Shown: piece by piece, positions 1-64,000 of the stretch
Numbering within the stretch: the stretch's first letter is position 1
How the letters are laid out: each line of letters opens with the position of its first letter
Notes under the pieces: generated by a model
What the model saw: the letters and a program-made list of their open reading frames with translations, nothing else
What the model was told of the DNA's origin: nothing
Databases searched by the model: none
Virus record (IMG/VR): IMGVR_UViG_2799112330_000001
Location: 1 to 64,000 of that record
Strand: one strand, 5' to 3'
Length of the DNA stretch: 64,000 nucleotides
Source: a virus
Made by a program: the position numbers and the translations under genes

Positions 1-739
1 CATCTTCTGTAAAAAAGTTATCTGTAGGAACAGGATAAGCATCTATTACTTTAACTACTTCTTTAATTATATTTTCTTTATCTACATCTCCATAAGTATA
101 TGCTTCACCATAAGCGACCCAATTAAAATATACTTGTTCATAAAATAATTCATCTTCGGTTATATCTCTAATAACATTTAATAATTCTTGACCTTGAGCA
201 GAAATATCATCTACATAATTATCGTTAAAATCTTTAATAAATTTTTCTACATCAATTGAATTTTTAGGATTAAATTCTTTAGGATCTCCGCCTTCTTGTA
301 TAAATTGTTGATAAGCTTGTGTTATTTGTTGAGCTACAGCATTTTGAACAAGTATAGTAAGTTCCGCTTTAAGTTTTTGATCGCGAGCTAACATTACATC
401 AGGGTTGTTAGCACCAACTATAAATATATGAGGATTTTTAAGATACTCTCCAACATATCGTCTTATGATACCTTTTATAATATCATAATTTCTCATTGTT
501 GCAGGAAATCTTTTAAATTTTTCATTAGTAGCATTATAAGGATTTAATATCTTTTTATAAAATTCATCAGGTATTTTACCAGCCATGACGTTATATAAAG
601 TAGATATACGTTTTTCATCTTTGCAAGCCAATCCTTGAGATATAACATAATCACAACATTGAGCTGCCCATATTTTGTCTTTTTTACTCGCAGGAATTTT
701 CTGACGAGGAAAATCATAATTACTTAAAGGTGTAATCAT
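1..739 (-). CDS. portal protein, N-terminal part (gene runs off the window start)
   Basis: The reverse-strand frame is open from the ATG at 739-737 (MITPLSNYDFPRQKIPASKKDKIWAAQCCDYVISQGLACKDEKRISTLYNVMAGKIPDEFYKKILNPYNA...) down to base 1. It is absent from the ORF track only because it is truncated. It lies directly downstream of terL, as in crAss-like phages. The function is assigned from synteny and recall, not from a search. Confidence 0.5.
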   Translation of the reverse strand, partial: MITPLSNYDFPRQKIPASKKDKIWAAQCCDYVISQGLACKDEKRISTLYNVMAGKIPDEFYKKILNPYNATNEKFKRFPATMRNYDIIKGIIRRYVGEYLKNPHIFIVGANNPDVMLARDQKLKAELTILVQNAVAQQITQAYQQFIQEGGDPKEFNPKNSIDVEKFIKDFNDNYVDDISAQGQELLNVIRDITEDELFYEQVYFNWVAYGEAYTYGDVDKENIIKEVVKVIDAYPVPTDNFFTED

Positions 740-760
740 ATTTTAAATTATTTAAAAAAA

Positions 761-3091
761 TTAAAACCAATCTCTTGATAATATATCATTATCATGTTTA
801 TCTATATTATCTTCTGTAAGTTCTATTCTAGTTTTTAAAGCGTCTTCATTAAGAAGTTTCATTGCTTTCCATTCTATACCTCTTAAAATCATTGAAGAAA
901 CTCTATCATAGTTTCCATTCTCTGACCATTTCTTCAATTCCAATATCGATTGATAATCATATATTAATTGAAACATATGAATATCATTACCATTTTCATC
1001 TTTTCCAACTACTTCATATAAAAATTCTTTTAGCAATCGTAATCCCTCTAATTTATTTGCAGGAGTAATACTATATCCATAACTTGTACTAACTTTTTCT
1101 TTAAAATTATTATCCCAAACAAATACAGGATCAAATGAAAGATATTTTAAAGCATTCCATTTTTTAAAATTACTAACAGTTTCACCACGATTTATTTCGA
1201 CATTAGTTGTTCCTATACAATTATAATCTTTAGCAAGTTCATAACATATTCTATCTGCTTCTTCTAGTTTGTCAGGTCTACCATAATAATGGGCAACCAT
1301 TCCTCCTTTAAATCCGTTTAATGCATGTGGATTCATCCACACTTGTATACTATTATGAGAATGTTTATTTGTTATAGTTTTTCTATCCTTATCTATTCCT
1401 ACAGGGTCATAAGTAATACTATATAATCCTTTTGGAACTACTCGTATTCTAACTCCATTTTCAGTAATTTCTTCTTTTAATGGCTCAGCCCATCTACGAA
1501 TACAACCCATTGGATCTTCATTTTCTCTTCTTGGAACACTTTGTATATAATCATATATTTTTTTGCCTTCTTTTAATAATCTAGCATTAGATTTAAATAT
1601 TGTAACACCATTAGAATCCATATCATATCTACCATCAATATAAAATTTATAAGAACTATCCATTTTAAGTTTTTCTTCCCATGCAGTAAGTTCTTCAGAA
1701 CTAAATATATTTTCTGTTGTACTACTAAATGATTCTGCAGGATACAAAGCATATTGACCTAAATAATTTATATATTCAGCATAAGTTTTGGCATCATTTT
1801 TCTTTTTAATACGTTCTCTTTTTGCAACTTCAAGAGCGACTAAAATATTACTATTTCCCCATTTATCTAAAGCTAAAACTCCACCAACTTCACCTTGTAA
1901 TCCCCAAGCATAAGATTTAAAAAATCCACATATTTGATCTCTAGCGTCTTTATCCCAAACATTTTCAAATGGACAAAAATTATGAGCTTTAGGATTATAA
2001 AAGTTTAATTCAAATTCTTGCATAGAAGTACCTTCTGTAGTAGCAGTTCCCCATGCACATAAAAAACCTGTTGTATAACTACCAGTACGCATAGCAGGTT
2101 CAGTTACTTCCATAAATTTATCAAAATTATCCATAGTAGAAACTTCTTCCACATTTACCTTTATAGCATCTTTACCAATAGCACAATCAGGATTATTGTG
2201 AGCTGATACAGACAATAAAGCACTATGCCAACTTCCACTCCATTCTACATTATTTTTTAATTTTAAGCCTAATCGAAAATCAGTATCTACAGTCTTTAAA
2301 ATTCCTCTTTTAAATAAACCAGTATCTTCATAAAATTTCAAATCATTTAAAGCGAAGTCAGTAAGACCACCACGTTGTGTTAAATATTTACTATCTACAG
2401 CAACATTTATAACAACTTTATTTGGGTATAAATTTACAGCATTTGCAGAATTAGAAGCCATCATATAAGAAAAACCACCACGTCGTGTTTTATCTATTAA
2501 CATATGAAAGCCATTATTTCTTGCAAATTCTATACAATGAAAAGTCCAAAATTGAGCATCTATAAATTTAGGAAATCCTTTCTTTTTTGTAGCTACAGCA
2601 GTTCCTCCTTGTTTAATACTTTCTTCATCAAGTTCTTCCATTTGAGTATAATTAAGAAAGTTATAATGCTCTCCAGTAATTCTTACTTCTTCAATTTTTC
2701 CTTCAGGAGTTAATAAACAAGGTGCTTTAAATCCTTTATGTCGTCTATATGCTTCTCTATCGGCGATTCTATTATACATTATAGAGCCTTGCTTATAACT
2801 AGTATATTCGCCATTTTCATCATAGTATTGAGCCATTTTAGTAAATAAATCTGTATTAATAAATTTATATCCTGGTCTAATATTCATTAAAAATCCTCCA
2901 GTATGTCCAACTAAAAATAAATCATCAGGATCTTTAAAAGTTCTATATTCGTGTGTTTTCCAATATTCTTCATTTACAGTATAATCATTAATTTTAGGAT
3001 TTTCTATACTAAACCTAAAATCTTTAGCATGTATATAATGAGACTTATCTTCATTTATATAGTCTAAAAAAGGATAACCTGTATTTTCCAT
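761..3091 (-). CDS. terL: terminase large subunit
   Basis: 776 aa. It has a degenerate Walker-A-like DKTRRGGFS, a WGTATTEGT coupling-like motif, and C-terminal nuclease-like acidic boxes (YDPVGIDKD, VEINRGE, YDRVSS). Its size and its position between the lysis genes and the portal fit TerL. Confidence 0.7.
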   Translation of the reverse strand: MENTGYPFLDYINEDKSHYIHAKDFRFSIENPKINDYTVNEEYWKTHEYRTFKDPDDLFLVGHTGGFLMNIRPGYKFINTDLFTKMAQYYDENGEYTSYKQGSIMYNRIADREAYRRHKGFKAPCLLTPEGKIEEVRITGEHYNFLNYTQMEELDEESIKQGGTAVATKKKGFPKFIDAQFWTFHCIEFARNNGFHMLIDKTRRGGFSYMMASNSANAVNLYPNKVVINVAVDSKYLTQRGGLTDFALNDLKFYEDTGLFKRGILKTVDTDFRLGLKLKNNVEWSGSWHSALLSVSAHNNPDCAIGKDAIKVNVEEVSTMDNFDKFMEVTEPAMRTGSYTTGFLCAWGTATTEGTSMQEFELNFYNPKAHNFCPFENVWDKDARDQICGFFKSYAWGLQGEVGGVLALDKWGNSNILVALEVAKRERIKKKNDAKTYAEYINYLGQYALYPAESFSSTTENIFSSEELTAWEEKLKMDSSYKFYIDGRYDMDSNGVTIFKSNARLLKEGKKIYDYIQSVPRRENEDPMGCIRRWAEPLKEEITENGVRIRVVPKGLYSITYDPVGIDKDRKTITNKHSHNSIQVWMNPHALNGFKGGMVAHYYGRPDKLEEADRICYELAKDYNCIGTTNVEINRGETVSNFKKWNALKYLSFDPVFVWDNNFKEKVSTSYGYSITPANKLEGLRLLKEFLYEVVGKDENGNDIHMFQLIYDYQSILELKKWSENGNYDRVSSMILRGIEWKAMKLLNEDALKTRIELTEDNIDKHDNDILSRDWF

Positions 3092-3092
3092 A

Positions 3093-3506
3093 TTATTTAT
3101 TAATTAAAACAGATGTCACAACTGTTATTATAATACCTACTATACATCCTCCAGCAACACTACCATATATAATTTTCTTTTTTCTTTCACGTTCATATTG
3201 TTTTTGTAAATCTTCATTTATATTATTTATTTTAACTATACGTTCTTTTAAATCGTTTATTACAGTGTCTTGTTGTAATATATATTTATTGTTTAAAGTT
3301 ATAATAGAATCTTGAGCACTATTAACTTTTAACAAATATTTTCTTTCAATTAATTTATCATTAGCTTTTCTAATAATGTCAATATTTACACATGTGCAAC
3401 TATCTTCAATTATTTGTTCCCCTGTAGTGGTATCATTCGCTAACAAGTTGATAGAACAACTTAATAGCAGCAGAATCATTAATAATATTAGCTTGCTCTT
3501 TTTCAT
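3093..3506 (-). CDS. lysis-cassette protein with lipoprotein signal and C-terminal TMD (spanin-like)
   Basis: The start is taken at the internal Met (MKKSKLILLMILLLLSC...; cat at 3504-3506). Features are a lipobox-like LLSC, a central coiled-coil-like region, and a C-terminal hydrophobic segment IIYGSVAGGCIVGIIITVVTSVLI. The track ORF extends to 3536. Confidence 0.55.
   Translation of the reverse strand: MKKSKLILLMILLLLSCSINLLANDTTTGEQIIEDSCTCVNIDIIRKANDKLIERKYLLKVNSAQDSIITLNNKYILQQDTVINDLKERIVKINNINEDLQKQYERERKKKIIYGSVAGGCIVGIIITVVTSVLINK
3417..3430. repeat. dispersed motif copy (TTCCCCTGTAGTGG)
   Basis: Forward orientation on the plus strand, inside the spanin-like gene (read as TTGE on the minus strand). 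Confidence 0.6.
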
Positions 3507-3753
3507 ATTTATATTCTTGTTTATATTGTTCAACATTTTCTTTTTGTTCTTCTATTTCATATTTTATTTTTTCAATCTCTATTACATTAGTAACAGTATC
3601 TATAACAATAGTAGGCGATTGTGTCAATTTTTGTATCCGACCAATCAACAGTCCAAGTATCATAGTTAAAGTGACTATAATTAATATTCCAATACATATT
3701 ATTAAATGTATTTTTTTATTATTTTGTTCTTGATTGTTTTCCATATTTATCAA
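3433..3753 (-). CDS. lysis-cassette membrane protein (N-terminal TMD plus coiled coil; i-spanin- or holin-like)
   Basis: 106 aa. A single N-terminal TMD (IHLIICIGILIIVTLTMILGLLIG) is followed by a charged, heptad-like segment. Its 3' end overlaps the next gene out of frame (3433-3506). Confidence 0.5.
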   Translation of the reverse strand: MINMENNQEQNNKKIHLIICIGILIIVTLTMILGLLIGRIQKLTQSPTIVIDTVTNVIEIEKIKYEIEEQKENVEQYKQEYKYEKEQANIINDSAAIKLFYQLVSE

Positions 3754-4150
3754 TTAATTCATTAGACATTTTACCAGTTACTTTCATATTTTTAGCTTTT
3801 TGCATTAATTTAATAGTTGCAGTAATCCCACAATTTATTGCATTATCAAATAATTGTTCAGCAACACGTTGAGAATTAACTAAATCTAAATGTAAAGGAT
3901 CCCAATAATTATGTTTATAAATAACTTTAACTTCATTTTTAACACCTATATTATTTTTTAAACAATTATTTATATATTTTTTATCAGTCGATTGTTTTTT
4001 AATGTCATCAATAATAGTCCACAATTTAAGATTAGGATAATTCTTACGGGTAACACCCATATAAGTTTCACCGCCTTTATCATTAGGGTTATTTACATAT
4101 CCTCCTTCTGCTTTAATTGTTTTAGCAAAAGCTTTTTCAAATATTGCCAT
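3719..4150 (-). CDS. endolysin, glycoside hydrolase family 108 type (N-acetylmuramidase)
   Basis: The N-terminus FAKTIKAEGGYVNNPNDKGGETYMGVT matches the GH108 signature (EGGY...D.GG.T..G). Confidence 0.8.
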   Translation of the reverse strand: MAIFEKAFAKTIKAEGGYVNNPNDKGGETYMGVTRKNYPNLKLWTIIDDIKKQSTDKKYINNCLKNNIGVKNEVKVIYKHNYWDPLHLDLVNSQRVAEQLFDNAINCGITATIKLMQKAKNMKVTGKMSNELIDKYGKQSRTK

Positions 4151-4155
4151 AATAT

Positions 4156-4548
4156 TTAATCATTTAAAACTCTATTTATCCAACCCCTAAGAAATATAAT
4201 ATTATTATCTTGACTAGCGATTCTATTATATTCTCTGATTCTTTCTAATTTAATACTTAATATAGTTATTTCTGTATTTAAAGAATCAACTAATTCTTCA
4301 GATTCTAATAGTTCTTTATCGTATAAATAATTATAAGTTTTATACAAATCATATATACTATCATATTCACATTTAGAAACTACATTACTATATATACTAT
4401 CTTTATAATTTATTTCATTTTTCAAACTATCAATAACATATTCCATATTATCGATTTTTTTATCGGTACTAATATCTCTTAGTATCCCTGTTATCATTAT
4501 AACAACTATACAACAAATTGTTATAATAGTTACTGTTTTTATATTCAT
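4156..4548 (-). CDS. lysis-cassette membrane protein (N-terminal TMD plus coiled coil)
   Basis: 130 aa. An N-terminal TMD (TVTIITICCIVVIMITGIL) is followed by a helical charged region. It lies directly upstream of the endolysin. Confidence 0.5.
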   Translation of the reverse strand: MNIKTVTIITICCIVVIMITGILRDISTDKKIDNMEYVIDSLKNEINYKDSIYSNVVSKCEYDSIYDLYKTYNYLYDKELLESEELVDSLNTEITILSIKLERIREYNRIASQDNNIIFLRGWINRVLND

Positions 4549-4551
4549 AAT

Positions 4552-5547
4552 TTAAAATAATGTATTTGATGTTACTCTTGATGCACGAATTATTCGCTCT
4601 CTATCAGCTACAATTCGTACAATTTCATTATATCTATATGGCATTTTAAAAAATGTAGTTTTTTCTATAGGATTGTTTTTTATATGATATAATCCGTCAG
4701 GAAATCTTTTTGGCATTCCATATTCATTTAAAACAAAATCACTATCTATATGACAAAGCCATAATCCTTTACAAGGTAAACCTAAAATTTTTTGAACAGC
4801 ATAAGCATATAAACTAAGTTGTAAATTATATATACTACCGTTGCAATTTGGAAGATTTGCTACAGGTGGTAAAAGAAATTCTTTTTTAGTTACCCAAGTA
4901 TTAGTTAATTGTGCGGGTTTTTGACTCTTATCTTTTTTATAATATCCTGCTTCAAATTTAAGACCTCCACGATTTGTCTTCCAATCTCCTATTACAAAAT
5001 CTTCATCTCTAATTAATAAAACATCAATAGTTCCCGATATTAAACTATCAATAAGAAACATTCCTATTTCACTATATATTTTATATCCTCTATCTATATA
5101 CCATTGAAACACTCTATAAATTTCAGGATATTTATTTTCTGTCATATCTTTAAACTCATTAACGTCTAATGCTTTTATATTCATATCTATATTAGGAATA
5201 TCTGCTACAGTTATCATTTCACCATTTTCTTTTATCATATATTTCACTGCTTGTTTAAACATAGAATTTTCTTTAATACCGTCTTCTAAATTATTATGAG
5301 TTTTAGTACCACGTTCACAAGCTTCGTCTGTTATATTTTTCCATTGTTCTGCAAGACGTTTTTCAGATATACCAAGTTCTTTTGCTTTCTTTTTAAGCCA
5401 ATAATCTTTATCAAACTCTGGTGCATATTTATGCAACAAAGTAGTTGTACTTATAAATTCATTACCAAAAGTATCATTATATTTATGACCTTCTTCATGA
5501 AATATAAGTCTAACTTGATCATATCTTTTATCTTTAAGTTCTATCAT
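4552..5547 (-). CDS. PD-(D/E)XK (RecB/Cas4-like) nuclease
   Basis: 331 aa. It has an N-terminal HKY...STT motif, GTIDVLLIRDEDFVIGDWKTN (D ... D/E-x-K core), and a downstream YNLQLSLYAY (QxxxY-like). Confidence 0.65.
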   Translation of the reverse strand: MIELKDKRYDQVRLIFHEEGHKYNDTFGNEFISTTTLLHKYAPEFDKDYWLKKKAKELGISEKRLAEQWKNITDEACERGTKTHNNLEDGIKENSMFKQAVKYMIKENGEMITVADIPNIDMNIKALDVNEFKDMTENKYPEIYRVFQWYIDRGYKIYSEIGMFLIDSLISGTIDVLLIRDEDFVIGDWKTNRGGLKFEAGYYKKDKSQKPAQLTNTWVTKKEFLLPPVANLPNCNGSIYNLQLSLYAYAVQKILGLPCKGLWLCHIDSDFVLNEYGMPKRFPDGLYHIKNNPIEKTTFFKMPYRYNEIVRIVADRERIIRASRVTSNTLF

Positions 5548-6158
5548 TGCAATTTATGTTTATTTGCATCCATTGAATAAAGAATAGATTCTCCTCCACG
5601 TGCTTCCATTTCTTCTTGTTCATTTCTAAGATTGTCTTGAGCGACTTTTAGAGATGCTACATAATTTGGGAGTTCTGTAGAAAATTTACCTAATTTATTT
5701 CCTAAATCTATAATAGTAGCAACAGCAGATGGTTCTAAAGCATTTTTCATCATTGTATCAACAGTTTCACCTATTTTATTACTTGCATAAGAAAGTCTAT
5801 GTAAAGCTTTTTTAATATTTTCAATAGCAACACCTGCAGGAGTTATAGCATTTATATTATATCTATCTATCAATCTTTTTACTAATGGATCTGGTACATA
5901 ATCTTTAGGTAAATTGAAATTATCAATTGCTGCGTCTAATGTTTCTTTTTCTGTTAATCCATTTTGTCTTGGAGGACTATTAGGATCTCCCATATAATAT
6001 ATAACTCCACATTCAGCGATATATTTATTTTTATCTTTAGAATAATCTCTACGATATAATTCTAATACATCTTTATCAAGAATTTGTTCAATCGATACTG
6101 GTTGTACATTACCATATATATCGAAAGTTAATAAATTTCTAATATGTAGATTTGCCAT
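5544..6158 (-). CDS. hypothetical protein
   Basis: 204-aa ORF with a 4-nt ATGA-type overlap with the downstream gene. It is on the same strand as its neighbours, and I recognise no motif. Confidence 0.75.
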   Translation of the reverse strand: MANLHIRNLLTFDIYGNVQPVSIEQILDKDVLELYRRDYSKDKNKYIAECGVIYYMGDPNSPPRQNGLTEKETLDAAIDNFNLPKDYVPDPLVKRLIDRYNINAITPAGVAIENIKKALHRLSYASNKIGETVDTMMKNALEPSAVATIIDLGNKLGKFSTELPNYVASLKVAQDNLRNEQEEMEARGGESILYSMDANKHKLQ

Positions 6159-6161
6159 AAT

Positions 6162-6800
6162 TTATTTAGCATTTTGAAAAGCATCTTCAAAATCTTGATC
6201 AAAAGGTATAAACTCTAATAGAGTCATAGAATGAATAAAATGTTCAGCATAACTTTTTCCCATTACTTTACAACATTCGTCATATTCTTTTTTAAACATT
6301 TTTCTAAAATGATCTTCTTTACTTTTTTCATTTTGTCTTGCACTAAATTCACGCCAACCTTGTTTGTAAAAATCTATACGAACTTTTAATCTATCTCTAT
6401 TATTCATTTCAGGAGTATAATGTTGTTTAATTTCTTCAGCGTGTTTTTCTAAATATCTTTTACCAGCATTTATTTTAAACGTACCAACATATGGTAGATG
6501 AGCAACACATTCATTTAATAAAGTTTCTTTACAAAAAAGTTCAGCATTAAATACTATACTTGTTAATTTTTTTCTTTCTTCTTCAGTTATATCATTAATT
6601 TGATTTATTATATCTCTTTCTTCTAATACATTTACATCCCAATATTTTCCATCATACCATATTTTATTTTCATATTGAGAGGCGTCTAATTTTGGCTTTT
6701 CAGTATCTATTTTAGACATAGCCTTATTTGGCAATCTTCTCCATTCTCGTTTATACTCTTTTGATTTATGTTTATCTTTAAAATTAAAAGATAGTCCCAT
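6162..6800 (-). CDS. hypothetical protein
   Basis: 212-aa ORF, tightly packed in the minus-strand operon. I recognise no motif. Confidence 0.75.
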   Translation of the reverse strand: MGLSFNFKDKHKSKEYKREWRRLPNKAMSKIDTEKPKLDASQYENKIWYDGKYWDVNVLEERDIINQINDITEEERKKLTSIVFNAELFCKETLLNECVAHLPYVGTFKINAGKRYLEKHAEEIKQHYTPEMNNRDRLKVRIDFYKQGWREFSARQNEKSKEDHFRKMFKKEYDECCKVMGKSYAEHFIHSMTLLEFIPFDQDFEDAFQNAK

Positions 6801-6820
6801 AATATAAATTTTAACATCAA

Positions 6821-6864
6821 TAGCCTATATTTAATCCCCTGTAAAGGGAATGTCATATAGGCTA
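6821..6864 (-). terminator. nested hairpin (outer 10-bp stem enclosing a copy of the dispersed CCCC..GGG motif)
   Basis: TAGCCTATAT (6821-6830) pairs with ATATAGGCTA (6855-6864). Inside it lies tcccctgtaaagggaa (6835-6850). It sits between the stop of 6876..7508 and the start of 6162..6800. Confidence 0.5.
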
Positions 6865-6875
6865 TCGACAATTAC

Positions 6876-7508
6876 TTATTCAGCAACAGCATCGTTTAGT
6901 TCTTTTGCTTTAGCAGGAACTTCAGCATGAACTTCAGGAATTACCTTAATAAAAGGATCGTTATAACTAATGTTATTATCTACAGTTCCATGAATTGCTG
7001 TAACAGGTACAATTTTAAAGCTCATAAAGCAAATAGGATGTTCTTTAATAGGTACATTATTTTCATCCTTTGCAGTTCCAGAAAGAATTGTAGCTGTAAG
7101 ATAATTTTTCTCTTTAGGTTCTTTACTTGAAACAATTTTTTCTTCTCTGAGTAAATAAGAAATAATGTTTTCGTATGTTAAAGCACTAGGAGGAGTAATT
7201 TGAGTTCCTCTTGCAATATCTGATTCATCGATTATAACTTGTTGTCCTATTTTCCATTCTGCAGGAATAGCGTCCGAATTAATTTTAACAAGAACTGCAA
7301 TATCAACTGCACGAGTTTTTACTTTAGGATTGTTTAAAGTTATAAGAAAATCATACATACGAACTTGTCGTACAACTGCTACAATTGCATAATGCTTTGG
7401 AAGATTAATACAATTTGTAACATCTTCATAATACTGTGCTGGAATCTCATGAATTGATTGAGGAAGAGATAATGTATATCTCTCAACTCGACTTTGAAGA
7501 GTAATCAT
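6876..7508 (-). CDS. hypothetical protein (less AT-biased codons, own downstream hairpin)
   Basis: 210-aa ORF whose codon composition is visibly G+C-richer than its neighbours. Confidence 0.75.
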   Translation of the reverse strand: MITLQSRVERYTLSLPQSIHEIPAQYYEDVTNCINLPKHYAIVAVVRQVRMYDFLITLNNPKVKTRAVDIAVLVKINSDAIPAEWKIGQQVIIDESDIARGTQITPPSALTYENIISYLLREEKIVSSKEPKEKNYLTATILSGTAKDENNVPIKEHPICFMSFKIVPVTAIHGTVDNNISYNDPFIKVIPEVHAEVPAKAKELNDAVAE

Positions 7509-7556
7509 AAATTTGTTTGTTTAATTGTTAATATTGATATTAACTACAAATGTAGT

Positions 7557-7994
7557 TTAAAGAAGCATTACTAAAACTTTTTTACCATGAACGTCATCTT
7601 TTATATAATATTTATCATATAGATAAATTTTAGGATAAGCTTTTTTAACAATTCCTCTAGCAGTTAATTCATTTAATGCTCTAATATAAGTTGGTCTACT
7701 AATTTTATATTTAATACAAAATATTTTTTCAAATTTAGCATTACTTTCAATTTCACCACCATTTTTATTTAATTCTATAAATAAATTCTCACCATGTTTA
7801 GTAAGATTTAATAAATGAGCATAAATTTGTAATATATCTTGTTCTTCATTAGTCTTTTTAAAGACTGCAATAACATCTTTTTCTTTTCCCCATAATTTAG
7901 TTTTATTAGCAACAACAAACTCATCGTCTGTTTTATCTAATAAAAAATCATCTTGAGGAGCTATAAATTCATTAAAAACTGTTTTAAGTTCCAT
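7557..7994 (-). CDS. winged-helix/HTH DNA-binding protein (putative transcriptional regulator)
   Basis: 145 aa. The C-terminal ISRPTYIRALNELTARGIVKK reads as an HTH recognition-helix segment. It is the first gene downstream of the leftward promoter. Confidence 0.5.
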   Translation of the reverse strand: MELKTVFNEFIAPQDDFLLDKTDDEFVVANKTKLWGKEKDVIAVFKKTNEEQDILQIYAHLLNLTKHGENLFIELNKNGGEIESNAKFEKIFCIKYKISRPTYIRALNELTARGIVKKAYPKIYLYDKYYIKDDVHGKKVLVMLL

Positions 7995-8055
7995 AGTTGC
8001 AAATACATTATTTGTTCTACTTTAGTCTATTTTTTGTACATTTGTACAACCAGCA

Positions 8056-8087
8056 CAAAGATACAAAAAAAATTCCATATATGCAAA
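8056..8087 (-). promoter_or_regulatory. Bacteroides-type promoter (leftward)
   Basis: On the minus strand, TTTG (complement of 8084-8087), a 20-nt gap, then TAtcTTTG (complement of 8056-8063). This matches the -33 TTTG / -7 TAnnTTTG consensus. The ATG of the HTH gene is at 7994. Confidence 0.6.
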
Positions 8088-8103
8088 TTTTTTTGCAAAA
8101 TTA

Positions 8104-8135
8104 TTTGCAAAAATCGATTTTTTTTACTATCTTTG
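8104..8135 (+). promoter_or_regulatory. Bacteroides-type promoter (rightward)
   Basis: TTTG at 8104-8107, a 20-nt gap, then TAtcTTTG at 8128-8135. It fires into a region of about 1 kb that has no long ORF. Confidence 0.6.
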
Positions 8136-8140
8136 TAGGC

Positions 8141-8546
8141 ATATAAAAAGTTACATATATTATATAATGTACGCGCGTGAGTATGTCATATTATATAAAA
8201 TTTTATATGTTCTTATAAATTTTGAATATAATAGCATTAATGATATTAAAGAAAGCCGAGCCAAAGATTAAACAGAAACTCGTTTATCTGCGGACGGTAT
8301 ATATGCTTCGGCATATATCGAAGAAGTCCATGTTATGTTTCATAGCAATGTCAGTGACTATCTGGTGGTAGGGGTGTGGGTAGGGTTACGGTATCGTATC
8401 CCGCAAATAATATTATTAATGCTATAAAATATAATAATCGTTGTGATAACGATACTTTTTGATGTCATTTTGAGTGAATAGTTTTCGGTGTAGATTTATG
8501 TATGTTTAGATAGGAATTGTTGTGAAACAGTTCCTATCATTTTTTT
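8141..8546 (+). ncRNA. candidate structured non-coding RNA (about 400 nt)
   Basis: Bounded by the 8104-8135 promoter and the intrinsic terminator at 8509-8546. It contains a hairpin with a C(UUCG)G tetraloop (8299-8318), a G-tract (8364-8385), the hairpin GGGTTACG/CGTATCCC (8383-8402), and the hairpin ATCGTT/AACGAT (about 8437-8453). No ORF reaches the 60-aa track cutoff. Confidence 0.45.
8509..8546 (+). terminator. intrinsic terminator
   Basis: GATAGGAATTG (8509-8519) pairs with CAGTTCCTATC (8528-8538), with one U-G pair, and is followed by T6 (8541-8546). Confidence 0.65.
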
Positions 8547-8701
8547 ATGTTACTCATAATATTAATAAAAGCTAAAGGATAGTAGAACGTATATACTACA
8601 TATACGGGCATTAAATAAAATTAAAGTAATACCCCCGTTAGTGTTATTAATAAAAATATTTTTGTAAATAAATAAATAGGTGAGAAAGTTTTATGATACA
8701 A

Positions 8702-8718
8702 TCACTCTACAGGGGATT
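8702..8718. repeat. dispersed motif copy (TCACTCTACAGGGGATT)
   Basis: Reverse orientation, in non-coding sequence. Confidence 0.6.
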
Positions 8719-8879
8719 AAATATGAGATATAACTAAAATTGTTGATATTATTATAATTATTGTATTTAAATAAGTTATAAAGAATGTTTAATGGATTAT
8801 TATAATATATAAAATAATATATTAAATATATGAAGAGGTTTAATAATGTTATTAAGACGATTTAGGAAAAGATTATAGT

Positions 8880-8963
8880 GAAAATTATATGGAAAATTAT
8901 ATTGAAAATTATGATAAAGATTGTGGTGAAGATTTTAATGAAGATTTAGATGTAGATAGTAGG
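8880..8963. repeat. seven degenerate tandem 12-nt units
   Basis: The units are GAAAATTATATG / GAAAATTATATT / GAAAATTATGAT / AAAGATTGTGGT / GAAGATTTTAAT / GAAGATTTAGAT / GTAGATAGTAGG. They overlap a possible 31-aa acidic ORF (8889..8984). Confidence 0.6.
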
Positions 8964-9014
8964 ATAAAAAATTTTGTCGATTAGCGAGAAGAGGAGGGTA
9001 TTACCACAAAGGGT

Positions 9015-9045
9015 GGGGGTGTGATAAGTGAATGTCAATACCCCC
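9015..9045 (+). other. G/C-rich hairpin
   Basis: GGGGGTGT (9015-9022) pairs with ATACCCCC (9038-9045), with one G-U pair. It lies immediately upstream of conserved box 1. Confidence 0.5.
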
Positions 9046-9055
9046 GTCATATCGA

Positions 9056-9086
9056 ACCTCGTGAGAAAACAGGTCAGATTTCGAAT
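9056..9086 (+). promoter_or_regulatory. conserved 31-nt box, copy 1 (upstream of paralog A)
   Basis: ACCTCGTGAGAAAACAGGTCAGATTTCGAAT matches copy 2 at 10284-10314 at 27 of 31 positions. Confidence 0.5.
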
Positions 9087-9200
9087 GAATAAATGTTTTT
9101 CAAATATTATTCATTTATTACTGAAGTAAGTCATCTGACTACGCTTGCTTTAGCACATTATCCAATAAGTTAGTCACTCAATACAAATTCTGTTACAACT

Positions 9201-9788
9201 ATGGCACAGCCAAAAGCTAATGCAGTTGAGCAAGTTCCTGCACAAGTCGTTAACGCAGTTGAAACTGCAAGTGTTAATCTTCTTAGCTTCTCTGAAGCAG
9301 TCGATGCAACGATTGCTGATGGTGGCAAAGTAACAAAGGGTATTCATATTACTCGTGCGACTTATAGTCGTCGAGAAGATGGACACGAGATTGTTACTTT
9401 GACAGGCGATATACCTGTTGAGCGTTATGTTGCTGATGAGACAAATCCTGATGTATTTGTCAAATCAATGTCCAAGTCATTTGTTGTGTCATTATTCTCA
9501 TTAGTGGGAATGATGTCCAACATGAAGGACGCACAAGTGCTCGCAGGTCGTATCTCAAAGCGACCAATGTTGATAGAGAGTTTGCTACCAGGTAGTATTA
9601 TTACAGTAGTTCAACGTGATGTCAAAGGTAATGTTCCGTTTATGAACTACTTTAGTAACAAGGAGAATACTATCGATCATGATAGTATTGTTACCGACGT
9701 AGTCAAACTTGAAGTATCTGATTTTGCTCGTTCTATGATGGATGAGTACAAAAAGATGCTTGCATCTGCATTGATGGGAGACTTGTAG
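9201..9788 (+). CDS. hypothetical protein, paralog A of a duplicated gene
   Basis: 195 aa. By eye about 70 percent identical to the 10378..10932 product over the core ITRATYS..E.DGHE.VTLT...PDVFVKS.SK.FVVSLFSLVG.MS.MKDAQVLAGRISKRP...NVPFMNYFS.KENTIDHDS. Codons are G+C-richer than the genome. Confidence 0.85.
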   Translation: MAQPKANAVEQVPAQVVNAVETASVNLLSFSEAVDATIADGGKVTKGIHITRATYSRREDGHEIVTLTGDIPVERYVADETNPDVFVKSMSKSFVVSLFSLVGMMSNMKDAQVLAGRISKRPMLIESLLPGSIITVVQRDVKGNVPFMNYFSNKENTIDHDSIVTDVVKLEVSDFARSMMDEYKKMLASALMGDL

Positions 9789-9796
9789 TTGATGAT

Positions 9797-9834
9797 AGAT
9801 TTGCAGGTGATGATTGTTCATTGCCTGCAAATCT
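9797..9834 (+). terminator. hairpin/terminator after paralog A
   Basis: AGATTTGCAGG (9797-9807) pairs with CCTGCAAATCT (9824-9834). The T-tract is weak. Confidence 0.5.
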
Positions 9835-9904
9835 TTGCATTGTTATAGTTGTAGTATGATGTTGAGTAGAAATTGCAATTATTAACCAATTAAATTATAC
9901 AATT

Positions 9905-10225
9905 ATGATCGCACTTGCTCCAAAACATTCAGAAGCAATTCAAATTCTTGCTTCGCTTCCTAAAAAAGAAGTTTCTGATGTTCGTCTTGCTTACAATGGT
10001 GAAGTAGTAGCCATTGTTGATGAATCAACAATTCGTGCTCTTCAAGTTGCTATTCATGATGGTCTTACAGATTATCGTAGATGGCTTATACTTGAAGATT
10101 ACGATGATGATGAAAATGGTCATCATACAAACTTTCTTCATTTTAGAGAAGATGGTAGAATATCTGATGAGTTTAAAACAGATTTCTTTAGATTTCTAGA
10201 CGATCTTGCATACAAGATCTTCTAG
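9905..10225 (+). CDS. small acidic hypothetical protein
   Basis: 106 aa with about 21 D/E against 12 K/R, including EDYDDDENG. It lies between the two paralogs. Confidence 0.8.
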   Translation: MIALAPKHSEAIQILASLPKKEVSDVRLAYNGEVVAIVDESTIRALQVAIHDGLTDYRRWLILEDYDDDENGHHTNFLHFREDGRISDEFKTDFFRFLDDLAYKIF

Positions 10226-10233
10226 TTGATTAT

Positions 10234-10277
10234 GGTTCTAATATAGCTAGTATTCATTTACTAGTTATATTAGAACC
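10234..10277 (+). terminator. 19-bp hairpin after the acidic-protein gene
   Basis: 10234-10252 pairs with 10259-10277 (one G-U pair, 6-nt loop). There is no clear T-tract. It abuts box copy 2. Confidence 0.45.
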
Positions 10278-10283
10278 TCAAAA

Positions 10284-10314
10284 ACCTCGTGAGAATACAG
10301 GAAAGAATTCGAAT
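10284..10314 (+). promoter_or_regulatory. conserved 31-nt box, copy 2 (upstream of paralog B)
   Basis: ACCTCGTGAGAATACAGGAAAGAATTCGAAT, located 64 nt upstream of the ATG at 10378. Confidence 0.5.
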
Positions 10315-10377
10315 CTATTAAGCGTTTAAGCGTTTAACAGTTCTATTAATTATTTAACAATTTAAATTGTAAAAACA

Positions 10378-10932
10378 ATGAACGATGAAAAAGCAAAGGA
10401 AGTTGTAAGTCAGCCACAACTATTGACCTTTACTGAGGCAATTACTGCCACAAAAGCTGACAATGCATCTGAAGTAAAGAATCTTCAGATTACTCGTGCT
10501 ACATATTCAAAGCGTGAGGAAGATGGTCATGAAGTAGTGACATTAACAACAAGTGGTCTTGTTGACAGATATATTGCGGATAACGATAATCCCGATGTAT
10601 TTGTTAAGAGCAAAAGCAAAACTTTTGTAGTATCTTTGTTTAGTCTTGTAGGTGCTATGAGTCAAATGAAAGATGCTCAAGTTCTTGCTGGACGTATTTC
10701 TAAACGTCCTGTTCTTGTTGAATCTCTTCTTCCTGGTTCTACTATTACTGTACTTCAACGTGAAGTTAAGGCTAATGTTCCTTTCATGAATTATTTCAGT
10801 GGAAAGGAAAACACTATTGACCATGATAGTGTTGTAACAGATATTGCTGATATTAAGCTTGGAGAGTTTGCTCTTAGTACTCTTGATGCTTATAAGCAAA
10901 ATCTTGCTGCTGCTCTTATGGGCGATTTGTAA
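10378..10932 (+). CDS. hypothetical protein, paralog B of a duplicated gene
   Basis: 184 aa; see paralog A. Confidence 0.85.
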   Translation: MNDEKAKEVVSQPQLLTFTEAITATKADNASEVKNLQITRATYSKREEDGHEVVTLTTSGLVDRYIADNDNPDVFVKSKSKTFVVSLFSLVGAMSQMKDAQVLAGRISKRPVLVESLLPGSTITVLQREVKANVPFMNYFSGKENTIDHDSVVTDIADIKLGEFALSTLDAYKQNLAAALMGDL

Positions 10933-10939
10933 AAGAGTT

Positions 10940-10975
10940 GCTGCTGTATTGTGAAATACGGCAGCGATTCTTATT
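10940..10975 (+). terminator. intrinsic terminator after paralog B
   Basis: GCTGCTGTATT (10940-10950), a GTGA loop, then AATACGGCAGC (10955-10965) with one U-G pair, followed by a T-rich tail. Confidence 0.55.
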
Positions 10976-11063
10976 GTAACAGAATTTTCAGGTACATTAT
11001 AATACCATAAGTGTTATAGTGTACCATTTAATGCAGCTAATTAACAGTCGTAAGCCTGTGTAA

Positions 11064-11237
11064 ATGCAGAACGAAATGAAAATTCTTGTTGATAGTGATA
11101 TTATTATTAAAGAAGTTGATAAATGTGATGATGGAGCAGCTCCTGCTCTCCATTCTAATCATTTTACTAATAATATTACTAATCCATTTCAAATAATTAA
11201 TACAAGAATTAAACAAATGAAACTTATATACATTTAG
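11064..11237 (+). CDS. possible small ORF (57 aa)
   Basis: MQNEMKILVDSDIIIKEVDKCDDGAAPALHSNHF... falls below the track cutoff. It is the only sizeable forward ORF in the 10.97-11.93 kb gap, and coding status is uncertain. Confidence 0.3.
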   Translation: MQNEMKILVDSDIIIKEVDKCDDGAAPALHSNHFTNNITNPFQIINTRIKQMKLIYI

Positions 11238-11515
11238 TGTAATTAAATATATATTACTAATGTTATATTATCAATTTTAATTTCCGCACTATAAAGCGCG
11301 CCTATTGATATGACAATAATAATGTTGGTAATATAAATACTATCATTTAATATGATATAATTGTAAATCATTTTGCTATTTAATACATCGATTGACGATG
11401 TCTTCGCTGATGATACGCAATATATCATTTAGATGATAGCAATTCATGAAATCCTACTTGGAGACGAGAAACGGCTCATATTGAGTATCGTAAAGTTAAT
11501 CCTTGATAGGTTGCA

Positions 11516-11589
11516 TCAAGAGATACAGCAAAATATATCAGACAGTTTGTTGGTTTATAATGTCTTGATTATTTTGTTGTATTTCTTGA
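11516..11589 (+). ncRNA. long imperfect helix inside an untranslated 1-kb gap (structured RNA candidate)
   Basis: 11516-11535 pairs with 11570-11589 (20 bp, and the two non-Watson-Crick pairs are both G-U on the plus strand). The helix continues at 11537-11544 with 11561-11569. Confidence 0.4.
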
Positions 11590-11929
11590 GATAGTTTATG
11601 TTGAGCCTAGAGCACATAATGCTGCTATAGGTAGAATTTTTCCCATAGTACGTGATTTAGAAACCAACTATGTTAGCAGTCAGAATAACTGTTATTACAG
11701 TAAATCGTCATGCTGTGATAAATATCATATAATGTCAAAAATATGATATGATGACAACGATGCTAAGCAAAAAGCTGGTAACGATAAGAAAGAGATAGGT
11801 GAGAAGAGTGCACTCGCATCTAGACTATCTCTTTATCTTAATGTAGCCAATCGATATGATTGAGAGTCCAAAGCCTCTATAAATACAGATGGAGATAATA
11901 TTATTAATAACAAATAAATTCACGCAATC

Positions 11930-12385
11930 ATGAAAAAGTATTTTAAAGAATTTATAGGAACATTAGTTCTTATAATTTGTTTTATTATTTTAACAATAAC
12001 GTTTATTGCTATAGGAAAATATTATAACGATACAATACTTATCGTTATAGGTATAACAATTAATGTTTTAACTATAATTATGTTAATTGTTATAAATATT
12101 CAAGAAATAAACGAACGTGATAAAATTATACATAATCTAAATGAAAAAATAACTGAAGAACATACTTCAGTTATAATGACTAGAATGATGTGTAATCAAG
12201 CTTTATCAGATGCTCTAATTTTAAGAAAAATAATTGACCAAAAAAATAAAAAAATAGAAAAATATGAAAAACATATAAATGAATTAATTCATAAAATTAA
12301 TTGTATAAATAATGAAGCAAAAGAGCTTCAAGATTTATGCAATAGATATGAAACTCAATATGGTAAATTGACAGATCAAGAATAA
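11930..12385 (+). CDS. membrane protein (two TMDs plus coiled coil)
   Basis: 151 aa. Hydrophobic segments GTLVLIICFIILTITFIAIG and ILIVIGITINVLTIIMLIVI are followed by a charged helical tail. Confidence 0.75.
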   Translation: MKKYFKEFIGTLVLIICFIILTITFIAIGKYYNDTILIVIGITINVLTIIMLIVINIQEINERDKIIHNLNEKITEEHTSVIMTRMMCNQALSDALILRKIIDQKNKKIEKYEKHINELIHKINCINNEAKELQDLCNRYETQYGKLTDQE

Positions 12386-12388
12386 ATT

Positions 12389-12409
12389 TGTTCCCCTGTA
12401 GAGGGAACA
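12389..12409. repeat. dispersed motif copy, full form (TGTTCCC-CTGTAGA-GGGAACA)
   Basis: 7-bp arms. It begins 4 nt after the stop of 11930..12385. Confidence 0.75.
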
Positions 12410-12532
12410 TATCTATCAATTGCTAATATTGATACTGTTATAGATAATAATAAATATAATATTGATATAGTTAATATATTATAACTTGTATATATATTAT
12501 ATATATTATATATAATAATTATATTATATATT

Positions 12533-12580
12533 TATTTATTATTATTTATAATAATAAATATAACGCACGTGCGTGCGCGT
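12533..12580. repeat. AT-only 13-bp inverted repeat followed by a G/C palindrome
   Basis: TATTTATTATTAT (12533-12545), tt, ATAATAATAAATA (12548-12560), then ACGCACGTGCGT (12563-12574, a perfect palindrome) plus GCGCGT. A stretch of about 100 nt of almost pure A/T with TATATA runs precedes it. Confidence 0.6.
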
Positions 12581-12624
12581 ATAGTGTTTTGTAGAACATA
12601 TATAATAATAAAAAATATCGTTTT

Positions 12625-12903
12625 ATGTATAGTTTATCAACTATTATAGAAAGTCAAACATGGGATAATCTTGAAGATATGCTTGAAGAACTTCATGCTA
12701 ATGAAAGAACAATTCCTTGTGGAATCATTCTTGATAAGAATGGAAAAGTTGAATTTACCAATACTTTTGAATTACTTAAAGCAGTTCAAGAACGTATTGA
12801 ATTAAAACAACAAACTATACGTTATTCTTTATTTAATATCGATTTCGAAACAAATAAAGTAATAGCGACTATTAAAGACTATGTATTAAGTTATAAAGGT
12901 TGA
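12625..12903 (+). CDS. hypothetical protein
   Basis: 92-aa ORF with no recognised motif. Confidence 0.7.
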   Translation: MYSLSTIIESQTWDNLEDMLEELHANERTIPCGIILDKNGKVEFTNTFELLKAVQERIELKQQTIRYSLFNIDFETNKVIATIKDYVLSYKG

Positions 12904-13042
12904 AATCCCTTTGCAAGAGTAACTTCCCGATATACTTTGTATATTTTCGCCGCTCTTGCATAAAATCATAATCTTGTTATACAACCTTGACGAGGTGATT
13001 ATGCTTTTACTAATAGTATAACACATGAGATTGTGTGAGAAG

Positions 13043-13080
13043 GAGCAGATGAAAGAATTAATCTTTTGTCTGCTCTTTAT
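13043..13080 (+). terminator. intrinsic terminator
   Basis: A 14-bp stem pairs 13043-13056 with 13062-13075 (two G-U pairs, loop ATTAA), followed by TTTAT. Confidence 0.6.
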
Positions 13081-13132
13081 ATTAAATTCTTACACTATCT
13101 TATAATATTAATCTTTAAAATCTCACACAATT

Positions 13133-13327
13133 ATGACACAAACAGCATCAAAACCATTACCTATTAATTGTGCAATAGGTACATGTGTAAAAAGAATTAA
13201 AAAAGTAGTTTATTTCTCAGAACAAGGAATAAATCTATTTAAAACTATTTCTTTTCCTACAGTTTTAGCAGCACAAAATTATGTTAAACTATTAACAAAG
13301 AAAAAGGAATATGCAAAATCATGGTAA
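13133..13327 (+). CDS. hypothetical protein
   Basis: 64-aa ORF. Its start region can pair with 13030-13040. Confidence 0.6.
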   Translation: MTQTASKPLPINCAIGTCVKRIKKVVYFSEQGINLFKTISFPTVLAAQNYVKLLTKKKEYAKSW

Positions 13328-13537
13328 ACTATTATGTTGTATAATATAATAAAATCAATATAATGGATTTGCAGATATAATAAATAGTAATATAACATTT
13401 AATATTAACAATGGGTTATGTTATATTGTTATCTAAATCACAATACATTAAAATTATTACAAGTTTCGTATATTTTTAATGTTCTACCTATTGTTATATC
13501 TGCAAATTCATTTTTATTGAAATATTTTGCTGAAAAA

Positions 13538-13569
13538 TTTGGAATTATCAAAAATATTTTGTATATTTG
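13538..13569 (+). promoter_or_regulatory. Bacteroides-type promoter
   Basis: TTTG at 13538-13541, a 20-nt gap, then TAtaTTTG at 13562-13569. The ATG is at 13619. Confidence 0.55.
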
Positions 13570-13618
13570 TGTACAAAATAAAAAACAATATTGTTTTACT
13601 AATTAAATTATTAAATCT

Positions 13619-14164
13619 ATGAGTTATGGTTATCAAAGACCTCATTATAACAATCGAGGTCGCAATTACGGTCGTAATTATGGTCGTCGTCCATTTGTTC
13701 CTGCCACTAAAGACAAAGAAGAAACTGTAAAGTATCCTGGACTTCCACCTTTTGTACAAAATTTAGATGCACATTTAGTTCGTCTTGTACGAATTGTGCA
13801 AGGTAATGATGATATTAGGAGATATATATCTCTTGGTATCATTAATAGACTTATTAAATCTAAAGCAATTACTGAAGGTGGAAACTATATACGTTTCCGT
13901 TGGGATAAATTTACTGTTTGCAGTAAAGGTATTAATACCGATTATCGGTATAATGATCCTATCTTTCTTCAATCGTTTGTTGGATCATTTACAATTTTGA
14001 CCAATGTTGCGTCTAAAGCATTAGAAAATTTTGTCAAAATTGAATTTGATCAACCAGCAGAAAAAGTAATTGACGGAAGTGATCCTGACGGTGTTGATAA
14101 AGAGCTTATTGAAAAGCAACTCAACACAGATGAAAACCTTGGAGTTTTTGAGGAACAGCAATAA
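13619..14164 (+). CDS. hypothetical protein with RG/RNY-rich N-terminus
   Basis: 181 aa. The N-terminus is YQRPHYNNRGRNYGRNYGRRP. Codons are G+C-richer, and the gene has its own promoter and terminator. Confidence 0.85.
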   Translation: MSYGYQRPHYNNRGRNYGRNYGRRPFVPATKDKEETVKYPGLPPFVQNLDAHLVRLVRIVQGNDDIRRYISLGIINRLIKSKAITEGGNYIRFRWDKFTVCSKGINTDYRYNDPIFLQSFVGSFTILTNVASKALENFVKIEFDQPAEKVIDGSDPDGVDKELIEKQLNTDENLGVFEEQQ

Positions 14165-14177
14165 ATAAAAATTTATA

Positions 14178-14242
14178 TAGTAATAAGAATACTACGGCTT
14201 TATAGCAATAAAGTTAGGAAAATGTATTCTTATTACTATTTT
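14178..14242 (+). terminator. long-stem hairpin/terminator
   Basis: TAGTAATAAGAATAC (14178-14192) pairs with GTATTCTTATTACTA (14224-14238), followed by TTTT. Confidence 0.55.
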
Positions 14243-14258
14243 AAAAATTGATTTTATT

Positions 14259-14444
14259 ATGAAAAAGAATGGTCAATTCGATAAGAAAGAATTAGAAGTT
14301 ATGCCTTCTAAAATTAAAGAAGCTATTTTAGAACTTAAAAAGATTCGTTATGTTTCTCCTAAACAATATGGTGTAGCAATTGCTAATTCTCCACGTCATG
14401 CATCACTTAAAGGTAAACGTATGGTTTATCTTAATAAACACTAA
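14259..14444 (+). CDS. hypothetical protein
   Basis: 61-aa ORF. Confidence 0.6.
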   Translation: MKKNGQFDKKELEVMPSKIKEAILELKKIRYVSPKQYGVAIANSPRHASLKGKRMVYLNKH

Positions 14445-14450
14445 AATGTT

Positions 14451-14615
14451 ATGTATGTCGATGAAAATGGTAAAATTCATCTTCAATCTGCTAAAACTTT
14501 AAAAGATTTAGGAGAATACGCTTTAAATGATTATGACGACGTAGCACATGAATTAGAAGAAACATTAAATAAAGGAGATGAAGATGAAGAAATGGCTGAA
14601 ATGTTAAATTATTAA
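14451..14615 (+). CDS. small acidic hypothetical protein (54 aa)
   Basis: MYVDENGKIHLQSAKTLKDLGEYALNDYDDVAHELEETLNKGDEDEEMAEMLNY falls below the track cutoff. It fills the gap on the coding strand exactly. Confidence 0.55.
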   Translation: MYVDENGKIHLQSAKTLKDLGEYALNDYDDVAHELEETLNKGDEDEEMAEMLNY

Positions 14616-14620
14616 TAATT

Positions 14621-14782
14621 ATGACAACAGCTAAACTAAAAAGAGTTGTAAGTACATTTATGCAATGTCTTTCTTGTAAAGATTGTGTATTTGTAAATAC
14701 TTGTATCATTTTAGAACAAACTACTTCTCATAGTTTATGTTATCATTTACAAAATAATGATGACATTGAAACAGGTGAATAA
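14621..14782 (+). CDS. small Cys-rich hypothetical protein (53 aa)
   Basis: MTTAKLKRVVSTFMQCLSCKDCVFVNTCIILEQTTSHSLCYHLQNNDDIETGE falls below the track cutoff. Confidence 0.5.
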   Translation: MTTAKLKRVVSTFMQCLSCKDCVFVNTCIILEQTTSHSLCYHLQNNDDIETGE

Positions 14783-14794
14783 TTAAATTAAATT

Positions 14795-15019
14795 ATGAAA
14801 AAAATATTAGAAGCTATTAAGAATTGGTGGTTATATCAAGTTCTTAAAAAAGAAAGAACTGTTGAAACTACTCGTTACATTAAAGGCTATAAAAATAGTC
14901 GTCCATTTTATATGAAGAAAATATATAAATGTGTTTATGTAGGTAACAAATGTATCAGCAGTATCAGAACTGATCAAAAATTTATAAGTAAAAAAGAATA
15001 TTATGATCAGTTTAGTTAA
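14795..15019 (+). CDS. hypothetical protein
   Basis: 74-aa ORF. Confidence 0.6.
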   Translation: MKKILEAIKNWWLYQVLKKERTVETTRYIKGYKNSRPFYMKKIYKCVYVGNKCISSIRTDQKFISKKEYYDQFS

Positions 15020-15025
15020 ATAAAT

Positions 15026-15104
15026 AATCAATAGTATAATTGTTTACCAAATTATAGTACGTTTGATTCTCAAGAGCATTTTAACAATTATACTATTGAT
15101 TTTT
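15026..15104 (+). terminator. 19-bp-stem hairpin with T-run
   Basis: AATCAATAGTATAATTGTT (15026-15044) pairs with AACAATTATACTATTGATT (15083-15101), followed by TTTT. Confidence 0.55.
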
Positions 15105-15110
15105 ATACAT

Positions 15111-15186
15111 AAATCTATAGTTTTATTATATTTGCCATACCGATATATACCTCCTTCTAAATAATATGATAAAACTATAGATTTTT
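15111..15186 (+). other. 16-bp-stem hairpin abutting the 5' end of tRNA-Leu
   Basis: AAATCTATAGTTTTAT (15111-15126) pairs with ATAAAACTATAGATTT (15169-15184). The loop carries a TAtaTTTG box (15127-15134). Confidence 0.5.
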
Positions 15187-15272
15187 GCCGTGATGGTGGA
15201 ATAGGTAGACACGAAAGACTTAAAATCTTTTGACCAGAAATGGTTGTGTGGGTTCAAGTCCCACTCGCGGTA
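15187..15272 (+). tRNA. tRNA-Leu (anticodon UAA), type II with long variable arm
   Basis: Manual cloverleaf: GCCGTGA/TCGCGGT acceptor; GTG-GAATAGGTAGA-CAC D arm; AAAGA-CTTAAAA-TCTTT anticodon arm; 17-nt variable arm; GTGGG-TTCAAGT-CCCAC T arm; discriminator A. No CCA is encoded. Confidence 0.9.
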
Positions 15273-15304
15273 CTAATATTAATAATCTTAAATTTAGTAA
15301 AATT

Positions 15305-15502
15305 ATGACACTACTTGAAAATAATTATGGTAAACTTAGATGTCCATATTGTGATTCGGTAATGAAAATTGAATCTTCTGATATTAATACAAATTATGAT
15401 AATGAATTATATATTGTTTGTCCAGTATGTGATTCAAATATATGGGTAACTGATAATATTGTTGTTAAAAGAATAAAAGATAATATATTATATCATAAAT
15501 AA
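15305..15502 (+). CDS. zinc-ribbon protein (65 aa)
   Basis: MTLLENNYGKLRCPYCDS...CPVCDS carries two CxxC pairs. The track ORF start at 15230 overlaps the tRNA and is rejected. Confidence 0.65.
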   Translation: MTLLENNYGKLRCPYCDSVMKIESSDINTNYDNELYIVCPVCDSNIWVTDNIVVKRIKDNILYHK

Positions 15503-15520
15503 TTTAAATTTGATAAAATT

Positions 15521-15667
15521 ATGTTTAAAACTAAAACTATTAAAATTATATTCACAATAGATGAATTTAAAAATCTTGTAGAGATTTTACCTACTATTTC
15601 TATATATTACAATGATAAATGTATAACATTTCGTTGGATAATATTTGAAATAAATGTATATTATTAA
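15521..15667 (+). CDS. mini-protein family member 1 (48 aa)
   Basis: MFKTKTIKIIFTIDEFKNLVEILPTISIYYNDKCITFRWIIFEINVYY shares the LP[ST]I.I.[FY]...KCI.[FI].W ... FE motif with 20441..20596 and 20627..20761. Confidence 0.55.
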   Translation: MFKTKTIKIIFTIDEFKNLVEILPTISIYYNDKCITFRWIIFEINVYY

Positions 15668-15685
15668 TCTTAAATTAATAAAATT

Positions 15686-15901
15686 ATGTCTTCTGTTATT
15701 TTTAATAAACTTATTAATCGTTGTAGATTTAAAAACATTAACGGTTTAATTTGTAAACCTATTAGTTTTAATGAATCTAAAAATGAAATAATTGTTGAAA
15801 TTACTAATCCAAATACTAATAATACTTGGAGAGAAATTTGGAATGATTTAAGTGCTGCAATTACTGCATTTCAAATTGGTGATTATTTATTTATTGATTA
15901 A
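15686..15901 (+). CDS. hypothetical protein
   Basis: 71-aa ORF. Confidence 0.6.
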   Translation: MSSVIFNKLINRCRFKNINGLICKPISFNESKNEIIVEITNPNTNNTWREIWNDLSAAITAFQIGDYLFID

Positions 15902-15913
15902 ATTATTAAAATT

Positions 15914-16097
15914 ATGACATTAAAAGAATATAAAAATAATATAGGTAGAAAAGTTACCTATATTCCCCTTTAAAGGGTGTGATCCTAAACTCTATGAAGA
16001 AGGAGTTATTACAAGTACAAACAATAAATATGCATTTGTACGTTATAATTCAGATATTAATTCTAAAGCAACTAATCCTAAAGATTTAAAATTATAA
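15914..16097 (+). CDS. small protein whose frame is broken at CUU_UAA (needs a +1 shift; alternatively pseudogene or homopolymer error)
   Basis: Frame 0 reads MTLKEYKNNIGRKVTYIPL and stops at TAA (15971-15973). The +1 frame continues KGCDPKLYEEGVITSTNNKYAFVRYNSDINSKATNPKDLKL to 16097. The break lies inside the motif copy ttcccctttaaagggtg. Confidence 0.5.
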
Positions 16098-16128
16098 ATA
16101 GTATAATTAAATAAAAATTATATAAATT

Positions 16129-16440
16129 ATGACTTCATATTCAGATATTAAAAATTTAGAATCTGGATTTTATAAAATATGTGATGCTTCGATAGTTAGA
16201 TTTGGAGGTAAAATAGGATTTAAAATAATAAATATTAATGATGATAATAGTTGTATATTTGTACAACTACATCCATTGAAAGAAAAAAGAACTCCAGGTG
16301 AAGAAGTATCATCAAAAGATATAAATGAAGGATTTAATGTTTGTTTATGTTTTGACAATATAAAAAGTATTGATAGCTTTATTGGATGTCTAAATGAAGC
16401 TAAACAATATTTAAATATTCGTAAAAACAATAACAAATAA
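16129..16440 (+). CDS. hypothetical protein
   Basis: 103-aa ORF. Confidence 0.7.
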   Translation: MTSYSDIKNLESGFYKICDASIVRFGGKIGFKIININDDNSCIFVQLHPLKEKRTPGEEVSSKDINEGFNVCLCFDNIKSIDSFIGCLNEAKQYLNIRKNNNK

Positions 16441-16450
16441 TTTAATAATT

Positions 16451-16522
16451 GCTGCCATCGTATAACGGTTAGTACTCAAGATTTTCATTCTTGCAATCCG
16501 AGTTCGATTCTCGGTGGCAGTA
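16451..16522 (+). tRNA. tRNA-Glu (anticodon UUC)
   Basis: Manual cloverleaf: GCTGCCA/TGGCAGT acceptor; GTAT-AACGGTTA-GTAC D arm; CAAGA-TTTTCAT-TCTTG anticodon arm; 4-nt variable loop; CCGAG-TTCGATT-CTCGG T arm; discriminator A. Confidence 0.9.
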
Positions 16523-16523
16523 C

Positions 16524-16548
16524 AAAGGATGCTTATAGCATCCGTTTG
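16524..16548 (+). terminator. hairpin directly after tRNA-Glu
   Basis: GGATGCT (16527-16533), loop TAT, then AGCATCC (16537-16543), followed by GTTTG. Confidence 0.5.
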
Positions 16549-16572
16549 CAAATCAAACATATATTTGAATTG

Positions 16573-16606
16573 ACTACTCTTGCTTGTGAAAGTAGGAGTA
16601 GTTTTT
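16573..16606 (+). terminator. intrinsic terminator
   Basis: ACTACTCT(T) (16573-16581) pairs with AGGAGTAGT (16594-16602), followed by TTTTT. Confidence 0.55.
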
Positions 16607-16626
16607 ATCTTAAAATTAATAATATT

Positions 16627-16770
16627 ATGGAAAGAGAAATAGGAACACGATTTTGGGTTAATGATAAACTATATGAAATAGTTGAACAAAAGAATGAAAG
16701 TTGTAAAAAATGTTGTTTTTATAATGATTGTACTATTGAATTAATAAAAAAAACGTGTAGGTTTTTGTAA
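16627..16770 (+). CDS. small Cys-rich hypothetical protein (47 aa)
   Basis: The start is taken at MEREIGTRFWVNDKLYEIVEQKNESCKKCCFYNDC..., because the track start at 16546 overlaps the two terminator hairpins. Confidence 0.5.
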   Translation: MEREIGTRFWVNDKLYEIVEQKNESCKKCCFYNDCTIELIKKTCRFL

Positions 16771-16841
16771 TGCTATATTTAGAACTGACAAAAAGAATAT
16801 AATAGTCAAATGCGTAATGTAATAAGGAAAATATTAATTTT

Positions 16842-16860
16842 AAAAGCTATTTTTAGCTTT
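16842..16860. repeat. AAAGCTA-N5-TAGCTTT palindrome element, copy A
   Basis: aaaagctatttttagcttt, followed by aaatttttattcgacttgct. Related copies are at 31558 and 37115. Confidence 0.6.
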
Positions 16861-16986
16861 ATAATAAATTTTTATTCGACTTGCTTACATTTATACATAT
16901 TTGCATAAACTTGTCTTATATGGCTCATATTGAATCGATTTGGTACAATATTGTACAACATTGTATAACAATAAAATAATACAATT

Positions 16987-17226
16987 ATGGAAATTAAAAC
17001 AAAATATAATATAGGAGATCAAGTATGTACATTATATTGCGATAGAATAGTATATGGAGCTATTACTCGTATTGAAATTAGAATTGATTATGATTCTAAT
17101 ATACAAATTAAATATTTTGTACAAAATATGACTTATATAGGAGAAAATGTATTTTTTCAAGAACATAAAATATTTAAAACAAAAGAAGAATTACTAGAAA
17201 AATTACATAAAAATGATTCTTTATAA
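16987..17226 (+). CDS. hypothetical protein
   Basis: 79-aa ORF. Confidence 0.65.
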   Translation: MEIKTKYNIGDQVCTLYCDRIVYGAITRIEIRIDYDSNIQIKYFVQNMTYIGENVFFQEHKIFKTKEELLEKLHKNDSL

Positions 17227-17256
17227 TATTAATAATAAAATAATACATCTATAAAT

Positions 17257-17505
17257 ATGAAAACTGTTAGTATTCGTTATATAGTAGATGATTCTACATA
17301 TACTATGCAATTTAAAACAGATGATAATTGCGATTCATTTAATATTAATCAACTTAAAAAAATAATTGCTAAAGATATATTAGATAATAAACTAAACATT
17401 TCTATTGATAATAAACATATTCATTTAAAAAGTAATATAATAAATATATTAGTTAAAGAAATTAAAATAATTAATTTAACTATTTTACCTTTTAATGATA
17501 ATTAA
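17257..17505 (+). CDS. hypothetical protein
   Basis: 82-aa ORF. Its N-terminus resembles that of the next ORF. Confidence 0.65.
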   Translation: MKTVSIRYIVDDSTYTMQFKTDDNCDSFNINQLKKIIAKDILDNKLNISIDNKHIHLKSNIINILVKEIKIINLTILPFNDN

Positions 17506-17508
17506 TCT

Positions 17509-17829
17509 ATGATTACACTTTCTATAAATTATACCTTAAATGGTAAAAGTTATAACAATGAAATTAGAACTAAAGGCTCTTTTAGTATAGATAGTATTAA
17601 AAGAGAAATTTGTTCAATTTTAATGTTTGACGAAATAAATCCTGATGAAGGTATTCGTGAAAATATTGTAGAAGATATTCATCAATTAATTATGAATAAT
17701 ATAATTATTCAATCTATTGATATTAAACATATAAAAATTGATGAAAAACATCTTATAGAAACTACAATAGAAAAAGATGTATTAGATCATCCATCTGAAT
17801 ACAATATTTGTATAAAATACAATAAATAA
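17509..17829 (+). CDS. hypothetical protein
   Basis: 106-aa ORF. Confidence 0.65.
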   Translation: MITLSINYTLNGKSYNNEIRTKGSFSIDSIKREICSILMFDEINPDEGIRENIVEDIHQLIMNNIIIQSIDIKHIKIDEKHLIETTIEKDVLDHPSEYNICIKYNK

Positions 17830-17859
17830 TTTTTATTAACAATTAAATCTTGTAAAGTA

Positions 17860-18246
17860 ATGGCTAAAAAACATTATGATGAAAAGAGAGTTCTCAATGA
17901 ACTTACTCGCAAAGGTGTTGATTTAAGTTTCAGCACACGTTTGATTACAGTTAACACTTCTAATGGAAATGTAGGTATTCATTCATGGGGAAAGATTGAT
18001 TTCCTTGTAAAACATTGCGATTGGCATTGTATTTGTAAATCTTCTGAAGAGTTAAAACAAGAAAAAGTTGATGCTCAAAAAGAATACAATGCAAACAAAA
18101 AAGCAGCTAAACTTAAAGCTAAAGAAGAAAAGCTAAAAGATGCTGCTAAAAAAGAAAATGTTAATTCTCCTATTAAAAAAGGAGTAATTAAAGCAGGAAA
18201 AAACATGTTTAAAACTTTAAAAAGTATTAAAACTGTTAAAAAATGA
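17860..18246 (+). CDS. hypothetical protein with Lys-rich C-terminal tail
   Basis: 128 aa. The tail is NANKKAAKLKAKEEKLKDAAKKEN...KTLKSIKTVKK. Confidence 0.75.
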   Translation: MAKKHYDEKRVLNELTRKGVDLSFSTRLITVNTSNGNVGIHSWGKIDFLVKHCDWHCICKSSEELKQEKVDAQKEYNANKKAAKLKAKEEKLKDAAKKENVNSPIKKGVIKAGKNMFKTLKSIKTVKK

Positions 18247-18758
18247 GCAAAATAACTTTTTCTTTTACAGTACCTCATAGAACAAGTACTGCAAAATCTA
18301 AAAGAAATAATGCAAATCACTCTGCCAAGATAATTGACGGAGTGATTTGCATTGATGAAAATGCTAATTATTCTGTAAAAAGTCTATGTAGTAATGGAGA
18401 ATTAAAAACTTATAATATTTCTAAGTCTTCCTATAGTTGTAAAAATAAAGAAGTAATATATCGTTTTAATGAAGGAGAAAGAGGTATAATGCAATTATGG
18501 CGTCCAAGTATACATCTTTCAGAAAGTGTTTATAATTTTAAACCTTTTGCTCCAGGCGTAATAGTTGAAGGATATTTAATTAAAGATTCTAATTTAGAAG
18601 ATGTTATAGAAATAATTAAAATTCATAATATTATAGATGATGATAAAAATTTATATAATAAATATTATAATACATGTAAAGCAGTAAAAAGTTTTTATAA
18701 TGATAATTGGAAAACTATTCATAATTCTTATGAAATGAAATATGGAAATGCAAAATAG
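18243..18758 (+). CDS. hypothetical protein
   Basis: 171-aa ORF with an ATGA overlap with the upstream gene. Confidence 0.75.
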   Translation: MSKITFSFTVPHRTSTAKSKRNNANHSAKIIDGVICIDENANYSVKSLCSNGELKTYNISKSSYSCKNKEVIYRFNEGERGIMQLWRPSIHLSESVYNFKPFAPGVIVEGYLIKDSNLEDVIEIIKIHNIIDDDKNLYNKYYNTCKAVKSFYNDNWKTIHNSYEMKYGNAK

Positions 18759-20211
18759 TATTGTCCCTTTACGGGGGAACAATAATAATTCAATAACATT
18801 CACAAAAGGTCAAGAAATAGCAGTTAAAGAAATACTTAACTTCCTTACTGAACCTTTTGATAAAGCTAAATTTATAGCTGGATTAATAGGTGCAGGTGGA
18901 GTAGGTAAAACATTTGTTATAAAATATATATTAGCAAATTGTAATTATTCTAAAAGTGTAATAACTTGTTGTAGTACAACTCATAAAGCTTGTAGAGTAT
19001 TCTATGAAGCTTTAAATGGACTTTATCAAGTATATACAATTCAAAGTACATTTGGTTTTAGAATGGATTTAAAACTTGAAGATTTTAATCCAAATAATCC
19101 ACAATTTGCTCCAAAAGCTACTCCTAAAATAGATGATACTAAAATTTTAATTGTTGATGAAGCAAGTATGATACCTGCAAGTTTAGTTGGATATATTAGA
19201 AAAGTTTGTATTGAAAAAGAAATTAAAATTTTATTTGTTGGTGATAACGATCAATTACCTCCAGCTAAACAATTAAAAAGTACAGCATTTGATATTTGTT
19301 TTAAAAAGTTTGTTTTAAATGAAATTGTAAGACAAGGTGTAAAAAATCCTATTTTAGGACTATTAGATATGTTAAGATATGATATTGAAAATAATACTAA
19401 TAGATTTATAAGATATTTAACAACTAATATAGGAACAATGAATTATAATGAAAATAATGAAGGTTATTGTATATTAAATAGACAAGAATTTACTCAAGCT
19501 GTAGTAAATAAATTTAGTAATCCAGATTATTCTAAAAATATTGATTTATATAGAATGATAACTTATACAAATGATGCTGTACAATCATGGAATGATTTTA
19601 TTAGAAATATTATAGTAATTGATTCAGAAAAAAATATATTAACAAAACATGATTTATTAATGGCATATGAAACTATTGTAGATGATTATCAAAGTCCTAT
19701 AATAATTAATAGTGAAGAATATATTGTAAATGAAATAGTAAATTATATAGATAATACTTATAAATTTAAAGGATTTAATGTACGTCTTCAAGCAATACAT
19801 GGTGGAAAAATAACTACACCAATGTTTATTATAGATCATAGAGATAGATATACAATGTTAAAATATCATGAAATTGTAAGTTCTCTTATAAAAGATGCTA
19901 AATCTTCTAGTATAGGTGTTCGTTCTGCAAAATGGAAAAAGTATTTTGATTTTAAACGTAAATATCTTTTACTTAAAAATGTTAAAAATGCTTTAGGAGA
20001 ATTACTTTATGATAGAGATTTAGATTATGGTTTTGCTATAACCTCTCATAAATCTCAAGGAAGTACTTATGGTTGTGTATTTGTTGATTGTATGGATATG
20101 ATTTATGATAAACGTGGATTACCTTATACATTAACAAGTGATTTACTTAAACGACTTTATGTTGCTTGTAGTAGAGCAAAAACAGAATTAATACTTTGTT
20201 ATGGAAGATAA
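18742..20211 (+). CDS. SF1 DNA helicase (Dda/RecD-like)
   Basis: Motifs are Walker A GAGGVGKTF, Walker B LIVDEASM, VGDNDQLPP, ITSHKSQGSTY and YVACSRAK. Confidence 0.85.
   Translation: MEMQNSIVPLRGNNNNSITFTKGQEIAVKEILNFLTEPFDKAKFIAGLIGAGGVGKTFVIKYILANCNYSKSVITCCSTTHKACRVFYEALNGLYQVYTIQSTFGFRMDLKLEDFNPNNPQFAPKATPKIDDTKILIVDEASMIPASLVGYIRKVCIEKEIKILFVGDNDQLPPAKQLKSTAFDICFKKFVLNEIVRQGVKNPILGLLDMLRYDIENNTNRFIRYLTTNIGTMNYNENNEGYCILNRQEFTQAVVNKFSNPDYSKNIDLYRMITYTNDAVQSWNDFIRNIIVIDSEKNILTKHDLLMAYETIVDDYQSPIIINSEEYIVNEIVNYIDNTYKFKGFNVRLQAIHGGKITTPMFIIDHRDRYTMLKYHEIVSSLIKDAKSSSIGVRSAKWKKYFDFKRKYLLLKNVKNALGELLYDRDLDYGFAITSHKSQGSTYGCVFVDCMDMIYDKRGLPYTLTSDLLKRLYVACSRAKTELILCYGR
18761..18782. repeat. dispersed motif copy (TTGTCCCTTTACGGGGGAACAA)
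   Basis: Located at the junction of 18243..18758 and the helicase gene, where it is read as VPLRGN. Confidence 0.6.
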
Positions 20212-20437
20212 TTATTATTATCCAATATTTGCTTTTAATGCAGATGGAGGAGGAAGATATGGAATAATATTAGTTGCTGCTAAAAATGAAAAAGAAGCAT
20301 TTGATTATTTAATGACCACTAGATATTCTAAATTATATCAAATTAGATTTGAAAAGAAAGCTATTAATTTATATAATTATGAAGAAAATGAATTAAAAGA
20401 GCCAAAGATAGTATTTAAAAATTTTATTGAAATTTAA
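20201..20437 (+). CDS. hypothetical protein
   Basis: 78-aa ORF. Confidence 0.65.
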   Translation: MEDNYYYPIFAFNADGGGRYGIILVAAKNEKEAFDYLMTTRYSKLYQIRFEKKAINLYNYEENELKEPKIVFKNFIEI

Positions 20438-20440
20438 ATT

Positions 20441-20596
20441 ATGAAAATAAGAACTTTTTGTGAATGGAGGCGATTTAGTTTGCTTGAAGGAGAACGTGAT
20501 TGCTATATATTGCCTTCTATAATAATAAATTTTAATTTAAAATGTATTGTATTTTGTTGGTTATATTTAACATTTGAAATAGATATTTTAAAATAA
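20441..20596 (+). CDS. mini-protein family member 2 (51 aa)
   Basis: MKIRTFCEWRRFSLLEGERDCYILPSIIINFNLKCIVFCWLYLTFEIDILK falls below the track cutoff. Confidence 0.5.
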   Translation: MKIRTFCEWRRFSLLEGERDCYILPSIIINFNLKCIVFCWLYLTFEIDILK

Positions 20597-20626
20597 TATT
20601 TTATTAAAATTTAAAATTATAATAAT

Positions 20627-20761
20627 ATGGAAACTTATTTTGTAAATAACTGGGAAAATAAAGATTTTCTTTTACTTCCTACAATAGAAATAGATTTTAA
20701 AGAAAAATGTATTGGAATAGGTTGGTTATATTGGGGAATTGTATTTGAATTTAATGGTTAA
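20627..20761 (+). CDS. mini-protein family member 3 (44 aa)
   Basis: METYFVNNWENKDFLLLPTIEIDFKEKCIGIGWLYWGIVFEFNG. Its stop is 2 nt before the polB ATG. Confidence 0.5.
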   Translation: METYFVNNWENKDFLLLPTIEIDFKEKCIGIGWLYWGIVFEFNG

Positions 20762-20763
20762 TT

Positions 20764-23154
20764 ATGACTAAAGCATGGGCATACGATGTGGAAGTTCTTC
20801 CTAATTTCTTTTCTATTACAATAGTTGATTTAAATGATTATTTAAAAATATTTGAAGATTGTTGTAATATAAATAAAAAAGGAAATAGAGAAAATATTCC
20901 ACTAATACAAAAACTTTCTGTAAATGAAATTAAATCTAGGCTAGATAAAGTTAAAAAATATAAATTTTGGATTAGTGATTTTGACGATAGTATGCTTTTG
21001 CCAATGATGCAACATTTAAATAATTTACAGCCTAGATTTACAGATGAAAAACATACTGATGTTATAAAAAATCATATGTTTGGATATAATAATAATGGAT
21101 ATGATAAACTGATGATTGCTGCTTTATTTATGTACTATAATAATACTAATAATACTAAAGAATTAATTTATAAACTTTATGAAACATCAAAACATATTAT
21201 TGAATTTCAAAGTAATAAAGAATTAGCAAGAACTGATTATTTACTAAATCAATTAAAAAATTATTCTTTGCCATACACAGATATTGATGTAATGACTATT
21301 TTTGCATTAAATAAATGTGGTAAATATACTGATAAAGATGGAAATACTCAATATTTTCCAAAAAGTCTTAAGCAAACTAGTATAAATCTACAATGGTATG
21401 AACTTCTTGAACATGAATTACCACCTATTGGAAAAGCAGATATAAATTTATATCATAAAATACCTAAATATAAAAATTTTACTATAGATGAATTAAATAG
21501 ATTAATTGGCAAATGGGATAGACTTATGTTGCCAGAATGGATAGATGATGTAATGTATTATAATACTAATGATGTATTTATAGTTTGTGAAATTGTACGA
21601 TTGTATACAGACGAAATATCTTCAAGATATAGTATTTCTAAAGCATTTAATGTAAACGTATTATCTTCTTCTAGAAGTAATATTGGAGATGTTATATTTG
21701 AAAAATTATATAGTGATAATAGCGGTCTTCAACCATATCAATGGAAAGGAAAGAAAACTGAAAGAAATAGATTTAGTTTTAAAAAGATTATTTTTCCTTT
21801 TATAAATTTTAAAACAAAAGTTCTTCAAGATTTACTTGAAGAAATGAAAACCATAACTATTTATAATATAGGTAAATCAGCATTTGTTAGAACTGTACGA
21901 TTAGGAAGTTTAGACTATACTATTGCTACTGGTGGATTACATAGTAAAGATACACCAAGAAAGTTAGTTAGTTTTATAAAAGGAAAAACTGATAATTATA
22001 TTGATGAAGACGGCAATCTTATTTGGGAAAATTTAACTGATGATTCTTATGTTTATATACATTATGATATCACTAGTTTTTATCCTAGTATAATGATTGC
22101 TTATGAAATACATCCAGAACATTTAGATAAAGTTGCATTTAGAAATACAGTATTTTATTGTAAAGATACTCGTGTACGAGCAAAACATAGTGAAGAAGAA
22201 TTAATAGATGGAATACCAAAAGATGTATTAGCTCTTGTATTAAAAATTGTCATAAATTCTATATATGGAAAATTTGGTTATGAATTTGGTGAATTATATG
22301 ATAGACTTGCAACTTTACAAGTTACTATAAATGGACAACTTATGATTATGATGCTATGTGAAGAACTTACTCTTAATGGTATTGAAGTTGTAAGTGCTAA
22401 TACTGATGGCATAGTTGTAAAATTACCAGTAACCAAAAAGAAAGAATTTGATAAAATTACTAAAAATTGGGAAAGTATAACAAAAATGAAAGCCGATTCT
22501 GAAGAATATAGAAGATATGTATGTAGAGATATTAATAATTATGCTGCAGAAGAAATTAATAAAAAAGTTGATTCAAAAGGTGATTATAATCCATTAATGT
22601 ATGCTGTAGATTTAACTAAAGGATATGATGCTCCTATTGTTAGTAAAGCAGCATATGATTATTTGTTATATGATAAACCAATTTTAGATACTTTATATGA
22701 AGCTACTAATATTCTTGATTTTTGTAAAACTCAAAATATTGGTAAAAATTGGATTTGTGTATATAGTGATGAAACTGGTCAACATATAATTCAAAGAAAT
22801 AATAGATTTTATGTATCAACTGTTGGAGGAATTATAGAAAAAGTAGAAAAAGATAGTCCAGACGTAGATTGTTATATAAATGAAGAAGGAATATTGATTA
22901 ATGGAAGCGGAAGAAGAACTAATTTATGTGCTGGACAAAAAGTTAAAATTCTAAATACACTCGATGATTTAGATATTTCTATACGTAATATAAGTTATAA
23001 TTATTATTATAATGAAGTATTAAAACTTGTAGATCCAATTATATTAGGAATTGCTGTAAATCAAAAAGCTGATCCTAATAAAAAGCTTAAAAGTGGTAAA
23101 AATATTATTAAAAAATATAGTGGATTAAATAATAGTTTGTTTGATGACGCCTAA
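20764..23154 (+). CDS. polB: DNA polymerase, family B
   Basis: Exo motifs are YDVEVLPN, NNNGYDKLM and YYNTNDV. Pol motif A is DITSFYPS, motif B is KIVINSIYGKFG, and motif C is SANTDGIVV. Confidence 0.9.
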   Translation: MTKAWAYDVEVLPNFFSITIVDLNDYLKIFEDCCNINKKGNRENIPLIQKLSVNEIKSRLDKVKKYKFWISDFDDSMLLPMMQHLNNLQPRFTDEKHTDVIKNHMFGYNNNGYDKLMIAALFMYYNNTNNTKELIYKLYETSKHIIEFQSNKELARTDYLLNQLKNYSLPYTDIDVMTIFALNKCGKYTDKDGNTQYFPKSLKQTSINLQWYELLEHELPPIGKADINLYHKIPKYKNFTIDELNRLIGKWDRLMLPEWIDDVMYYNTNDVFIVCEIVRLYTDEISSRYSISKAFNVNVLSSSRSNIGDVIFEKLYSDNSGLQPYQWKGKKTERNRFSFKKIIFPFINFKTKVLQDLLEEMKTITIYNIGKSAFVRTVRLGSLDYTIATGGLHSKDTPRKLVSFIKGKTDNYIDEDGNLIWENLTDDSYVYIHYDITSFYPSIMIAYEIHPEHLDKVAFRNTVFYCKDTRVRAKHSEEELIDGIPKDVLALVLKIVINSIYGKFGYEFGELYDRLATLQVTINGQLMIMMLCEELTLNGIEVVSANTDGIVVKLPVTKKKEFDKITKNWESITKMKADSEEYRRYVCRDINNYAAEEINKKVDSKGDYNPLMYAVDLTKGYDAPIVSKAAYDYLLYDKPILDTLYEATNILDFCKTQNIGKNWICVYSDETGQHIIQRNNRFYVSTVGGIIEKVEKDSPDVDCYINEEGILINGSGRRTNLCAGQKVKILNTLDDLDISIRNISYNYYYNEVLKLVDPIILGIAVNQKADPNKKLKSGKNIIKKYSGLNNSLFDDA

Positions 23155-24526
23155 TGAAAAATATGCAAAAGAAATAATGTCTGCTTTTCAAACTGCTAAA
23201 GGTAAAGGATATTGTTTTTGTATAAATCCTATATTACCATATAAATTAGTTGCACAAACTGCAATTGGTATTAGTAGTAAAGATGAAAGTAGAAAAATAC
23301 TTATTGTAACACCTTATTATGATGTTACAAATAAGATTAAAGGAGAATTAATAAAGATTGATAATAAAGAATATACTAATATATCTTATTTAACTAAATT
23401 ATATGTAAATCCTAAATACAACTATAATTATGATTGTACAATTGTTGTTGGAGTAAATGGTGAAGATAGTATTGATTTAGAATTATTGAGAAAACTTGAT
23501 AGTTGTAGTAAATTTACTTTATTTATATTTACTATAAATTCTTTGCCTAATGATATAAATTTATTTCTTACTAAACATAGTAATTTTCTAAAAACAACAG
23601 TTACTCCAAATGAAGCTCGTATGGCTTATCTTTATTCCCCTGTAGAGGAATGGAGATGTGGAGTAGAATTATCAGAAACTGATAGAGAAGAATATGATAA
23701 AGCAAATCAATATATTGCTGACTGTATAAGTATTTTTGGAGATTTAAAAACTATTGAAAAATGTGCTCGCGGTGATAAATTATTAAATATAAGTGCAAGC
23801 GAATTTAGATATAATTTTGCTATTGAAAATGGTTGGAATGAACATTTAAATATGAATTCTGATTATGAAAAAAGTATAGATGAAATTTATAATCCAAATA
23901 CATTAAATGAAAAAGCAAATACTTTTTATACTATTACACATAAAAGAAAAGAAATAGCGATAAATAATGATAATAAATTAATTGAAATAGGTAAAATAGT
24001 AAGAGAAAATTATGATAAAAAAATATGTATAGTTTCTAAATCTGGAGAAATGGCATTAGCTATTGCTAATTATTTAAATGGAGAAGAATTTGCTGAATTA
24101 AATATAAAATGTGGTCAATATCATGATTGTATACCAGAAACTTATGGTATCGATGATGAAGGTAATATATTAATTCGAAAAAGTGGTAAAGATAAAGGTA
24201 AACCTGTTATTCTTAAATCACAAGCCTCTTCGACGCAATATGAAAGACTATATAATTTTGACATTATTAATATAATGAGTATAAAATTTGCTTCTAATGT
24301 TAAATTAAAAATATCTTTTGACTTAATTATTTTTACAGATTGTTTAACAGCAAATATAATTGATTTTAAAAGTCGTTTTATAAATAGTTATTGTAATAGT
24401 TTACCTAATAAAGTATATAGATTGTATAGTACAAATACTATTGAAGAAAAATCTTTAAATAGTGAAAATATAATGTCAAATGTACAAATAATGTCGCATA
24501 TTGAAGAAAAATTCATTTTTGATTAA
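23141..24526 (+). CDS. hypothetical replication-module protein (possibly a degenerate helicase-like fold)
   Basis: 461 aa. There is no clear Walker A. The C-terminal half (ICIVSKSGEMALAIANYL ... VILKSQASSTQYERL) loosely resembles a helicase C-terminal domain. The functional call is weak. Confidence 0.3.
   Translation: MMTPNEKYAKEIMSAFQTAKGKGYCFCINPILPYKLVAQTAIGISSKDESRKILIVTPYYDVTNKIKGELIKIDNKEYTNISYLTKLYVNPKYNYNYDCTIVVGVNGEDSIDLELLRKLDSCSKFTLFIFTINSLPNDINLFLTKHSNFLKTTVTPNEARMAYLYSPVEEWRCGVELSETDREEYDKANQYIADCISIFGDLKTIEKCARGDKLLNISASEFRYNFAIENGWNEHLNMNSDYEKSIDEIYNPNTLNEKANTFYTITHKRKEIAINNDNKLIEIGKIVRENYDKKICIVSKSGEMALAIANYLNGEEFAELNIKCGQYHDCIPETYGIDDEGNILIRKSGKDKGKPVILKSQASSTQYERLYNFDIINIMSIKFASNVKLKISFDLIIFTDCLTANIIDFKSRFINSYCNSLPNKVYRLYSTNTIEEKSLNSENIMSNVQIMSHIEEKFIFD
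23635..23650. repeat. dispersed motif copy (TTCCCCTGTAGAGGAA)
   Basis: Inside 23141..24526, where it is read as SPVEE. Confidence 0.65.
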
Positions 24527-24542
24527 TTTTTTTGCCAAAAAA

Positions 24543-24574
24543 TTTGCATATATCAAAATTTTTTTGTATATTTG
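24543..24574 (+). promoter_or_regulatory. Bacteroides-type promoter
   Basis: TTTG at 24543-24546, a 20-nt gap, then TAtaTTTG at 24567-24574. The ATG is at 24606. Confidence 0.6.
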
Positions 24575-24605
24575 CATTGTCTTAAAAACAAAAGTTCTTT
24601 GAAAT

Positions 24606-25568
24606 ATGGTTGAAACAACAAATGTAGCAGAAGCTGGTGTTGATAATCTTCCAACTCAACATCAAGCAAAGGAAAGTGCTACTCCTGTTAAAGCCAAAGA
24701 AATTGTTCATATATCAAATAATGTATTTGATAATATTAATCTCTTTAACGAAAAAGAACTTGCTCAATTTAAATCATTTGCAATTGAGTATATAAAAAGT
24801 TCTAAAAATGGTGGTATTACAACTGTTCAAGATTGTATCGCTATTGCAATTCGTGCTAAAGAATTAGGATTACCTTTTACAGCATGTGCTGAACATGTTT
24901 ATATAATCAATGGTAAAACAGGTGTAGATATTCATATCATCAAAGGTTTGTTATCGAGGGCAGGTTGTACTTGGAAGTGTCTTAAAGATTATCAACCTCT
25001 GTATGAATATACAGACGGTATAAACCAATTTGTTGATGGTGAACTTCCTGAATATGTTATTAAATGTAAAAGTAAAGTTGACGCTGAAGCTAAAAGAAAA
25101 GCTAATCCTGATGATGACAATATGTATGTATATCCTGTTCGTTGGTATGCAGATTCTCGAGGAAATAAATATCCTGATTATCGTCTTAATACAGATCAAT
25201 TTACTGTTGTTGCAAATACTGCTCAAATGCAAGAAGCAGCAGCAAATAAAAAGATAGGTGTATGGAGAATTCCTGCTGTTCCTGTAAATTATATTACTGA
25301 ATATGAAATTACTAGAAAAATAAATGGAACTACAATGACTAGTAAAGGACGATTTACTTTACAAGAAGCAATAAATGCTGATTTCTTTACTAAAGATACT
25401 TATAAAAAATATTCTAGAATAATGATTGGTAATAGAGCATTTACATATGCTGCTAGAGATATAGGTAGTGATATTCTATTTGGTGTAATGGAAACTACCG
25501 AAATTAAATTAGTCAATAATAAGACTCTTAAAGATATAGATTTTGTTGATGCTGAGATAGTCAATTAA
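24606..25568 (+). CDS. RecT-like single-strand annealing protein
   Basis: 320 aa. CIAIAIRAKELGLPFTACAEHVYIINGKTGVDIHIIKGLLSRAG follows the RecT core pattern (..LGL.P....ay.i......iGy.Gl..la.rsG). This is recognised by pattern only. Confidence 0.45.
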   Translation: MVETTNVAEAGVDNLPTQHQAKESATPVKAKEIVHISNNVFDNINLFNEKELAQFKSFAIEYIKSSKNGGITTVQDCIAIAIRAKELGLPFTACAEHVYIINGKTGVDIHIIKGLLSRAGCTWKCLKDYQPLYEYTDGINQFVDGELPEYVIKCKSKVDAEAKRKANPDDDNMYVYPVRWYADSRGNKYPDYRLNTDQFTVVANTAQMQEAAANKKIGVWRIPAVPVNYITEYEITRKINGTTMTSKGRFTLQEAINADFFTKDTYKKYSRIMIGNRAFTYAARDIGSDILFGVMETTEIKLVNNKTLKDIDFVDAEIVN

Positions 25569-25631
25569 ATCTTTAAAAAAGAAAATATCTCAAACAAACA
25601 TTTATTAACAAATTTAAAAGCTTTTAAAAGT

Positions 25632-26438
25632 ATGAAAACTTTTGGTGCAGAATTAGGACTTTCGTTTGTAAACGCAGGTCAACGTCAAGTTAACGACAAA
25701 GCAGAACTCGTAGTTAATTCTACTCGTGGTGGTTTTACTCTTAGTGGTGCAGCAACTGCATTGCTTGGTATTGCTCATGGCGATTATGTTCAGTTTGTTA
25801 GCAATGTTGCTAAACTTACTACAGAGATTAAAACTAGTGCTAAGGCATTTGTAGATTTCTGTACTGAACATGGTTTAACTCCTGGCTCTAATGAAGCAAC
25901 TGATGCTTATATGCAGACAGCCCGTTTCTATATTGGTAAAGGTACTCAAGTTCTTGATAAGGTTGGAAAGCCTGTCATGACTTCTGAGCGTCTTTCTGCA
26001 GAAGATAAGAAGGCTTATGCTGCTGATAAGTTTGATGAGATGCTTGAAGCTGCTCTCAACAATGGTAAGGAAGAGCTTGTTGAAAGTCTCAATCGTGAAG
26101 GTATTACTAAAGATGAGCAGATTGAAATTCTTGCTCAATTTGTAAGCATTGAAACTGAGAAATATACAGGTTCTAAGTGTGCAAGTTCTTCTAAGGCTAG
26201 TGGCACTGGTGTTCCTTTGAAGTTTAGCGATGGTAATGTATGGTCACAAATGAAGCGTGATATCGCTGAAGATGATCGTACTTCTATCAATCGTATTTAC
26301 ACTCTTGATGTAGCTGAAGCTGGTGTTATGAAACAGAATAATGGATTTGAGGATGTTGATGTAGTTCTTTATCCGCTTGTTTATGTTTCTGATGAAGCTC
26401 CTATGCGTCGTGGTCAAGGTGGTGAAGCTGCAGAGTAA
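25632..26438 (+). CDS. hypothetical protein (G+C-richer codons; possible AbrB/SpoVT-like N-terminus)
   Basis: 268 aa. GGFTLSGAATALLGIAHGDYVQF vaguely resembles a swapped-hairpin barrel motif. A strong terminator follows. Confidence 0.8.
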   Translation: MKTFGAELGLSFVNAGQRQVNDKAELVVNSTRGGFTLSGAATALLGIAHGDYVQFVSNVAKLTTEIKTSAKAFVDFCTEHGLTPGSNEATDAYMQTARFYIGKGTQVLDKVGKPVMTSERLSAEDKKAYAADKFDEMLEAALNNGKEELVESLNREGITKDEQIEILAQFVSIETEKYTGSKCASSSKASGTGVPLKFSDGNVWSQMKRDIAEDDRTSINRIYTLDVAEAGVMKQNNGFEDVDVVLYPLVYVSDEAPMRRGQGGEAAE

Positions 26439-26466
26439 TAAACTACAAGTTCTACTTTAGTTGTTC

Positions 26467-26513
26467 GAGCCGAAGATTTAATAGATAATACTATTGAGTC
26501 TTCGGCTCTTTTT
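26467..26513 (+). terminator. intrinsic terminator
   Basis: GAGCCGAAGA (26467-26476) pairs with TCTTCGGCTC (26499-26508), followed by TTTTT. Confidence 0.7.
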
Positions 26514-26540
26514 GTTCTTAAAAATTAAAATTCGAATTTT

Positions 26541-27428
26541 ATGTCAGAAGAAAAAGTTAAAAAAGTAGGTCGTGGTATTGGTACTGCTCGTGGTACTACA
26601 CGACTTAAATTTAGTCATGAGCATGCAAATAGTAAAAATGGCTTATTTCTTGCTCATATCGACAGTGTTGTTTTAGGCACTGCTAAAATTGGTGAAGATA
26701 CTACTGGAATGCCTTCATTCAATGGTATGGAAATTCCTCGTTTAGCAATTGTTTTTGCAAGTAATGAAAGTGAAGCTGCTAAACGTAAATATATTACTCT
26801 TTCTTGGAATGCTGTAGAAAGTAATGTAAATACTATTCAAGGTGGAAAAGAAGCTTGGAAAGTTGATAGTATTTTTGACTATATGAAACATATACTTGAT
26901 GTATTTGTTTTGAAAGGTAAAGAAATGACTGCTGATATGGAAGAAAAACTTACTCTTCCGTTCAATGATACTGATGAAAATGGGGAATATTCTCCTGTTG
27001 AACCTGAAGTAGTTATTGCAGGTTGGACTACTTTATTCCAAAACTTTGTAACTATTCTTACAACTGGAAATGATGGAAAGCCTGTATATCAAACTAAAGA
27101 AGGTACTCCTATTACACTTTGGATTAAATTACTTCGTTTCCAAAAACAAGGAAAAGCTTGGAAAGCTCTTAATAGTCGAGGAGATTTAGCATTCCCTGCA
27201 TTTGTTGGTGAAGGAGTTATTGAAATATATAACCAAAATACTCCTCCTAGCATTAAAATTAATGTTATGCGAGAAGATATTAAACCAAGACAAATTGAAG
27301 AAAGGAAAGAGCCTAATCTTCCTGGTATTAGCGGTCCAGCTATTTCTATTCCTCCTACTGGTACTGCATATGGTGCTAATTTAGACCCATTTGATGGAAA
27401 TAATGGTATTGATGACAGTCCATTTTAA
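26541..27428 (+). CDS. single-stranded DNA-binding protein (phage type)
   Basis: 295 aa in the replication module, with highly-expressed-type codons. The Gly/Pro-rich linker and acidic tip ...DPFDGNNGIDDSPF recall the bacterial SSB C-terminal DDDIPF. Confidence 0.5.
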   Translation: MSEEKVKKVGRGIGTARGTTRLKFSHEHANSKNGLFLAHIDSVVLGTAKIGEDTTGMPSFNGMEIPRLAIVFASNESEAAKRKYITLSWNAVESNVNTIQGGKEAWKVDSIFDYMKHILDVFVLKGKEMTADMEEKLTLPFNDTDENGEYSPVEPEVVIAGWTTLFQNFVTILTTGNDGKPVYQTKEGTPITLWIKLLRFQKQGKAWKALNSRGDLAFPAFVGEGVIEIYNQNTPPSIKINVMREDIKPRQIEERKEPNLPGISGPAISIPPTGTAYGANLDPFDGNNGIDDSPF

Positions 27429-27451
27429 ATTATACAACTAATTAACAATTT

Positions 27452-27488
27452 AGCCTCTATACCTTAATGGTATAGGGGCTATTTTTTT
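27452..27488 (+). terminator. intrinsic terminator
   Basis: AGCCTCTATACC (27452-27463) pairs with GGTATAGGGGCT (27469-27480), with one U-G pair, followed by ATTTTTTT. Confidence 0.7.
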
Positions 27489-27495
27489 ATAGGTT

Positions 27496-28686
27496 ATGGG
27501 AAGGCATATAAATTCTAATACATATACTAAACAATATATCTTATCTAAAGTTAGTCAAGAACTAATTTTTAGTACCTATTTTCATATACCTATAGATATT
27601 ATCAGAGATTGCATAGATAACAATACGTTAATAATATCTCCGATAAGAGAAGATAAACATCCTACTTGTGGTTTTCGTTATAATAATATAGGAATGTTAA
27701 AATTCCGAGATTTTGGTGGATATTTTTGGGGAGATTGTTTTGATGCTGTAGCATTAGTAATAAGTAAAGCTTATAATAAAACTTATGATATTAGTAATAA
27801 AAAAGATTTTATTCAAATACTAAAGCATATTTCATTAACATTTAAAGATATTATAAATAATGAAGAAACTGATCCGAATATTATAACGAAAATCAATGAA
27901 GGAATATCTAAACTTCGTAAAGATAAACCAATTATTGATTTAGTTGTAAGAGAATGGAATAAAGAAGATATAAATTATTGGAATAATTTTGGTATAACAA
28001 TACAAGATTTAAATATTAATTTTGTTTATCCTATAGAACAATATTATATTAATAGAAAACAAAATCCAGAACCAAAATATTTTTACGATTCTAAAGATCC
28101 TTGTTATGCTTATTATTTAGGAAGAGGTAGTGATAATATAAATAATTATAAATTATATTTTCCTAAAAGAACAAAAGATTCACATAATAGATTTATATGT
28201 AATTGTAATCATCTTGAAGGTATTTTAAATTTATCTGAAAGAGAATATACATATATTATTATAACAAAATCTACAAAAGATAGAATTGCATTATTTAGAG
28301 CTATAAAATATTATAGTTCACTCTACAGGGAAGAAAATATTAAAATAGGTGTAATAAATATTCCACATGAAACATATAAACTACGTGATATAGAACTTTC
28401 ATGGTTACAAGATAAACTTATTAATAATGGAGAAATAGTTACACTTATGGATAATGATAGAACTGGTATGATAGAAGCCTTATATTTTAAGAGAACTTTT
28501 AATTTTAAAGCTATATTAATACCAAAAACATATGAAGCAAAAGATTTTGCAGAATTGATGTCAAAGTTACCAATAAATAAAATTTGCGAACTAATTAAAT
28601 CAACAATCAAAAAAATAAAAACAAGTAATGGAAAAAATATATCAAATTCCAATTGTAGGGAACAAAATACTTCTTTACCGTTTTAA
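27496..28686 (+). CDS. DNA primase (TOPRIM/DnaG-like)
   Basis: 396 aa. SPIREDKHPTCGF is zinc-binding-region-like, and TOPRIM-like motifs are IIITKSTKDR and TLMDNDRTGM. Confidence 0.65.
   Translation: MGRHINSNTYTKQYILSKVSQELIFSTYFHIPIDIIRDCIDNNTLIISPIREDKHPTCGFRYNNIGMLKFRDFGGYFWGDCFDAVALVISKAYNKTYDISNKKDFIQILKHISLTFKDIINNEETDPNIITKINEGISKLRKDKPIIDLVVREWNKEDINYWNNFGITIQDLNINFVYPIEQYYINRKQNPEPKYFYDSKDPCYAYYLGRGSDNINNYKLYFPKRTKDSHNRFICNCNHLEGILNLSEREYTYIIITKSTKDRIALFRAIKYYSSLYREENIKIGVINIPHETYKLRDIELSWLQDKLINNGEIVTLMDNDRTGMIEALYFKRTFNFKAILIPKTYEAKDFAELMSKLPINKICELIKSTIKKIKTSNGKNISNSNCREQNTSLPF
28318..28332. repeat. dispersed motif copy (TCACTCTACAGGGAA)
   Basis: Inside the primase gene, where it is read as SLYRE. 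Confidence 0.6.
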
Positions 28687-29083
28687 AGGAGAAAGAACTC
28701 ATATTTCCGTATATATGGAAGGACTTACACAAGATGAATATGACACAATAAAAAATAGACCTAAATCATGGTTAAATAGAGATAATAGAAAAATTGATAT
28801 AACTGATAATACTTATATAGGTAAATTTAATATTAATGATGAAAATTTTGTTAAATATCTAGATTCTTTATTTGAAATTGATGAAAGAGGTAAATTTATA
28901 AATTCTAAATTTGATTTTGAGGCTTCAACTATTTCAACAACTGAGGGTATTATGAAAGGCTATCCTACATGGATACCTTCTAAATATATTAAATATTGTT
29001 ATTGTCAAATAGAAAAGCCTAAATATGTTATAATATATAGTTACACTTGTTATAATTATAAGAAAAATGGAACTAATACATAA
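28628..29083 (+). CDS. hypothetical protein
   Basis: 151-aa ORF that overlaps the primase 3' end by 59 nt. An alternative start at 28715 (MEGLTQDEY) would remove the overlap. Confidence 0.65.
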   Translation: MEKIYQIPIVGNKILLYRFKGERTHISVYMEGLTQDEYDTIKNRPKSWLNRDNRKIDITDNTYIGKFNINDENFVKYLDSLFEIDERGKFINSKFDFEASTISTTEGIMKGYPTWIPSKYIKYCYCQIEKPKYVIIYSYTCYNYKKNGTNT

Positions 29084-29273
29084 TTTTATAATAAAATTAA
29101 ATAATAAAATAATAGCATCTACTTGTGATAAAAATATAGCATGGGAAATTTATGAAAATAAATCTGATTATTATGAAAATTTACAAGCAGAAAATAAATT
29201 ATCTGAAGAATATGAATTAGTATTATTTGATTTAAATAAAAATTGTGAATTAGCAAAAGCTAATTTTTATTAA
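29067..29273 (+). CDS. hypothetical protein
   Basis: 68-aa ORF. Confidence 0.6.
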   Translation: MELIHNFIIKLNNKIIASTCDKNIAWEIYENKSDYYENLQAENKLSEEYELVLFDLNKNCELAKANFY

Positions 29274-29278
29274 ATAAT

Positions 29279-29926
29279 ATGGAAATTGAATATACATGTT
29301 TGGATTATTATAATCCTATAGAAAAAGCATGTGATTTATTAAAAATTGTTAAAATGCCTCTTAATAGGATGCGTTTAGCAAATTTACAACCATATAAAAA
29401 TGATAATGATTTAAGAAAAATATTAACAGGTATATTAAAAGATTTAGATTTAAGTAAAAGAATTGAAGGAATTATGCCTTTTAATACAAATAGCCCTAAA
29501 TATCAAAGTTTACTTTCAGAATATATTTATTATTTGGAACATTTAGAAAATCATTTAGAATATAATATATGGATTGATAAATTACTTGCTTTTCATGCTT
29601 CAAATTTAATTGAAGAAAAAAATTATATACCTCCTAAACAGCCTAAAAAGAAAACAACTAGTGGAAAATCTATCAAAAATGCTTTTTATAGAAGACAAAC
29701 TACTGATTTATTTACAAATGATACAATATATGAATATATAAATCCAAAAACTGGTACTATTATAAAAAGTGATAATCCTAATTTATGTGATAAATTAAAT
29801 GCTGAAATAGAGCAAAATATAAAATATAATAGAGCAAGAAGTCATGCTAGAAAAAATCAAGAAAAAAGAGAATTTATTAGAATAAATACAAAGCCAGATT
29901 TTAATAAACTTAAATTTAAATTTTAA
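29279..29926 (+). CDS. hypothetical protein
   Basis: 215-aa ORF. Confidence 0.75.
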   Translation: MEIEYTCLDYYNPIEKACDLLKIVKMPLNRMRLANLQPYKNDNDLRKILTGILKDLDLSKRIEGIMPFNTNSPKYQSLLSEYIYYLEHLENHLEYNIWIDKLLAFHASNLIEEKNYIPPKQPKKKTTSGKSIKNAFYRRQTTDLFTNDTIYEYINPKTGTIIKSDNPNLCDKLNAEIEQNIKYNRARSHARKNQEKREFIRINTKPDFNKLKFKF

Positions 29927-29929
29927 ATT

Positions 29930-31159
29930 ATGATAGAATCAAAAAATGAACATAAACTTCTATATAGAAGAAACAATAAAGGTCAACCTTGCTATTGGTG
30001 GGGAGAACCAGATAAAATTGATAAAGTAATAAGATTGCATCATGGTATAGTAGGAAAAACTGATATTATTGATATGATTGTTACTAATAGAGATGTTGAA
30101 AAAGAATATCAATCTATGATTAATGAAAAACGTAAAGCTGGTTATAAATATATTTGGGAACTTAAAGACAATAATGATACCCCTGTAGAGGGAACATTGC
30201 TACAATATCTGAATACTTATCTTCCTTACGATAGAACTACTTCTGATGGAATGATGCTTTCTATGTTAGCTAAAACTTATGATAATGAAAATAATAAAGT
30301 ATTTAATAAATGTCCTATATATTACGGACAATGGAAGATTAATGGTTTAAGATGTTCTATTAGTGCTCATTATAATCAAGGAGATTTATTTAAACCTATA
30401 AGTTTAAGATTTCAAAGTCGTGAAGGAACTGTATGGAATAGTTTATCTGATTTAGAGAGCTATCTATTAAGTATTCTTCCTGCAAAATTATTAAATGATA
30501 TGCTTGAAGAAGAATATATTCTTGATGGTGAAATTTATTTACCTGGTCATACAGTTAACGAAATAAATCATTTTGTAAAAGATCCTAAATGTAAAGAAAA
30601 TAAACTTCTTCAATATTGGTGTTATGATATTGCTATTCAAGATTGTATACAAAGTACTAGAGAAAATATTAGAATAAAATATTTAGCAAATTTTGTTCCG
30701 TTTATTAAAACTAAACAAATGCACTATGCTAATCAACATAGATTAATTGCTCTTCCAAGTATTGACATTTGTAATCATGAACAAGCAAGAGTTGCTAGAG
30801 ATTTAGCTATTGAAAATGGTTTTGAAGGATTAATTCTTCGTAATCCTGATAAAGAATATCAATATGGCGCAAGAAATATGGCTATGATTAAATATAAACG
30901 TAGTACTGATGGAAAATTTATTATAGTTGATATTAAACCAGAAGGAATTAAACGACCAGATATACCTTTATTTGTTCTTAAAAATGATATAAATGATTCA
31001 TTATTTGAAGTACATGTAGGAGGAAAATTTGATTATCAAAAATTTATATTAAAAAATAAAAATTTATATATAGGAAAATTTATGTTTGTTGAATATGGAG
31101 AGAGAAGTGGTGTAGAACAAGTTCCTTTCCATGTTAAAGAAACATATATAATCGATTAA
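29930..31159 (+). CDS. ATP-dependent DNA ligase
   Basis: Nucleotidyltransferase motifs are present in order: I WKINGLR (KxDG variant with N), III ILDGEIY, IIIa YWCYDI, IV EGLILRNP, V MIKYK. The N-terminal roughly 90 aa look WGR-like (HHGIVGKTD...EKRKAGYKY). Confidence 0.8.
   Translation: MIESKNEHKLLYRRNNKGQPCYWWGEPDKIDKVIRLHHGIVGKTDIIDMIVTNRDVEKEYQSMINEKRKAGYKYIWELKDNNDTPVEGTLLQYLNTYLPYDRTTSDGMMLSMLAKTYDNENNKVFNKCPIYYGQWKINGLRCSISAHYNQGDLFKPISLRFQSREGTVWNSLSDLESYLLSILPAKLLNDMLEEEYILDGEIYLPGHTVNEINHFVKDPKCKENKLLQYWCYDIAIQDCIQSTRENIRIKYLANFVPFIKTKQMHYANQHRLIALPSIDICNHEQARVARDLAIENGFEGLILRNPDKEYQYGARNMAMIKYKRSTDGKFIIVDIKPEGIKRPDIPLFVLKNDINDSLFEVHVGGKFDYQKFILKNKNLYIGKFMFVEYGERSGVEQVPFHVKETYIID
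30179..30195. repeat. dispersed motif copy (ACCCCTGTAGAGGGAAC)
   Basis: Inside the ligase gene, where it is read as TPVEGT. Confidence 0.7.
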
Positions 31160-31161
31160 AT

Positions 31162-31500
31162 ATGTTTAATTATGAAACGTTAACAACAAATAAAAAATAT
31201 CCTAAATATAATAAGGATAGACACACAATTTATACAAAATTTGATAAACCTTATAGGTTTTATCTTGAAGTAAGAGATTACAATGCTGAATATAATACAT
31301 ACAATTATTATATATTGTTAGGAGAAACAAAATTTGATGAAAATTGTAAAAGTATTACATTTGACGATTATGGCAGAAGTAAAATAAGATGTTGTAATAA
31401 TATTCATAATGAAATAATGAATTGTCTTGAAAATAAAAATTCATTTGATTTAATACGTGAAAAAAGTAATGAAGAATATGATTTATATAGTATTCAATAA
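31162..31500 (+). CDS. hypothetical protein
   Basis: 112-aa ORF. Confidence 0.7.
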   Translation: MFNYETLTTNKKYPKYNKDRHTIYTKFDKPYRFYLEVRDYNAEYNTYNYYILLGETKFDENCKSITFDDYGRSKIRCCNNIHNEIMNCLENKNSFDLIREKSNEEYDLYSIQ

Positions 31501-31530
31501 GGTGGTGGCAGTAGTCATCACCTTATTTTA
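31499..31530 (+). terminator. intrinsic terminator
   Basis: AAGGTGGTG (31499-31507) pairs with CATCACCTT (31516-31524), with one G-U pair, followed by ATTTTA. Confidence 0.55.
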
Positions 31531-31557
31531 TGCTATAAATAGTCGATAAAAATTGTT

Positions 31558-31578
31558 TAAAAAGCTATTTTTAGCTTA
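31558..31578. repeat. AAAGCTA-N5-TAGCTT palindrome element, copy B
   Basis: taaaaagctatttttagctta, followed by aaatttttatttcgctaac. Confidence 0.6.
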
Positions 31579-31668
31579 CAAATCAAAAATTTTTATTTCG
31601 CTAACTGATTGACTAACAAAATTTTAGAGCCTCTAAAACAAAAAATTTTATTCTCATAGGGCTGTACA

Positions 31669-31700
31669 TTTGCGAATTTCAAAAATTTTTTGTATATTTG
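31669..31700 (+). promoter_or_regulatory. Bacteroides-type promoter
   Basis: TTTG at 31669-31672, a 20-nt gap, then TAtaTTTG at 31693-31700. The first ATG is at 31708, so the leader would be very short. Confidence 0.55.
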
Positions 31701-31707
31701 CAGTGTT

Positions 31708-32508
31708 ATGATAAACAATAAACAAGATAAAAGACTTATTGTTACAATTCAAGGTAACGATTATTTTGCAAATAATATTGTTGCTTTGATGCTATCTGAA
31801 ATATTAGATAAAGGTGTACAACATAGTAATTATTTAGATTGGCATAAAAAATATATTAATTTAAAAGAAACTAAAGATAATGTTATAAATTTATGGGATA
31901 GTTTAAAAGATATAGCAGAAGTATTAACTGGATTAAATAGAGAAATATTTGATGATTATCCTGCAATGTATTGTAAATATTGGGTATATGGAACAAAACA
32001 TATAATAGATGAAAATCATATAAAAGAAAATATTGCTCCAAAAGGATTAACTTCTGCTAATACAAATTTATATACTATTGTTAATCCTGTTGAAACAACG
32101 TTTAATAATTGTCTTAAAGATGCCTATAAAAAAGAAACTATGCCAGTTATAAAAATAATAGATTATTTAATGTATTTAAATGAATATTTTATAAAAAGAT
32201 TTTATGATGAAAATTATTTACTTAAAAAACTAATTGATAAAATAAAAGAAACAAAATATGAATTTTATATTATACCAGATGTTAAATTTTATTATGAATT
32301 AAAAGCTATAAATGGTGTAAAATTATCTTATATTTATCAGAATTTTAGAATATTTAATATATTTGTTGGAACTGATGATAAATATGTTAGAGAAAATGAT
32401 AAAAACGATGTAGGATTATTTGATTATTATCTTCCAATTAAAGATGCTATTGTTAGTTATAAAACTTGGATAGAAGTACTTAAATGTATACAACATATTT
32501 TATTTTAA
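31708..32508 (+). CDS. hypothetical protein
   Basis: 266 aa from MINNKQDKRLIVTIQGNDYF. The track start at 31690 (TTG) lies inside the -7 box and is rejected. Confidence 0.75.
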   Translation: MINNKQDKRLIVTIQGNDYFANNIVALMLSEILDKGVQHSNYLDWHKKYINLKETKDNVINLWDSLKDIAEVLTGLNREIFDDYPAMYCKYWVYGTKHIIDENHIKENIAPKGLTSANTNLYTIVNPVETTFNNCLKDAYKKETMPVIKIIDYLMYLNEYFIKRFYDENYLLKKLIDKIKETKYEFYIIPDVKFYYELKAINGVKLSYIYQNFRIFNIFVGTDDKYVRENDKNDVGLFDYYLPIKDAIVSYKTWIEVLKCIQHILF

Positions 32509-32512
32509 TATT

Positions 32513-33556
32513 ATGATAATAACAAAACCAAACGTAGAATTGTGGATACCACAATCTGAAATTCAACATATTGCACGATGTGCAAGTGTATGTTATGGAA
32601 GTAAAGGAATTAGAATTCCAAATGATGTAAAAGATTCAGAATTAGTTAATAATCTAATAAATAATAATCATGTTTCTGTATTTAGACATTCTAGCGTATA
32701 TTATATTGTTCCTGCTACATATTTTTCAGAAGATGAATATAAATATTATACATTAATAGGATTAAAAAATAATCCTTATGTACATATACAATATTTTGAT
32801 GCTAGATATTTTATTTCTACTAACAAACAATGGGAAATGGAAAATAGTCTTCAAGCAGCAATGTTATCTCCTTATGTGGTAAATGAAAATACTTTTATAG
32901 AATTTAGTAAAAAAGATAAAGAAAATTTATTAAGAAGATTAACTTTTTGTATAACAACTCAAATAAGTACATCTCGCGAATTAAATCGTGTAAGTCCAAA
33001 TAATATTACTGAAGAATCAACAAGATTTTGTAATTATTCTAAAGACAAATATACAAATGATATAACAATAGTACAGCCTCATTGGATAGATTTATTTAAA
33101 GATTATGATTATGAATCTATTAAATATGACGGTAAAAACTTATTAGCGACTTGTGGTGATTTTACTTTAGATATTACATTAAATAAATTTCCTATAGAAA
33201 GTTATATATTGAATAGAAATATTTCAGCAAAAGCCGCTAAAAGATTTTTTGGAAAACTTCATAAAGAATGCACTCATTATTTAGAAACATTAAATGATGG
33301 CTTTGCTCCTCAAGATGCTAGAGAATTACTACCGTTATGTACAGCTACAACTGTAATTTATACATATACTGTAAAAGAATGGATTAGAATACTTGCATTA
33401 AGATATTATGGAGCAACTGGAGCTCCTCATCCAAATGCTAAAATAATAGCAGGATTAATAAGAAACGAATTGATAAAATTAGGATATAATGTTGATAAAT
33501 TAGTAAATACAATATTAAAATCTTTTTACAAAGAATCTTTATACAATGTATACTAA
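32513..33556 (+). CDS. ThyX (Thy1)-like flavin-dependent thymidylate synthase homolog, divergent
   Basis: 347 aa. HVSVFRHSSVYYIV resembles GH.S..EH.s.tf.i, and STSRELNRVSPNNITEESTRF occupies the place of SR...RHR..S..q.SqRY. The C-terminal segment is EWIRILALRYYG. The canonical RHR reads NRV here. Confidence 0.5.
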   Translation: MIITKPNVELWIPQSEIQHIARCASVCYGSKGIRIPNDVKDSELVNNLINNNHVSVFRHSSVYYIVPATYFSEDEYKYYTLIGLKNNPYVHIQYFDARYFISTNKQWEMENSLQAAMLSPYVVNENTFIEFSKKDKENLLRRLTFCITTQISTSRELNRVSPNNITEESTRFCNYSKDKYTNDITIVQPHWIDLFKDYDYESIKYDGKNLLATCGDFTLDITLNKFPIESYILNRNISAKAAKRFFGKLHKECTHYLETLNDGFAPQDARELLPLCTATTVIYTYTVKEWIRILALRYYGATGAPHPNAKIIAGLIRNELIKLGYNVDKLVNTILKSFYKESLYNVY

Positions 33557-33812
33557 ATTTAAAGATATAAGTGGAGTTATAGTTAAAGTAACGACACAAC
33601 AATATGCTGTAGGATTGTACGTTTTTACAACTATAGGAGATAAAATAAGCCAATTTGGTTCTGATGTAAAAGAAAGAGATTTTCATATAAATATAAGAAA
33701 GAAATGTTTAAATACTGGAGGTGTATTATTAGATGGTACTATAATACAATATAAAGGAAAACTTAATATTAATAAATTTGAAGAAAGAATAACTGATATA
33801 GTTCAAAATTAA
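33546..33812 (+). CDS. hypothetical protein
   Basis: 88-aa ORF. Confidence 0.65.
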   Translation: MYTKFKDISGVIVKVTTQQYAVGLYVFTTIGDKISQFGSDVKERDFHINIRKKCLNTGGVLLDGTIIQYKGKLNINKFEERITDIVQN

Positions 33813-33819
33813 ATAATCA

Positions 33820-33837
33820 TTTCCCTCTACAGGGAAA
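33820..33837. repeat. dispersed motif copy (TTTCCCTCTACAGGGAAA)
   Basis: Intergenic, ending 16 nt upstream of the ATG at 33853. Confidence 0.7.
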
Positions 33838-33852
33838 CAATAATAAACAATT

Positions 33853-34626
33853 ATGGAAAGTTTATATAATATAGAGCAAGATATGATTGCTCTTTATGAT
33901 AAAATTGAAGAACAAGGAGGTGAAATACTTCCTGAAGATGAACAAGCTCTTGCCATTAATCATGAAAATTTCATGAATAAAATGGAAGGTTATAATCATT
34001 ATTTACATAAACTTGATAATGATATTTCTGCATGTAAAGCAGAAGAAGATAGAATTAAAGCTCTTCGTAAAGGAATGGAATCGCGAAGAGATACTGCTAA
34101 AAAGAATGTATTAACTGCTGTACAAAACTTTGGAGTACCTACTAAAACTGGTGGATATGCAGTAGAGTTTGCTACATTTAAATTTAGTACTAGGCGTTCA
34201 GAATCTGTAGTTGAAGATGAAAAACGTTTAGAATATTTAAACAAAGAATTAAATAGATTTATATATAGTTTATATGATAATGGAATGCTTAATCCTGATA
34301 TAAATTGGGATTTACAAGGATTATGTGATTCAATTAATGCAAATATAAAAGCAGAAATGGAATCAGATGGTTGTGGTCATTTATATATTCCATTTACTCC
34401 AACTGATTTAGATTTAATTAATATTGATGTAAAATCTTCTTGTAAATTATCTTCTTTATTTAAAATTGATAATGGTATGGCACAAGTATTGTGTAAAGGA
34501 GCAACACTTTCTGCTGAATTAAGTATTGATAAAACAACTGCTAAAAATTATTTAAAAGCAACACAAGACGTTAACGTTATTAGTTGCTGTCATAAAGAAG
34601 TTAATTATAGTCTTCAAATGAAATAA
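33853..34626 (+). CDS. Gp157-like protein (siphovirus Gp157 family pattern)
   Basis: The N-terminus, ESLYNIEQDMIALYDKIEEQGGEILPEDEQALAINHENFMNKMEGYNHYLHKLDNDISACKAEEDRIKALRK, follows the Gp157 family layout. This is recognised by pattern only. Confidence 0.45.
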   Translation: MESLYNIEQDMIALYDKIEEQGGEILPEDEQALAINHENFMNKMEGYNHYLHKLDNDISACKAEEDRIKALRKGMESRRDTAKKNVLTAVQNFGVPTKTGGYAVEFATFKFSTRRSESVVEDEKRLEYLNKELNRFIYSLYDNGMLNPDINWDLQGLCDSINANIKAEMESDGCGHLYIPFTPTDLDLINIDVKSSCKLSSLFKIDNGMAQVLCKGATLSAELSIDKTTAKNYLKATQDVNVISCCHKEVNYSLQMK

Positions 34627-34629
34627 TAT

Positions 34630-35646
34630 ATGGATTTAAATATTTTTAAACCAGATGATTCAGATAGAGCTTTTATCGCTTATATTAAGAGAGAAGCTCT
34701 ATCTGGAATTACATGTCATCAAAACGGTGATGTAAAACAATATTGGTATGATTATTATAAAGCTTTAATGGAATTATGTAAAGCAAGTGCCGAATCTATT
34801 GTTAAAGACTCTTATGATTTTATATCTAATATTATATCAAAACAAGATTATTTGAGATATAATATACCTTTATATCCTATAGATATTACTAAAAATGATT
34901 TTGAAATTATTGATAATGAAATATTATGTCATCATAAAAGAAGTTTTGATTTAGTTTGGATTTCTGTTCATAAATTAACTGATGAAAAATCTATTTATTA
35001 TAGAAATGCTTATAGTTTACAAATTAAAAAAACTTTTGATTTTATTGAAAAAAAAGTTTATGATAAAAAACATAATGATTTACAATATACAATATTTATT
35101 TCAAAAGGTGGAGTAATTAATGGTGATTTTATAGATTTTATATTTATTCGCACAAAAGATTATGAAAAAGGTAATTTAAGATTAAATTTACCTATTAATA
35201 TTCCTGTTTGTGAAGTATTTTTTAAAGATAAAGATGATAATAAATCTCTTATTTATGCTGTAGATCATAGAGAACCAAATCTTAAATTATTAATGGAAAA
35301 ATATAATTGTCCTATTTGTAATAATACTGAAATAAAAGAATTAAAATTAAATTTAAGATATTGTACAAATGATATTAAGAAAACAAATTATGATAATATA
35401 ATTTTTAAACCTTTAAATTTAAATGAAAAAAATGATTATAGAGTTACTGAAGAAAATCAAAGATATGATTTACATTGTAAATTAGGAGTTATAGCAAGTA
35501 TAAAAGATGGTCATTTAACAGTATATTATAGTAAAATTAGATATAAGAAAATAGATCATACTTATTTTACTTGGTTTACAGGATATACACTTGACCAACT
35601 TAAAAGAATTTTAAATAGTAATAACCAAAATATAACATTCGTATAA
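34630..35646 (+). CDS. hypothetical protein
   Basis: 338-aa ORF with an internal CPICNN...YC pair. Confidence 0.75.
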   Translation: MDLNIFKPDDSDRAFIAYIKREALSGITCHQNGDVKQYWYDYYKALMELCKASAESIVKDSYDFISNIISKQDYLRYNIPLYPIDITKNDFEIIDNEILCHHKRSFDLVWISVHKLTDEKSIYYRNAYSLQIKKTFDFIEKKVYDKKHNDLQYTIFISKGGVINGDFIDFIFIRTKDYEKGNLRLNLPINIPVCEVFFKDKDDNKSLIYAVDHREPNLKLLMEKYNCPICNNTEIKELKLNLRYCTNDIKKTNYDNIIFKPLNLNEKNDYRVTEENQRYDLHCKLGVIASIKDGHLTVYYSKIRYKKIDHTYFTWFTGYTLDQLKRILNSNNQNITFV

Positions 35647-35648
35647 TT

Positions 35649-36689
35649 ATGGGATATTTAAAAAAAGGTCTTCCTTTTAGTTATAAAGGAACTATAGATG
35701 TTAGTGATTGTGTAACATCAGAAGATGTTATTAAAAAAGCAAAACTTGATTGGGAAGTTGCTAAATGTGAAATTGTTGCTAAAATGCCTATGAATTTAAA
35801 TCCAGATTCTAATAGAGATGGATTTAATTATGGAGGAATGCAATACACTCCTGTAGAAAGTATGTATGCTACTTATAGAACAGATTTAAATTTTCCTTTA
35901 GGTGTAGTAAAAGAAAAATATACTCCAGTGCAAAATATAGATGCTTTTAAATTCTTTGATGATGCTATTGGTAAAAATAAAGCAATATGGCAAACCGCAG
36001 GATTCTTTGGTAATGGAGAAAAAATATTTGTAACTGCAAAATTACCTCAAAATATATTTGTAAATGATGATATAATAGATAATTATTTAGTTTTTGCAAC
36101 TTCTCATGATGGAACTATGGGAGTTAAAATATTACTTACTCCTATTCGTGTAGTATGTGAAAATACATTAAATGCTGCATTACAAAATAACGATGCTTAT
36201 ATTTCTTTTAGACATACAGAAAGTGTTCATGGTAGAATTGATGCTGCAAAAGAAATATTAGGTATATGTGATGTAAAAATTAAAGCATTAAATGAATTAT
36301 ATCAAGGATTTAATAAAATTAAATTAACAGATACACAAGCTGCTGAATATTTTGCTAAATTAATTTTAAGTAAATCTGAATATGATAATTTATATCTAAC
36401 TGGACATAATGCAATGCAACTTGTATTACGTAGTTCTAGTGCTATGTCTGATGCAGAAATTAGTACACGTAAATGTAATGTTATTGCAGAATTATATTAT
36501 TATTATCTTAATGGAATAGGTCAAGAACAATTTAGAGGAACTGGTTGGGGAGTATATAATGCAGTAAATGGATATTATTCTAATGTAGATAATATTGATG
36601 GTGTTAAACGAATGGATAGTCTGTTGTTTGGTGATAAGGCTAACAAAATTAAACAGAGCGGTGCTTTATTATTACAACTTGCTTCTTAA
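35649..36689 (+). CDS. DUF932 / phage-plasmid-like protein
   Basis: FATSHDGTMGVKILLTPIRVVCENTLNAAL matches the conserved DUF932 core (nShDGs ... R.vC.Ntl). Confidence 0.65.
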   Translation: MGYLKKGLPFSYKGTIDVSDCVTSEDVIKKAKLDWEVAKCEIVAKMPMNLNPDSNRDGFNYGGMQYTPVESMYATYRTDLNFPLGVVKEKYTPVQNIDAFKFFDDAIGKNKAIWQTAGFFGNGEKIFVTAKLPQNIFVNDDIIDNYLVFATSHDGTMGVKILLTPIRVVCENTLNAALQNNDAYISFRHTESVHGRIDAAKEILGICDVKIKALNELYQGFNKIKLTDTQAAEYFAKLILSKSEYDNLYLTGHNAMQLVLRSSSAMSDAEISTRKCNVIAELYYYYLNGIGQEQFRGTGWGVYNAVNGYYSNVDNIDGVKRMDSLLFGDKANKIKQSGALLLQLAS

Positions 36690-36723
36690 TATGATTAATC
36701 ACACTACGAGGATTCAATTATAG

Positions 36724-36738
36724 TTCCCCTGTAGAATG
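36724..36738. repeat. dispersed motif copy (TTCCCCTGTAGAATG)
   Basis: Intergenic, ending 30 nt upstream of the ATG at 36768. The 3' arm is degenerate. Confidence 0.55.
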
Positions 36739-36767
36739 ATTGATAATATCTTCAAACATATTTTATT

Positions 36768-37079
36768 ATGAATACAACAATAATTGTTATTTGTTTTATA
36801 ATAACATGGGTTATTATATTATTATTGTTTATTACTACTCATTATAATACTACAGAAAGACTTCGTTCTATACGTCATTATGTTGCTAATTATTCTGATA
36901 ATTATAGTTATTTTGAAAAAATTAAAAAGCAATATGAGACTTTAACAAAGAATATAGAATGTTTAAATAAAAAGATTGATAAATATATTGATAAAGTAGA
37001 AATTAATAAAGATTATTATCATAAGACAGCACAAAATAACGAAAATACAGCCTCTTTGAAGGACTCTAAATCAAAATAA
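36768..37079 (+). CDS. membrane protein (single N-terminal TMD)
   Basis: 103 aa with the TMD TIIVICFIITWVIILLLFITT. It is the last gene of the plus-strand block. Confidence 0.7.
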   Translation: MNTTIIVICFIITWVIILLLFITTHYNTTERLRSIRHYVANYSDNYSYFEKIKKQYETLTKNIECLNKKIDKYIDKVEINKDYYHKTAQNNENTASLKDSKSK

Positions 37080-37114
37080 TACATTTATACTATTTCGATA
37101 ATAAAGTCGTGTAT

Positions 37115-37133
37115 AAAGCTAAAAATAGCTTTT
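37115..37133. repeat. AAAGCTA-N5-TAGCTTT palindrome element, copy C
   Basis: aaagctaaaaatagctttt, followed by aaaatttatatcgatttgct. Confidence 0.6.
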
Positions 37134-37201
37134 AAAACGAAAAATTTATATCGATTTGCTATACAAAAACGGACTATAAATAGTCTACTATCAACAAAAT
37201 T

Positions 37202-37246
37202 GGCTCTTGCAGTACCTTTTCGGGTATTTGCAAGAGCCTTTTTTTT
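37202..37246. terminator. bidirectional terminator at the convergence of plus and minus blocks
   Basis: GGCTCTTGCA..GTACC (37202-37216) pairs with GGTA..TGCAAGAGCC (37223-37238). T8 follows on the plus strand, and a T-rich run follows on the minus strand. Confidence 0.75.
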
Positions 37247-37276
37247 ATTAATTTATTTGTTACAGATTATACCAGA

Positions 37277-40200
37277 TTATTCTTTTAATGATTTACCTAT
37301 TTCACGAAGACCAGCTTGAGCTTTAGAATTACCTGTACCACCATTATAATAACTATTTCTAGCACCCATATTAAGAATATTTTTATAAATACGATACACA
37401 GGAATATTTCGTGTAGCAAGTACTTCAAGTTTATATCTTCCTTTATATTGACCTGTAGTATATTTTGGATTAAAATCATCATTAAATAAAATTTCACTTA
37501 ATATTTCAAAACCTTTCATAATATCTTTAATATTGCTACTTCCAGCAACTGGACTAGCCCACAAAGAATCAAATTCAGAAATCATACCTGTAGGTAAATA
37601 CATATAAGCTTCAGAGAACATACGATTAGCAGTATAAAGAGTATTCGCTAATAATAAATCATCTTTAAAATCTTCATCATCCCACATAGCATACATTCCA
37701 ATAACTAATAATGCTGTACCAATAATTCCAGCAATATCACCTATTGCTCTAAGAATATTTCTTTGTTCCCAAGCAGGTAATAAATTCCAATTTAATGAAA
37801 TATGTGTAATAGTAGCAATAAATGCATGAGCAATATTTTGTAAAGATTCTAATGCAGAAATATCTGTATCAACAATATTACCGTTTTCATCAATTATTTG
37901 TTTTTTCTTTAAATCTAAATTTCTAAATTCTGTAGATAAAAATCTTAATAAAGAAGTATAACTACCCATTTCAACACCTTCAAGAAGTTCATTATAATAT
38001 CCACCTCCACCAAATATTCCACGATATCTTTTCATAATACCAGGATAAATATGTTTGTGATATTGCATTACTAATGAACCCCAAAATTCATTTTCAATAG
38101 TAGCTCTTCCTAATTTATCATATACACCATGAATCTTTTTATTAACATATATAATTCGTCTTGTAAATTCTTTAAAAGTAGTATTTCCTATAGTACTATC
38201 TAATTCTCCAGTTGAAGGATTTATATTAAGTTTAGAATCATGTTTTATTCTAGTAACTCCACGACCATCTCCATTTTTGTTAAGTTTAAATTCAAATTGA
38301 TCAATAAGTCTATCTTTAGTTTCAAATTCTTTTTTAGCTTTTTCTATAGCTGATTTTCTTCTTTTAATATATTCATTTGCTAATTTAGAATTATCATTTG
38401 CTTGTCTAGTTATTAACTGTATAAAATCCATACATATATCTTTTTTAAACGTATCATAATCATATTGAACTTTTTTATCTTTCTTTATATTTTTAATATA
38501 ATTATTAAATAATGTAATTATAGAAGTACTATTAATTTTATATGAATCTCCCCATTCTGTTATAATTTCTTTTAAAGTTTCTATTTCTATATCTCTCATA
38601 TAATCATTTATATTTCCAATTCTATATCCTCCATTTCCATCTTCATAAATTCTAGCATCTTCAATCATAGCGAGAGCTGCTGTATTTTGCATAAAATGTT
38701 CACCCATACTATTAGGACTAAATAAAAAATCATTTAATCTTCTAGCAAATTCAACAGCTGTCGCAGATTTAACAAGTTCTCCATTTATTTCATCATAATC
38801 TACTGCATTTATTAATTTTATTAATCCATTAGTAAAACTACTAGCGTCGTCATAATACATATCAGCAATTGCAGATAATACATTTGCTCCATATTTAGCT
38901 TCTGCTTTCCACCATGCTTTATTACTAAAATATTCTCCTGCAAATCGCTCTGCTAAAATATTAACTAAACCTGTACTTACGTTAGCAATACCACCATGTA
39001 TATTTAACATCATATATTTAGAACTTGTAAATCCTTGTAACAAATTAGCAGCACCAGTTAATTTATGTTGTTTTTTATATTCATCATATATAACTCTTCT
39101 AGCAAATGTTTGCATAATTTTAAAAGCATGTTCTTGTTTTTCAGTTAAATATTTTATCATTTCAGGATTATTGCTAGAATTTTTATTAACAATAGGTTTA
39201 CCTGTAATACGATTTCCTTTTATGGCGTCATTTTCTAATAAATCTTCTAATAAAAGATAAAGACTATTTTTTGCTTTATTTCTGGCTAAATAATTTTCTC
39301 CATTTAAAACTAATTGACTATATACTTCTCTCCAATTACGATTTAACATTGCACTATCTAACTCTAAATTATTTTTATGTATTTCTTCATTTTCTTTTTT
39401 AATATCATTTAAATATTTACTATATTGTTCGTCTGTCTCTCCTTCATTTCTAGGTCTTGCTTTAACTCTCTCTTTATATCCTTCATTTTTCAACAATTCA
39501 AACATTTGAAAATCTGGATCAGAATCATATAAATATCCAATTTCTTCATGCCATTTATCATTAGCAGAACTTCTATAATTTACACCTAATATATCTAATA
39601 CAACATTTCTTCTAAATTTTTTATCAGCTCTATGTTCCATTAATCTCGGAGCATAAGTATCAGCAAAACTTCTTTGTCCATTATTAATAACATATTTTCT
39701 TGCTGTATTTATTAAAAAATTAAGCATTTTTATTTCATTATCGTTTAAATTAGCTTTTGAATATTTTTCATTTATATATTTTTTATCAGCAGTATCTTCT
39801 TTAAAATGAGAGCCATAAGTTTTATAATTTGGATTTCTATAGTCAACTTCATCATCATGCCTCGGATTTCTTTCACTATTATCAAATGTTGGAATATATT
39901 CATATTTGTTTCTACTTACTTCATTTTTAATTCTCATATTAGACCAAATAGGTATAGTTTCATATCGTTTAGTAAATTGATTATAAATATGATTTGCTTC
40001 AAACCATTCTTCAAAAGCTCCATTGTTAACCGCATTATCCCAAGCTTCTTTATAATATTCATTTGTTACATATTCAATATTTTCATCAATAAAATTTCTT
40101 GCAGCAGTTTTTTCTTTATCTATATATTTATCTTTTTGAGATTCAATAGGAGATCTATATCCATAAAATAAATATTCAGGCACATATGTATTATCTTCCA

Positions 40201-43200
40201 TAACTAAATCACCAGTTTCACTATCATGTTCAACGAACATTTGTAACCATATTGCAAATTTTGCAGGTTCAGATGTTTGAAAATGAGATTTAACAGTTAA
40301 ATAATCTGCTTTAAAAGATTCATTATCTGTAACTTTTTCAGTAAGCGCTTTAAGTCTATTTCTTATATCTTTTGGTAATTTTTTACCTTTTATTTCTCTA
40401 AGTTCATTTATTTTATCTCTTAAATTTCTTAATTCTTCTATATTCAAATGACTTAATAATAATATCATATCTATACCTTTAGAAGTAACAGCATTTGCAT
40501 TAACAAATATTTTATTTATTTCTTTAATTTTTTCTAATTTATCAGCATTTTGAGAAAAATGTTCTCCACCATACACATCTAAATAAAATTTATCTTTATA
40601 AATAGGTTTTTTAAATCTAACTTGATTTATTAAAGCATCATCACTTAATATAGAAGCATTAGAGCGCAATTTAGAATTTTCCATAGCATTTTTAATACCA
40701 CGTTGTTGTTCTAATGATAATTTTCTTCCATCAATTCTACCAAATTCATCAACAAAACCATTACGTTTACACCAAATAGTAATATTTTTAAAAGTAGAAT
40801 GTTTACTTCCTCTTAAAATTTCATAATTTTTAGAAATTTCTTTTAATGTTTTTTCATTTATACTATATATAGAATTTTTATTTACCCATACATATGCTTC
40901 TTTATAAGAAGGATTTTCTAATTTAGCATTTAAAGAAAGTCCTGGATGAAGTTTATCAAATTCAGAAATAATATCTAAATAATGACGAATAGTTTTAACC
41001 CATGAATCAGTAGGCTCATATTCTTTATATTTAGAATTTATTTCTTTTAACGATTTTATATAATGATTAAGTATTTGTGCTTGTCTATCGATATAAATAT
41101 TATCAGACGACATCGAAATTATTTCTCCATCTTCAGTTGTATCAAATTCACCTTTAGTTTCTTGTGTTAATTCAGATAATCTAGAATGTATTTCTTTAAT
41201 TCTTTTTATATCACTTTCTGTCATAGCAGAAGCATCATATGTAAACCCAGATAATTCATCTTTAAGTTTATTATATTCAATAAAATAATTAATAGCATTT
41301 TCTCCATTTATAGTTTCATCACCATATAAAATTCTTCTAGTAGCTTCATTTATAGCATCATAATATTCTTTTACTAAAAGTTGTTCAACATTTTTAGCAA
41401 ACCATTCATCTCTTTCTAATTTTGCTTTTAACGCTTGTTCTGAATATTTACCATATTTAGCCATTGCTTCTATATAATTATCTATAACAGTTTGTTTATC
41501 TTCAAAATATTTATCATTATATTTTTGTATATATTTTCCATGTTCATCTATAATTTTATTCATATCTATATTTCCAGATTTCATTATATTATCATATTTT
41601 TCTTGAAATTCTCTAACTGCATCTGGAGCTTCAATATCTCTAACTCTATCTATAATACCATAAACAAGTTTTAAAACTGTTTGTATTTGTTTATTATTTG
41701 TAAATCCTGCATCAGCAATTTGTAAATCAAACCAATTTATATCACCAAACTGAGTACGAAGTTTTATTAAATCATGTCTAATTAATGGATTATTTGAATA
41801 TTTTTTAGCAATATAAATATTAAATATATTACTAATCGCTCCATTTTCACCATTAAGAAGATTATTATTTCTAATTAAATTTATAGACTTTCTTATAGTT
41901 TCTATACTTTTATTAATAATTTCATCCTCTACTTCAACGTCTAAACTAAATACTTCACCTATATCTCTACCAAAATTTTTAGCATTGAGAATTAACGCAA
42001 TCAAATCATCATAATATTCAGGATATTTTAATAATTCTTCATATAAATTTGGATTACCAATATTAAAATCTTTTTTATTTTCTCCTTCACCTATAACATA
42101 ATGTTTCATTCTATCTAAAAGAAGATTTGCTTCTTGTTCATAATATGAAGCTGCAGAAACAAATATATTTCTTTTATTTTTTATAACAGAATCTTTATCA
42201 TCTACAATTAATTCACCAGTAGAAACTTTTCTAGCAAATCTTTGTATTATACTATTATCTGAACGTTTTGAGCGATTATACATTCTTTTTGCTAATTCTC
42301 CAGCAAATTTATCTATAGGTTCAACTTTTGAGTCTAAAGGCCTACTTACATCATCTTCATCTATAAGTAAATTAGTTACAGCTGCTTTAATTTTTCTTTC
42401 ATTATCTTCTTCTTTAACAGCTTCATTTAATTCCTCATCAGTTTTATATCCAATTTCTACACTCAATAACATATGTTTATCAGCAAATTTATTTTTAAAT
42501 AAATAATCTATTAAATTATCTTCAGCTTTATTAGAGGTATATTTTTTCTTACCACTTATAGCATTATCTCTTAAAATTCTTTTAAGACTTTCTAAGTTTT
42601 TACGTTTATAAGGTTTTATTATTATTGTATGAAGTTCTCCATCAACAAGTATATCTTGAATTATAGAAGTATTTTCTTTAAATAAATTCATTAAATAAGG
42701 ATTTAAAGTTGCAGCAACAGTATATTTCTTTATATCATCTCCTTCTACAGGGGTTTTAATAAAATCAGTTATTTGTTCAATAAACATTTCTATTCCTTTT
42801 TTAGAACTTTCATCTCCTTTTTCTCCATTTAATATTTGTTGAAATTCATCATTTTCCATTTTTTCAGCAGCATAAACAGGAATTTTATAATTTTCTACTT
42901 TATCTTCAGCTGTCGCTCTATTTTCATATTTATATTTATCTAAATCTACAGTAGGTAATACTTTTATAATATCTTTAAATTGAGTTTCATAATACTCGTG
43001 TTTATATAAAGGATTATTCTCTTCTTTTACAGAATAATCATTATATTCATTTTCTTCTAATATTCCAATAGGATATAAATATATTCCATATAAAGCATTT
43101 TCTATTTCTATTCTTTCTACTTTATATAATTCAATTTTATCATTCTTTGATTTTATTTTTACAAATCCTTTAGTTTGATCAGAACCTAAAATTTTCTTTA

Positions 43201-46200
43201 TCAAAGATTGATTTGGACTATTTTTATTGCCTACTTTTATTAAAACACTTCTATCAGAATTTGTACTATTATAAAATATACTTTTTTCACTTGAATTTGT
43301 ATCTTTTGAAATAGTAGTATTTAAATTTAATTCTTTTATAAATGTATGATGTTGTCTAATAAATCTTTCTATAAATGTATTTCCAGATTTTTCTCTAATA
43401 TCTATATCATGCAATTGAGAGCTTAATTCTTCTACAAAACTATAATTAGGATTAATTGTAAATCCATAATCATTATTAGATGTATAAAGAAAATCATTTG
43501 TTATAATTCTAGAAATTCCACCAAATTTAAAATTATCTCCTTCAACAATAAATGCATATTTAACTAAATCTGCAGCAGCTAATTTAATTAAAGGATTTTT
43601 ACTAAATGCAGCTTTTCTAAAAGCAGAATATAAAATTTCAACATCATTACCAAATTTAACTTTCAGGCTATTTATGTTTACCCCGTAGAGGGAATAACTG
43701 CCACGAGAAATATAATTTGTTTCAATATAATTAAATATTTCAGCATTATTTCTAAAATGTAATTTAATCCAATCTACTTTTTGTGCAGGAGTTAATTTAC
43801 TAAAAGCTTTAATTTCTTCTTTTGTAGGTTTTTCTATATTATTTACTTTAATATCCCTATATCCTTGTACACCAAATCCAAAAATTCTCATTTTTTCTCT
43901 ATTCCAATAATTTGCATGAGGTGTAACAGTATTAGCATCGTTTTCTGTATTTTTTTCAGAAATATCTAAATTTTCAATATCCGGAATAAATCTATTATAT
44001 TTATCTACAATTAAAGGTGTAACAAGAGTTTTATTTTCATTAAATACACTGCTTACAATATATTTTTTATATTCTTTGTATTCATCATTTGTTAATCTTC
44101 TACCTAATTTATGTTCTATTAATTCACATAAACTAAATGTTTTATTATCATTAAATAGTTCTACTAATCCATAATAACCTAAACTAAATTCAGGACTTTC
44201 TAAGTCAAATAATTGACTATTTATTACAACAGATGGAATTGTAGTATACTTTAAAAAACTTGCTAAATATTCATAAGAACTATCTTTTTCTCTTAATCCA
44301 CTACGTTCAAATAAACCTGGATACAAAGATTGTAAAAATGGAATATCTTTATCATTTGTAATTTCAAATATAGCATCATTATTTGCATTAAATCCATAAT
44401 TATATATATTTATTAAAGCTTCTTTAGTATCATGAATAGTTTGTTTTGCACCAAATTTATCAGGATTACAACATTGAACTAAATTTTCTATATTTTTTGT
44501 TATACCATTTAATTGAGAATAAATAGAAAGAACTTGAAATTGATGTAATAAAGTATCATTTCCATTTAATGCATTATATAAATCTTTAACGTTTATTATA
44601 TTTTCATCAGAAAGTTTAAAAAATTCTTTTCCCTTTTTTATAACTGTTTTTAAATCAGAATAATTACTAACTTCATTATATCCAGCTTCATTTAATATTT
44701 GAACCATAGTTTCAACTATAGCATTATTATTATCATTTATATAAATAGATTTATTATTATTAAAATTTTTAACTAATTTAGTAATAGCAGGTTGAGCCAA
44801 AAATCCTATAGCTGTGCTATAATCTATTCCTAAGTCTATTAATGTTTTAAATATTCCAAATGTGTCTTCAGTTTCATTTATAATAGCACCTTCTTTTACA
44901 GCATCGAGAATATGAGCAGTTGTTTCAGAAGAATATACTGTCATTAAACGACCTAAAATATTGCGATTTGTAGTTTTACCATTATGTGAATGCCATCCTA
45001 GTTCATCATGAGCAACAATATATTCATCATCATTACTTTCTCTATATTCGTTATATAAGCTTTTTAAATTATCTTTTTTATCTTTTAAAGTTTCTCCTTC
45101 AAATATATCTTCATAAGATTTTTTATCACTATTATATATTTGCTGATTTAAATCATAAGCTACTAAAATAGGAGTTTTTAATTTTCCATGTATTTTATTA
45201 GAAACAGATAAAAATGTATCACGTTGTACAGATAGTGCTTTTAATCTAGCTCCCATAATAGCATCTTCAAAAAATTGAATTTGTGTTAAAGTATTTGCAA
45301 CAGCTTGATTATGTTTTGATTTTATTGCTTCAAGTTTAGAGATAGTTTTATTAACAGCAGTTATATCATCAAAATTAGAACGTGACATATTTTCTTCAAA
45401 TGAAGAATCATTTTTAAGTATCTCTAAAAAATTATCTATTATATTATTATTTCTTGCTTCTCTAATTTGTTGTTCTAATATAGGTAATTTTATAAATTCG
45501 TCATATTTTATAAGATTATATTCATTTGCTAAATCGTTTATAGCAGATAATAATGCAGCGTGATAAGATTCTTTTTCAGATTCTATTCTATTCCAATTAT
45601 CAGATATATTATTTAATTCATTTGTAATAGCTTTTCTATCATTTATTATATCTATTAGTTCTTGTATAGAACTTTTAATTTGAGGATTAATTTTAGGACT
45701 TTTTAAAAATATTTTAAATTGTTCAATATAATGTTTATCTCTTATTTCTAAATCACCATAAGCATCATTTATTTTTTTCATATTTCTGCTAATCATTTCT
45801 TTTATATTAGCAGGTAATGATTGAATTAATTCATTTTGTTGTTTATAATTATTTTTAAAATAATCAGTATTTTGTAATTTAGCTTGTATATTATTAATAT
45901 CTTTTAAAATATTAGATATATTATTTCTTTTTTCTTCATTTAAAAGTTTATTATCTTTGTTTAATGTATCTTGTAATGTTTTTATTCTACCATTTTTAAT
46001 TAGTTGTTTTATATAAGCTATATATCTATTTTCTCTATCTAATTGAGTATCTTTATTATTTTCATTTATTTTTTCAAAATTTTTAGTTTTTTCATTATAT
46101 CTAAAATTATGACATATACCATAAATAGAGTCAACATCAAAGTCAGAACCTGTTTGAGTAACCCATTCATTAGGAACAAATATTGTACTACCATAAATAT

Positions 46201-49200
46201 CATCGACAAAACCAACAACTTTCATTATTGCAACAGATTGTTTTCCTTCAGTAGGAATACGATAGCCAATATGTTCTAATAATTTAGCATCATTTAATTT
46301 TTTAAGAATTTCTTCATCAAACTTTTGTTGTTCTTTTTCTATTCTAGTATAATATACATCATTACTTTCATTTTCTTTTTTAGGCGTACGTTTATATTTA
46401 GGAATATTCATACTCCAACGAGGAATAAGAACTTCTATATATGGAACATAATTTCCTTTCTCGTCACTATGATATTTTAATGTACGTATTTTTCCAGTAG
46501 TATCTCTAACACCTGTACCTACACCTGATACTTGTGCCATATGCCAACCTGGAAGAGTTTGTTTTCTAACTGAAGAATTAAACAAAGCTTGAGTAACACT
46601 TTCTTGTTTTTCACTATTTATATTCATAAAATTAGGCATTTTAGGATAGCCAGCAGTTTCATCTATTTCAAAATATTCTTTAAAATTACTATCCATTCCA
46701 AGTCTTTCTGCTTCTTGTAATGCTCTTATATAGAATTCTCTAAAATCAAGTAATTCTTTTCCATTGCTACGATTAACAATTCTTCCAGTATTTTTATCAA
46801 TCATCCAACCCATATTAAAAAGCATTTGATCATAACTTGCTTTAATATTAGTTGAAAAATTAGTTATAAATGCGTTTACAAATTTATCTACATCTTCTGT
46901 AGCATTATCAATTATTTTCTTTGTAATTTGTAAACCTGCTTTATTAACTTCATCTTTGGTATGTTCAGCTACATCTTGCTGTTTCCAAAGATTTCTATAA
47001 TAATAATCTTCTACTACATTATAATTATAATTTCTATTATCTCCATCTAAAGGGGAACTAATTTGAGAAATAAATTCATCATAATTAACAACTTTTTGAT
47101 TATTATCCCAAAATGTTAAAATATCTCTATTGGCTGCTTTAGAAGTTTCTATTGTATTAACTTGATCTATACCAGCTTCAACCATAGCGTTATATAATTT
47201 CTCTAAATCAGTTCCAACTAATAATTCAGGAATAAGTACAAATTCAGCATTTTTTATTTGACGAGGATACATTGTTCCTGTCTTTTTATCTGTTTGTATA
47301 TCAAAATAAAAATTCTTTTGTACTTGTATTCTTTTATTTATAGAATTAATATCAACGTCTGCAAGAGTTATTTCTTTAGAACGAAGTTTATTAATAGTTT
47401 CAATTAAATCTTTATATTCATTATAAGTGCCATCAGCATACCTACGTCTTATCCATTCTTCAAAAGTTATATACGATTGAGCATCATTAACTTTAGTTTT
47501 AGCATTAGTAAAAGCGTCACTTAAATAATTTACTAATCTATTAGCAACAGATTTAGAAACAATACCATCTGCTACTTTTTTATCCATAGTTTTTTGCAAT
47601 TGTTTTTTAATAATATCTCCTTGCTCACTTGTTTTTACTGTATTTTCAATAGTTATTGCTCTAAAACCGTTTCTTGCATATATAGGAACTTGTTTAATTA
47701 TCCATTTTTCTTTTCCATTTTCATCTTTAGTTCTAACTTTTATATTAGATGTAGTTATTAATTCTTCTTTTCCGTTATATTTTAAATTATGTATATCTGT
47801 TCCAGGTTGCTCATAAATATCACCACCATAATAAACTTGTCCACCAGCTTGAACTTCTTTTGCTCGTTTTAAAAAAGTACGTATATCATCTTGACGATTA
47901 CCTTCATCGTCTTCAGACCATTTATTATAAAATTTATTATCACCTGTAATTATAGGTTCTGTGGCAAGTCTTATATAAGTTGTCGCTAAAACAAAATTAA
48001 CAACATCTAAGTTTGTTTTATTTAATTTTTTAAGATTTATATCCAATACATTAGAATATTCATTTAAAGCATCTGTAGTATCTTTTTGAAATTCCATTAG
48101 CCAATCTGATACAACATCATCTAAAATATTATCTATTTCTTCAGTATATTTAAAATCTACAATAACTTTTTGTCCTTTTTTATTTATATTAAGTTTTATA
48201 ATATCAGAATCTTCATTTATATATAAATTGTCTTTATCATCTGTATAAAATAATGAATTAGTATTTACATCCCCGTAGAGTGATAATTTATTATTTAATA
48301 TGCTATCTACATCAAAATTACCAATTTTAAATAATTTATCAAATCTAAAGAAATTACCAACTAATTTTCCATTTTCTATTATTTTATTGCCTTTTCTATG
48401 AACTAAATTAATAAGTCCTTTTTTAGATTTAGCTATTTTCCAATTGTTTCCACCAACTTTATCATTATCTTCAGTTTCTATAACATTTCCTAGTTGATGT
48501 ATATAATTATATAATTCAGATTTTAATAATTGTTTGTAACCTAGAAATATTTCAGAATTTTTATTTATTTTTCTTTCTATAGAATTCTCTTCAATTTCAT
48601 TTTCTATAATATTATTTTTAAATATGCTTACAAATGTATCTGTTAATGTATCTTCTAAAAATTTATTTTTTAATACATATAAATTATTAATTTCACTAAA
48701 TTTAAATATTTTTTTACTATTATCTACATATTCTATTTTCATTTCTAAATAAAATGTAGTATCGCCTTCTTTATAAATTATTGGAACAGTAGAAACCCCA
48801 TTACTATTTTTAATCGAGAAAGCATAACTTCTATATGTATCATTATTTTTACCAATTAATGTTCTAAAAAATTTAGATTTGTCAAAATTATGTTGTTCTC
48901 CAAGTCTGTTTAATTTATTATTTAATTCATATTCAAAATCAGTTTTAGCCAATTCATTTATTTTTGTAACTTTATTATTATAAAGTGATATAAATTTTGC
49001 AACAGCTACAGAATCTTTTCCATCATAACTAAAAATATCATCTGTTTTAATAGGAGGAACAGACATTATATAATTTTTTTGAGCATCTGATGGAGTATCT
49101 AAGAAAAATGCTAATCCTTTTTCTTCTGTGCCTGGTTGATTAATACCATTAAAAAATGCTAAAAGTTGTGTAAAGAAATAATCACTTTTTGTAGCAGATT

Positions 49201-51448
49201 GATATGTTACTGATTGGCTATAATCTGTTTTTTGAATACCATCAAAAAGAAATATATCAAAATACTTTTTAAAATTTTCATTTACAACTATATTTCCTTC
49301 ATTATCTTTTATAAATAAACCTGGTCTTATAATTCTACCTTTTCTATCTTTTAATCCATAAAAAAATGGATTTTCTTCTATTTGACTTAAATTACCATAT
49401 CTTCTAATTAAAGTTCTACTTCCTTTTAAACTACTTTCTTTAATAGCCTCAAAAAGATTACTAATATGGCTATTTGCTATAAGATTAGAAGAATTATTAC
49501 CATTTGCATTAGGTGAATTTAAATCAATTGTAGTAGTATTATAACTTGTTAAAAGTTTTGTTATTGTAATTAAAGAAGCTTTAATACTTTTTTCATTTTC
49601 TATATCAATTGTTTCTTCTAAACTAAAAGTTGGACGTATGGGAGATTTAAGATTTGTACTTTTTATAACATTATTAGCTAAATCTTCCATTTCTTTATCA
49701 AAGGCTCTTCTTTTTTCTCTATATTCGCTATATTCTTTATTAAATTTATCTCTTCCATTACTATATTTTTTATATAATCTGTCAATTTCTTTAGAAAGTT
49801 GTTTTACATGGTGTAATAAATTAAGTACATCGGCATAAGGAGCATTTTCTATAAAATCAGAAATTGCTGTAAAATTATAATTTGGTGCAATAGTTCTAAA
49901 AAAATCAATAATAGGTCCAATAAGTTTAATTTTTTCTTCATTAGACATATTTTCACTAATATTTAATTTAGAAATTTTTTCTTGTAATTCAGAAGAAACA
50001 TTCAAAAAATTAATTGTATAATCATTACGCAATCTTAAATATTCTTTATTGACTGCGTCTGCATCATTATTACTTCTAGAAAATTCAAATTGATTTGTTT
50101 CTGGATTTATTTTTACAGTAGCTTTTTTAACTTTGTAATGAGCTAAATTTCTATATATATTTCTAGCAAAAACAGGATTATTTTTCATTTCTACAATCAT
50201 TGGCATAATTCCATAAAATTCAGGAATTTCAGTAGCCATTTTAGTAAGTTTTTCTATAAGAGACTCTATAGAATTAAAACTATCTATAGTTTTGACATTT
50301 TTAATCAATTGAATATAAAGATTTTCTCCATCATAATTTTCTTTTACTCCTAAAGGATTATTTCTAGAATAGTTAGGAATTTCATTTTCTCCAGTTGTAT
50401 AAGGAGAATCTAATTTATATAATACAGTTCCTAAATATATTTGAAAATTACTATCAATTAATTTTTTATAACTATTGGCTACTTTACCTTTATCCCAACC
50501 ATTATCTTCATTTCTATCTTGTTCTGCATTTTCAAAATCTATAGCGTCGTCGAAATCTGTGACTTCATAAATATCATCAACGTCTAATTTTGAAAATTGT
50601 TGACTAACTTTATTAACTGTAGCTAAAGATTTTACTTCAGTAAACCAAATAGCATAATTATACATAACTTGATTATATAATGCAGTATAATTTTTAACTT
50701 CAGTAGTTCCAAATATTTCTATAAAATTTAATAAAAATGCATTTCGTTCAACAGCTTTAGCTTTTAATAAATCATTTATTTCTTTTTTATTTTCAGCAGC
50801 AGCATTTTTAAAATCATTTTGCAATTGTATCAATTCATTATTTAATTTTTTTAATTCTATTAATTTAGAACTTAAAATTTTTTCTTCATCTGTTAATTTA
50901 TCAGAGTTATTTTCTATTTCTGATTCTTTAATTTTAATAAATGATGGAAGCACATATCCATAATATTCATCTTTTATTTCATTTTTAGTAATATCAAATA
51001 TTTTTTCAATAGATTCATTTTGATGTTTTAAATAATTAATTCTTATTCTATTTGCAGTATAATTTTTTCCATATTCTAATGCAATTTGATTTTCAAATCC
51101 TCTAAGCTCATATCCTTCTCTTATAGCAGCATAATCTTTAACATTTTCGTTAGTTACTCTATAGTATCTGTTAAAAATTGCACTTAATTGATTAAAATTA
51201 TAATTTTTTAATTCTTCGATAGTTTTAAGTTTATTATCTTCAGAATAATTTAATCGTAAATCGCTATTTATACTTTCTAAATATTGATTTGCAATTTTAA
51301 CTACTTCATCCAAATGATGTTCTAAACCATAAGCAATAGTTATTGCTTTAAGTTTATTGTTTCCTGCAACTTGGTCACTTTCTATGACTCTTTTTATACT
51401 CGGAGTTATTATTTCCGATGTATTTAAATGAAAAATAAGACAATTCAT
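37277..51448 (-). CDS. giant virion-type protein containing an RNA polymerase catalytic (double-psi beta-barrel) module
   Basis: A single 4723-aa ORF. TGSDFDVDSIYG (DFDVD encoded at 46130-46144, residues 1769-1773) resembles the universal RNAP metal-binding motif DFDGD, as in crAss-like virion RNAPs. Hydrophobic segments occur near the C-terminus (IAGIIGTALLVIGMYAMW). Confidence 0.75.
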   Translation of the reverse strand: MNCLIFHLNTSEIITPSIKRVIESDQVAGNNKLKAITIAYGLEHHLDEVVKIANQYLESINSDLRLNYSEDNKLKTIEELKNYNFNQLSAIFNRYYRVTNENVKDYAAIREGYELRGFENQIALEYGKNYTANRIRINYLKHQNESIEKIFDITKNEIKDEYYGYVLPSFIKIKESEIENNSDKLTDEEKILSSKLIELKKLNNELIQLQNDFKNAAAENKKEINDLLKAKAVERNAFLLNFIEIFGTTEVKNYTALYNQVMYNYAIWFTEVKSLATVNKVSQQFSKLDVDDIYEVTDFDDAIDFENAEQDRNEDNGWDKGKVANSYKKLIDSNFQIYLGTVLYKLDSPYTTGENEIPNYSRNNPLGVKENYDGENLYIQLIKNVKTIDSFNSIESLIEKLTKMATEIPEFYGIMPMIVEMKNNPVFARNIYRNLAHYKVKKATVKINPETNQFEFSRSNNDADAVNKEYLRLRNDYTINFLNVSSELQEKISKLNISENMSNEEKIKLIGPIIDFFRTIAPNYNFTAISDFIENAPYADVLNLLHHVKQLSKEIDRLYKKYSNGRDKFNKEYSEYREKRRAFDKEMEDLANNVIKSTNLKSPIRPTFSLEETIDIENEKSIKASLITITKLLTSYNTTTIDLNSPNANGNNSSNLIANSHISNLFEAIKESSLKGSRTLIRRYGNLSQIEENPFFYGLKDRKGRIIRPGLFIKDNEGNIVVNENFKKYFDIFLFDGIQKTDYSQSVTYQSATKSDYFFTQLLAFFNGINQPGTEEKGLAFFLDTPSDAQKNYIMSVPPIKTDDIFSYDGKDSVAVAKFISLYNNKVTKINELAKTDFEYELNNKLNRLGEQHNFDKSKFFRTLIGKNNDTYRSYAFSIKNSNGVSTVPIIYKEGDTTFYLEMKIEYVDNSKKIFKFSEINNLYVLKNKFLEDTLTDTFVSIFKNNIIENEIEENSIERKINKNSEIFLGYKQLLKSELYNYIHQLGNVIETEDNDKVGGNNWKIAKSKKGLINLVHRKGNKIIENGKLVGNFFRFDKLFKIGNFDVDSILNNKLSLYGDVNTNSLFYTDDKDNLYINEDSDIIKLNINKKGQKVIVDFKYTEEIDNILDDVVSDWLMEFQKDTTDALNEYSNVLDINLKKLNKTNLDVVNFVLATTYIRLATEPIITGDNKFYNKWSEDDEGNRQDDIRTFLKRAKEVQAGGQVYYGGDIYEQPGTDIHNLKYNGKEELITTSNIKVRTKDENGKEKWIIKQVPIYARNGFRAITIENTVKTSEQGDIIKKQLQKTMDKKVADGIVSKSVANRLVNYLSDAFTNAKTKVNDAQSYITFEEWIRRRYADGTYNEYKDLIETINKLRSKEITLADVDINSINKRIQVQKNFYFDIQTDKKTGTMYPRQIKNAEFVLIPELLVGTDLEKLYNAMVEAGIDQVNTIETSKAANRDILTFWDNNQKVVNYDEFISQISSPLDGDNRNYNYNVVEDYYYRNLWKQQDVAEHTKDEVNKAGLQITKKIIDNATEDVDKFVNAFITNFSTNIKASYDQMLFNMGWMIDKNTGRIVNRSNGKELLDFREFYIRALQEAERLGMDSNFKEYFEIDETAGYPKMPNFMNINSEKQESVTQALFNSSVRKQTLPGWHMAQVSGVGTGVRDTTGKIRTLKYHSDEKGNYVPYIEVLIPRWSMNIPKYKRTPKKENESNDVYYTRIEKEQQKFDEEILKKLNDAKLLEHIGYRIPTEGKQSVAIMKVVGFVDDIYGSTIFVPNEWVTQTGSDFDVDSIYGICHNFRYNEKTKNFEKINENNKDTQLDRENRYIAYIKQLIKNGRIKTLQDTLNKDNKLLNEEKRNNISNILKDINNIQAKLQNTDYFKNNYKQQNELIQSLPANIKEMISRNMKKINDAYGDLEIRDKHYIEQFKIFLKSPKINPQIKSSIQELIDIINDRKAITNELNNISDNWNRIESEKESYHAALLSAINDLANEYNLIKYDEFIKLPILEQQIREARNNNIIDNFLEILKNDSSFEENMSRSNFDDITAVNKTISKLEAIKSKHNQAVANTLTQIQFFEDAIMGARLKALSVQRDTFLSVSNKIHGKLKTPILVAYDLNQQIYNSDKKSYEDIFEGETLKDKKDNLKSLYNEYRESNDDEYIVAHDELGWHSHNGKTTNRNILGRLMTVYSSETTAHILDAVKEGAIINETEDTFGIFKTLIDLGIDYSTAIGFLAQPAITKLVKNFNNNKSIYINDNNNAIVETMVQILNEAGYNEVSNYSDLKTVIKKGKEFFKLSDENIINVKDLYNALNGNDTLLHQFQVLSIYSQLNGITKNIENLVQCCNPDKFGAKQTIHDTKEALINIYNYGFNANNDAIFEITNDKDIPFLQSLYPGLFERSGLREKDSSYEYLASFLKYTTIPSVVINSQLFDLESPEFSLGYYGLVELFNDNKTFSLCELIEHKLGRRLTNDEYKEYKKYIVSSVFNENKTLVTPLIVDKYNRFIPDIENLDISEKNTENDANTVTPHANYWNREKMRIFGFGVQGYRDIKVNNIEKPTKEEIKAFSKLTPAQKVDWIKLHFRNNAEIFNYIETNYISRGSYSLYGVNINSLKVKFGNDVEILYSAFRKAAFSKNPLIKLAAADLVKYAFIVEGDNFKFGGISRIITNDFLYTSNNDYGFTINPNYSFVEELSSQLHDIDIREKSGNTFIERFIRQHHTFIKELNLNTTISKDTNSSEKSIFYNSTNSDRSVLIKVGNKNSPNQSLIKKILGSDQTKGFVKIKSKNDKIELYKVERIEIENALYGIYLYPIGILEENEYNDYSVKEENNPLYKHEYYETQFKDIIKVLPTVDLDKYKYENRATAEDKVENYKIPVYAAEKMENDEFQQILNGEKGDESSKKGIEMFIEQITDFIKTPVEGDDIKKYTVAATLNPYLMNLFKENTSIIQDILVDGELHTIIIKPYKRKNLESLKRILRDNAISGKKKYTSNKAEDNLIDYLFKNKFADKHMLLSVEIGYKTDEELNEAVKEEDNERKIKAAVTNLLIDEDDVSRPLDSKVEPIDKFAGELAKRMYNRSKRSDNSIIQRFARKVSTGELIVDDKDSVIKNKRNIFVSAASYYEQEANLLLDRMKHYVIGEGENKKDFNIGNPNLYEELLKYPEYYDDLIALILNAKNFGRDIGEVFSLDVEVEDEIINKSIETIRKSINLIRNNNLLNGENGAISNIFNIYIAKKYSNNPLIRHDLIKLRTQFGDINWFDLQIADAGFTNNKQIQTVLKLVYGIIDRVRDIEAPDAVREFQEKYDNIMKSGNIDMNKIIDEHGKYIQKYNDKYFEDKQTVIDNYIEAMAKYGKYSEQALKAKLERDEWFAKNVEQLLVKEYYDAINEATRRILYGDETINGENAINYFIEYNKLKDELSGFTYDASAMTESDIKRIKEIHSRLSELTQETKGEFDTTEDGEIISMSSDNIYIDRQAQILNHYIKSLKEINSKYKEYEPTDSWVKTIRHYLDIISEFDKLHPGLSLNAKLENPSYKEAYVWVNKNSIYSINEKTLKEISKNYEILRGSKHSTFKNITIWCKRNGFVDEFGRIDGRKLSLEQQRGIKNAMENSKLRSNASILSDDALINQVRFKKPIYKDKFYLDVYGGEHFSQNADKLEKIKEINKIFVNANAVTSKGIDMILLLSHLNIEELRNLRDKINELREIKGKKLPKDIRNRLKALTEKVTDNESFKADYLTVKSHFQTSEPAKFAIWLQMFVEHDSETGDLVMEDNTYVPEYLFYGYRSPIESQKDKYIDKEKTAARNFIDENIEYVTNEYYKEAWDNAVNNGAFEEWFEANHIYNQFTKRYETIPIWSNMRIKNEVSRNKYEYIPTFDNSERNPRHDDEVDYRNPNYKTYGSHFKEDTADKKYINEKYSKANLNDNEIKMLNFLINTARKYVINNGQRSFADTYAPRLMEHRADKKFRRNVVLDILGVNYRSSANDKWHEEIGYLYDSDPDFQMFELLKNEGYKERVKARPRNEGETDEQYSKYLNDIKKENEEIHKNNLELDSAMLNRNWREVYSQLVLNGENYLARNKAKNSLYLLLEDLLENDAIKGNRITGKPIVNKNSSNNPEMIKYLTEKQEHAFKIMQTFARRVIYDEYKKQHKLTGAANLLQGFTSSKYMMLNIHGGIANVSTGLVNILAERFAGEYFSNKAWWKAEAKYGANVLSAIADMYYDDASSFTNGLIKLINAVDYDEINGELVKSATAVEFARRLNDFLFSPNSMGEHFMQNTAALAMIEDARIYEDGNGGYRIGNINDYMRDIEIETLKEIITEWGDSYKINSTSIITLFNNYIKNIKKDKKVQYDYDTFKKDICMDFIQLITRQANDNSKLANEYIKRRKSAIEKAKKEFETKDRLIDQFEFKLNKNGDGRGVTRIKHDSKLNINPSTGELDSTIGNTTFKEFTRRIIYVNKKIHGVYDKLGRATIENEFWGSLVMQYHKHIYPGIMKRYRGIFGGGGYYNELLEGVEMGSYTSLLRFLSTEFRNLDLKKKQIIDENGNIVDTDISALESLQNIAHAFIATITHISLNWNLLPAWEQRNILRAIGDIAGIIGTALLVIGMYAMWDDEDFKDDLLLANTLYTANRMFSEAYMYLPTGMISEFDSLWASPVAGSSNIKDIMKGFEILSEILFNDDFNPKYTTGQYKGRYKLEVLATRNIPVYRIYKNILNMGARNSYYNGGTGNSKAQAGLREIGKSLKE
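42741..42755. repeat. dispersed motif copy (CCTTCTACAGGGGTT)
   Basis: Inside the 4723-aa gene, where it is read as TPVEG. Confidence 0.6.
43678..43695. repeat. dispersed motif copy (TTACCCCGTAGAGGGAAT)
   Basis: Inside the 4723-aa gene, where it is read as SLYGV. Confidence 0.6.
47043..47058. repeat. dispersed motif copy, TAA-type loop (CCATCTAAAGGGGAAC)
   Basis: Inside the 4723-aa gene, where it is read as SPLDG. Confidence 0.5.
48270..48283. repeat. dispersed motif copy (TCCCCGTAGAGTGA)
   Basis: Inside the 4723-aa gene, where it is read as SLYGD. Confidence 0.55.
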
Positions 51449-51579
51449 AATTTTAATTTTTAGAGCATAACTTTTAGGAATATGCTCATTTATTATTAAA
51501 TTATTTATTATTTATAGGATAGTGCGAAATAAAGCATATATTTGCGTTATAAACGCACTAACCTATAAAACAATATAAA

Positions 51580-58316
<6,737 letters not shown>

Positions 58317-58317
<1 letters not shown>

Positions 58318-60014
58318 TATTGTTGAAATTTATTTTTATAGGCTGTTCTAATATTGCGTCTAGTTTCATCCACAGATTGTTCTCCTAAAATAGATAATAT
58401 TTCTTGAGTTGTAGCTCCAGAAGCATTGTTATATTCAGTCATTAAAGAATCAAACCAATCTTCTGTTATAACACCCAAATTAGTATAAGTATTTAATTTA
58501 TTTTGAGCAGTTATTACTTGCCAAAGTGCGGCTTTTGCTGCTTGCGGACTTCCAAATATTTGATTTAAATTAAATTGTGTGCCATTGGAATTATTATATA
58601 AATATACATAATTACCATTAAAATCTGAACCTACTTGATATGTTCCTTGAGAATTACTACCTTGTAATCTTACACTTTTTTTAAACTTAGGCATATGATA
58701 GCCTTCCATAGTTTTTATTTCATCTCTTGCAATAACACCTAAATCATTTTTATATGCGGCAATAGCTTCTTTTTCAAAAAAATTATTAACAAAAACTTTA
58801 TATCCAGGATGTACTTGTTTACTACCGTCTTTATTTTCTCTAGCAGGAATATAAATTATATGACCATAATTTTCTCCATCTGTGGCAGGTTTAATAGATA
58901 CTGCATCCGATTGATTTTCCATAGCATATGCTATATCTTGAATTATTTGATCTCTAGTGACATCATTTGTGTTAGGTTCGAATTCACCACCTTCAAATGT
59001 TTCTCTTTTAAATTCATTTCCGTTAATAGTCCATACAGGAAAATTAGCAGCATTAGTACCAACTAGTTGATTATAAAACGTTTTTTGTATTTCTTGTTTA
59101 TTAAATTTAGTTTCACCAGCTTTAATACCAAAATTTACTCTATCCATATAAGCTTGCATTTCTTGAAAACTTCCTAATCCATTACCTGTTTTTATTTGTC
59201 CATTATCTACAAAAGCAAATGTATCTATATAATCTAACGATGAATGAACAGGAACATTATCTACAACGGGATTTTGATATTTAGAATTAAGTTTGTTATA
59301 TCTATAATCAAATTCAATTAAAGCATATCCAGCTTTATTTAAATATCCTCCATCGCCAACATTATGAAAAATTGTTTTAACAGGATATTCTTTTGTAATA
59401 GAATTTATACTTTTAGCTAAAACCATAAAAGCGTTTTCATCATGAGGAATTGTAACAGTTCTATTACTTTTATCTACATATATACCATATTTAGTTAAAT
59501 CTATTTTATTATTATTTGTATATTTTTCTAAAGCGTCGAAATACCATTCATTAAAATTAATAGTTTTACTATCTTGAATTTGTCCATTTTTAGTAAACAA
59601 TTCATTATAATTTTTAATTATTTCTCCAAATCCATCAGGATAATAAGTATTATCTGCTTGTCCAACTGGATTAATATTAGGGGCACTACTTCTGAAAAAA
59701 CCACTTTCATTAGGTTTATAAAAGTTTGAAGCTTCGTCCCACTTTCCACTAATTAACAAATTATAAAAATTATATTTTGCTTTATCTTTATCAGAATATC
59801 CCTCTATAGCATTCTTATAATTATCTATTTTTGTTTGTTGTATTCTTTCTTCATCATTAAATTTCATTAAATATTCATTATATCTATCTTCATTTATTTT
59901 TCCATTTTCAAAAGCAGACTTTACTTTATTTCGCCTATCATTATAATCTATCAATTGAAAACCATATTCCAATTGAGAATTAACATCAAAATTTTGTTCA
60001 GGCATAATTATCAA
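58317..60014 (-). CDS. hypothetical large structural/cargo-block protein
   Basis: 565-aa ORF. Its stop overlaps the next ATG by 1 nt (TAATG). Confidence 0.8.
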
Positions 60015-60017
60015 TAA

Positions 60018-61106
60018 TTAAAAAGTTATACCATCTTCTCCTGCCATATCGTCACTAGAAGCACCATTTACGCTTTCTGTTGTATCACTAGTTCTATTTG
60101 TAGTTCCAGCAGATTCTCCACCTAAATCACCATATCCAGGAGTTTCATTTATATTATTTTTTCCTCCACCTTTAAATAAATAAGGATTAAATAAATTAAC
60201 ATCTCTAGAAGTAACAAGTTTTCTATATTTACTACCCTCAATACTATTCACAAATGTATATTGAATAAACTCTAAAGGACTTCTTTCAACCCCACTAGCA
60301 GTATATAATCCATAATCTGTATTATCTCCATGTTCTTTAGCCCATTTAGCATATTTAATTTTTTGATTAATATGAGCTTGATAAGCTTGATTATGTTCAT
60401 ATAAACCTATAACACTTTTAAATAATTTATCACCTGTTACTTCTTCTTTCATATTTCCATATTTATCTATTATAGCAGCACTAACAATATCTTCACTATT
60501 TGCTCCAACTTCTTTTCCATTTATATCATAAAATTTAAGAGTCTCACCAGAAGTTACATCAGGTCTAGTAAATTTAATTACTTCTTCAAACATTTTAGTA
60601 TCATCTATATAACTTACTGGTCTATCTATCGGCTCCCATTTACTACCTCCTATAATTTTACTTCCATCTTGTGAATATTTATCTTCATAATAATAAGGAT
60701 TTTTATCAATATACATGTCTTTCATATATTCAGGAATATCAGTACGTTTTAATATTTCATCTTTAAATGCTTTATAATCTTGTTGCGCTCTTAATCTTCC
60801 TAATACTCTAGGATCGCTCATTATTTTACCACTTTTAGCAATAATATCATCTAAAGCGTAATACATATTTCCATATTTAATACTATCGTCAATTGTTTGT
60901 TGTAATTCATCTAATAATTCTTGTTTAGTTCCATCCTCTTTTTCATTAAAATCAAGTTGTCCAATAGCAGTTTGTAATTGACTAGCTGCTTCTACTGCTT
61001 TTAAATGACCAGCTTCTAATTTATCAGAAGTTGATATTAATTGGTCAATAGCAGCTTTTCTTGATTCAGCTGTACCATCTTGATATATATAATTTCCAAA
61101 AGTCAT
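60018..61106 (-). CDS. hypothetical protein
   Basis: 362-aa ORF. Confidence 0.8.
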   Translation of the reverse strand: MTFGNYIYQDGTAESRKAAIDQLISTSDKLEAGHLKAVEAASQLQTAIGQLDFNEKEDGTKQELLDELQQTIDDSIKYGNMYYALDDIIAKSGKIMSDPRVLGRLRAQQDYKAFKDEILKRTDIPEYMKDMYIDKNPYYYEDKYSQDGSKIIGGSKWEPIDRPVSYIDDTKMFEEVIKFTRPDVTSGETLKFYDINGKEVGANSEDIVSAAIIDKYGNMKEEVTGDKLFKSVIGLYEHNQAYQAHINQKIKYAKWAKEHGDNTDYGLYTASGVERSPLEFIQYTFVNSIEGSKYRKLVTSRDVNLFNPYLFKGGGKNNINETPGYGDLGGESAGTTNRTSDTTESVNGASSDDMAGEDGITF

Positions 61107-61121
61107 AATTGTATAAATTTA

Positions 61122-63053
61122 TTAAACATGTGACATAGCTTCAACAGAATTTGGATTTCCAGCTAAAGCAGCTTTATATCTTAACCAATTATATATAGTA
61201 TTTCCTCCAGCATTAGCAAATTGATTTACAATACCTGCATAAGTTTCTAACATTTTAGTTTCATTTTCACTACGTTTATCAAGTAATTGCATATTTAACA
61301 TTGCTTTCTGATGTTCAACATTTTGTGCATTTTGAATATTTTTAGCAATAGTTTGACCTTGTTGCAATAAATTTTGATTAATTAAATTTGTTTCAATATT
61401 TTCTTTTTGTCCATATAATTTCATATTTTGTAAAGCAGTATTATATCGTGCGCCATGTTTTCTTGCTAAAGCTACTTGAGAACTAGCTGTATTTGCATCT
61501 ATATCTCTTAATGTTAAACCTAAGTTTCTTCTATTTTCAGATAATTGAGGATTTATATTAAATCTTGTTTTTAAACTAATTAAAGGTATATCATAAGATT
61601 TAATACTATCTACAATAGATTTCATTTTATTTAAATAATGCGCATTAGATAGAACATTTGCAGAAGCTCCAGCCAATCCAGTCAATGCAGATGCTCCATG
61701 TAAAATAACATTACCTAAAAAATATCCTGCACCTTGAGGACCATATTTATCAGTTAATTTTTCTCTTATAGATTTCTTTTTAGCAGGAATATTATTTTCT
61801 GTTAGTTTATCTTCAGGTTTTGGATTTTCAATAACTCTATAAGGAGATTTAACTTTATCTACAGTTTTATCACCTATTTTATAACTTTTTGGTTCAAGTA
61901 ATCCAGTTTCAGGATTAATATTATATTTAAAATCTGTAGCAATAATTGGAGTAACTCCTATAGGCATATCTTCTTTTCTTTCATACCATTTTCCGTCTGT
62001 ACCCCAAAGTGCTCTTTTTCTATTATTTGATTGATATTGTTTCCCTGTAGAGGGAACATATCCTAAAAGACTTGCATTTTTTTCTTTGTTTGTCATACCA
62101 CCATATTGTTTTTTTGTTCTTTGACTATTTCTAATTTTTTCGTCTAAATCTTTATTTTTATTTTTAAATGTATTATATAACATATTGTTTAAATATAATT
62201 TATCTTTTTGATTTTCTCCAGTTGCTATAAAACTGCTATAATTTTTTGTTTCATTTATAGGTATATTTTTTAATAAAGATTCTGCATTATAAATATTAAC
62301 TCCGTTTGATTTTAATTTATTTAATATTTGTAAAGCATTAGAATCACCCATATTATAAGCCATAAGAGCTTTAATTGTAGTAACAGTATCATTTTCATTA
62401 TTAGGATTATTTATCCAAGGTCTATTCATATATCCATCCATTAATTTATTTCTAACCATTATTGCTGTATCAGTATTTAAAACACTTTCATAAGAAATAG
62501 AATCGCCAGTTTGTCTATTATATTCATCTACGCCAATAGGTCTAATTTGAAATAATCCTCTTGCATTTTTACTATTTGTTGAAGTAGTGTCATATTTACT
62601 TTCAGCATAAGCTTGTCTACTAGCAACATCTTCTAAATAATTGTTTTCTCCCTCTAAAGGGGATTTATTACTATTTCCGCCAAATAATTTTTTAACAAAT
62701 TCTTTTATTCCAAATTTAGCTTTTTTCTTACTGCCATCATCATTAATTCCATTAATCTGCTTATATTGTTCTTGTGCTGCAAATATTAAATTTGGATTAG
62801 CACCTTTTAAAACTAAATTTGCAGGACTTTCACCACCTAAAAATTTTTGTGCACTAAACACTCTTACTTCATTATTGTTTTTATCTTTTTTAACTATTTC
62901 TCCATTATCAACAGATAATTTAGCAATACCATTTTTTAGTTTTACATCTGTATCTATATCATCAGTTTTATTCGGATTTTTACCTATCATTAAATAATAA
63001 TCATTTCCAATAGGTAATGCTAAACCTTTTTTTGTAGTAATATTGTTAATCAT
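61122..63053 (-). CDS. protein with lytic transglycosylase (SLT) domain
   Basis: 643 aa. QAYAESKYDTTSTNSKNARGLFQIRP carries the catalytic E-S and GLxQ motifs, with a downstream ALMAYNMG. C-terminal hydrophobic Gly-rich segments are present. Confidence 0.7.
   Translation of the reverse strand: MINNITTKKGLALPIGNDYYLMIGKNPNKTDDIDTDVKLKNGIAKLSVDNGEIVKKDKNNNEVRVFSAQKFLGGESPANLVLKGANPNLIFAAQEQYKQINGINDDGSKKKAKFGIKEFVKKLFGGNSNKSPLEGENNYLEDVASRQAYAESKYDTTSTNSKNARGLFQIRPIGVDEYNRQTGDSISYESVLNTDTAIMVRNKLMDGYMNRPWINNPNNENDTVTTIKALMAYNMGDSNALQILNKLKSNGVNIYNAESLLKNIPINETKNYSSFIATGENQKDKLYLNNMLYNTFKNKNKDLDEKIRNSQRTKKQYGGMTNKEKNASLLGYVPSTGKQYQSNNRKRALWGTDGKWYERKEDMPIGVTPIIATDFKYNINPETGLLEPKSYKIGDKTVDKVKSPYRVIENPKPEDKLTENNIPAKKKSIREKLTDKYGPQGAGYFLGNVILHGASALTGLAGASANVLSNAHYLNKMKSIVDSIKSYDIPLISLKTRFNINPQLSENRRNLGLTLRDIDANTASSQVALARKHGARYNTALQNMKLYGQKENIETNLINQNLLQQGQTIAKNIQNAQNVEHQKAMLNMQLLDKRSENETKMLETYAGIVNQFANAGGNTIYNWLRYKAALAGNPNSVEAMSHV
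62038..62058. repeat. dispersed motif copy, full form (TGTTTCCC-TGTAGA-GGGAACA)
   Basis: Inside the SLT-domain gene, where it is read as VPSTGK. It shares CCCTGTAGAGGGAACATATC with the copy at 12389. Confidence 0.75.
62649..62664. repeat. dispersed motif copy, TAA-type loop (TCCCTCTAAAGGGGAT)
   Basis: Inside the SLT-domain gene, where it is read as SPLEG. Confidence 0.5.
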
Positions 63054-63114
63054 AATATTATATTAAATTTAATTTATTTTAATATTATATTTAAGTTAAA
63101 TAAAATATTCATAT

Positions 63115-63633
63115 TTAAAATGGCCATGTTAATACATTTTTATTATTTTTTAAATATTTATATACATCATCATCATTTGATAATTCTCCTAATCTTTTTT
63201 CTAAGTTTTTTTGACGCCAACAATCTTTATATATTGCAAATGTTTTTCTATTTTTGTCTCTATTAAATGTTGGAGGTTCAAGTTCATAAACTTCATTGTT
63301 TTTTAATATTTTTTTAACATTATGTAATTTATGATATTTATTTTCTTTAAATATATTTTTAACAGTTTTAACACCTTGTTTAACAGTTCCATATCCAGGA
63401 ACAATATAAGGTATCATAGCTTCAGTATGTCCTTGACTAACATCTTTAAAAGGAAATAACATTTCGGCAAAAGGATTACCTGTTAATTTATCTAAATATC
63501 CTTCTACATTTTCTTTAATTACTTGTCCATAACTACGATTAGTTCCAACTGCTGATGGTACTGTATCACCACCATTTTTAAATAAAATACGATCAATACT
63601 ATTTTGTTGATTAACTTTTTTAATTGTTTTCAT
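63115..63633 (-). CDS. hypothetical protein
   Basis: 172-aa ORF. Confidence 0.75.
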   Translation of the reverse strand: MKTIKKVNQQNSIDRILFKNGGDTVPSAVGTNRSYGQVIKENVEGYLDKLTGNPFAEMLFPFKDVSQGHTEAMIPYIVPGYGTVKQGVKTVKNIFKENKYHKLHNVKKILKNNEVYELEPPTFNRDKNRKTFAIYKDCWRQKNLEKRLGELSNDDDVYKYLKNNKNVLTWPF

Positions 63634-64000
63634 ATCATTTTATGTTTATATTTAAGATAATTTAATTTATTTCTTAAAATATTAATTTCTGCTCTCGCTC
63701 TGAAATTATATTTTAAGGCACCTAAAACTTCATCGGAAAATTGTTCTGCTATTTCTTTATGTGTTAAGCCTTTTGTTTCAGGAGGTAAAGTATTTGTTGG
63801 AACAATACACACATCATGGCTACCAATTATATCCGATTTAATTACCATAGCTCTTATTTTATAATCAGTATCTTTATATACTATACATTCTACTCCGTCA
63901 TAAGCTATTCCTGCTTTAGCATAATCTTCAGCTTCTTGTTTATCATAAATTTTAATACCTTTTGCAAGTAATTCTTTTTTCTTTCTTTGAGTAGCAGGCC
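63630..64000 (-). CDS. hypothetical protein, C-terminal part (gene starts beyond window end)
   Basis: The 72-aa track ORF is in frame with open sequence up to base 64000 (...PATQRKKKELLAKGIKIYDKQEAEDYAKAGIAYDGVECIVYKDTDYKIRAMVIKSD...), so the true start lies outside the window. Confidence 0.7.
   Translation of the reverse strand, partial: PATQRKKKELLAKGIKIYDKQEAEDYAKAGIAYDGVECIVYKDTDYKIRAMVIKSDIIGSHDVCIVPTNTLPPETKGLTHKEIAEQFSDEVLGALKYNFRARAEINILRNKLNYLKYKHKMI

Follow-up and report, generated by a model that had tools for sequence, protein, structure and literature searches.

The DnaB helicase normally brings the DnaG-type primase to the replication fork, and the recognition sites of known primases of the DnaG type span only about 3 nt. 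Okazaki fragments in the systems studied are typically 1-3 kb, and known Chi words are 5-8 nt long. Programmed single-strand nicks have precedents in T5, phiKMV-like, and tf/LUZ24-like phages; phage tf carries an asymmetric word of 9-19 nt that is scattered along its genome and has a lineage-specific consensus (TACTGTGAC vs TACTATGAC). We analyzed a window of 64,000 nt (positions 1 to 64,000 of virus record IMGVR_UViG_2799112330_000001) that carries 19 copies of a dispersed word, CCCCTGTAGAGGG. No earlier description of this word was found in the literature, and the Intestiviridae DNA signal to which it belongs is apparently undescribed.

Copies of the word in the window

All 19 copies reported in an earlier note, whose coordinates refer to an extended 21-mer and lie 0-4 nt upstream of the 13-mer core, were present with up to 3 mismatches. 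A search with CCCCTGTAGAGGG on both strands gave 17 matches at ≤2 mismatches, whereas dinucleotide-preserving shuffles averaged 0.03 and never exceeded 1, and it recovered all 19 at ≤3 mismatches; this shuffled-control count bears out the claim that the copies are far beyond chance. Sub-words of CCCCTGTAGAGGG were also top-ranked in the window by an unbiased k-mer test, with 9-10-mers exceeding the Markov expectation 470-1000-fold. A position matrix derived from these copies scored the 19 at 21-38 bits, with 0-1 matches in shuffles, and its scan of the window added only one weak match, which could be a chance match because shuffles give 0-1 matches at ≥9 bits. Thirteen copies are coding and 6 are intergenic (non-coding fraction 11.3%, P = 0.015). 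As the earlier note had said, copies run both with and against transcription and lie in coding as well as non-coding DNA. The copies are as follows.

1395..1407, minus: degenerate half-copy ACCCTGTAGGAAT, within the terminase gene; below threshold
3419..3431, plus: CCCCTGTAGTGGT, antisense in a 147-aa ORF upstream of terminase, peptide TTTGE
6836..6848, plus: CCCCTGTAAAGGG, intergenic, within a 10-bp inverted repeat (6821-6830 / 6855-6864)
8703..8715, minus: CCCCTGTAGAGTG, in a 1.2-kb non-coding region separating divergent gene blocks
12393..12405, plus: perfect copy with 7-bp arms (TGTTCCC/GGGAACA), stop codon 7 nt before
15965..15977, plus (ambiguous): CCCCTTTAAAGGG, intergenic, in the tRNA-Leu/tRNA-Glu gap
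18765..18777, minus: CCCCCGTAAAGGG, antisense, codons 8-12 of an SF1/RecD-like helicase
23637..23649, plus: CCCCTGTAGAGGA, sense, SNF2-like ATPase, peptide SPVEE
28319..28331, minus: TCCCTGTAGAGTG, antisense, primase, peptide SLYRE
30180..30192, plus: perfect copy, sense, DNA ligase, peptide TPVEG
33823..33835, minus: TCCCTGTAGAGGG, intergenic, Gp157/Gam-like gene start 17 nt on
36696..36717, minus: TTGAATCCTCGTAGTGTGATTA, weak additional match at 13.8 bits, arranged back-to-back with the 36726 copy
36726..36738, plus: CCCCTGTAGAATG, intergenic, 3' of a DUF932 gene
42741..42753, minus: CCCCTGTAGAAGG, sense, 4723-aa virion RNA polymerase (RNAP) ORF, peptide TPVEG
43680..43692, plus: ACCCCGTAGAGGG, antisense, virion RNAP ORF, peptide SLYGV
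47043..47055, minus: CCCCTTTAGATGG, sense, virion RNAP ORF, peptide SPLDG
48270..48282, plus: TCCCCGTAGAGTG, antisense, virion RNAP ORF, peptide SLYGD
52877..52889, minus: CCCCTGTAAGTGG, sense, 2245-aa ORF, peptide SPVSG; 3 mismatches, 21 bits
55278..55290, plus: CCCCTGTAGATGG, antisense, 2245-aa ORF, peptide PSTGE
62042..62054, plus: TCCCTGTAGAGGG with long arms, antisense, 643-aa ORF, peptide PSTGK
62650..62662, minus: CCCCTTTAGAGGG, sense, 643-aa ORF, peptide SPLEG

The half-copy that had been placed at 1397 exists but falls below the matrix threshold. The orientation of the copy at 15965 is ambiguous because CCCCTTTAAAGGG is a perfect palindrome. This copy had been assigned to a broken gene at 15914; that assignment is unsupported, since a 71-aa ORF ends before the copy, at 15901, and the next ORFs begin after it; two tRNA genes are present in this region.

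Coding copies are written in the rarest codons of the genome, each accounting for 1-6% of its amino acid (CCC 1.1% of Pro, GGG 1.3% of Gly, CTC 1.2% of Leu, TCC 1.4% of Ser, TAC 3.4% of Tyr, AGG 2.7% of Arg, GAG 6.4% of Glu). They occupy every stop-free reading frame, and the residues beside them differ by lineage in a way that fits the DNA flank of that lineage. The rare codons and these neighboring residues support the earlier proposal of selection on the nucleic acid. The argument that copies avoid frames containing TAG or TAA holds for any coding sequence and carries no weight.

A family-wide element at conserved positions

All of the Intestiviridae genomes examined, prototypical crAssphage among them, have a core, CCCC-N-GTA/G-R-A-GG, each in a variant of its own. 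In this core a C-run is followed by one base, GTA (or GTG), and R-A-G-G, and lineage-specific flanks extend it to 17-22 nt. The variants are TCCCCCGTArAGGAA in cr3_1 (32 copies), CTGGCCCGTAaAGgga in ctbg_1 (20 copies), and ACyCCCCGTrGAGGATGGA in crAssphage (31 copies); cr271_1, cr110_1, cr107_1, Rudgehvirus, and L119 are further carriers. The left half (C-run and GTA) is less variable than the right half, and a small CC...GG dyad around GTAGA is retained in all lineages. By this comparison, the word of the window is one lineage's version of an Intestiviridae-wide element. There were 0 core copies in two crAss-like phages of the Steigviridae from the Rudgehvirus host strain and 0 in crAss001, the Steigviridae being sampled as 50-kb halves. 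The word is thus not dictated by the host, as it is absent from Steigviridae phages isolated on the carrier's own host strain.

Genomes whose TerL is 56-62% identical share sites, at the same codon and in the same orientation, in the SNF2 ATPase, primase, ligase, virion RNAP, DNA polymerase, and a small gene beside TerL, and the flank at each is that of its own lineage. The SNF2 site at 23637 is identical in codon and orientation in cr3_1, ctbg_1, crAssphage, and L119; the residue before its Pro is S, S, W, or L, encoded by TCC, TCC, TGG, or CTC. Orthologues were located for the sites at 3419 (cr3_1, 81698; crAssphage, 91291; ctbg_1, 7209), 28319 in primase (cr3_1, 53857; crAssphage, 16632), 30180 in ligase (ctbg_1, 76242; crAssphage, 18161), and 48270 (cr3_1, 33868; ctbg_1, 58050). 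In L062, an 80% relative, the site orthologous to 18765 is CCCCTGTAGAGGG. The positions of 43680 and 47043 could be aligned in relatives, and the site was absent from them. Alignments of coding copies to orthologues were colinear at the sites; insertion was rejected as their origin on this basis. The family-wide element, its deep positional conservation, and the even series on each strand are missing from the earlier note, since other genomes were needed to see such family-wide features.

Strand-specific spacing of the sites

The sites in all eight genomes fall into one evenly spaced series on each strand (per-strand CV 0.15-0.56), and the two series interleave, with an interval of about 5-9 kb on each strand and about one site per 3 kb overall. 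In the first four genomes, per-strand CV was 0.24-0.56, with P ≤ 0.03 against random placement in 8/8 strands and P < 0.05 against label shuffling in 6/8; in four additional genomes, all 8 strands had P < 0.05 under both nulls. Strand-label shuffling was thus beaten in 14/16 strands, although common ancestry and some shared orthologous sites mean that these spacing statistics are not fully independent across the eight genomes. Orientation alternated in 67/97 and 49/61 steps, or 116/158 (73%). With both strands pooled, spacing was also more even than random (CV 0.53-0.67). No replichore-like switch in strand preference was seen along the genome. Opposite-strand pairs 29-120 bp apart exist, such as 22905+/22934- and 28081+/28179- in crAssphage, in which a close convergent pair lies ahead of each of the two repL genes (28081+/28179- and 95749+/95871-).

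Candidate functions of the word

Most likely, the word marks the places at which one strand is started or cut by a phage enzyme in genome replication. Our tentative preference, at a probability of roughly 0.4, is a strand-specific cis-acting DNA site for priming or initiation of DNA synthesis in a DnaB-less replisome. Priming is deduced here from the layout of the sites, and we infer both a phage-encoded reader and the choice of template strand. The site would be read as DNA, on one of the strands, by a factor of the phage lineage and not of the host, and the sites would be start or loading points of discontinuous synthesis, at which the phage priming machinery would initiate once the strand is exposed as template. 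If the C-rich strand is the template, the primer from 5'-CCCC(N)GTA-3' would be purine-started and G-rich, pppA-C-(N)-G-G-G-G, and unusually stable for DNA of 25-30% GC. The 3' A/G of the word would be a cryptic, uncopied base, likened to the C of 5'-GTC-3' in T7 primase sites. DnaB is present in Steigviridae but not in Intestiviridae, whose primase is accompanied by SF1 and SNF2 helicases; with DnaB lost, fixed recognition sites would replace primase recruitment. As there is no replichore-like switch, priming would need bidirectional forks, or sites that fire whenever exposed.

The main rival, which is possible but which we consider unlikely, is that a phage-encoded nickase cuts one strand per site in replicating or packaged DNA. 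The sites resemble the word of phage tf, they are evenly spaced and strand-specific, and a DNA ligase gene is found in all these phages. Because the series interleave, most sites on opposite strands are separated by kilobases, so that the duplex would stay intact. However, the documented cases are all single-strand with irregular spacing, whereas the series here are regular and on both strands, and the close opposite-strand pairs, if both nicked, would become fragile staggered breaks. No nickase candidate was found, and nicks go unmentioned in the papers examined on cultured or analyzed crAss-like phages. Ends of small viral contigs showed no clear coincidence with sites (2 of about 18 cases, compared to 0.65 expected).

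It is improbable that the sites are bound as double-stranded DNA by a phage-encoded architectural or regulatory protein that organizes, condenses, or silences the genome, with orientation incidental. Dedicated DNA-binding proteins typically have words of this kind, long, lineage-specific, and co-evolving, and the dyad, the even pooled spacing, and the intergenic enrichment are all consistent with such a protein. A reader of the duplex, however, would have no reason to space the two strands evenly and separately or to alternate orientation, and the word is asymmetric in most lineages.

We regard as quite improbable a phage-specific Chi-like signal, recognized on single-stranded DNA by the phage's own RecD-like helicase, PD-(D/E)XK nuclease, and RecT, that would switch degradation to recombination, mark phage DNA as self, and seed recombination-dependent replication. 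The family does encode a RecD2-like SF1 helicase, a PD-(D/E)XK nuclease, RecT, and a Gam-like protein, and the sites have Chi-like statistics: strand specificity, orientation-dependent layout, their density, and use of any reading frame. Yet 17-20 nt are conserved here, well beyond the length of Chi words, and Steigviridae have a PD-(D/E)XK exonuclease without the word. A Chi of the host was excluded by the same-host Steigviridae control.

An RNA-level element (a processing or pausing hairpin, or a terminator) or a promoter for the virion RNAP is very improbable. The earlier note had described a G/C-clamped stem-loop; some window copies do form stems of 5-7 bp, but only 4-5 have a stem of -4 to -6.5 kcal/mol, and this is not the conserved property. 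Sites of cr3_1, ctbg_1, and crAssphage folded no better than shuffled sequence, and the crAssphage version is non-palindromic. Some intergenic copies lie directly after stops or 16-35 nt 5' of starts, and the crAss-like virion RNAP, whose promoters are unknown, transcribes denatured DNA (10.1101/2020.03.07.982082). Nevertheless, the hairpin and promoter functions suggested earlier are disfavored because about half of the copies are antisense to the gene they lie in, and are kept so at orthologous sites, and because most are intragenic. The sense strand has no T-run after the hairpin, the copy at 12393, the best hairpin, is terminator-like on the antisense strand only, and Steigviridae have a virion RNAP without the word.

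Least credible is a selfish mini-element spreading by insertion, like mitochondrial GC clusters, REP/REPIN, or Rickettsia palindromic elements, which a G+C-rich word in a very A+T-rich genome, a separate consensus per lineage, close inverted intergenic pairs like REPIN doublets, and a GT[A/G]G core that presumably resembles the REP 5' tetranucleotide could suggest, but which is largely refuted by the colinear alignments and the positional orthology of many sites across deep divergence, and is further opposed by regular rather than clustered spacing, by mostly intragenic copies, and by the absence of a transposase or RAYT-like gene from all annotated genomes.

Returning to priming, some comparisons argue against it. 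Steigviridae, which lack the word, have a homologous primase; in both families the zinc-ribbon ligands of this primase are degenerate, so nothing in it singles out Intestiviridae, and a screen of the window proteins for one that tracks the motif variant rather than the phylogeny found none. The 17-20-nt invariant word of crAssphage is far longer than the sites of DnaG-type primases, and a per-strand spacing of 5-9 kb would give Okazaki fragments longer than is typical.

Occurrence of the word in the window

All 19 copies of the G/C-rich word that the earlier note had listed by eye were present in place at 3 or fewer mismatches. The 13-mer CCCCTGTAGAGGG had 17 matches at 2 or fewer mismatches on both strands of the 64-kb window, whereas 100 dinucleotide-preserving shuffles of the window averaged 0.03 matches and reached 1 at most, which bears out the note's view that the copies exceed chance. 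An unbiased k-mer test of the window, performed without knowledge of the motif, placed sub-words of the motif (9-10-mers) in the top rank at 470-1000 times Markov expectation. A position matrix made from the window copies set 19 sites at 21-38 bits apart from the rest, with 0-1 hits in shuffles; the sole exception to this separation was a weak hit lying 24 nt away from the 36726 copy. The "half-copy at 1397" was present but fell under the matrix threshold. On the shuffles, the k-mer test, and the position matrix, a chance origin of the word was rejected.

The window is approximately 25% G+C and has a crAss-like layout, with terminase, a replication block, and then ORFs of 4723 and 2245 aa. Thirteen of the 19 copies were intragenic and 6 were intergenic, noncoding DNA being 11.3% (P = 0.015), and sense and antisense copies were similar in number, in agreement with the note's description of both orientations in coding and intergenic DNA. 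There were 11 copies on the + strand and 8 on the - strand (11 and 7 in the 18-site set used for statistics). The conserved length of the word in the window was 13-21 nt. Other features of the window are listed here.

Additional features of the window
6821-6864: perfect 10-bp inverted repeat (TAGCCTATAT ... ATATAGGCTA) in which the smaller word copy at 6836 is nested; within a 75-nt gap separating two - strand genes
7995-9200: 1.2-kb stretch between divergent gene blocks, with no ORF of 80 aa or more and one word copy (8703); likely a regulatory or origin region
8509-8538 and 16572-16603: strong terminator-like hairpins with 13-14 bp stems and T-runs, unrelated in sequence to the motif, with a common GTGA loop flanked by TT and AA (TTGTGAAA)
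6-17 kb: 11 terminator-like sites, 2.1 expected
15187-15273 and 16451-16523: tRNA-Leu(TAA) and tRNA-Glu(TTC) genes, respectively
12.6-17.5 kb: small ORFs without database matches surrounding the two tRNA genes
Dispersed, 6 copies: GGTGGTGA/TCACCACC, the second most over-represented word family (35 times expectation); a repeated peptide may be its source

Distribution, conservation, and spacing of the word

The window is distantly related to the crAssphage group: identity to cr3_1, ctbg_1, and Carjivirus communis (the prototypical crAssphage) was 65-72% for DNA polymerase nucleotides and 56-62% for terminase amino acids. No close relatives of the window lineage were found among deposited phage genomes. 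The closest relative found was IMGVR_UViG_3300032030_000044 (loci L040, L062, and L065; 89.5 kb), at approximately 80% nucleotide identity over the DNA polymerase region. A single-protein scan for related loci yielded one distant locus only, and whole deposited genomes were more informative. The same unbiased word test was run on fetched whole genomes of relatives, and the enrichment in related crAss-like genomes that the earlier note had suggested looking for was found: the top word in every genome tested was a relative of the window's word, enriched 10^3 to 10^4 in the three genomes below.

Words found in three relatives
cr3_1: TCCCCCGTA(G/A)AGGAA, 32 copies
ctbg_1: CTGGCCCGTAAAGgga, 20 copies
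Prototypical crAssphage: AC(C/T)CCCCGT(A/G)GAGGATGGA, 31 copies

Variants were also present in cr271_1 (Obtuvirinae), cr110_1, cr107_1 (Churivirinae), the cultured Rudgehvirus jaberico, and a metagenomic locus, L119. The core common to lineages is a C-run, one base, GTA (or GTG), and then R-A-G-G, and the left half varies less than the right half. The crAssphage word, with 18 sites on the + strand and 13 on the - strand, is near-invariant over 17-20 nt, the A/G of GT[A/G] being its single variable base. In the 80% relative (L062), orthologous sites switch between C and T at -1 and between G and A at +4; therefore, the "T variant" is not a strict lineage marker. Two sub-variants, TTCCCCCGTArAGGA and TTCCCCCATAAAGGAG (8-11 copies), were found in the one genome of cr107_1 (L128), so the G of GTA is replaceable in some lineages. 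A smaller unrelated phage group (44% G+C, HK97-type capsid, TerL phrog_2; L066, L081, L088, and L098 from one phage lineage, plus L035, L043, and L105) carried yCCCTGTAGAnGr at 3-7 copies per 5-13 kb, with approximately 0.2 expected by rough estimate and most copies running with the genes. This may be the same phenomenon, or a coincidence amplified by locus retrieval.

No copies of the word were present in the 50-kb samples taken from crAss001, Kehishuvirus tikkala, and Kolpuevirus frurule, which belong to another crAss-like family, the Steigviridae. Rudgehvirus and the latter two phages have the same isolation strain, Bacteroides cellulosilyticus WH2 (PMC10028833). Rudgehvirus had 16-17 copies in 50 kb, compared to 0 core copies and no comparable over-represented word in the 50-kb samples of the two Steigviridae phages. 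A host-dictated word was rejected by this same-host control, which is evidence against a host Chi-like, restriction-related, or other host-specified signal and points to something carried by the Intestiviridae lineage, the family of crAssphage, as the determinant of the word.

Coding copies aligned colinearly with orthologous proteins, with the peptide kept at orthologous positions, and are therefore not insertions. Sites were mapped systematically across four genomes by same codon and same sense/antisense orientation, and a core set was positionally conserved, a property that the earlier note had put forward for checking.

Orthologous sites, same codon and orientation
SNF2-like ATPase: all four genomes
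Primase: three genomes
Ligase: three genomes
Virion RNAP: three genomes
Small gene adjoining terminase: four genomes
DNA polymerase: cr3_1 and crAssphage

Other sites aligned to relatives without a site there, and turnover has therefore occurred as well. At conserved sites, each genome showed its own lineage's flank; at the SNF2 site, flanks of TCC, TCC, TGG, or CTC dictate Ser, Ser, Trp, or Leu, respectively, as the residue before the proline. Coding copies also used codons that rank as the genome's rarest (share of the amino acid: Pro CCC, 1.1%; Gly GGG, 1.3%; Leu CTC, 1.2%; Ser TCC, 1.4%; Tyr TAC, 3.4%; Arg AGG, 2.7%; Glu GAG, 6.4%). The rare codons and the dictated residues uphold the note's proposal of selection at the nucleic acid level. 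Protein sequence has been bent to suit the DNA word, with tens of sites changing in concert.

With all copies pooled, spacing was more even than random (CV 0.53-0.67), and the evenness was much stronger per strand. The + strand of the window had 11 copies at a mean gap of 5.9 kb (CV 0.24), and that of crAssphage had 18 copies at 5.4 kb (CV 0.31). All 8 strands of the first four genomes were more even than random placement (P <5x10^-5 to 0.03), 6 of the 8 also beat a null with real positions and shuffled strand labels, and all 8 strands of four further genomes (50-kb halves) had P < 0.05 under both nulls (CV 0.15-0.48), these tests being not fully independent since the eight genomes are related and some sites are common. 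Orientation alternated at 67 of 97 successive steps in the first set and at 49 of 61 in the further four genomes. Both strands carried sites in all eight genomes.

Close convergent intergenic pairs, 29-122 bp apart, were observed in crAssphage BK010471 (L124 and L125) at 28081+/28179-, 95749+/95871-, and 22905+/22934-, the first two being located upstream of the two repL genes, at a distance of a few hundred bp. Such pairs were likewise observed in cr110_1, cr3_1, and Rudgehvirus. RepL was also sought beside the window copies, but ten small ORFs of the window had no RepL or other Pfam domain.

Candidate functions

The element is a genuine DNA signal of long standing, strand-specific and spread across the family, and we place the probability that it is a functional strand-specific site read by a factor of the phage lineage at about 0.85. 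The word's length, layout, and lineage specificity imply that each strand needs a strand-specific event every few kb, carried out by a factor that belongs to the lineage and recognises a long sequence. The leading candidate for this event is priming, or the initiation of DNA synthesis, although we give it somewhat less than an even chance. If the C-rich strand is the template, 5'-CCCC(N)GTA-3' would be copied into pppA-C-(N)-GGGG, a G-rich primer that begins with a purine and would have unusual stability in a 25-30% G+C genome. T7 primase sites have an uncopied 3' base, and the 3' A/G of the word, the one variable position in crAssphage, could be its equivalent. A C-run before GT[A/G], the one variable base (A/G, crAssphage), and strand-specific placement could suit a primase site, but the word greatly exceeds every known primase site in length, and nothing sets the primase apart.

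Intestiviridae have a DnaG-family primase and no DnaB, whereas Steigviridae have both; a primase without DnaB, its usual recruiter, would need other means of locating start sites. The convergent pairs ahead of both crAssphage repL genes were likewise counted towards priming. The primase of the window (27496-28686) had no Pfam, NCBIfam, or PDB sequence hit. The zinc ribbon of DnaG carries "CPFH"; in this primase and its orthologues the zinc-ribbon ligands are lost, and that position reads "SP(I/F)R.D.HP". The degenerate ribbon was found by alignment in both families and is in itself neutral for priming, but a homologous and equally degenerate primase in a family without the word counts against it. 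The Intestiviridae primase has an extra segment of approximately 13 aa after the N-terminal domain. Also weighing against priming, a similarity screen gave no reader candidate: prompted by CCCCTGTA, which is common to the window and the distant Rudgehvirus, it found no window protein unusually close to its Rudgehvirus counterpart.

The main rival is that the word marks programmed nicks, which we consider unlikely, if still the strongest challenger to priming. The nick motifs of T5, phiKMV-like, and tf/LUZ24-like (Rembedalsseter) phages are dispersed, asymmetric, strand-specific words, 9-19 nt long and present in anything from a handful of copies per genome to tens; their consensus differs between related phages, and their positions are similar among relatives (PMC3517423, PMC11780129). 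The likeness to tf-like phages is real, as the word is also dispersed and asymmetric, with a lineage-specific consensus and similar positions among relatives (cf. PMC3517423). However, every documented case is confined to one strand with irregular spacing, as are the nicks of phage tf to one strand (PMC3517423), whereas the word occupied both strands in all eight genomes, and opposite-strand pairs 29-120 bp apart would yield fragile breaks. Contig ends were used as a proxy for nicks: 2 of approximately 18 ends of small viral contigs fell at sites (0.65 expected), with too few contigs informative.

A duplex-binding protein is a weaker possibility: for such a reader there is no apparent reason why each orientation should be evenly spaced on its own, whereas a process acting on one strand at a time would supply one. 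A phage-specific Chi-like signal is also possible. Host Chi is shared by elements of the same host and is 5-8 nt long, and neither property fits the absence of core copies from Kehishuvirus tikkala and Kolpuevirus frurule or a word of 17-20 near-invariant nt in crAssphage and 13-21 nt in the window.

A mobile element is disfavoured. Ortholog alignments were colinear through the sites, by which an insertion, mobile element, GC cluster, or MITE-like origin was rejected. REP/REPIN elements are extragenic imperfect palindromes, whereas most copies of the word are coding and have no conserved hairpin. No RAYT (HUH Y1 transposase) gene was annotated in the deposited genomes, and there were no Pfam hits among 20 window ORFs scanned.

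The earlier note had proposed a stem-loop. Thirty-nucleotide windows around every site were folded with DNA parameters in four genomes and compared to shuffles. Window sites had a small folding excess (-2.2 compared to -1.0 kcal/mol in shuffles), owed to 4-5 copies, but sites in cr3_1, ctbg_1, and crAssphage folded no better than shuffled sequence; the stem-loop therefore holds for those few copies and was rejected as a conserved feature. The crAssphage form is non-palindromic, and the sole dyad kept in every lineage is a 2-4-bp CC...GG around GTAGA. The conserved property is the sequence and not the hairpin. The best hairpin copy (12389-12409) was terminator-like only on the strand antisense to local genes, with no T-run on the sense strand, and a sense terminator at 12393 was rejected. 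The RNA hairpin, terminator, and promoter functions listed in the note are disfavoured by orientation, position, folding, and ortholog alignments, with half of the copies antisense against an intrinsic terminator, and, against a phage RNAP promoter of T7 or N4 hairpin type, 13/19 copies intragenic and sense about equal to antisense, conserved sites included.

Significance and comparison with known systems

Searches of the open-access literature, with subscription-only literature outside their scope, returned only unrelated primers for the exact words in both orientations and no motif, nick, or promoter descriptions in crAss-like phages. The motif was unmentioned in the phi14:2 virion RNAP paper, a survey of approximately 600 crAss-like genomes, a crAssphage culturing preprint, and the Rudgehvirus paper (PMC10028833). 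The word is a selected, dispersed genomic signal word, apparently unreported in the literature searched.

Our tentative proposal, to which we would assign a little under half the odds, is that Intestiviridae, which include the most abundant human gut phage, replicate or process their genomes via a fixed lattice of approximately 20-30 long strand-specific sites, alternating every few kb and recognised by a phage enzyme devoted to them, the specificity of which drifts in step with the sites as a whole. If true, the genome would carry fixed points for initiation (or nicking) along its full length and on both strands, a system that has no counterpart described in virus or cell. The word (17-22 nt, near-invariant per genome) offers a testable handle on a replication or genome-processing mechanism; co-variation with it gives a way to the enzyme responsible, and as a sequence signature it allows Intestiviridae to be recognised and sub-typed in metagenomes. 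Tens of orthologous sites changed in concert, and some of them forced amino acid replacements in essential proteins, which makes a clear natural case of reader-site co-evolution. The main hypotheses are testable now with cultured Rudgehvirus jaberico, crAssphage in community culture, and public native Nanopore data.

Chi sites and bacterial DNA uptake sequences (DUS/USS) are, like the word, over-represented, kept by selection in any reading frame, and found once per few kb, and Chi is also read on one strand. However, it is host machinery that reads them, their length is smaller (5-12 nt), and they show no even spacing on each strand; the word, for its part, is not common to same-host phages. 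REP/REPIN elements (RAYT transposases) and mitochondrial GC clusters share with the word a G+C-rich, dispersed nature, a consensus that differs by lineage, the tetranucleotide GT[A/G]G, and the occasional inverted doublet; they are extragenic or inserted, hairpin-forming, and mobile, whereas the word is mostly coding, substitution-made, positionally conserved, and hairpin-independent, with no RAYT gene annotated. T7-type promoters are likewise long (17-23 nt) and near-invariant within a genome, with a lineage-varying specificity that co-evolves with the reader, but are co-oriented with genes and mostly intergenic, in contrast to a word that is half antisense and mostly intragenic. The nick motifs of T5, phiKMV-like, and tf-like phages lie irregularly on one strand; the word lies on both strands, separately even and interleaved. 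We know of no counterpart to this interleaved per-strand regularity, or of a system with 20-30 long regular sites over a whole genome. For priming, the systems compared were T7 gp4 5'-GTC-3'-type sites, RSF1010 ssiA/ssiB, and mitochondrial OriL. Primase sites and ssi signals are strand-specific, like the word; as proposed for the word, they act on exposed single strands and have a start purine opposite T followed by an initially copied stretch that is G/C-rich; ssi sites also lie on opposite strands. Primase sites, however, are 3-5 nt and abundant, and ssi signals number one or two per replicon, whereas the word forms 20-30 long sites.

Follow-up and report, generated by a model that had tools for sequence, protein, structure and literature searches.

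What is encoded between positions 8141 and 8546 of a rumen crAss-like phage, where a promoter-to-terminator unit had been predicted to specify a structured non-coding RNA? We addressed this question using the whole stretch of DNA available to us (hereafter the window; 64,000 nt, positions 1 to 64,000 of IMG/VR record IMGVR_UViG_2799112330_000001), and conclude, with a probability of about 0.8, that 8141-8546 is a self-contained gene for a real structured non-coding RNA. The sequence features, conservation, covariation, strand and absence of coding potential of this unit are observed directly, and the original prediction is supported by relatives, by covariation and by the lack of a conserved open reading frame (ORF). 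The folded RNA, about 400 nt long and with its own predicted promoter and terminator, appears from sequence comparison to lie outside every Rfam 15 family, as had also been supposed: across the whole window, gathering score with the Rfam 15 covariance models is reached by two tRNAs only; over 7900-9300 the best E-value under permissive filters is 1.4; and the RNA region of the homologous stretches in lineages B-F gives no match. ARAGORN, applied to tRNAs and tmRNAs, reports only two tRNAs, at 15187 and 16451.

The predicted transcript folds considerably better than expected from its composition (minimum free energy (MFE) -107.5 kcal/mol on the plus strand, against -83.1 ± 4.8 in shuffles; z = -5.1, with 0/100 shuffles as good), and it contains a conserved core of about 200 nt (8230-8427) within its roughly 405 nt. 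Syntenic regions recovered from rumen and gut assemblies, from cohorts such as PRJEB21624 and related cattle studies, reveal four lineages (A-D) that, at about 60% identity, keep one shared architecture: an AU-rich closing helix of 17-24 bp, a GCCN/NGGU helix, a hairpin that differs completely in sequence from lineage to lineage, two invariant stretches left unpaired (CGAAG and CUGGUGGUAGGG..GGG), and a terminator. In a model-guided alignment (A8) that was fitted to the structure and covers three of the four core-bearing lineages, 28 of 60 pairs are changed on both sides and 96.2% of cells pair; shuffles of this alignment give 8.9 ± 2.3 such changes (0/500 reach 28), and slid controls give 2-7. 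The fourth lineage (L071) scores 19.9 bits (E = 0.034) with our covariance model R2 and was otherwise aligned by hand, and the helices checked by hand in all four lineages agree with A8. A MAFFT alignment of the core across lineages (A4) was misaligned in its 5′ half, and it was therefore replaced by A8 and the hand-checked helices. Helices P1, P2, P3 and P4 and the terminator covary among relatives, as the original prediction would have it.

The core is closed by P1, whose 5′ arm (8232-8248) pairs with its 3′ arm (8408-8424) at 17/17 positions, five of which are changed on both sides; lineage B has a perfect 24-bp helix of different sequence at this site, and lineages C and D have helices of 17-19 bp with a bulge. 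A conserved AAAGCC precedes the P2 domain (8255-8298), which comprises a GCCG/CGGU base helix, a CC/GG helix and an inner stem-loop (8265-8289) with the loop AGAAACUC. The base helix covaries (GCCG/CGGU, GCCU/AGGU, CCUAUU/AAUAGG), the length of the P2 interior varies among lineages, and in strain L019 both sides of one inner-stem pair are changed, turning A-U into U-A. P3 (8299-8318) is the 8-bp helix with a C(UUCG)G tetraloop that had been noticed at this position (AUAUAUGC-UUCG-GCAUAUAU); 7/8 of its pairs are changed on both sides, and its stem, distinct in sequence in each of the four lineages, is always 7-8 bp long, always at the same site and always followed by CGAAG. This pentanucleotide (8319-8323), directly 3′ of P3, is unpaired and identical in A-D. 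The P4 domain (8325-8359) consists of an AGUC/GACU helix (8325-8328 with 8356-8359) around a hairpin at 8329-8350; the inner hairpin occurs in all four lineages with differing sequences and the outer helix in A and B only, with 4/4 outer pairs and 5/9 inner pairs changed on both sides.

The most conserved parts of the core are CGAAG and the unpaired G-tract, CUGGUGGUAGGGGUGUGGGUAGGG at 8362-8385, which includes the G-rich stretch GGTGGTAGGGGTGTGGGTAGGG correctly recognised earlier at 8364-8385. It is unpaired in the consensus, contains at least five runs of at least two Gs, and in all four lineages holds CUGGUGGUAGGG, 3-5 further nucleotides and GGG; no conserved Watson-Crick partner for it was found. 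A CUAUC/GGUAG hairpin over the G-tract appears in the lineage A MFE fold and was omitted from the consensus because it is not conserved in B-D. At the 3′ end of the tract lies P5 (8383-8402, GGGUUACG/CGUAUCCC), the site of the hairpin GGGTTACG/CGTATCCC of the original prediction, which indeed forms there with 7 pairs and one U.U mismatch; a U>A change in strain L019 repairs this mismatch. P5 is an optional element: lineage A has it, lineage B has it with another sequence, and C and D lack it. Motifs resembling those of RNase P, GAAAGUCC and ACAGAAAC, were seen by eye in lineages A and C; we regard them as coincidence, because their order is wrong and no RNase P model matches.

Upstream of the unit, a rightward promoter had been proposed, and one is predicted, though not of the sigma-70 type: the best sigma-70-type match near the start of the unit, at 8136-8163, scores only 9/12, and such matches are found 31 times, against 25 expected in shuffles. 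Bacteroides promoters have a consensus of TTTG at -33 and TAnnTTTG at -7, about 19-21 nt apart. Positions 8104-8135 agree with this Bacteroidota primary-sigma consensus and are predicted to be a plus-strand promoter, with TTTG at 8104-8107, a 20-nt spacer and the -7 box TATCTTTG at 8128-8135; the rightward transcript would then start at about 8141-8145. The pattern TTTG-N18-23-TATCTTTG has two matches in 64 kb, against 0.31 expected, namely 8104-8135 and its mirror image at 8056-8087, and the promoter site is conserved, its -7 box being identical, across lineages A-E and G. We take the conserved and statistically unusual promoter to be the Bacteroidota-type one at 8104-8135.

At the other end, a terminator scan puts the predicted intrinsic terminator at 8509-8546, where it had been placed, and its sequence agrees with what is expected of such terminators, but the stem has 13 pairs rather than 11 bp (8509-8538, with a 4-nt GUGA loop) and is followed by an A and a run of seven Us rather than six. 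A terminator hairpin and U-run occur at the same place in lineages A-E, and the changes within it are compensatory or lead to G.U, so that pairing is retained only as plus-strand RNA. Between core and terminator lies a linker (8425-8508) that is unconserved between lineages, where its length ranges from 70 to 160 nt, and nearly invariant within lineage A (1.2 variable sites per 100 nt). Right after the terminator, the density of sites that vary between strains goes up from 0 to 15 per 100 nt.

The core is carried by only four independent lineages, and the behaviour of two others is informative. Lineage F is without the -33/-7 region, the RNA core and the terminator, while the flanking genes and a divergent leftward promoter are retained; in lineage E, promoter and terminator enclose a different, shorter insert. 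As promoter, core and terminator are lost jointly in lineage F, the unit is an accessory promoter-RNA-terminator cassette, and the losses in F together with the insert in E argue for a promoter dedicated to the RNA rather than to the genes downstream. The distribution of the RNA appears, from the sequences searched, to be narrow and confined to a few rumen and gut lineages. Positions 7500-9800 had no blastn match among GenBank phages, and tblastn found only distant relatives at 23-31% identity, the nearest of which, cr271_1, contains no copy by model R2. No relatives were found in IMG/VR through the flanking proteins, and an exact scan of IMG/VR for the G-tract motif gave 0 matches; a relaxed scan gave 41, all of them chance or coding (e.g. 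Walker-A codons). A two-motif pattern had eight matches in JGI metagenomes and two in GTDB genomes, all unrelated, and their G+C content of 45-66% contrasts with the AT-rich phage context. The many short AU-hairpin matches returned by unfiltered model searches were disregarded.

What such an RNA might do is a separate question, and the mode of action that we infer, covering promoter use, transcript ends, release in trans and binding mechanism, is that of a trans-acting early RNA which binds a partner through its G-rich platform; we consider this the likeliest mode, at slightly less than even odds. Host RNA polymerase would start at the Bacteroidota-consensus promoter (8104-8135) and make a transcript of about 405 nt that would end at the strong intrinsic terminator. 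In this transcript the long AU-rich helix would close a multi-helix junction of P2, P3, P4 and, in some lineages, P5, displaying three invariant single-stranded motifs: AAAGCC, CGAAG and the G-tract CUGGUGGUAGGG..GGG. Once released, the RNA would act in trans during early infection, its G-rich platform holding as partner either a protein (of host or phage) or a small ligand. It would then be a decoy, sequestering or anti-defence RNA and not a base-pairing regulator.

Several features of the locus recommend this mode of action. The terminator lies 85-160 nt beyond the core, across an unconserved linker, and a discrete RNA therefore fits better than a switch. Furthermore, the most conserved nucleotides are unpaired, G-rich and without a conserved complement, which fits a binding platform; no antisense targets of the G-tract were found within the 64-kb window. 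The platform itself may fold as a two-tier G-quadruplex, which its five or more conserved runs of at least two Gs make possible: with G-quadruplexes allowed, ViennaRNA places a two-tier quadruplex in the MFE structure of lineages C and D, and not in those of A and B. A bolder version, which we put forward as a long shot, is that the RNA represents a new class of phage effector, either an immediate-early, host-transcribed RNA with a G-quadruplex that neutralises a Bacteroidota host factor or defence, or one that sets a P4 CI-like immunity or persistence state, in each case as a swappable cassette of crAss-like phages. If true, this would provide a first function for the unexplained abundant early non-coding RNAs of this phage order.

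The rival that survives best holds that the RNA is a cis-acting leader of the early operon, its core sensing or modifying something and so controlling whether transcription passes the terminator (8509-8546) and enters the genes from 9201 onwards, whether as an attenuator or riboswitch, by processive antitermination as at HK022 put, or by premature termination as with P4 CI; even taking these forms jointly, we judge it unlikely. The order of elements is that of a leader (promoter, structured RNA, terminator, early genes in the same orientation), no further consensus -33/-7 promoter lies between 8546 and 9201, and a winged-helix regulator is encoded divergently, as in phage switch regions. The location would also suit a role in cis: the unit stands at a strand switch with a GC-skew minimum, and 12-nt tandem repeats follow downstream. 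The G-tract is also the best upstream partner of the terminator 3′ arm in lineages A-C, at -7 to -10 kcal/mol. However, the 11-13-bp terminator stems are far stronger than this pairing, which lineage D lacks (-3.5 kcal/mol there, rank 162/358), and we rejected an antiterminator of this kind as weak (-3.5 to -10 kcal/mol) and unconserved. The 85-160 nt of linker that part terminator from core are themselves unconserved, so no switching sequence overlaps the terminator, which neither overlaps nor adjoins the P1 closing helix, as the terminator of a riboswitch or attenuator would. About 650 nt, including variable tandem repeats, then separate the terminator from the first gene. Neither is the association with genes constant, as it would be for a riboswitch, given the different insert of lineage E and the missing unit of lineage F; moreover, lineage F keeps the downstream genes without the promoter at 8104-8135, and another promoter must therefore serve those genes. 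Finally, no riboswitch or leader family in Rfam matches.

A second rival, which we consider distinctly improbable, links the RNA to replication, with transcription from 8104-8135 through the G-rich stretch forming an R-loop, supplying a primer or activating an origin, for which ColE1 RNA II, the T4 and T7 origin promoters and mitochondrial CSB II offer analogies. The cumulative GC-skew minimum and a strand switch fall at about 8000-8200, although the coding strand also changes there, which confounds the skew signal. With 83 G against 48 C the transcript is rich in G, strains vary in how many copies they carry of the iteron-like 12-nt tandem repeats at 8869-8946, and the genes downstream include 195-aa and 184-aa paralogues that are weakly SSB/OB-like, an SF1 helicase and a family B DNA polymerase. 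In addition, the leader hairpin HP1 (8160-8198 on the plus strand, in the MFE fold), AT-rich and with a CGCGCG tip, is retained even where the RNA is missing. Set against this, the strong conserved terminator would, as predicted, free the RNA before the repeats are reached, and covariation involving G.U pairs reflects selection on an RNA fold that neither primer nor R-loop needs. Lineages E and F are, moreover, without the G-tract core, which consequently cannot be essential for replication.

HP1 also bears on the possibility, in our view very improbable, that the inverted repeats and the G-tract act at the level of DNA, as duplex, cruciform or quadruplex, perhaps binding proteins or serving as signals for packaging or recombination. 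Hairpins of the HP1 form, with differing arm sequences, occur in lineages A-F, and because lineage F keeps HP1 without promoter and core, this hairpin may be an element of the DNA that has no part in what the RNA does. The closing helix is likewise a long AT-rich inverted repeat, and the minus strand of 8141-8546 also folds beyond chance (z = -4.9), so similarly to the plus strand that the z-score alone leaves the strand undecided. The strand is instead fixed as plus by the G.U pairs and by model R2, which scores 233.7 bits on the plus strand against 23 bits on the minus strand. Many conserved G.U pairs would become A.C mismatches on the other strand and would be meaningless in duplex DNA; at P1, all four strain-level changes (A>G, G>A, A>G, C>U) retain pairing via G.U and are thus compatible only with plus-strand RNA. 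The conserved promoter and terminator, too, flank the unit in one orientation.

That the stretch instead encodes one or more small proteins, for example from a 34-aa ORF at 8167-8271 or the TTG-initiated 49-aa ORF at 8222-8371, is scarcely credible: although such short ORFs are present in 8141-8546 and gene callers do call a 31-aa gene at 8889-8984 in the same intergenic region, no gene is called within 8141-8546 on any contig, no frame is open in the homologous stretch of B, C or D, and the indels and total turnover of stem sequences are incompatible with a conserved peptide. The earlier description of the stretch as free of ORFs holds to the extent that the longest ORF touching it, on either strand, is that of 49 aa with its TTG start. 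A conserved small ORF, the finding that would have told against a non-coding RNA, does not emerge from the sequences: three-frame forward translations of lineages A-E have stops in every frame and no peptide in common. The stop codons are mixed (TAA, TGA and TAG), so a reassigned stop opens no frame, and we rejected an alternative genetic code along with the small ORF.

Few viruses of gut ecosystems are as abundant as the crAss-like phages, and to our knowledge little is understood of their takeover of, and coexistence with, Bacteroidota hosts. In phi14:2, the only member studied in depth, the early transcripts that stand out most are long non-coding RNAs. They arise from long intergenic regions where the rightward early module begins, outnumber most mRNAs as early as the first time point and are still present late, and the early transcripts have no common upstream motif, with early genes needing the virion RNA polymerase (Drobysheva et al., bioRxiv 10.1101/2020.03.07.982082). 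The phi14:2 RNAs from g004-g005 and g005-g006 are the closest precedent for the RNA described here, in position and kind only: both come from a Crassvirales phage with a Bacteroidota host, are non-coding and are read rightward from an extended stretch without genes where the rightward early/replicative module begins. Model R2 has no match in positions 1-9000 of phi14:2, which belongs to the Steigviridae, whereas the nearest GenBank relatives of this window are Intestiviridae. The two further differ in that the RNA described here has a predicted host-type consensus promoter in place of early transcripts lacking a common motif, and in that the phi14:2 RNAs are known by expression and this one by structure and covariation. 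The locus thus offers a compact non-coding RNA at a genome position equivalent to that of the phi14:2 early RNAs, with predicted ends, a covariation-backed consensus structure, a short list of invariant nucleotides and natural variants without the cassette, and together these make the role of early non-coding RNAs in crAss-like phages testable with a 200-nt RNA.

Riboswitch and attenuator leaders share with this unit a promoter, a P1-closed multi-helix domain with invariant unpaired nucleotides and a terminator before genes on the same strand; here, however, a variable linker of 85-160 nt parts the terminator from the closing helix, lineage F shows that the genes can persist without the cassette, and there is neither an Rfam family nor an association with metabolic genes to hint at a ligand. 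The pRNA of phi29 is a discrete structured phage RNA with its own promoter and terminator and, like ours, is a few hundred nucleotides long and lies beside early genes; no similarity in sequence or structure was found, no Rfam family scores below E = 1 and nothing points to packaging, and, unlike pRNA, the RNA described here is dispensable in related lineages. HK022 put (two short stem-loops) and P4 CI RNA (processed to about 80 nt, its complementary targets lying in its own operon) act on transcription elongation or termination in early operons. Both are structured RNAs at the start of an early transcript with terminators just downstream, but the core here is about 200 nt and no conserved complementary target occurs in the window; between the G-tract and the ACCCCCGU motifs downstream, pairing extends over no more than 7 bp, by eye and in lineage A only. 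With G-quadruplex aptamers, ColE1 RNA II and CSB II, the unit shares GG and GGG tracts with 1-3-nt loops, single-stranded on a helical scaffold. In contrast to those quadruplexes, no more than a predicted two-tier one is possible in all lineages, and in contrast to G-rich primer RNAs the transcript ends at a terminator and not at an origin. In this very AT-rich genome, the RNA is also a candidate for a natural RNA whose G-quadruplex, or G-rich binding platform, is functional.

On the upstream side, the mirror-image promoter at 8056-8087 (predicted, minus strand) is arranged back to back with that of the RNA, amid TTTGCAAA and TTTGTACA repeats at 8033-8048 and 8078-8112. It would serve the gene at 7557-7994, whose 145-aa winged-helix product resembles MarR/SlyA-type winged-helix domains over its C-terminal half (Foldseek probability 0.98-1.0, E about 0.01), and it is kept in all lineages, F included.

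The unit at 8141-8546 is conserved, strand-specific, non-coding, structured and set between a promoter and a terminator, and we consider it probable (roughly 80%) that it is a real structured ncRNA gene. It occupies part of a 1.2-kb gap without genes (7995-9200), flanked by two divergently oriented genes, in what is part of a crAss-like phage. Two giant ORFs (4723 and 2245 aa) run on the minus strand of the window, which also encodes an SF1 helicase, a family B DNA polymerase and an exonuclease, and has its nearest GenBank relatives in the Intestiviridae, at 23-31% protein identity. The same sequence is found on an 89-kb cow-rumen metagenome contig and on many shorter rumen contigs. The left flank of the gap, divergent from the RNA gene, is a 145-aa gene (7557-7994, minus strand), whose product is 100% identical between strains differing by up to 13% in intergenic DNA and is modelled as disordered in its N-terminal half and as a MarR/SlyA-like winged helix in its C-terminal half. 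To the right lie a 195-aa gene with a weak OB/SSB-like fold (9201-9788, plus strand) and a 184-aa paralogue (10378-10932, plus strand). Neither paralogue has a Pfam or PHROG match; Foldseek matches to the AlphaFold model (pLDDT 81.6) are weak, but every one is an OB-fold SSB or PriB protein (E ~0.01, TM 0.2-0.27), and the two may be divergent single-strand-binding proteins.

crAss-like phages infect Bacteroidota, whose promoter consensus is TTTG at -33 and TAnnTTTG at -7. The pattern TTTG-N18-23-TATCTTTG occurs only twice in the 64 kb (0.31 expected), as a back-to-back pair within the gap: a rightward promoter at 8104-8135 (plus strand, TTTG-N20-TATCTTTG) and its leftward mirror at 8056-8087 (minus strand), which also matches the Bacteroidota consensus. 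Sigma-70-type promoter matches are not enriched over shuffles. The putative rightward promoter would give a start at about 8141, where the original prediction opened the unit. Between the two promoters, at 8033-8048 and 8078-8112, are repeats of TTTGTACA (2 copies) and TTTGCAAA-type (3 copies) that look like putative operators of the 145-aa protein.

When we re-inspected the sequence, all of the elements first described for the unit were present: the UUCG hairpin (8299-8318), the G-tract (8364-8385), the hairpin GGGTTACG/CGTATCCC (8383-8402), which contains one U.U mismatch, and the terminator (8509-8546), whose stem is 13 bp (8509-8538) followed by A and T7 rather than 11 bp followed by T6. 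No ORF longer than 49 aa overlaps the unit, and an Rfam scan gave no match. The plus strand has an MFE of -107.5 kcal/mol (z = -5.1 against dinucleotide shuffles) and the minus strand folds likewise (z = -4.9), so stability alone cannot settle the strand; a rebuilt covariance model of the RNA (R2, see below) scores 233.7 bits on the plus strand of the window versus 23 bits on the minus strand.

DNA searches of GenBank phages with the gap region found nothing, and protein-seeded searches of IMG/VR found no homologous loci. Exact-protein look-ups recovered strain variants with 87-97% identity across the gap, which together with the window form lineage A, and protein searches with both flanking genes recovered diverged syntenic loci: lineages B (contig L020), C (L021-L023), D (L071), E (L070), F (L072-L074) and G (L084, partial). 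Where aligned, the window gap is 63% identical to lineage B and 59% to lineage C. Only chance matches were returned by scans of IMG/VR for the G-tract pattern and of JGI metagenomes and GTDB genomes for a CGAAG...G-tract pattern, and neither cr271_1, the nearest GenBank relative, nor phi14:2 carries a copy of the RNA; so far the family is known only from ENA and Logan assemblies, in a few lineages of rumen, gut and faecal origin.

Lineages A-D have one architecture in common, from promoter through terminator. Downstream of an identical -7 box lies HP1 (8160-8198), an AU-rich hairpin whose tip reads CGCGCG, followed by P1, the long helix that closes the core. P1 has 17 bp in A and 17-19 bp plus a bulge in C and D; in B it is a perfect 24-bp helix of other sequence. 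An AAAG(C/U)CC segment precedes P2, where the interior is variable and the base helix shows covariation (GCCG/CGGU, GCCU/AGGU, CCUAUU/AAUAGG); then come P3, a 7-8-bp hairpin wholly different in sequence from lineage to lineage, an unpaired and invariant CGAAG, the sequence-variable hairpin P4, and the G-tract motif, consisting of an invariant CUGGUGGUAGGG, 3-5 nt and GGG. An optional hairpin, P5, occurs only in A and B, and an unconserved linker of 70-160 nt precedes a terminator hairpin and U-run that show compensatory and G.U changes between lineages. At least five runs of at least two G with short loops are kept in all lineages, and a two-tier G-quadruplex is predicted in C and D.

Strain-level changes agree with this proposed architecture. 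In P1, pairing survives as G.U after three purine transitions on the 5' side and a C>U on the 3' side; an A>G in P3 gives a G.U pair, and one variant (L019) both turns a P2 A-U pair into U-A and mends the P5 mismatch by U>A. A covariance model built from lineage A and the proposed structure (R1) scores 79.7 bits on lineage B and 24.7 bits on lineage C. In the resulting model-guided alignment (A8), 96.2% of cells hold standard pairs and both sides change in 28 of 60 pairs, against 8.9 +/- 2.3 in shuffles (0/500 as high) and 2-7 when the 3' partners are slid by 1-3 columns; these counts are biased towards the structure, since A8 was fitted to it and holds only three independent lineages. A helix table checked by hand, with lineage D included, leads to the same conclusion, and R2 finds lineage D weakly (19.9 bits, E = 0.034) in the expected place and on the expected strand. 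Three-frame translation of lineages A-E gives stops in every frame and no common peptide, which agrees with the non-coding reading; stop-codon reassignment opens no frame, as the stop codons are mixed, and gene callers placed no gene in the unit on any contig.

Lineage F is without the -33/-7 region, core and terminator; what it retains is the leftward promoter together with HP1 and the flanking genes. In lineage E (L070 2565-2845, minus strand), the promoter, HP1 and terminator enclose a different insert of ~190 nt that does not match the RNA model, so that one promoter-terminator cassette may house different RNAs from phage to phage. Strains of lineage A have 0-2 variable sites per 100 nt in the promoter, leader, linker and terminator and 6.6 in the core, mostly pair-preserving, and variability leaps to 15 per 100 nt directly past the terminator. 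Together with the losses and swaps in F and E, this pattern makes it appear that the promoter serves the RNA rather than the downstream genes. The RNA is dispensable, a pattern of an accessory gene. HP1 is present in all lineages and, because F keeps it without the rightward promoter, may act at the DNA level (as an unwinding element, cruciform or operator) and not as part of the RNA.

Our tentative functional reading, which we hold at somewhat under even odds, is that the RNA would be released and act in trans, binding a partner via its invariant unpaired nucleotides. Conservation is highest at single-stranded, G-rich positions, for which neither the RNA nor the window offers a conserved complement; the helices would serve as a scaffold free to vary in sequence. 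We favour this mode because of these features, the distant strong terminator and the accessory cassette. A cis-acting leader, antitermination element or RNA-immunity element is unlikely: the linker separates core from terminator, pairing between G-tract and terminator is weak and not conserved, and lineage F keeps the flanking genes without core and terminator. Less likely again is an origin-associated primer or R-loop RNA, which the GC-skew minimum at the locus, 12-nt tandem repeats and adjoining replication genes suggest, but which the terminator, the covariation and the missing core in E and F oppose. A DNA-level element is very improbable, and a small protein, given stops in every frame, slightly more so.

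The nearest precedent is in phi14:2, where two long intergenic regions open the rightward early module and yield RNAs that exceed most mRNAs in abundance from the earliest time point and carry no assigned function (bioRxiv 10.1101/2020.03.07.982082); the likeness is in position and kind only, as R2 finds nothing there. The unit also resembles a riboswitch leader but fails two of its defining features, an adjacent expression platform and a constant gene association; on these grounds we place it in a new RNA family of a known kind, phage-encoded structured ncRNAs. It is a real, sharply delimited candidate gene, with good comparative support and a narrow distribution. It should interest phage and RNA specialists, the more so if the RNA turns out to help the phage take over its host, evade defence or persist.

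Several other elements stand out. Two type-P1 twister ribozyme matches on the plus strand, at 11025-11078 (44.4 bits, E = 7e-7) and 11835-11896 (57.1 bits, E = 1.5e-10), were missed by the standard scan because both fall under the Rfam gathering score of 67.2. They enclose ~760 nt of a gene-poor stretch (10933-11929), and lineage B has the same pair (L020 5699-5752 and 6799-6859); two such self-cleaving ribozymes could release a defined RNA, possibly able to circularise. An iteron-like 12-nt tandem repeat at 8869-8946 (wider array 8868-8957; consensus AAGATTATAATG, ~6.5 copies) lies in a strongly purine-skewed stretch; its copy number and length vary by strain (~80-110 nt longer in L012 and L014), and it may be an origin or protein-binding array. 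The motif CTNTACAGGGGWT, which folds as a short hairpin (CC-UNUACA-GG), is enriched in the window, with 16 matches on both strands at up to two mismatches versus 3.3 expected: one at 8705-8717 (plus) and 15 others, for example at 6834-6846, 12391-12403, 23635-23647 and 30178-30190 (all minus). Of these, the few checked against the ORF list fall at gene ends or between them. The intergenic-gap copy is conserved in A and C-F and has the variant form UUUACGGGGAA in B; the motif may be a terminator, processing site or promoter element. Finally, a second conserved block at ~8985-9095, just upstream of the 195-aa gene, is found in every lineage from A to F except D, whose contig stops short of it. 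It comprises a GGGGG...CCCCC hairpin ending in ACCCCCGTCAT, then AACCTCGTGAGAAAACAGGTCAGATTTCGA-type units, which lineage C carries in duplicate and F in 3-4 repeats. The window has ACCCCCGTYA at 8631 and 9040 only, and the block may represent a leader, operator or further RNA element.
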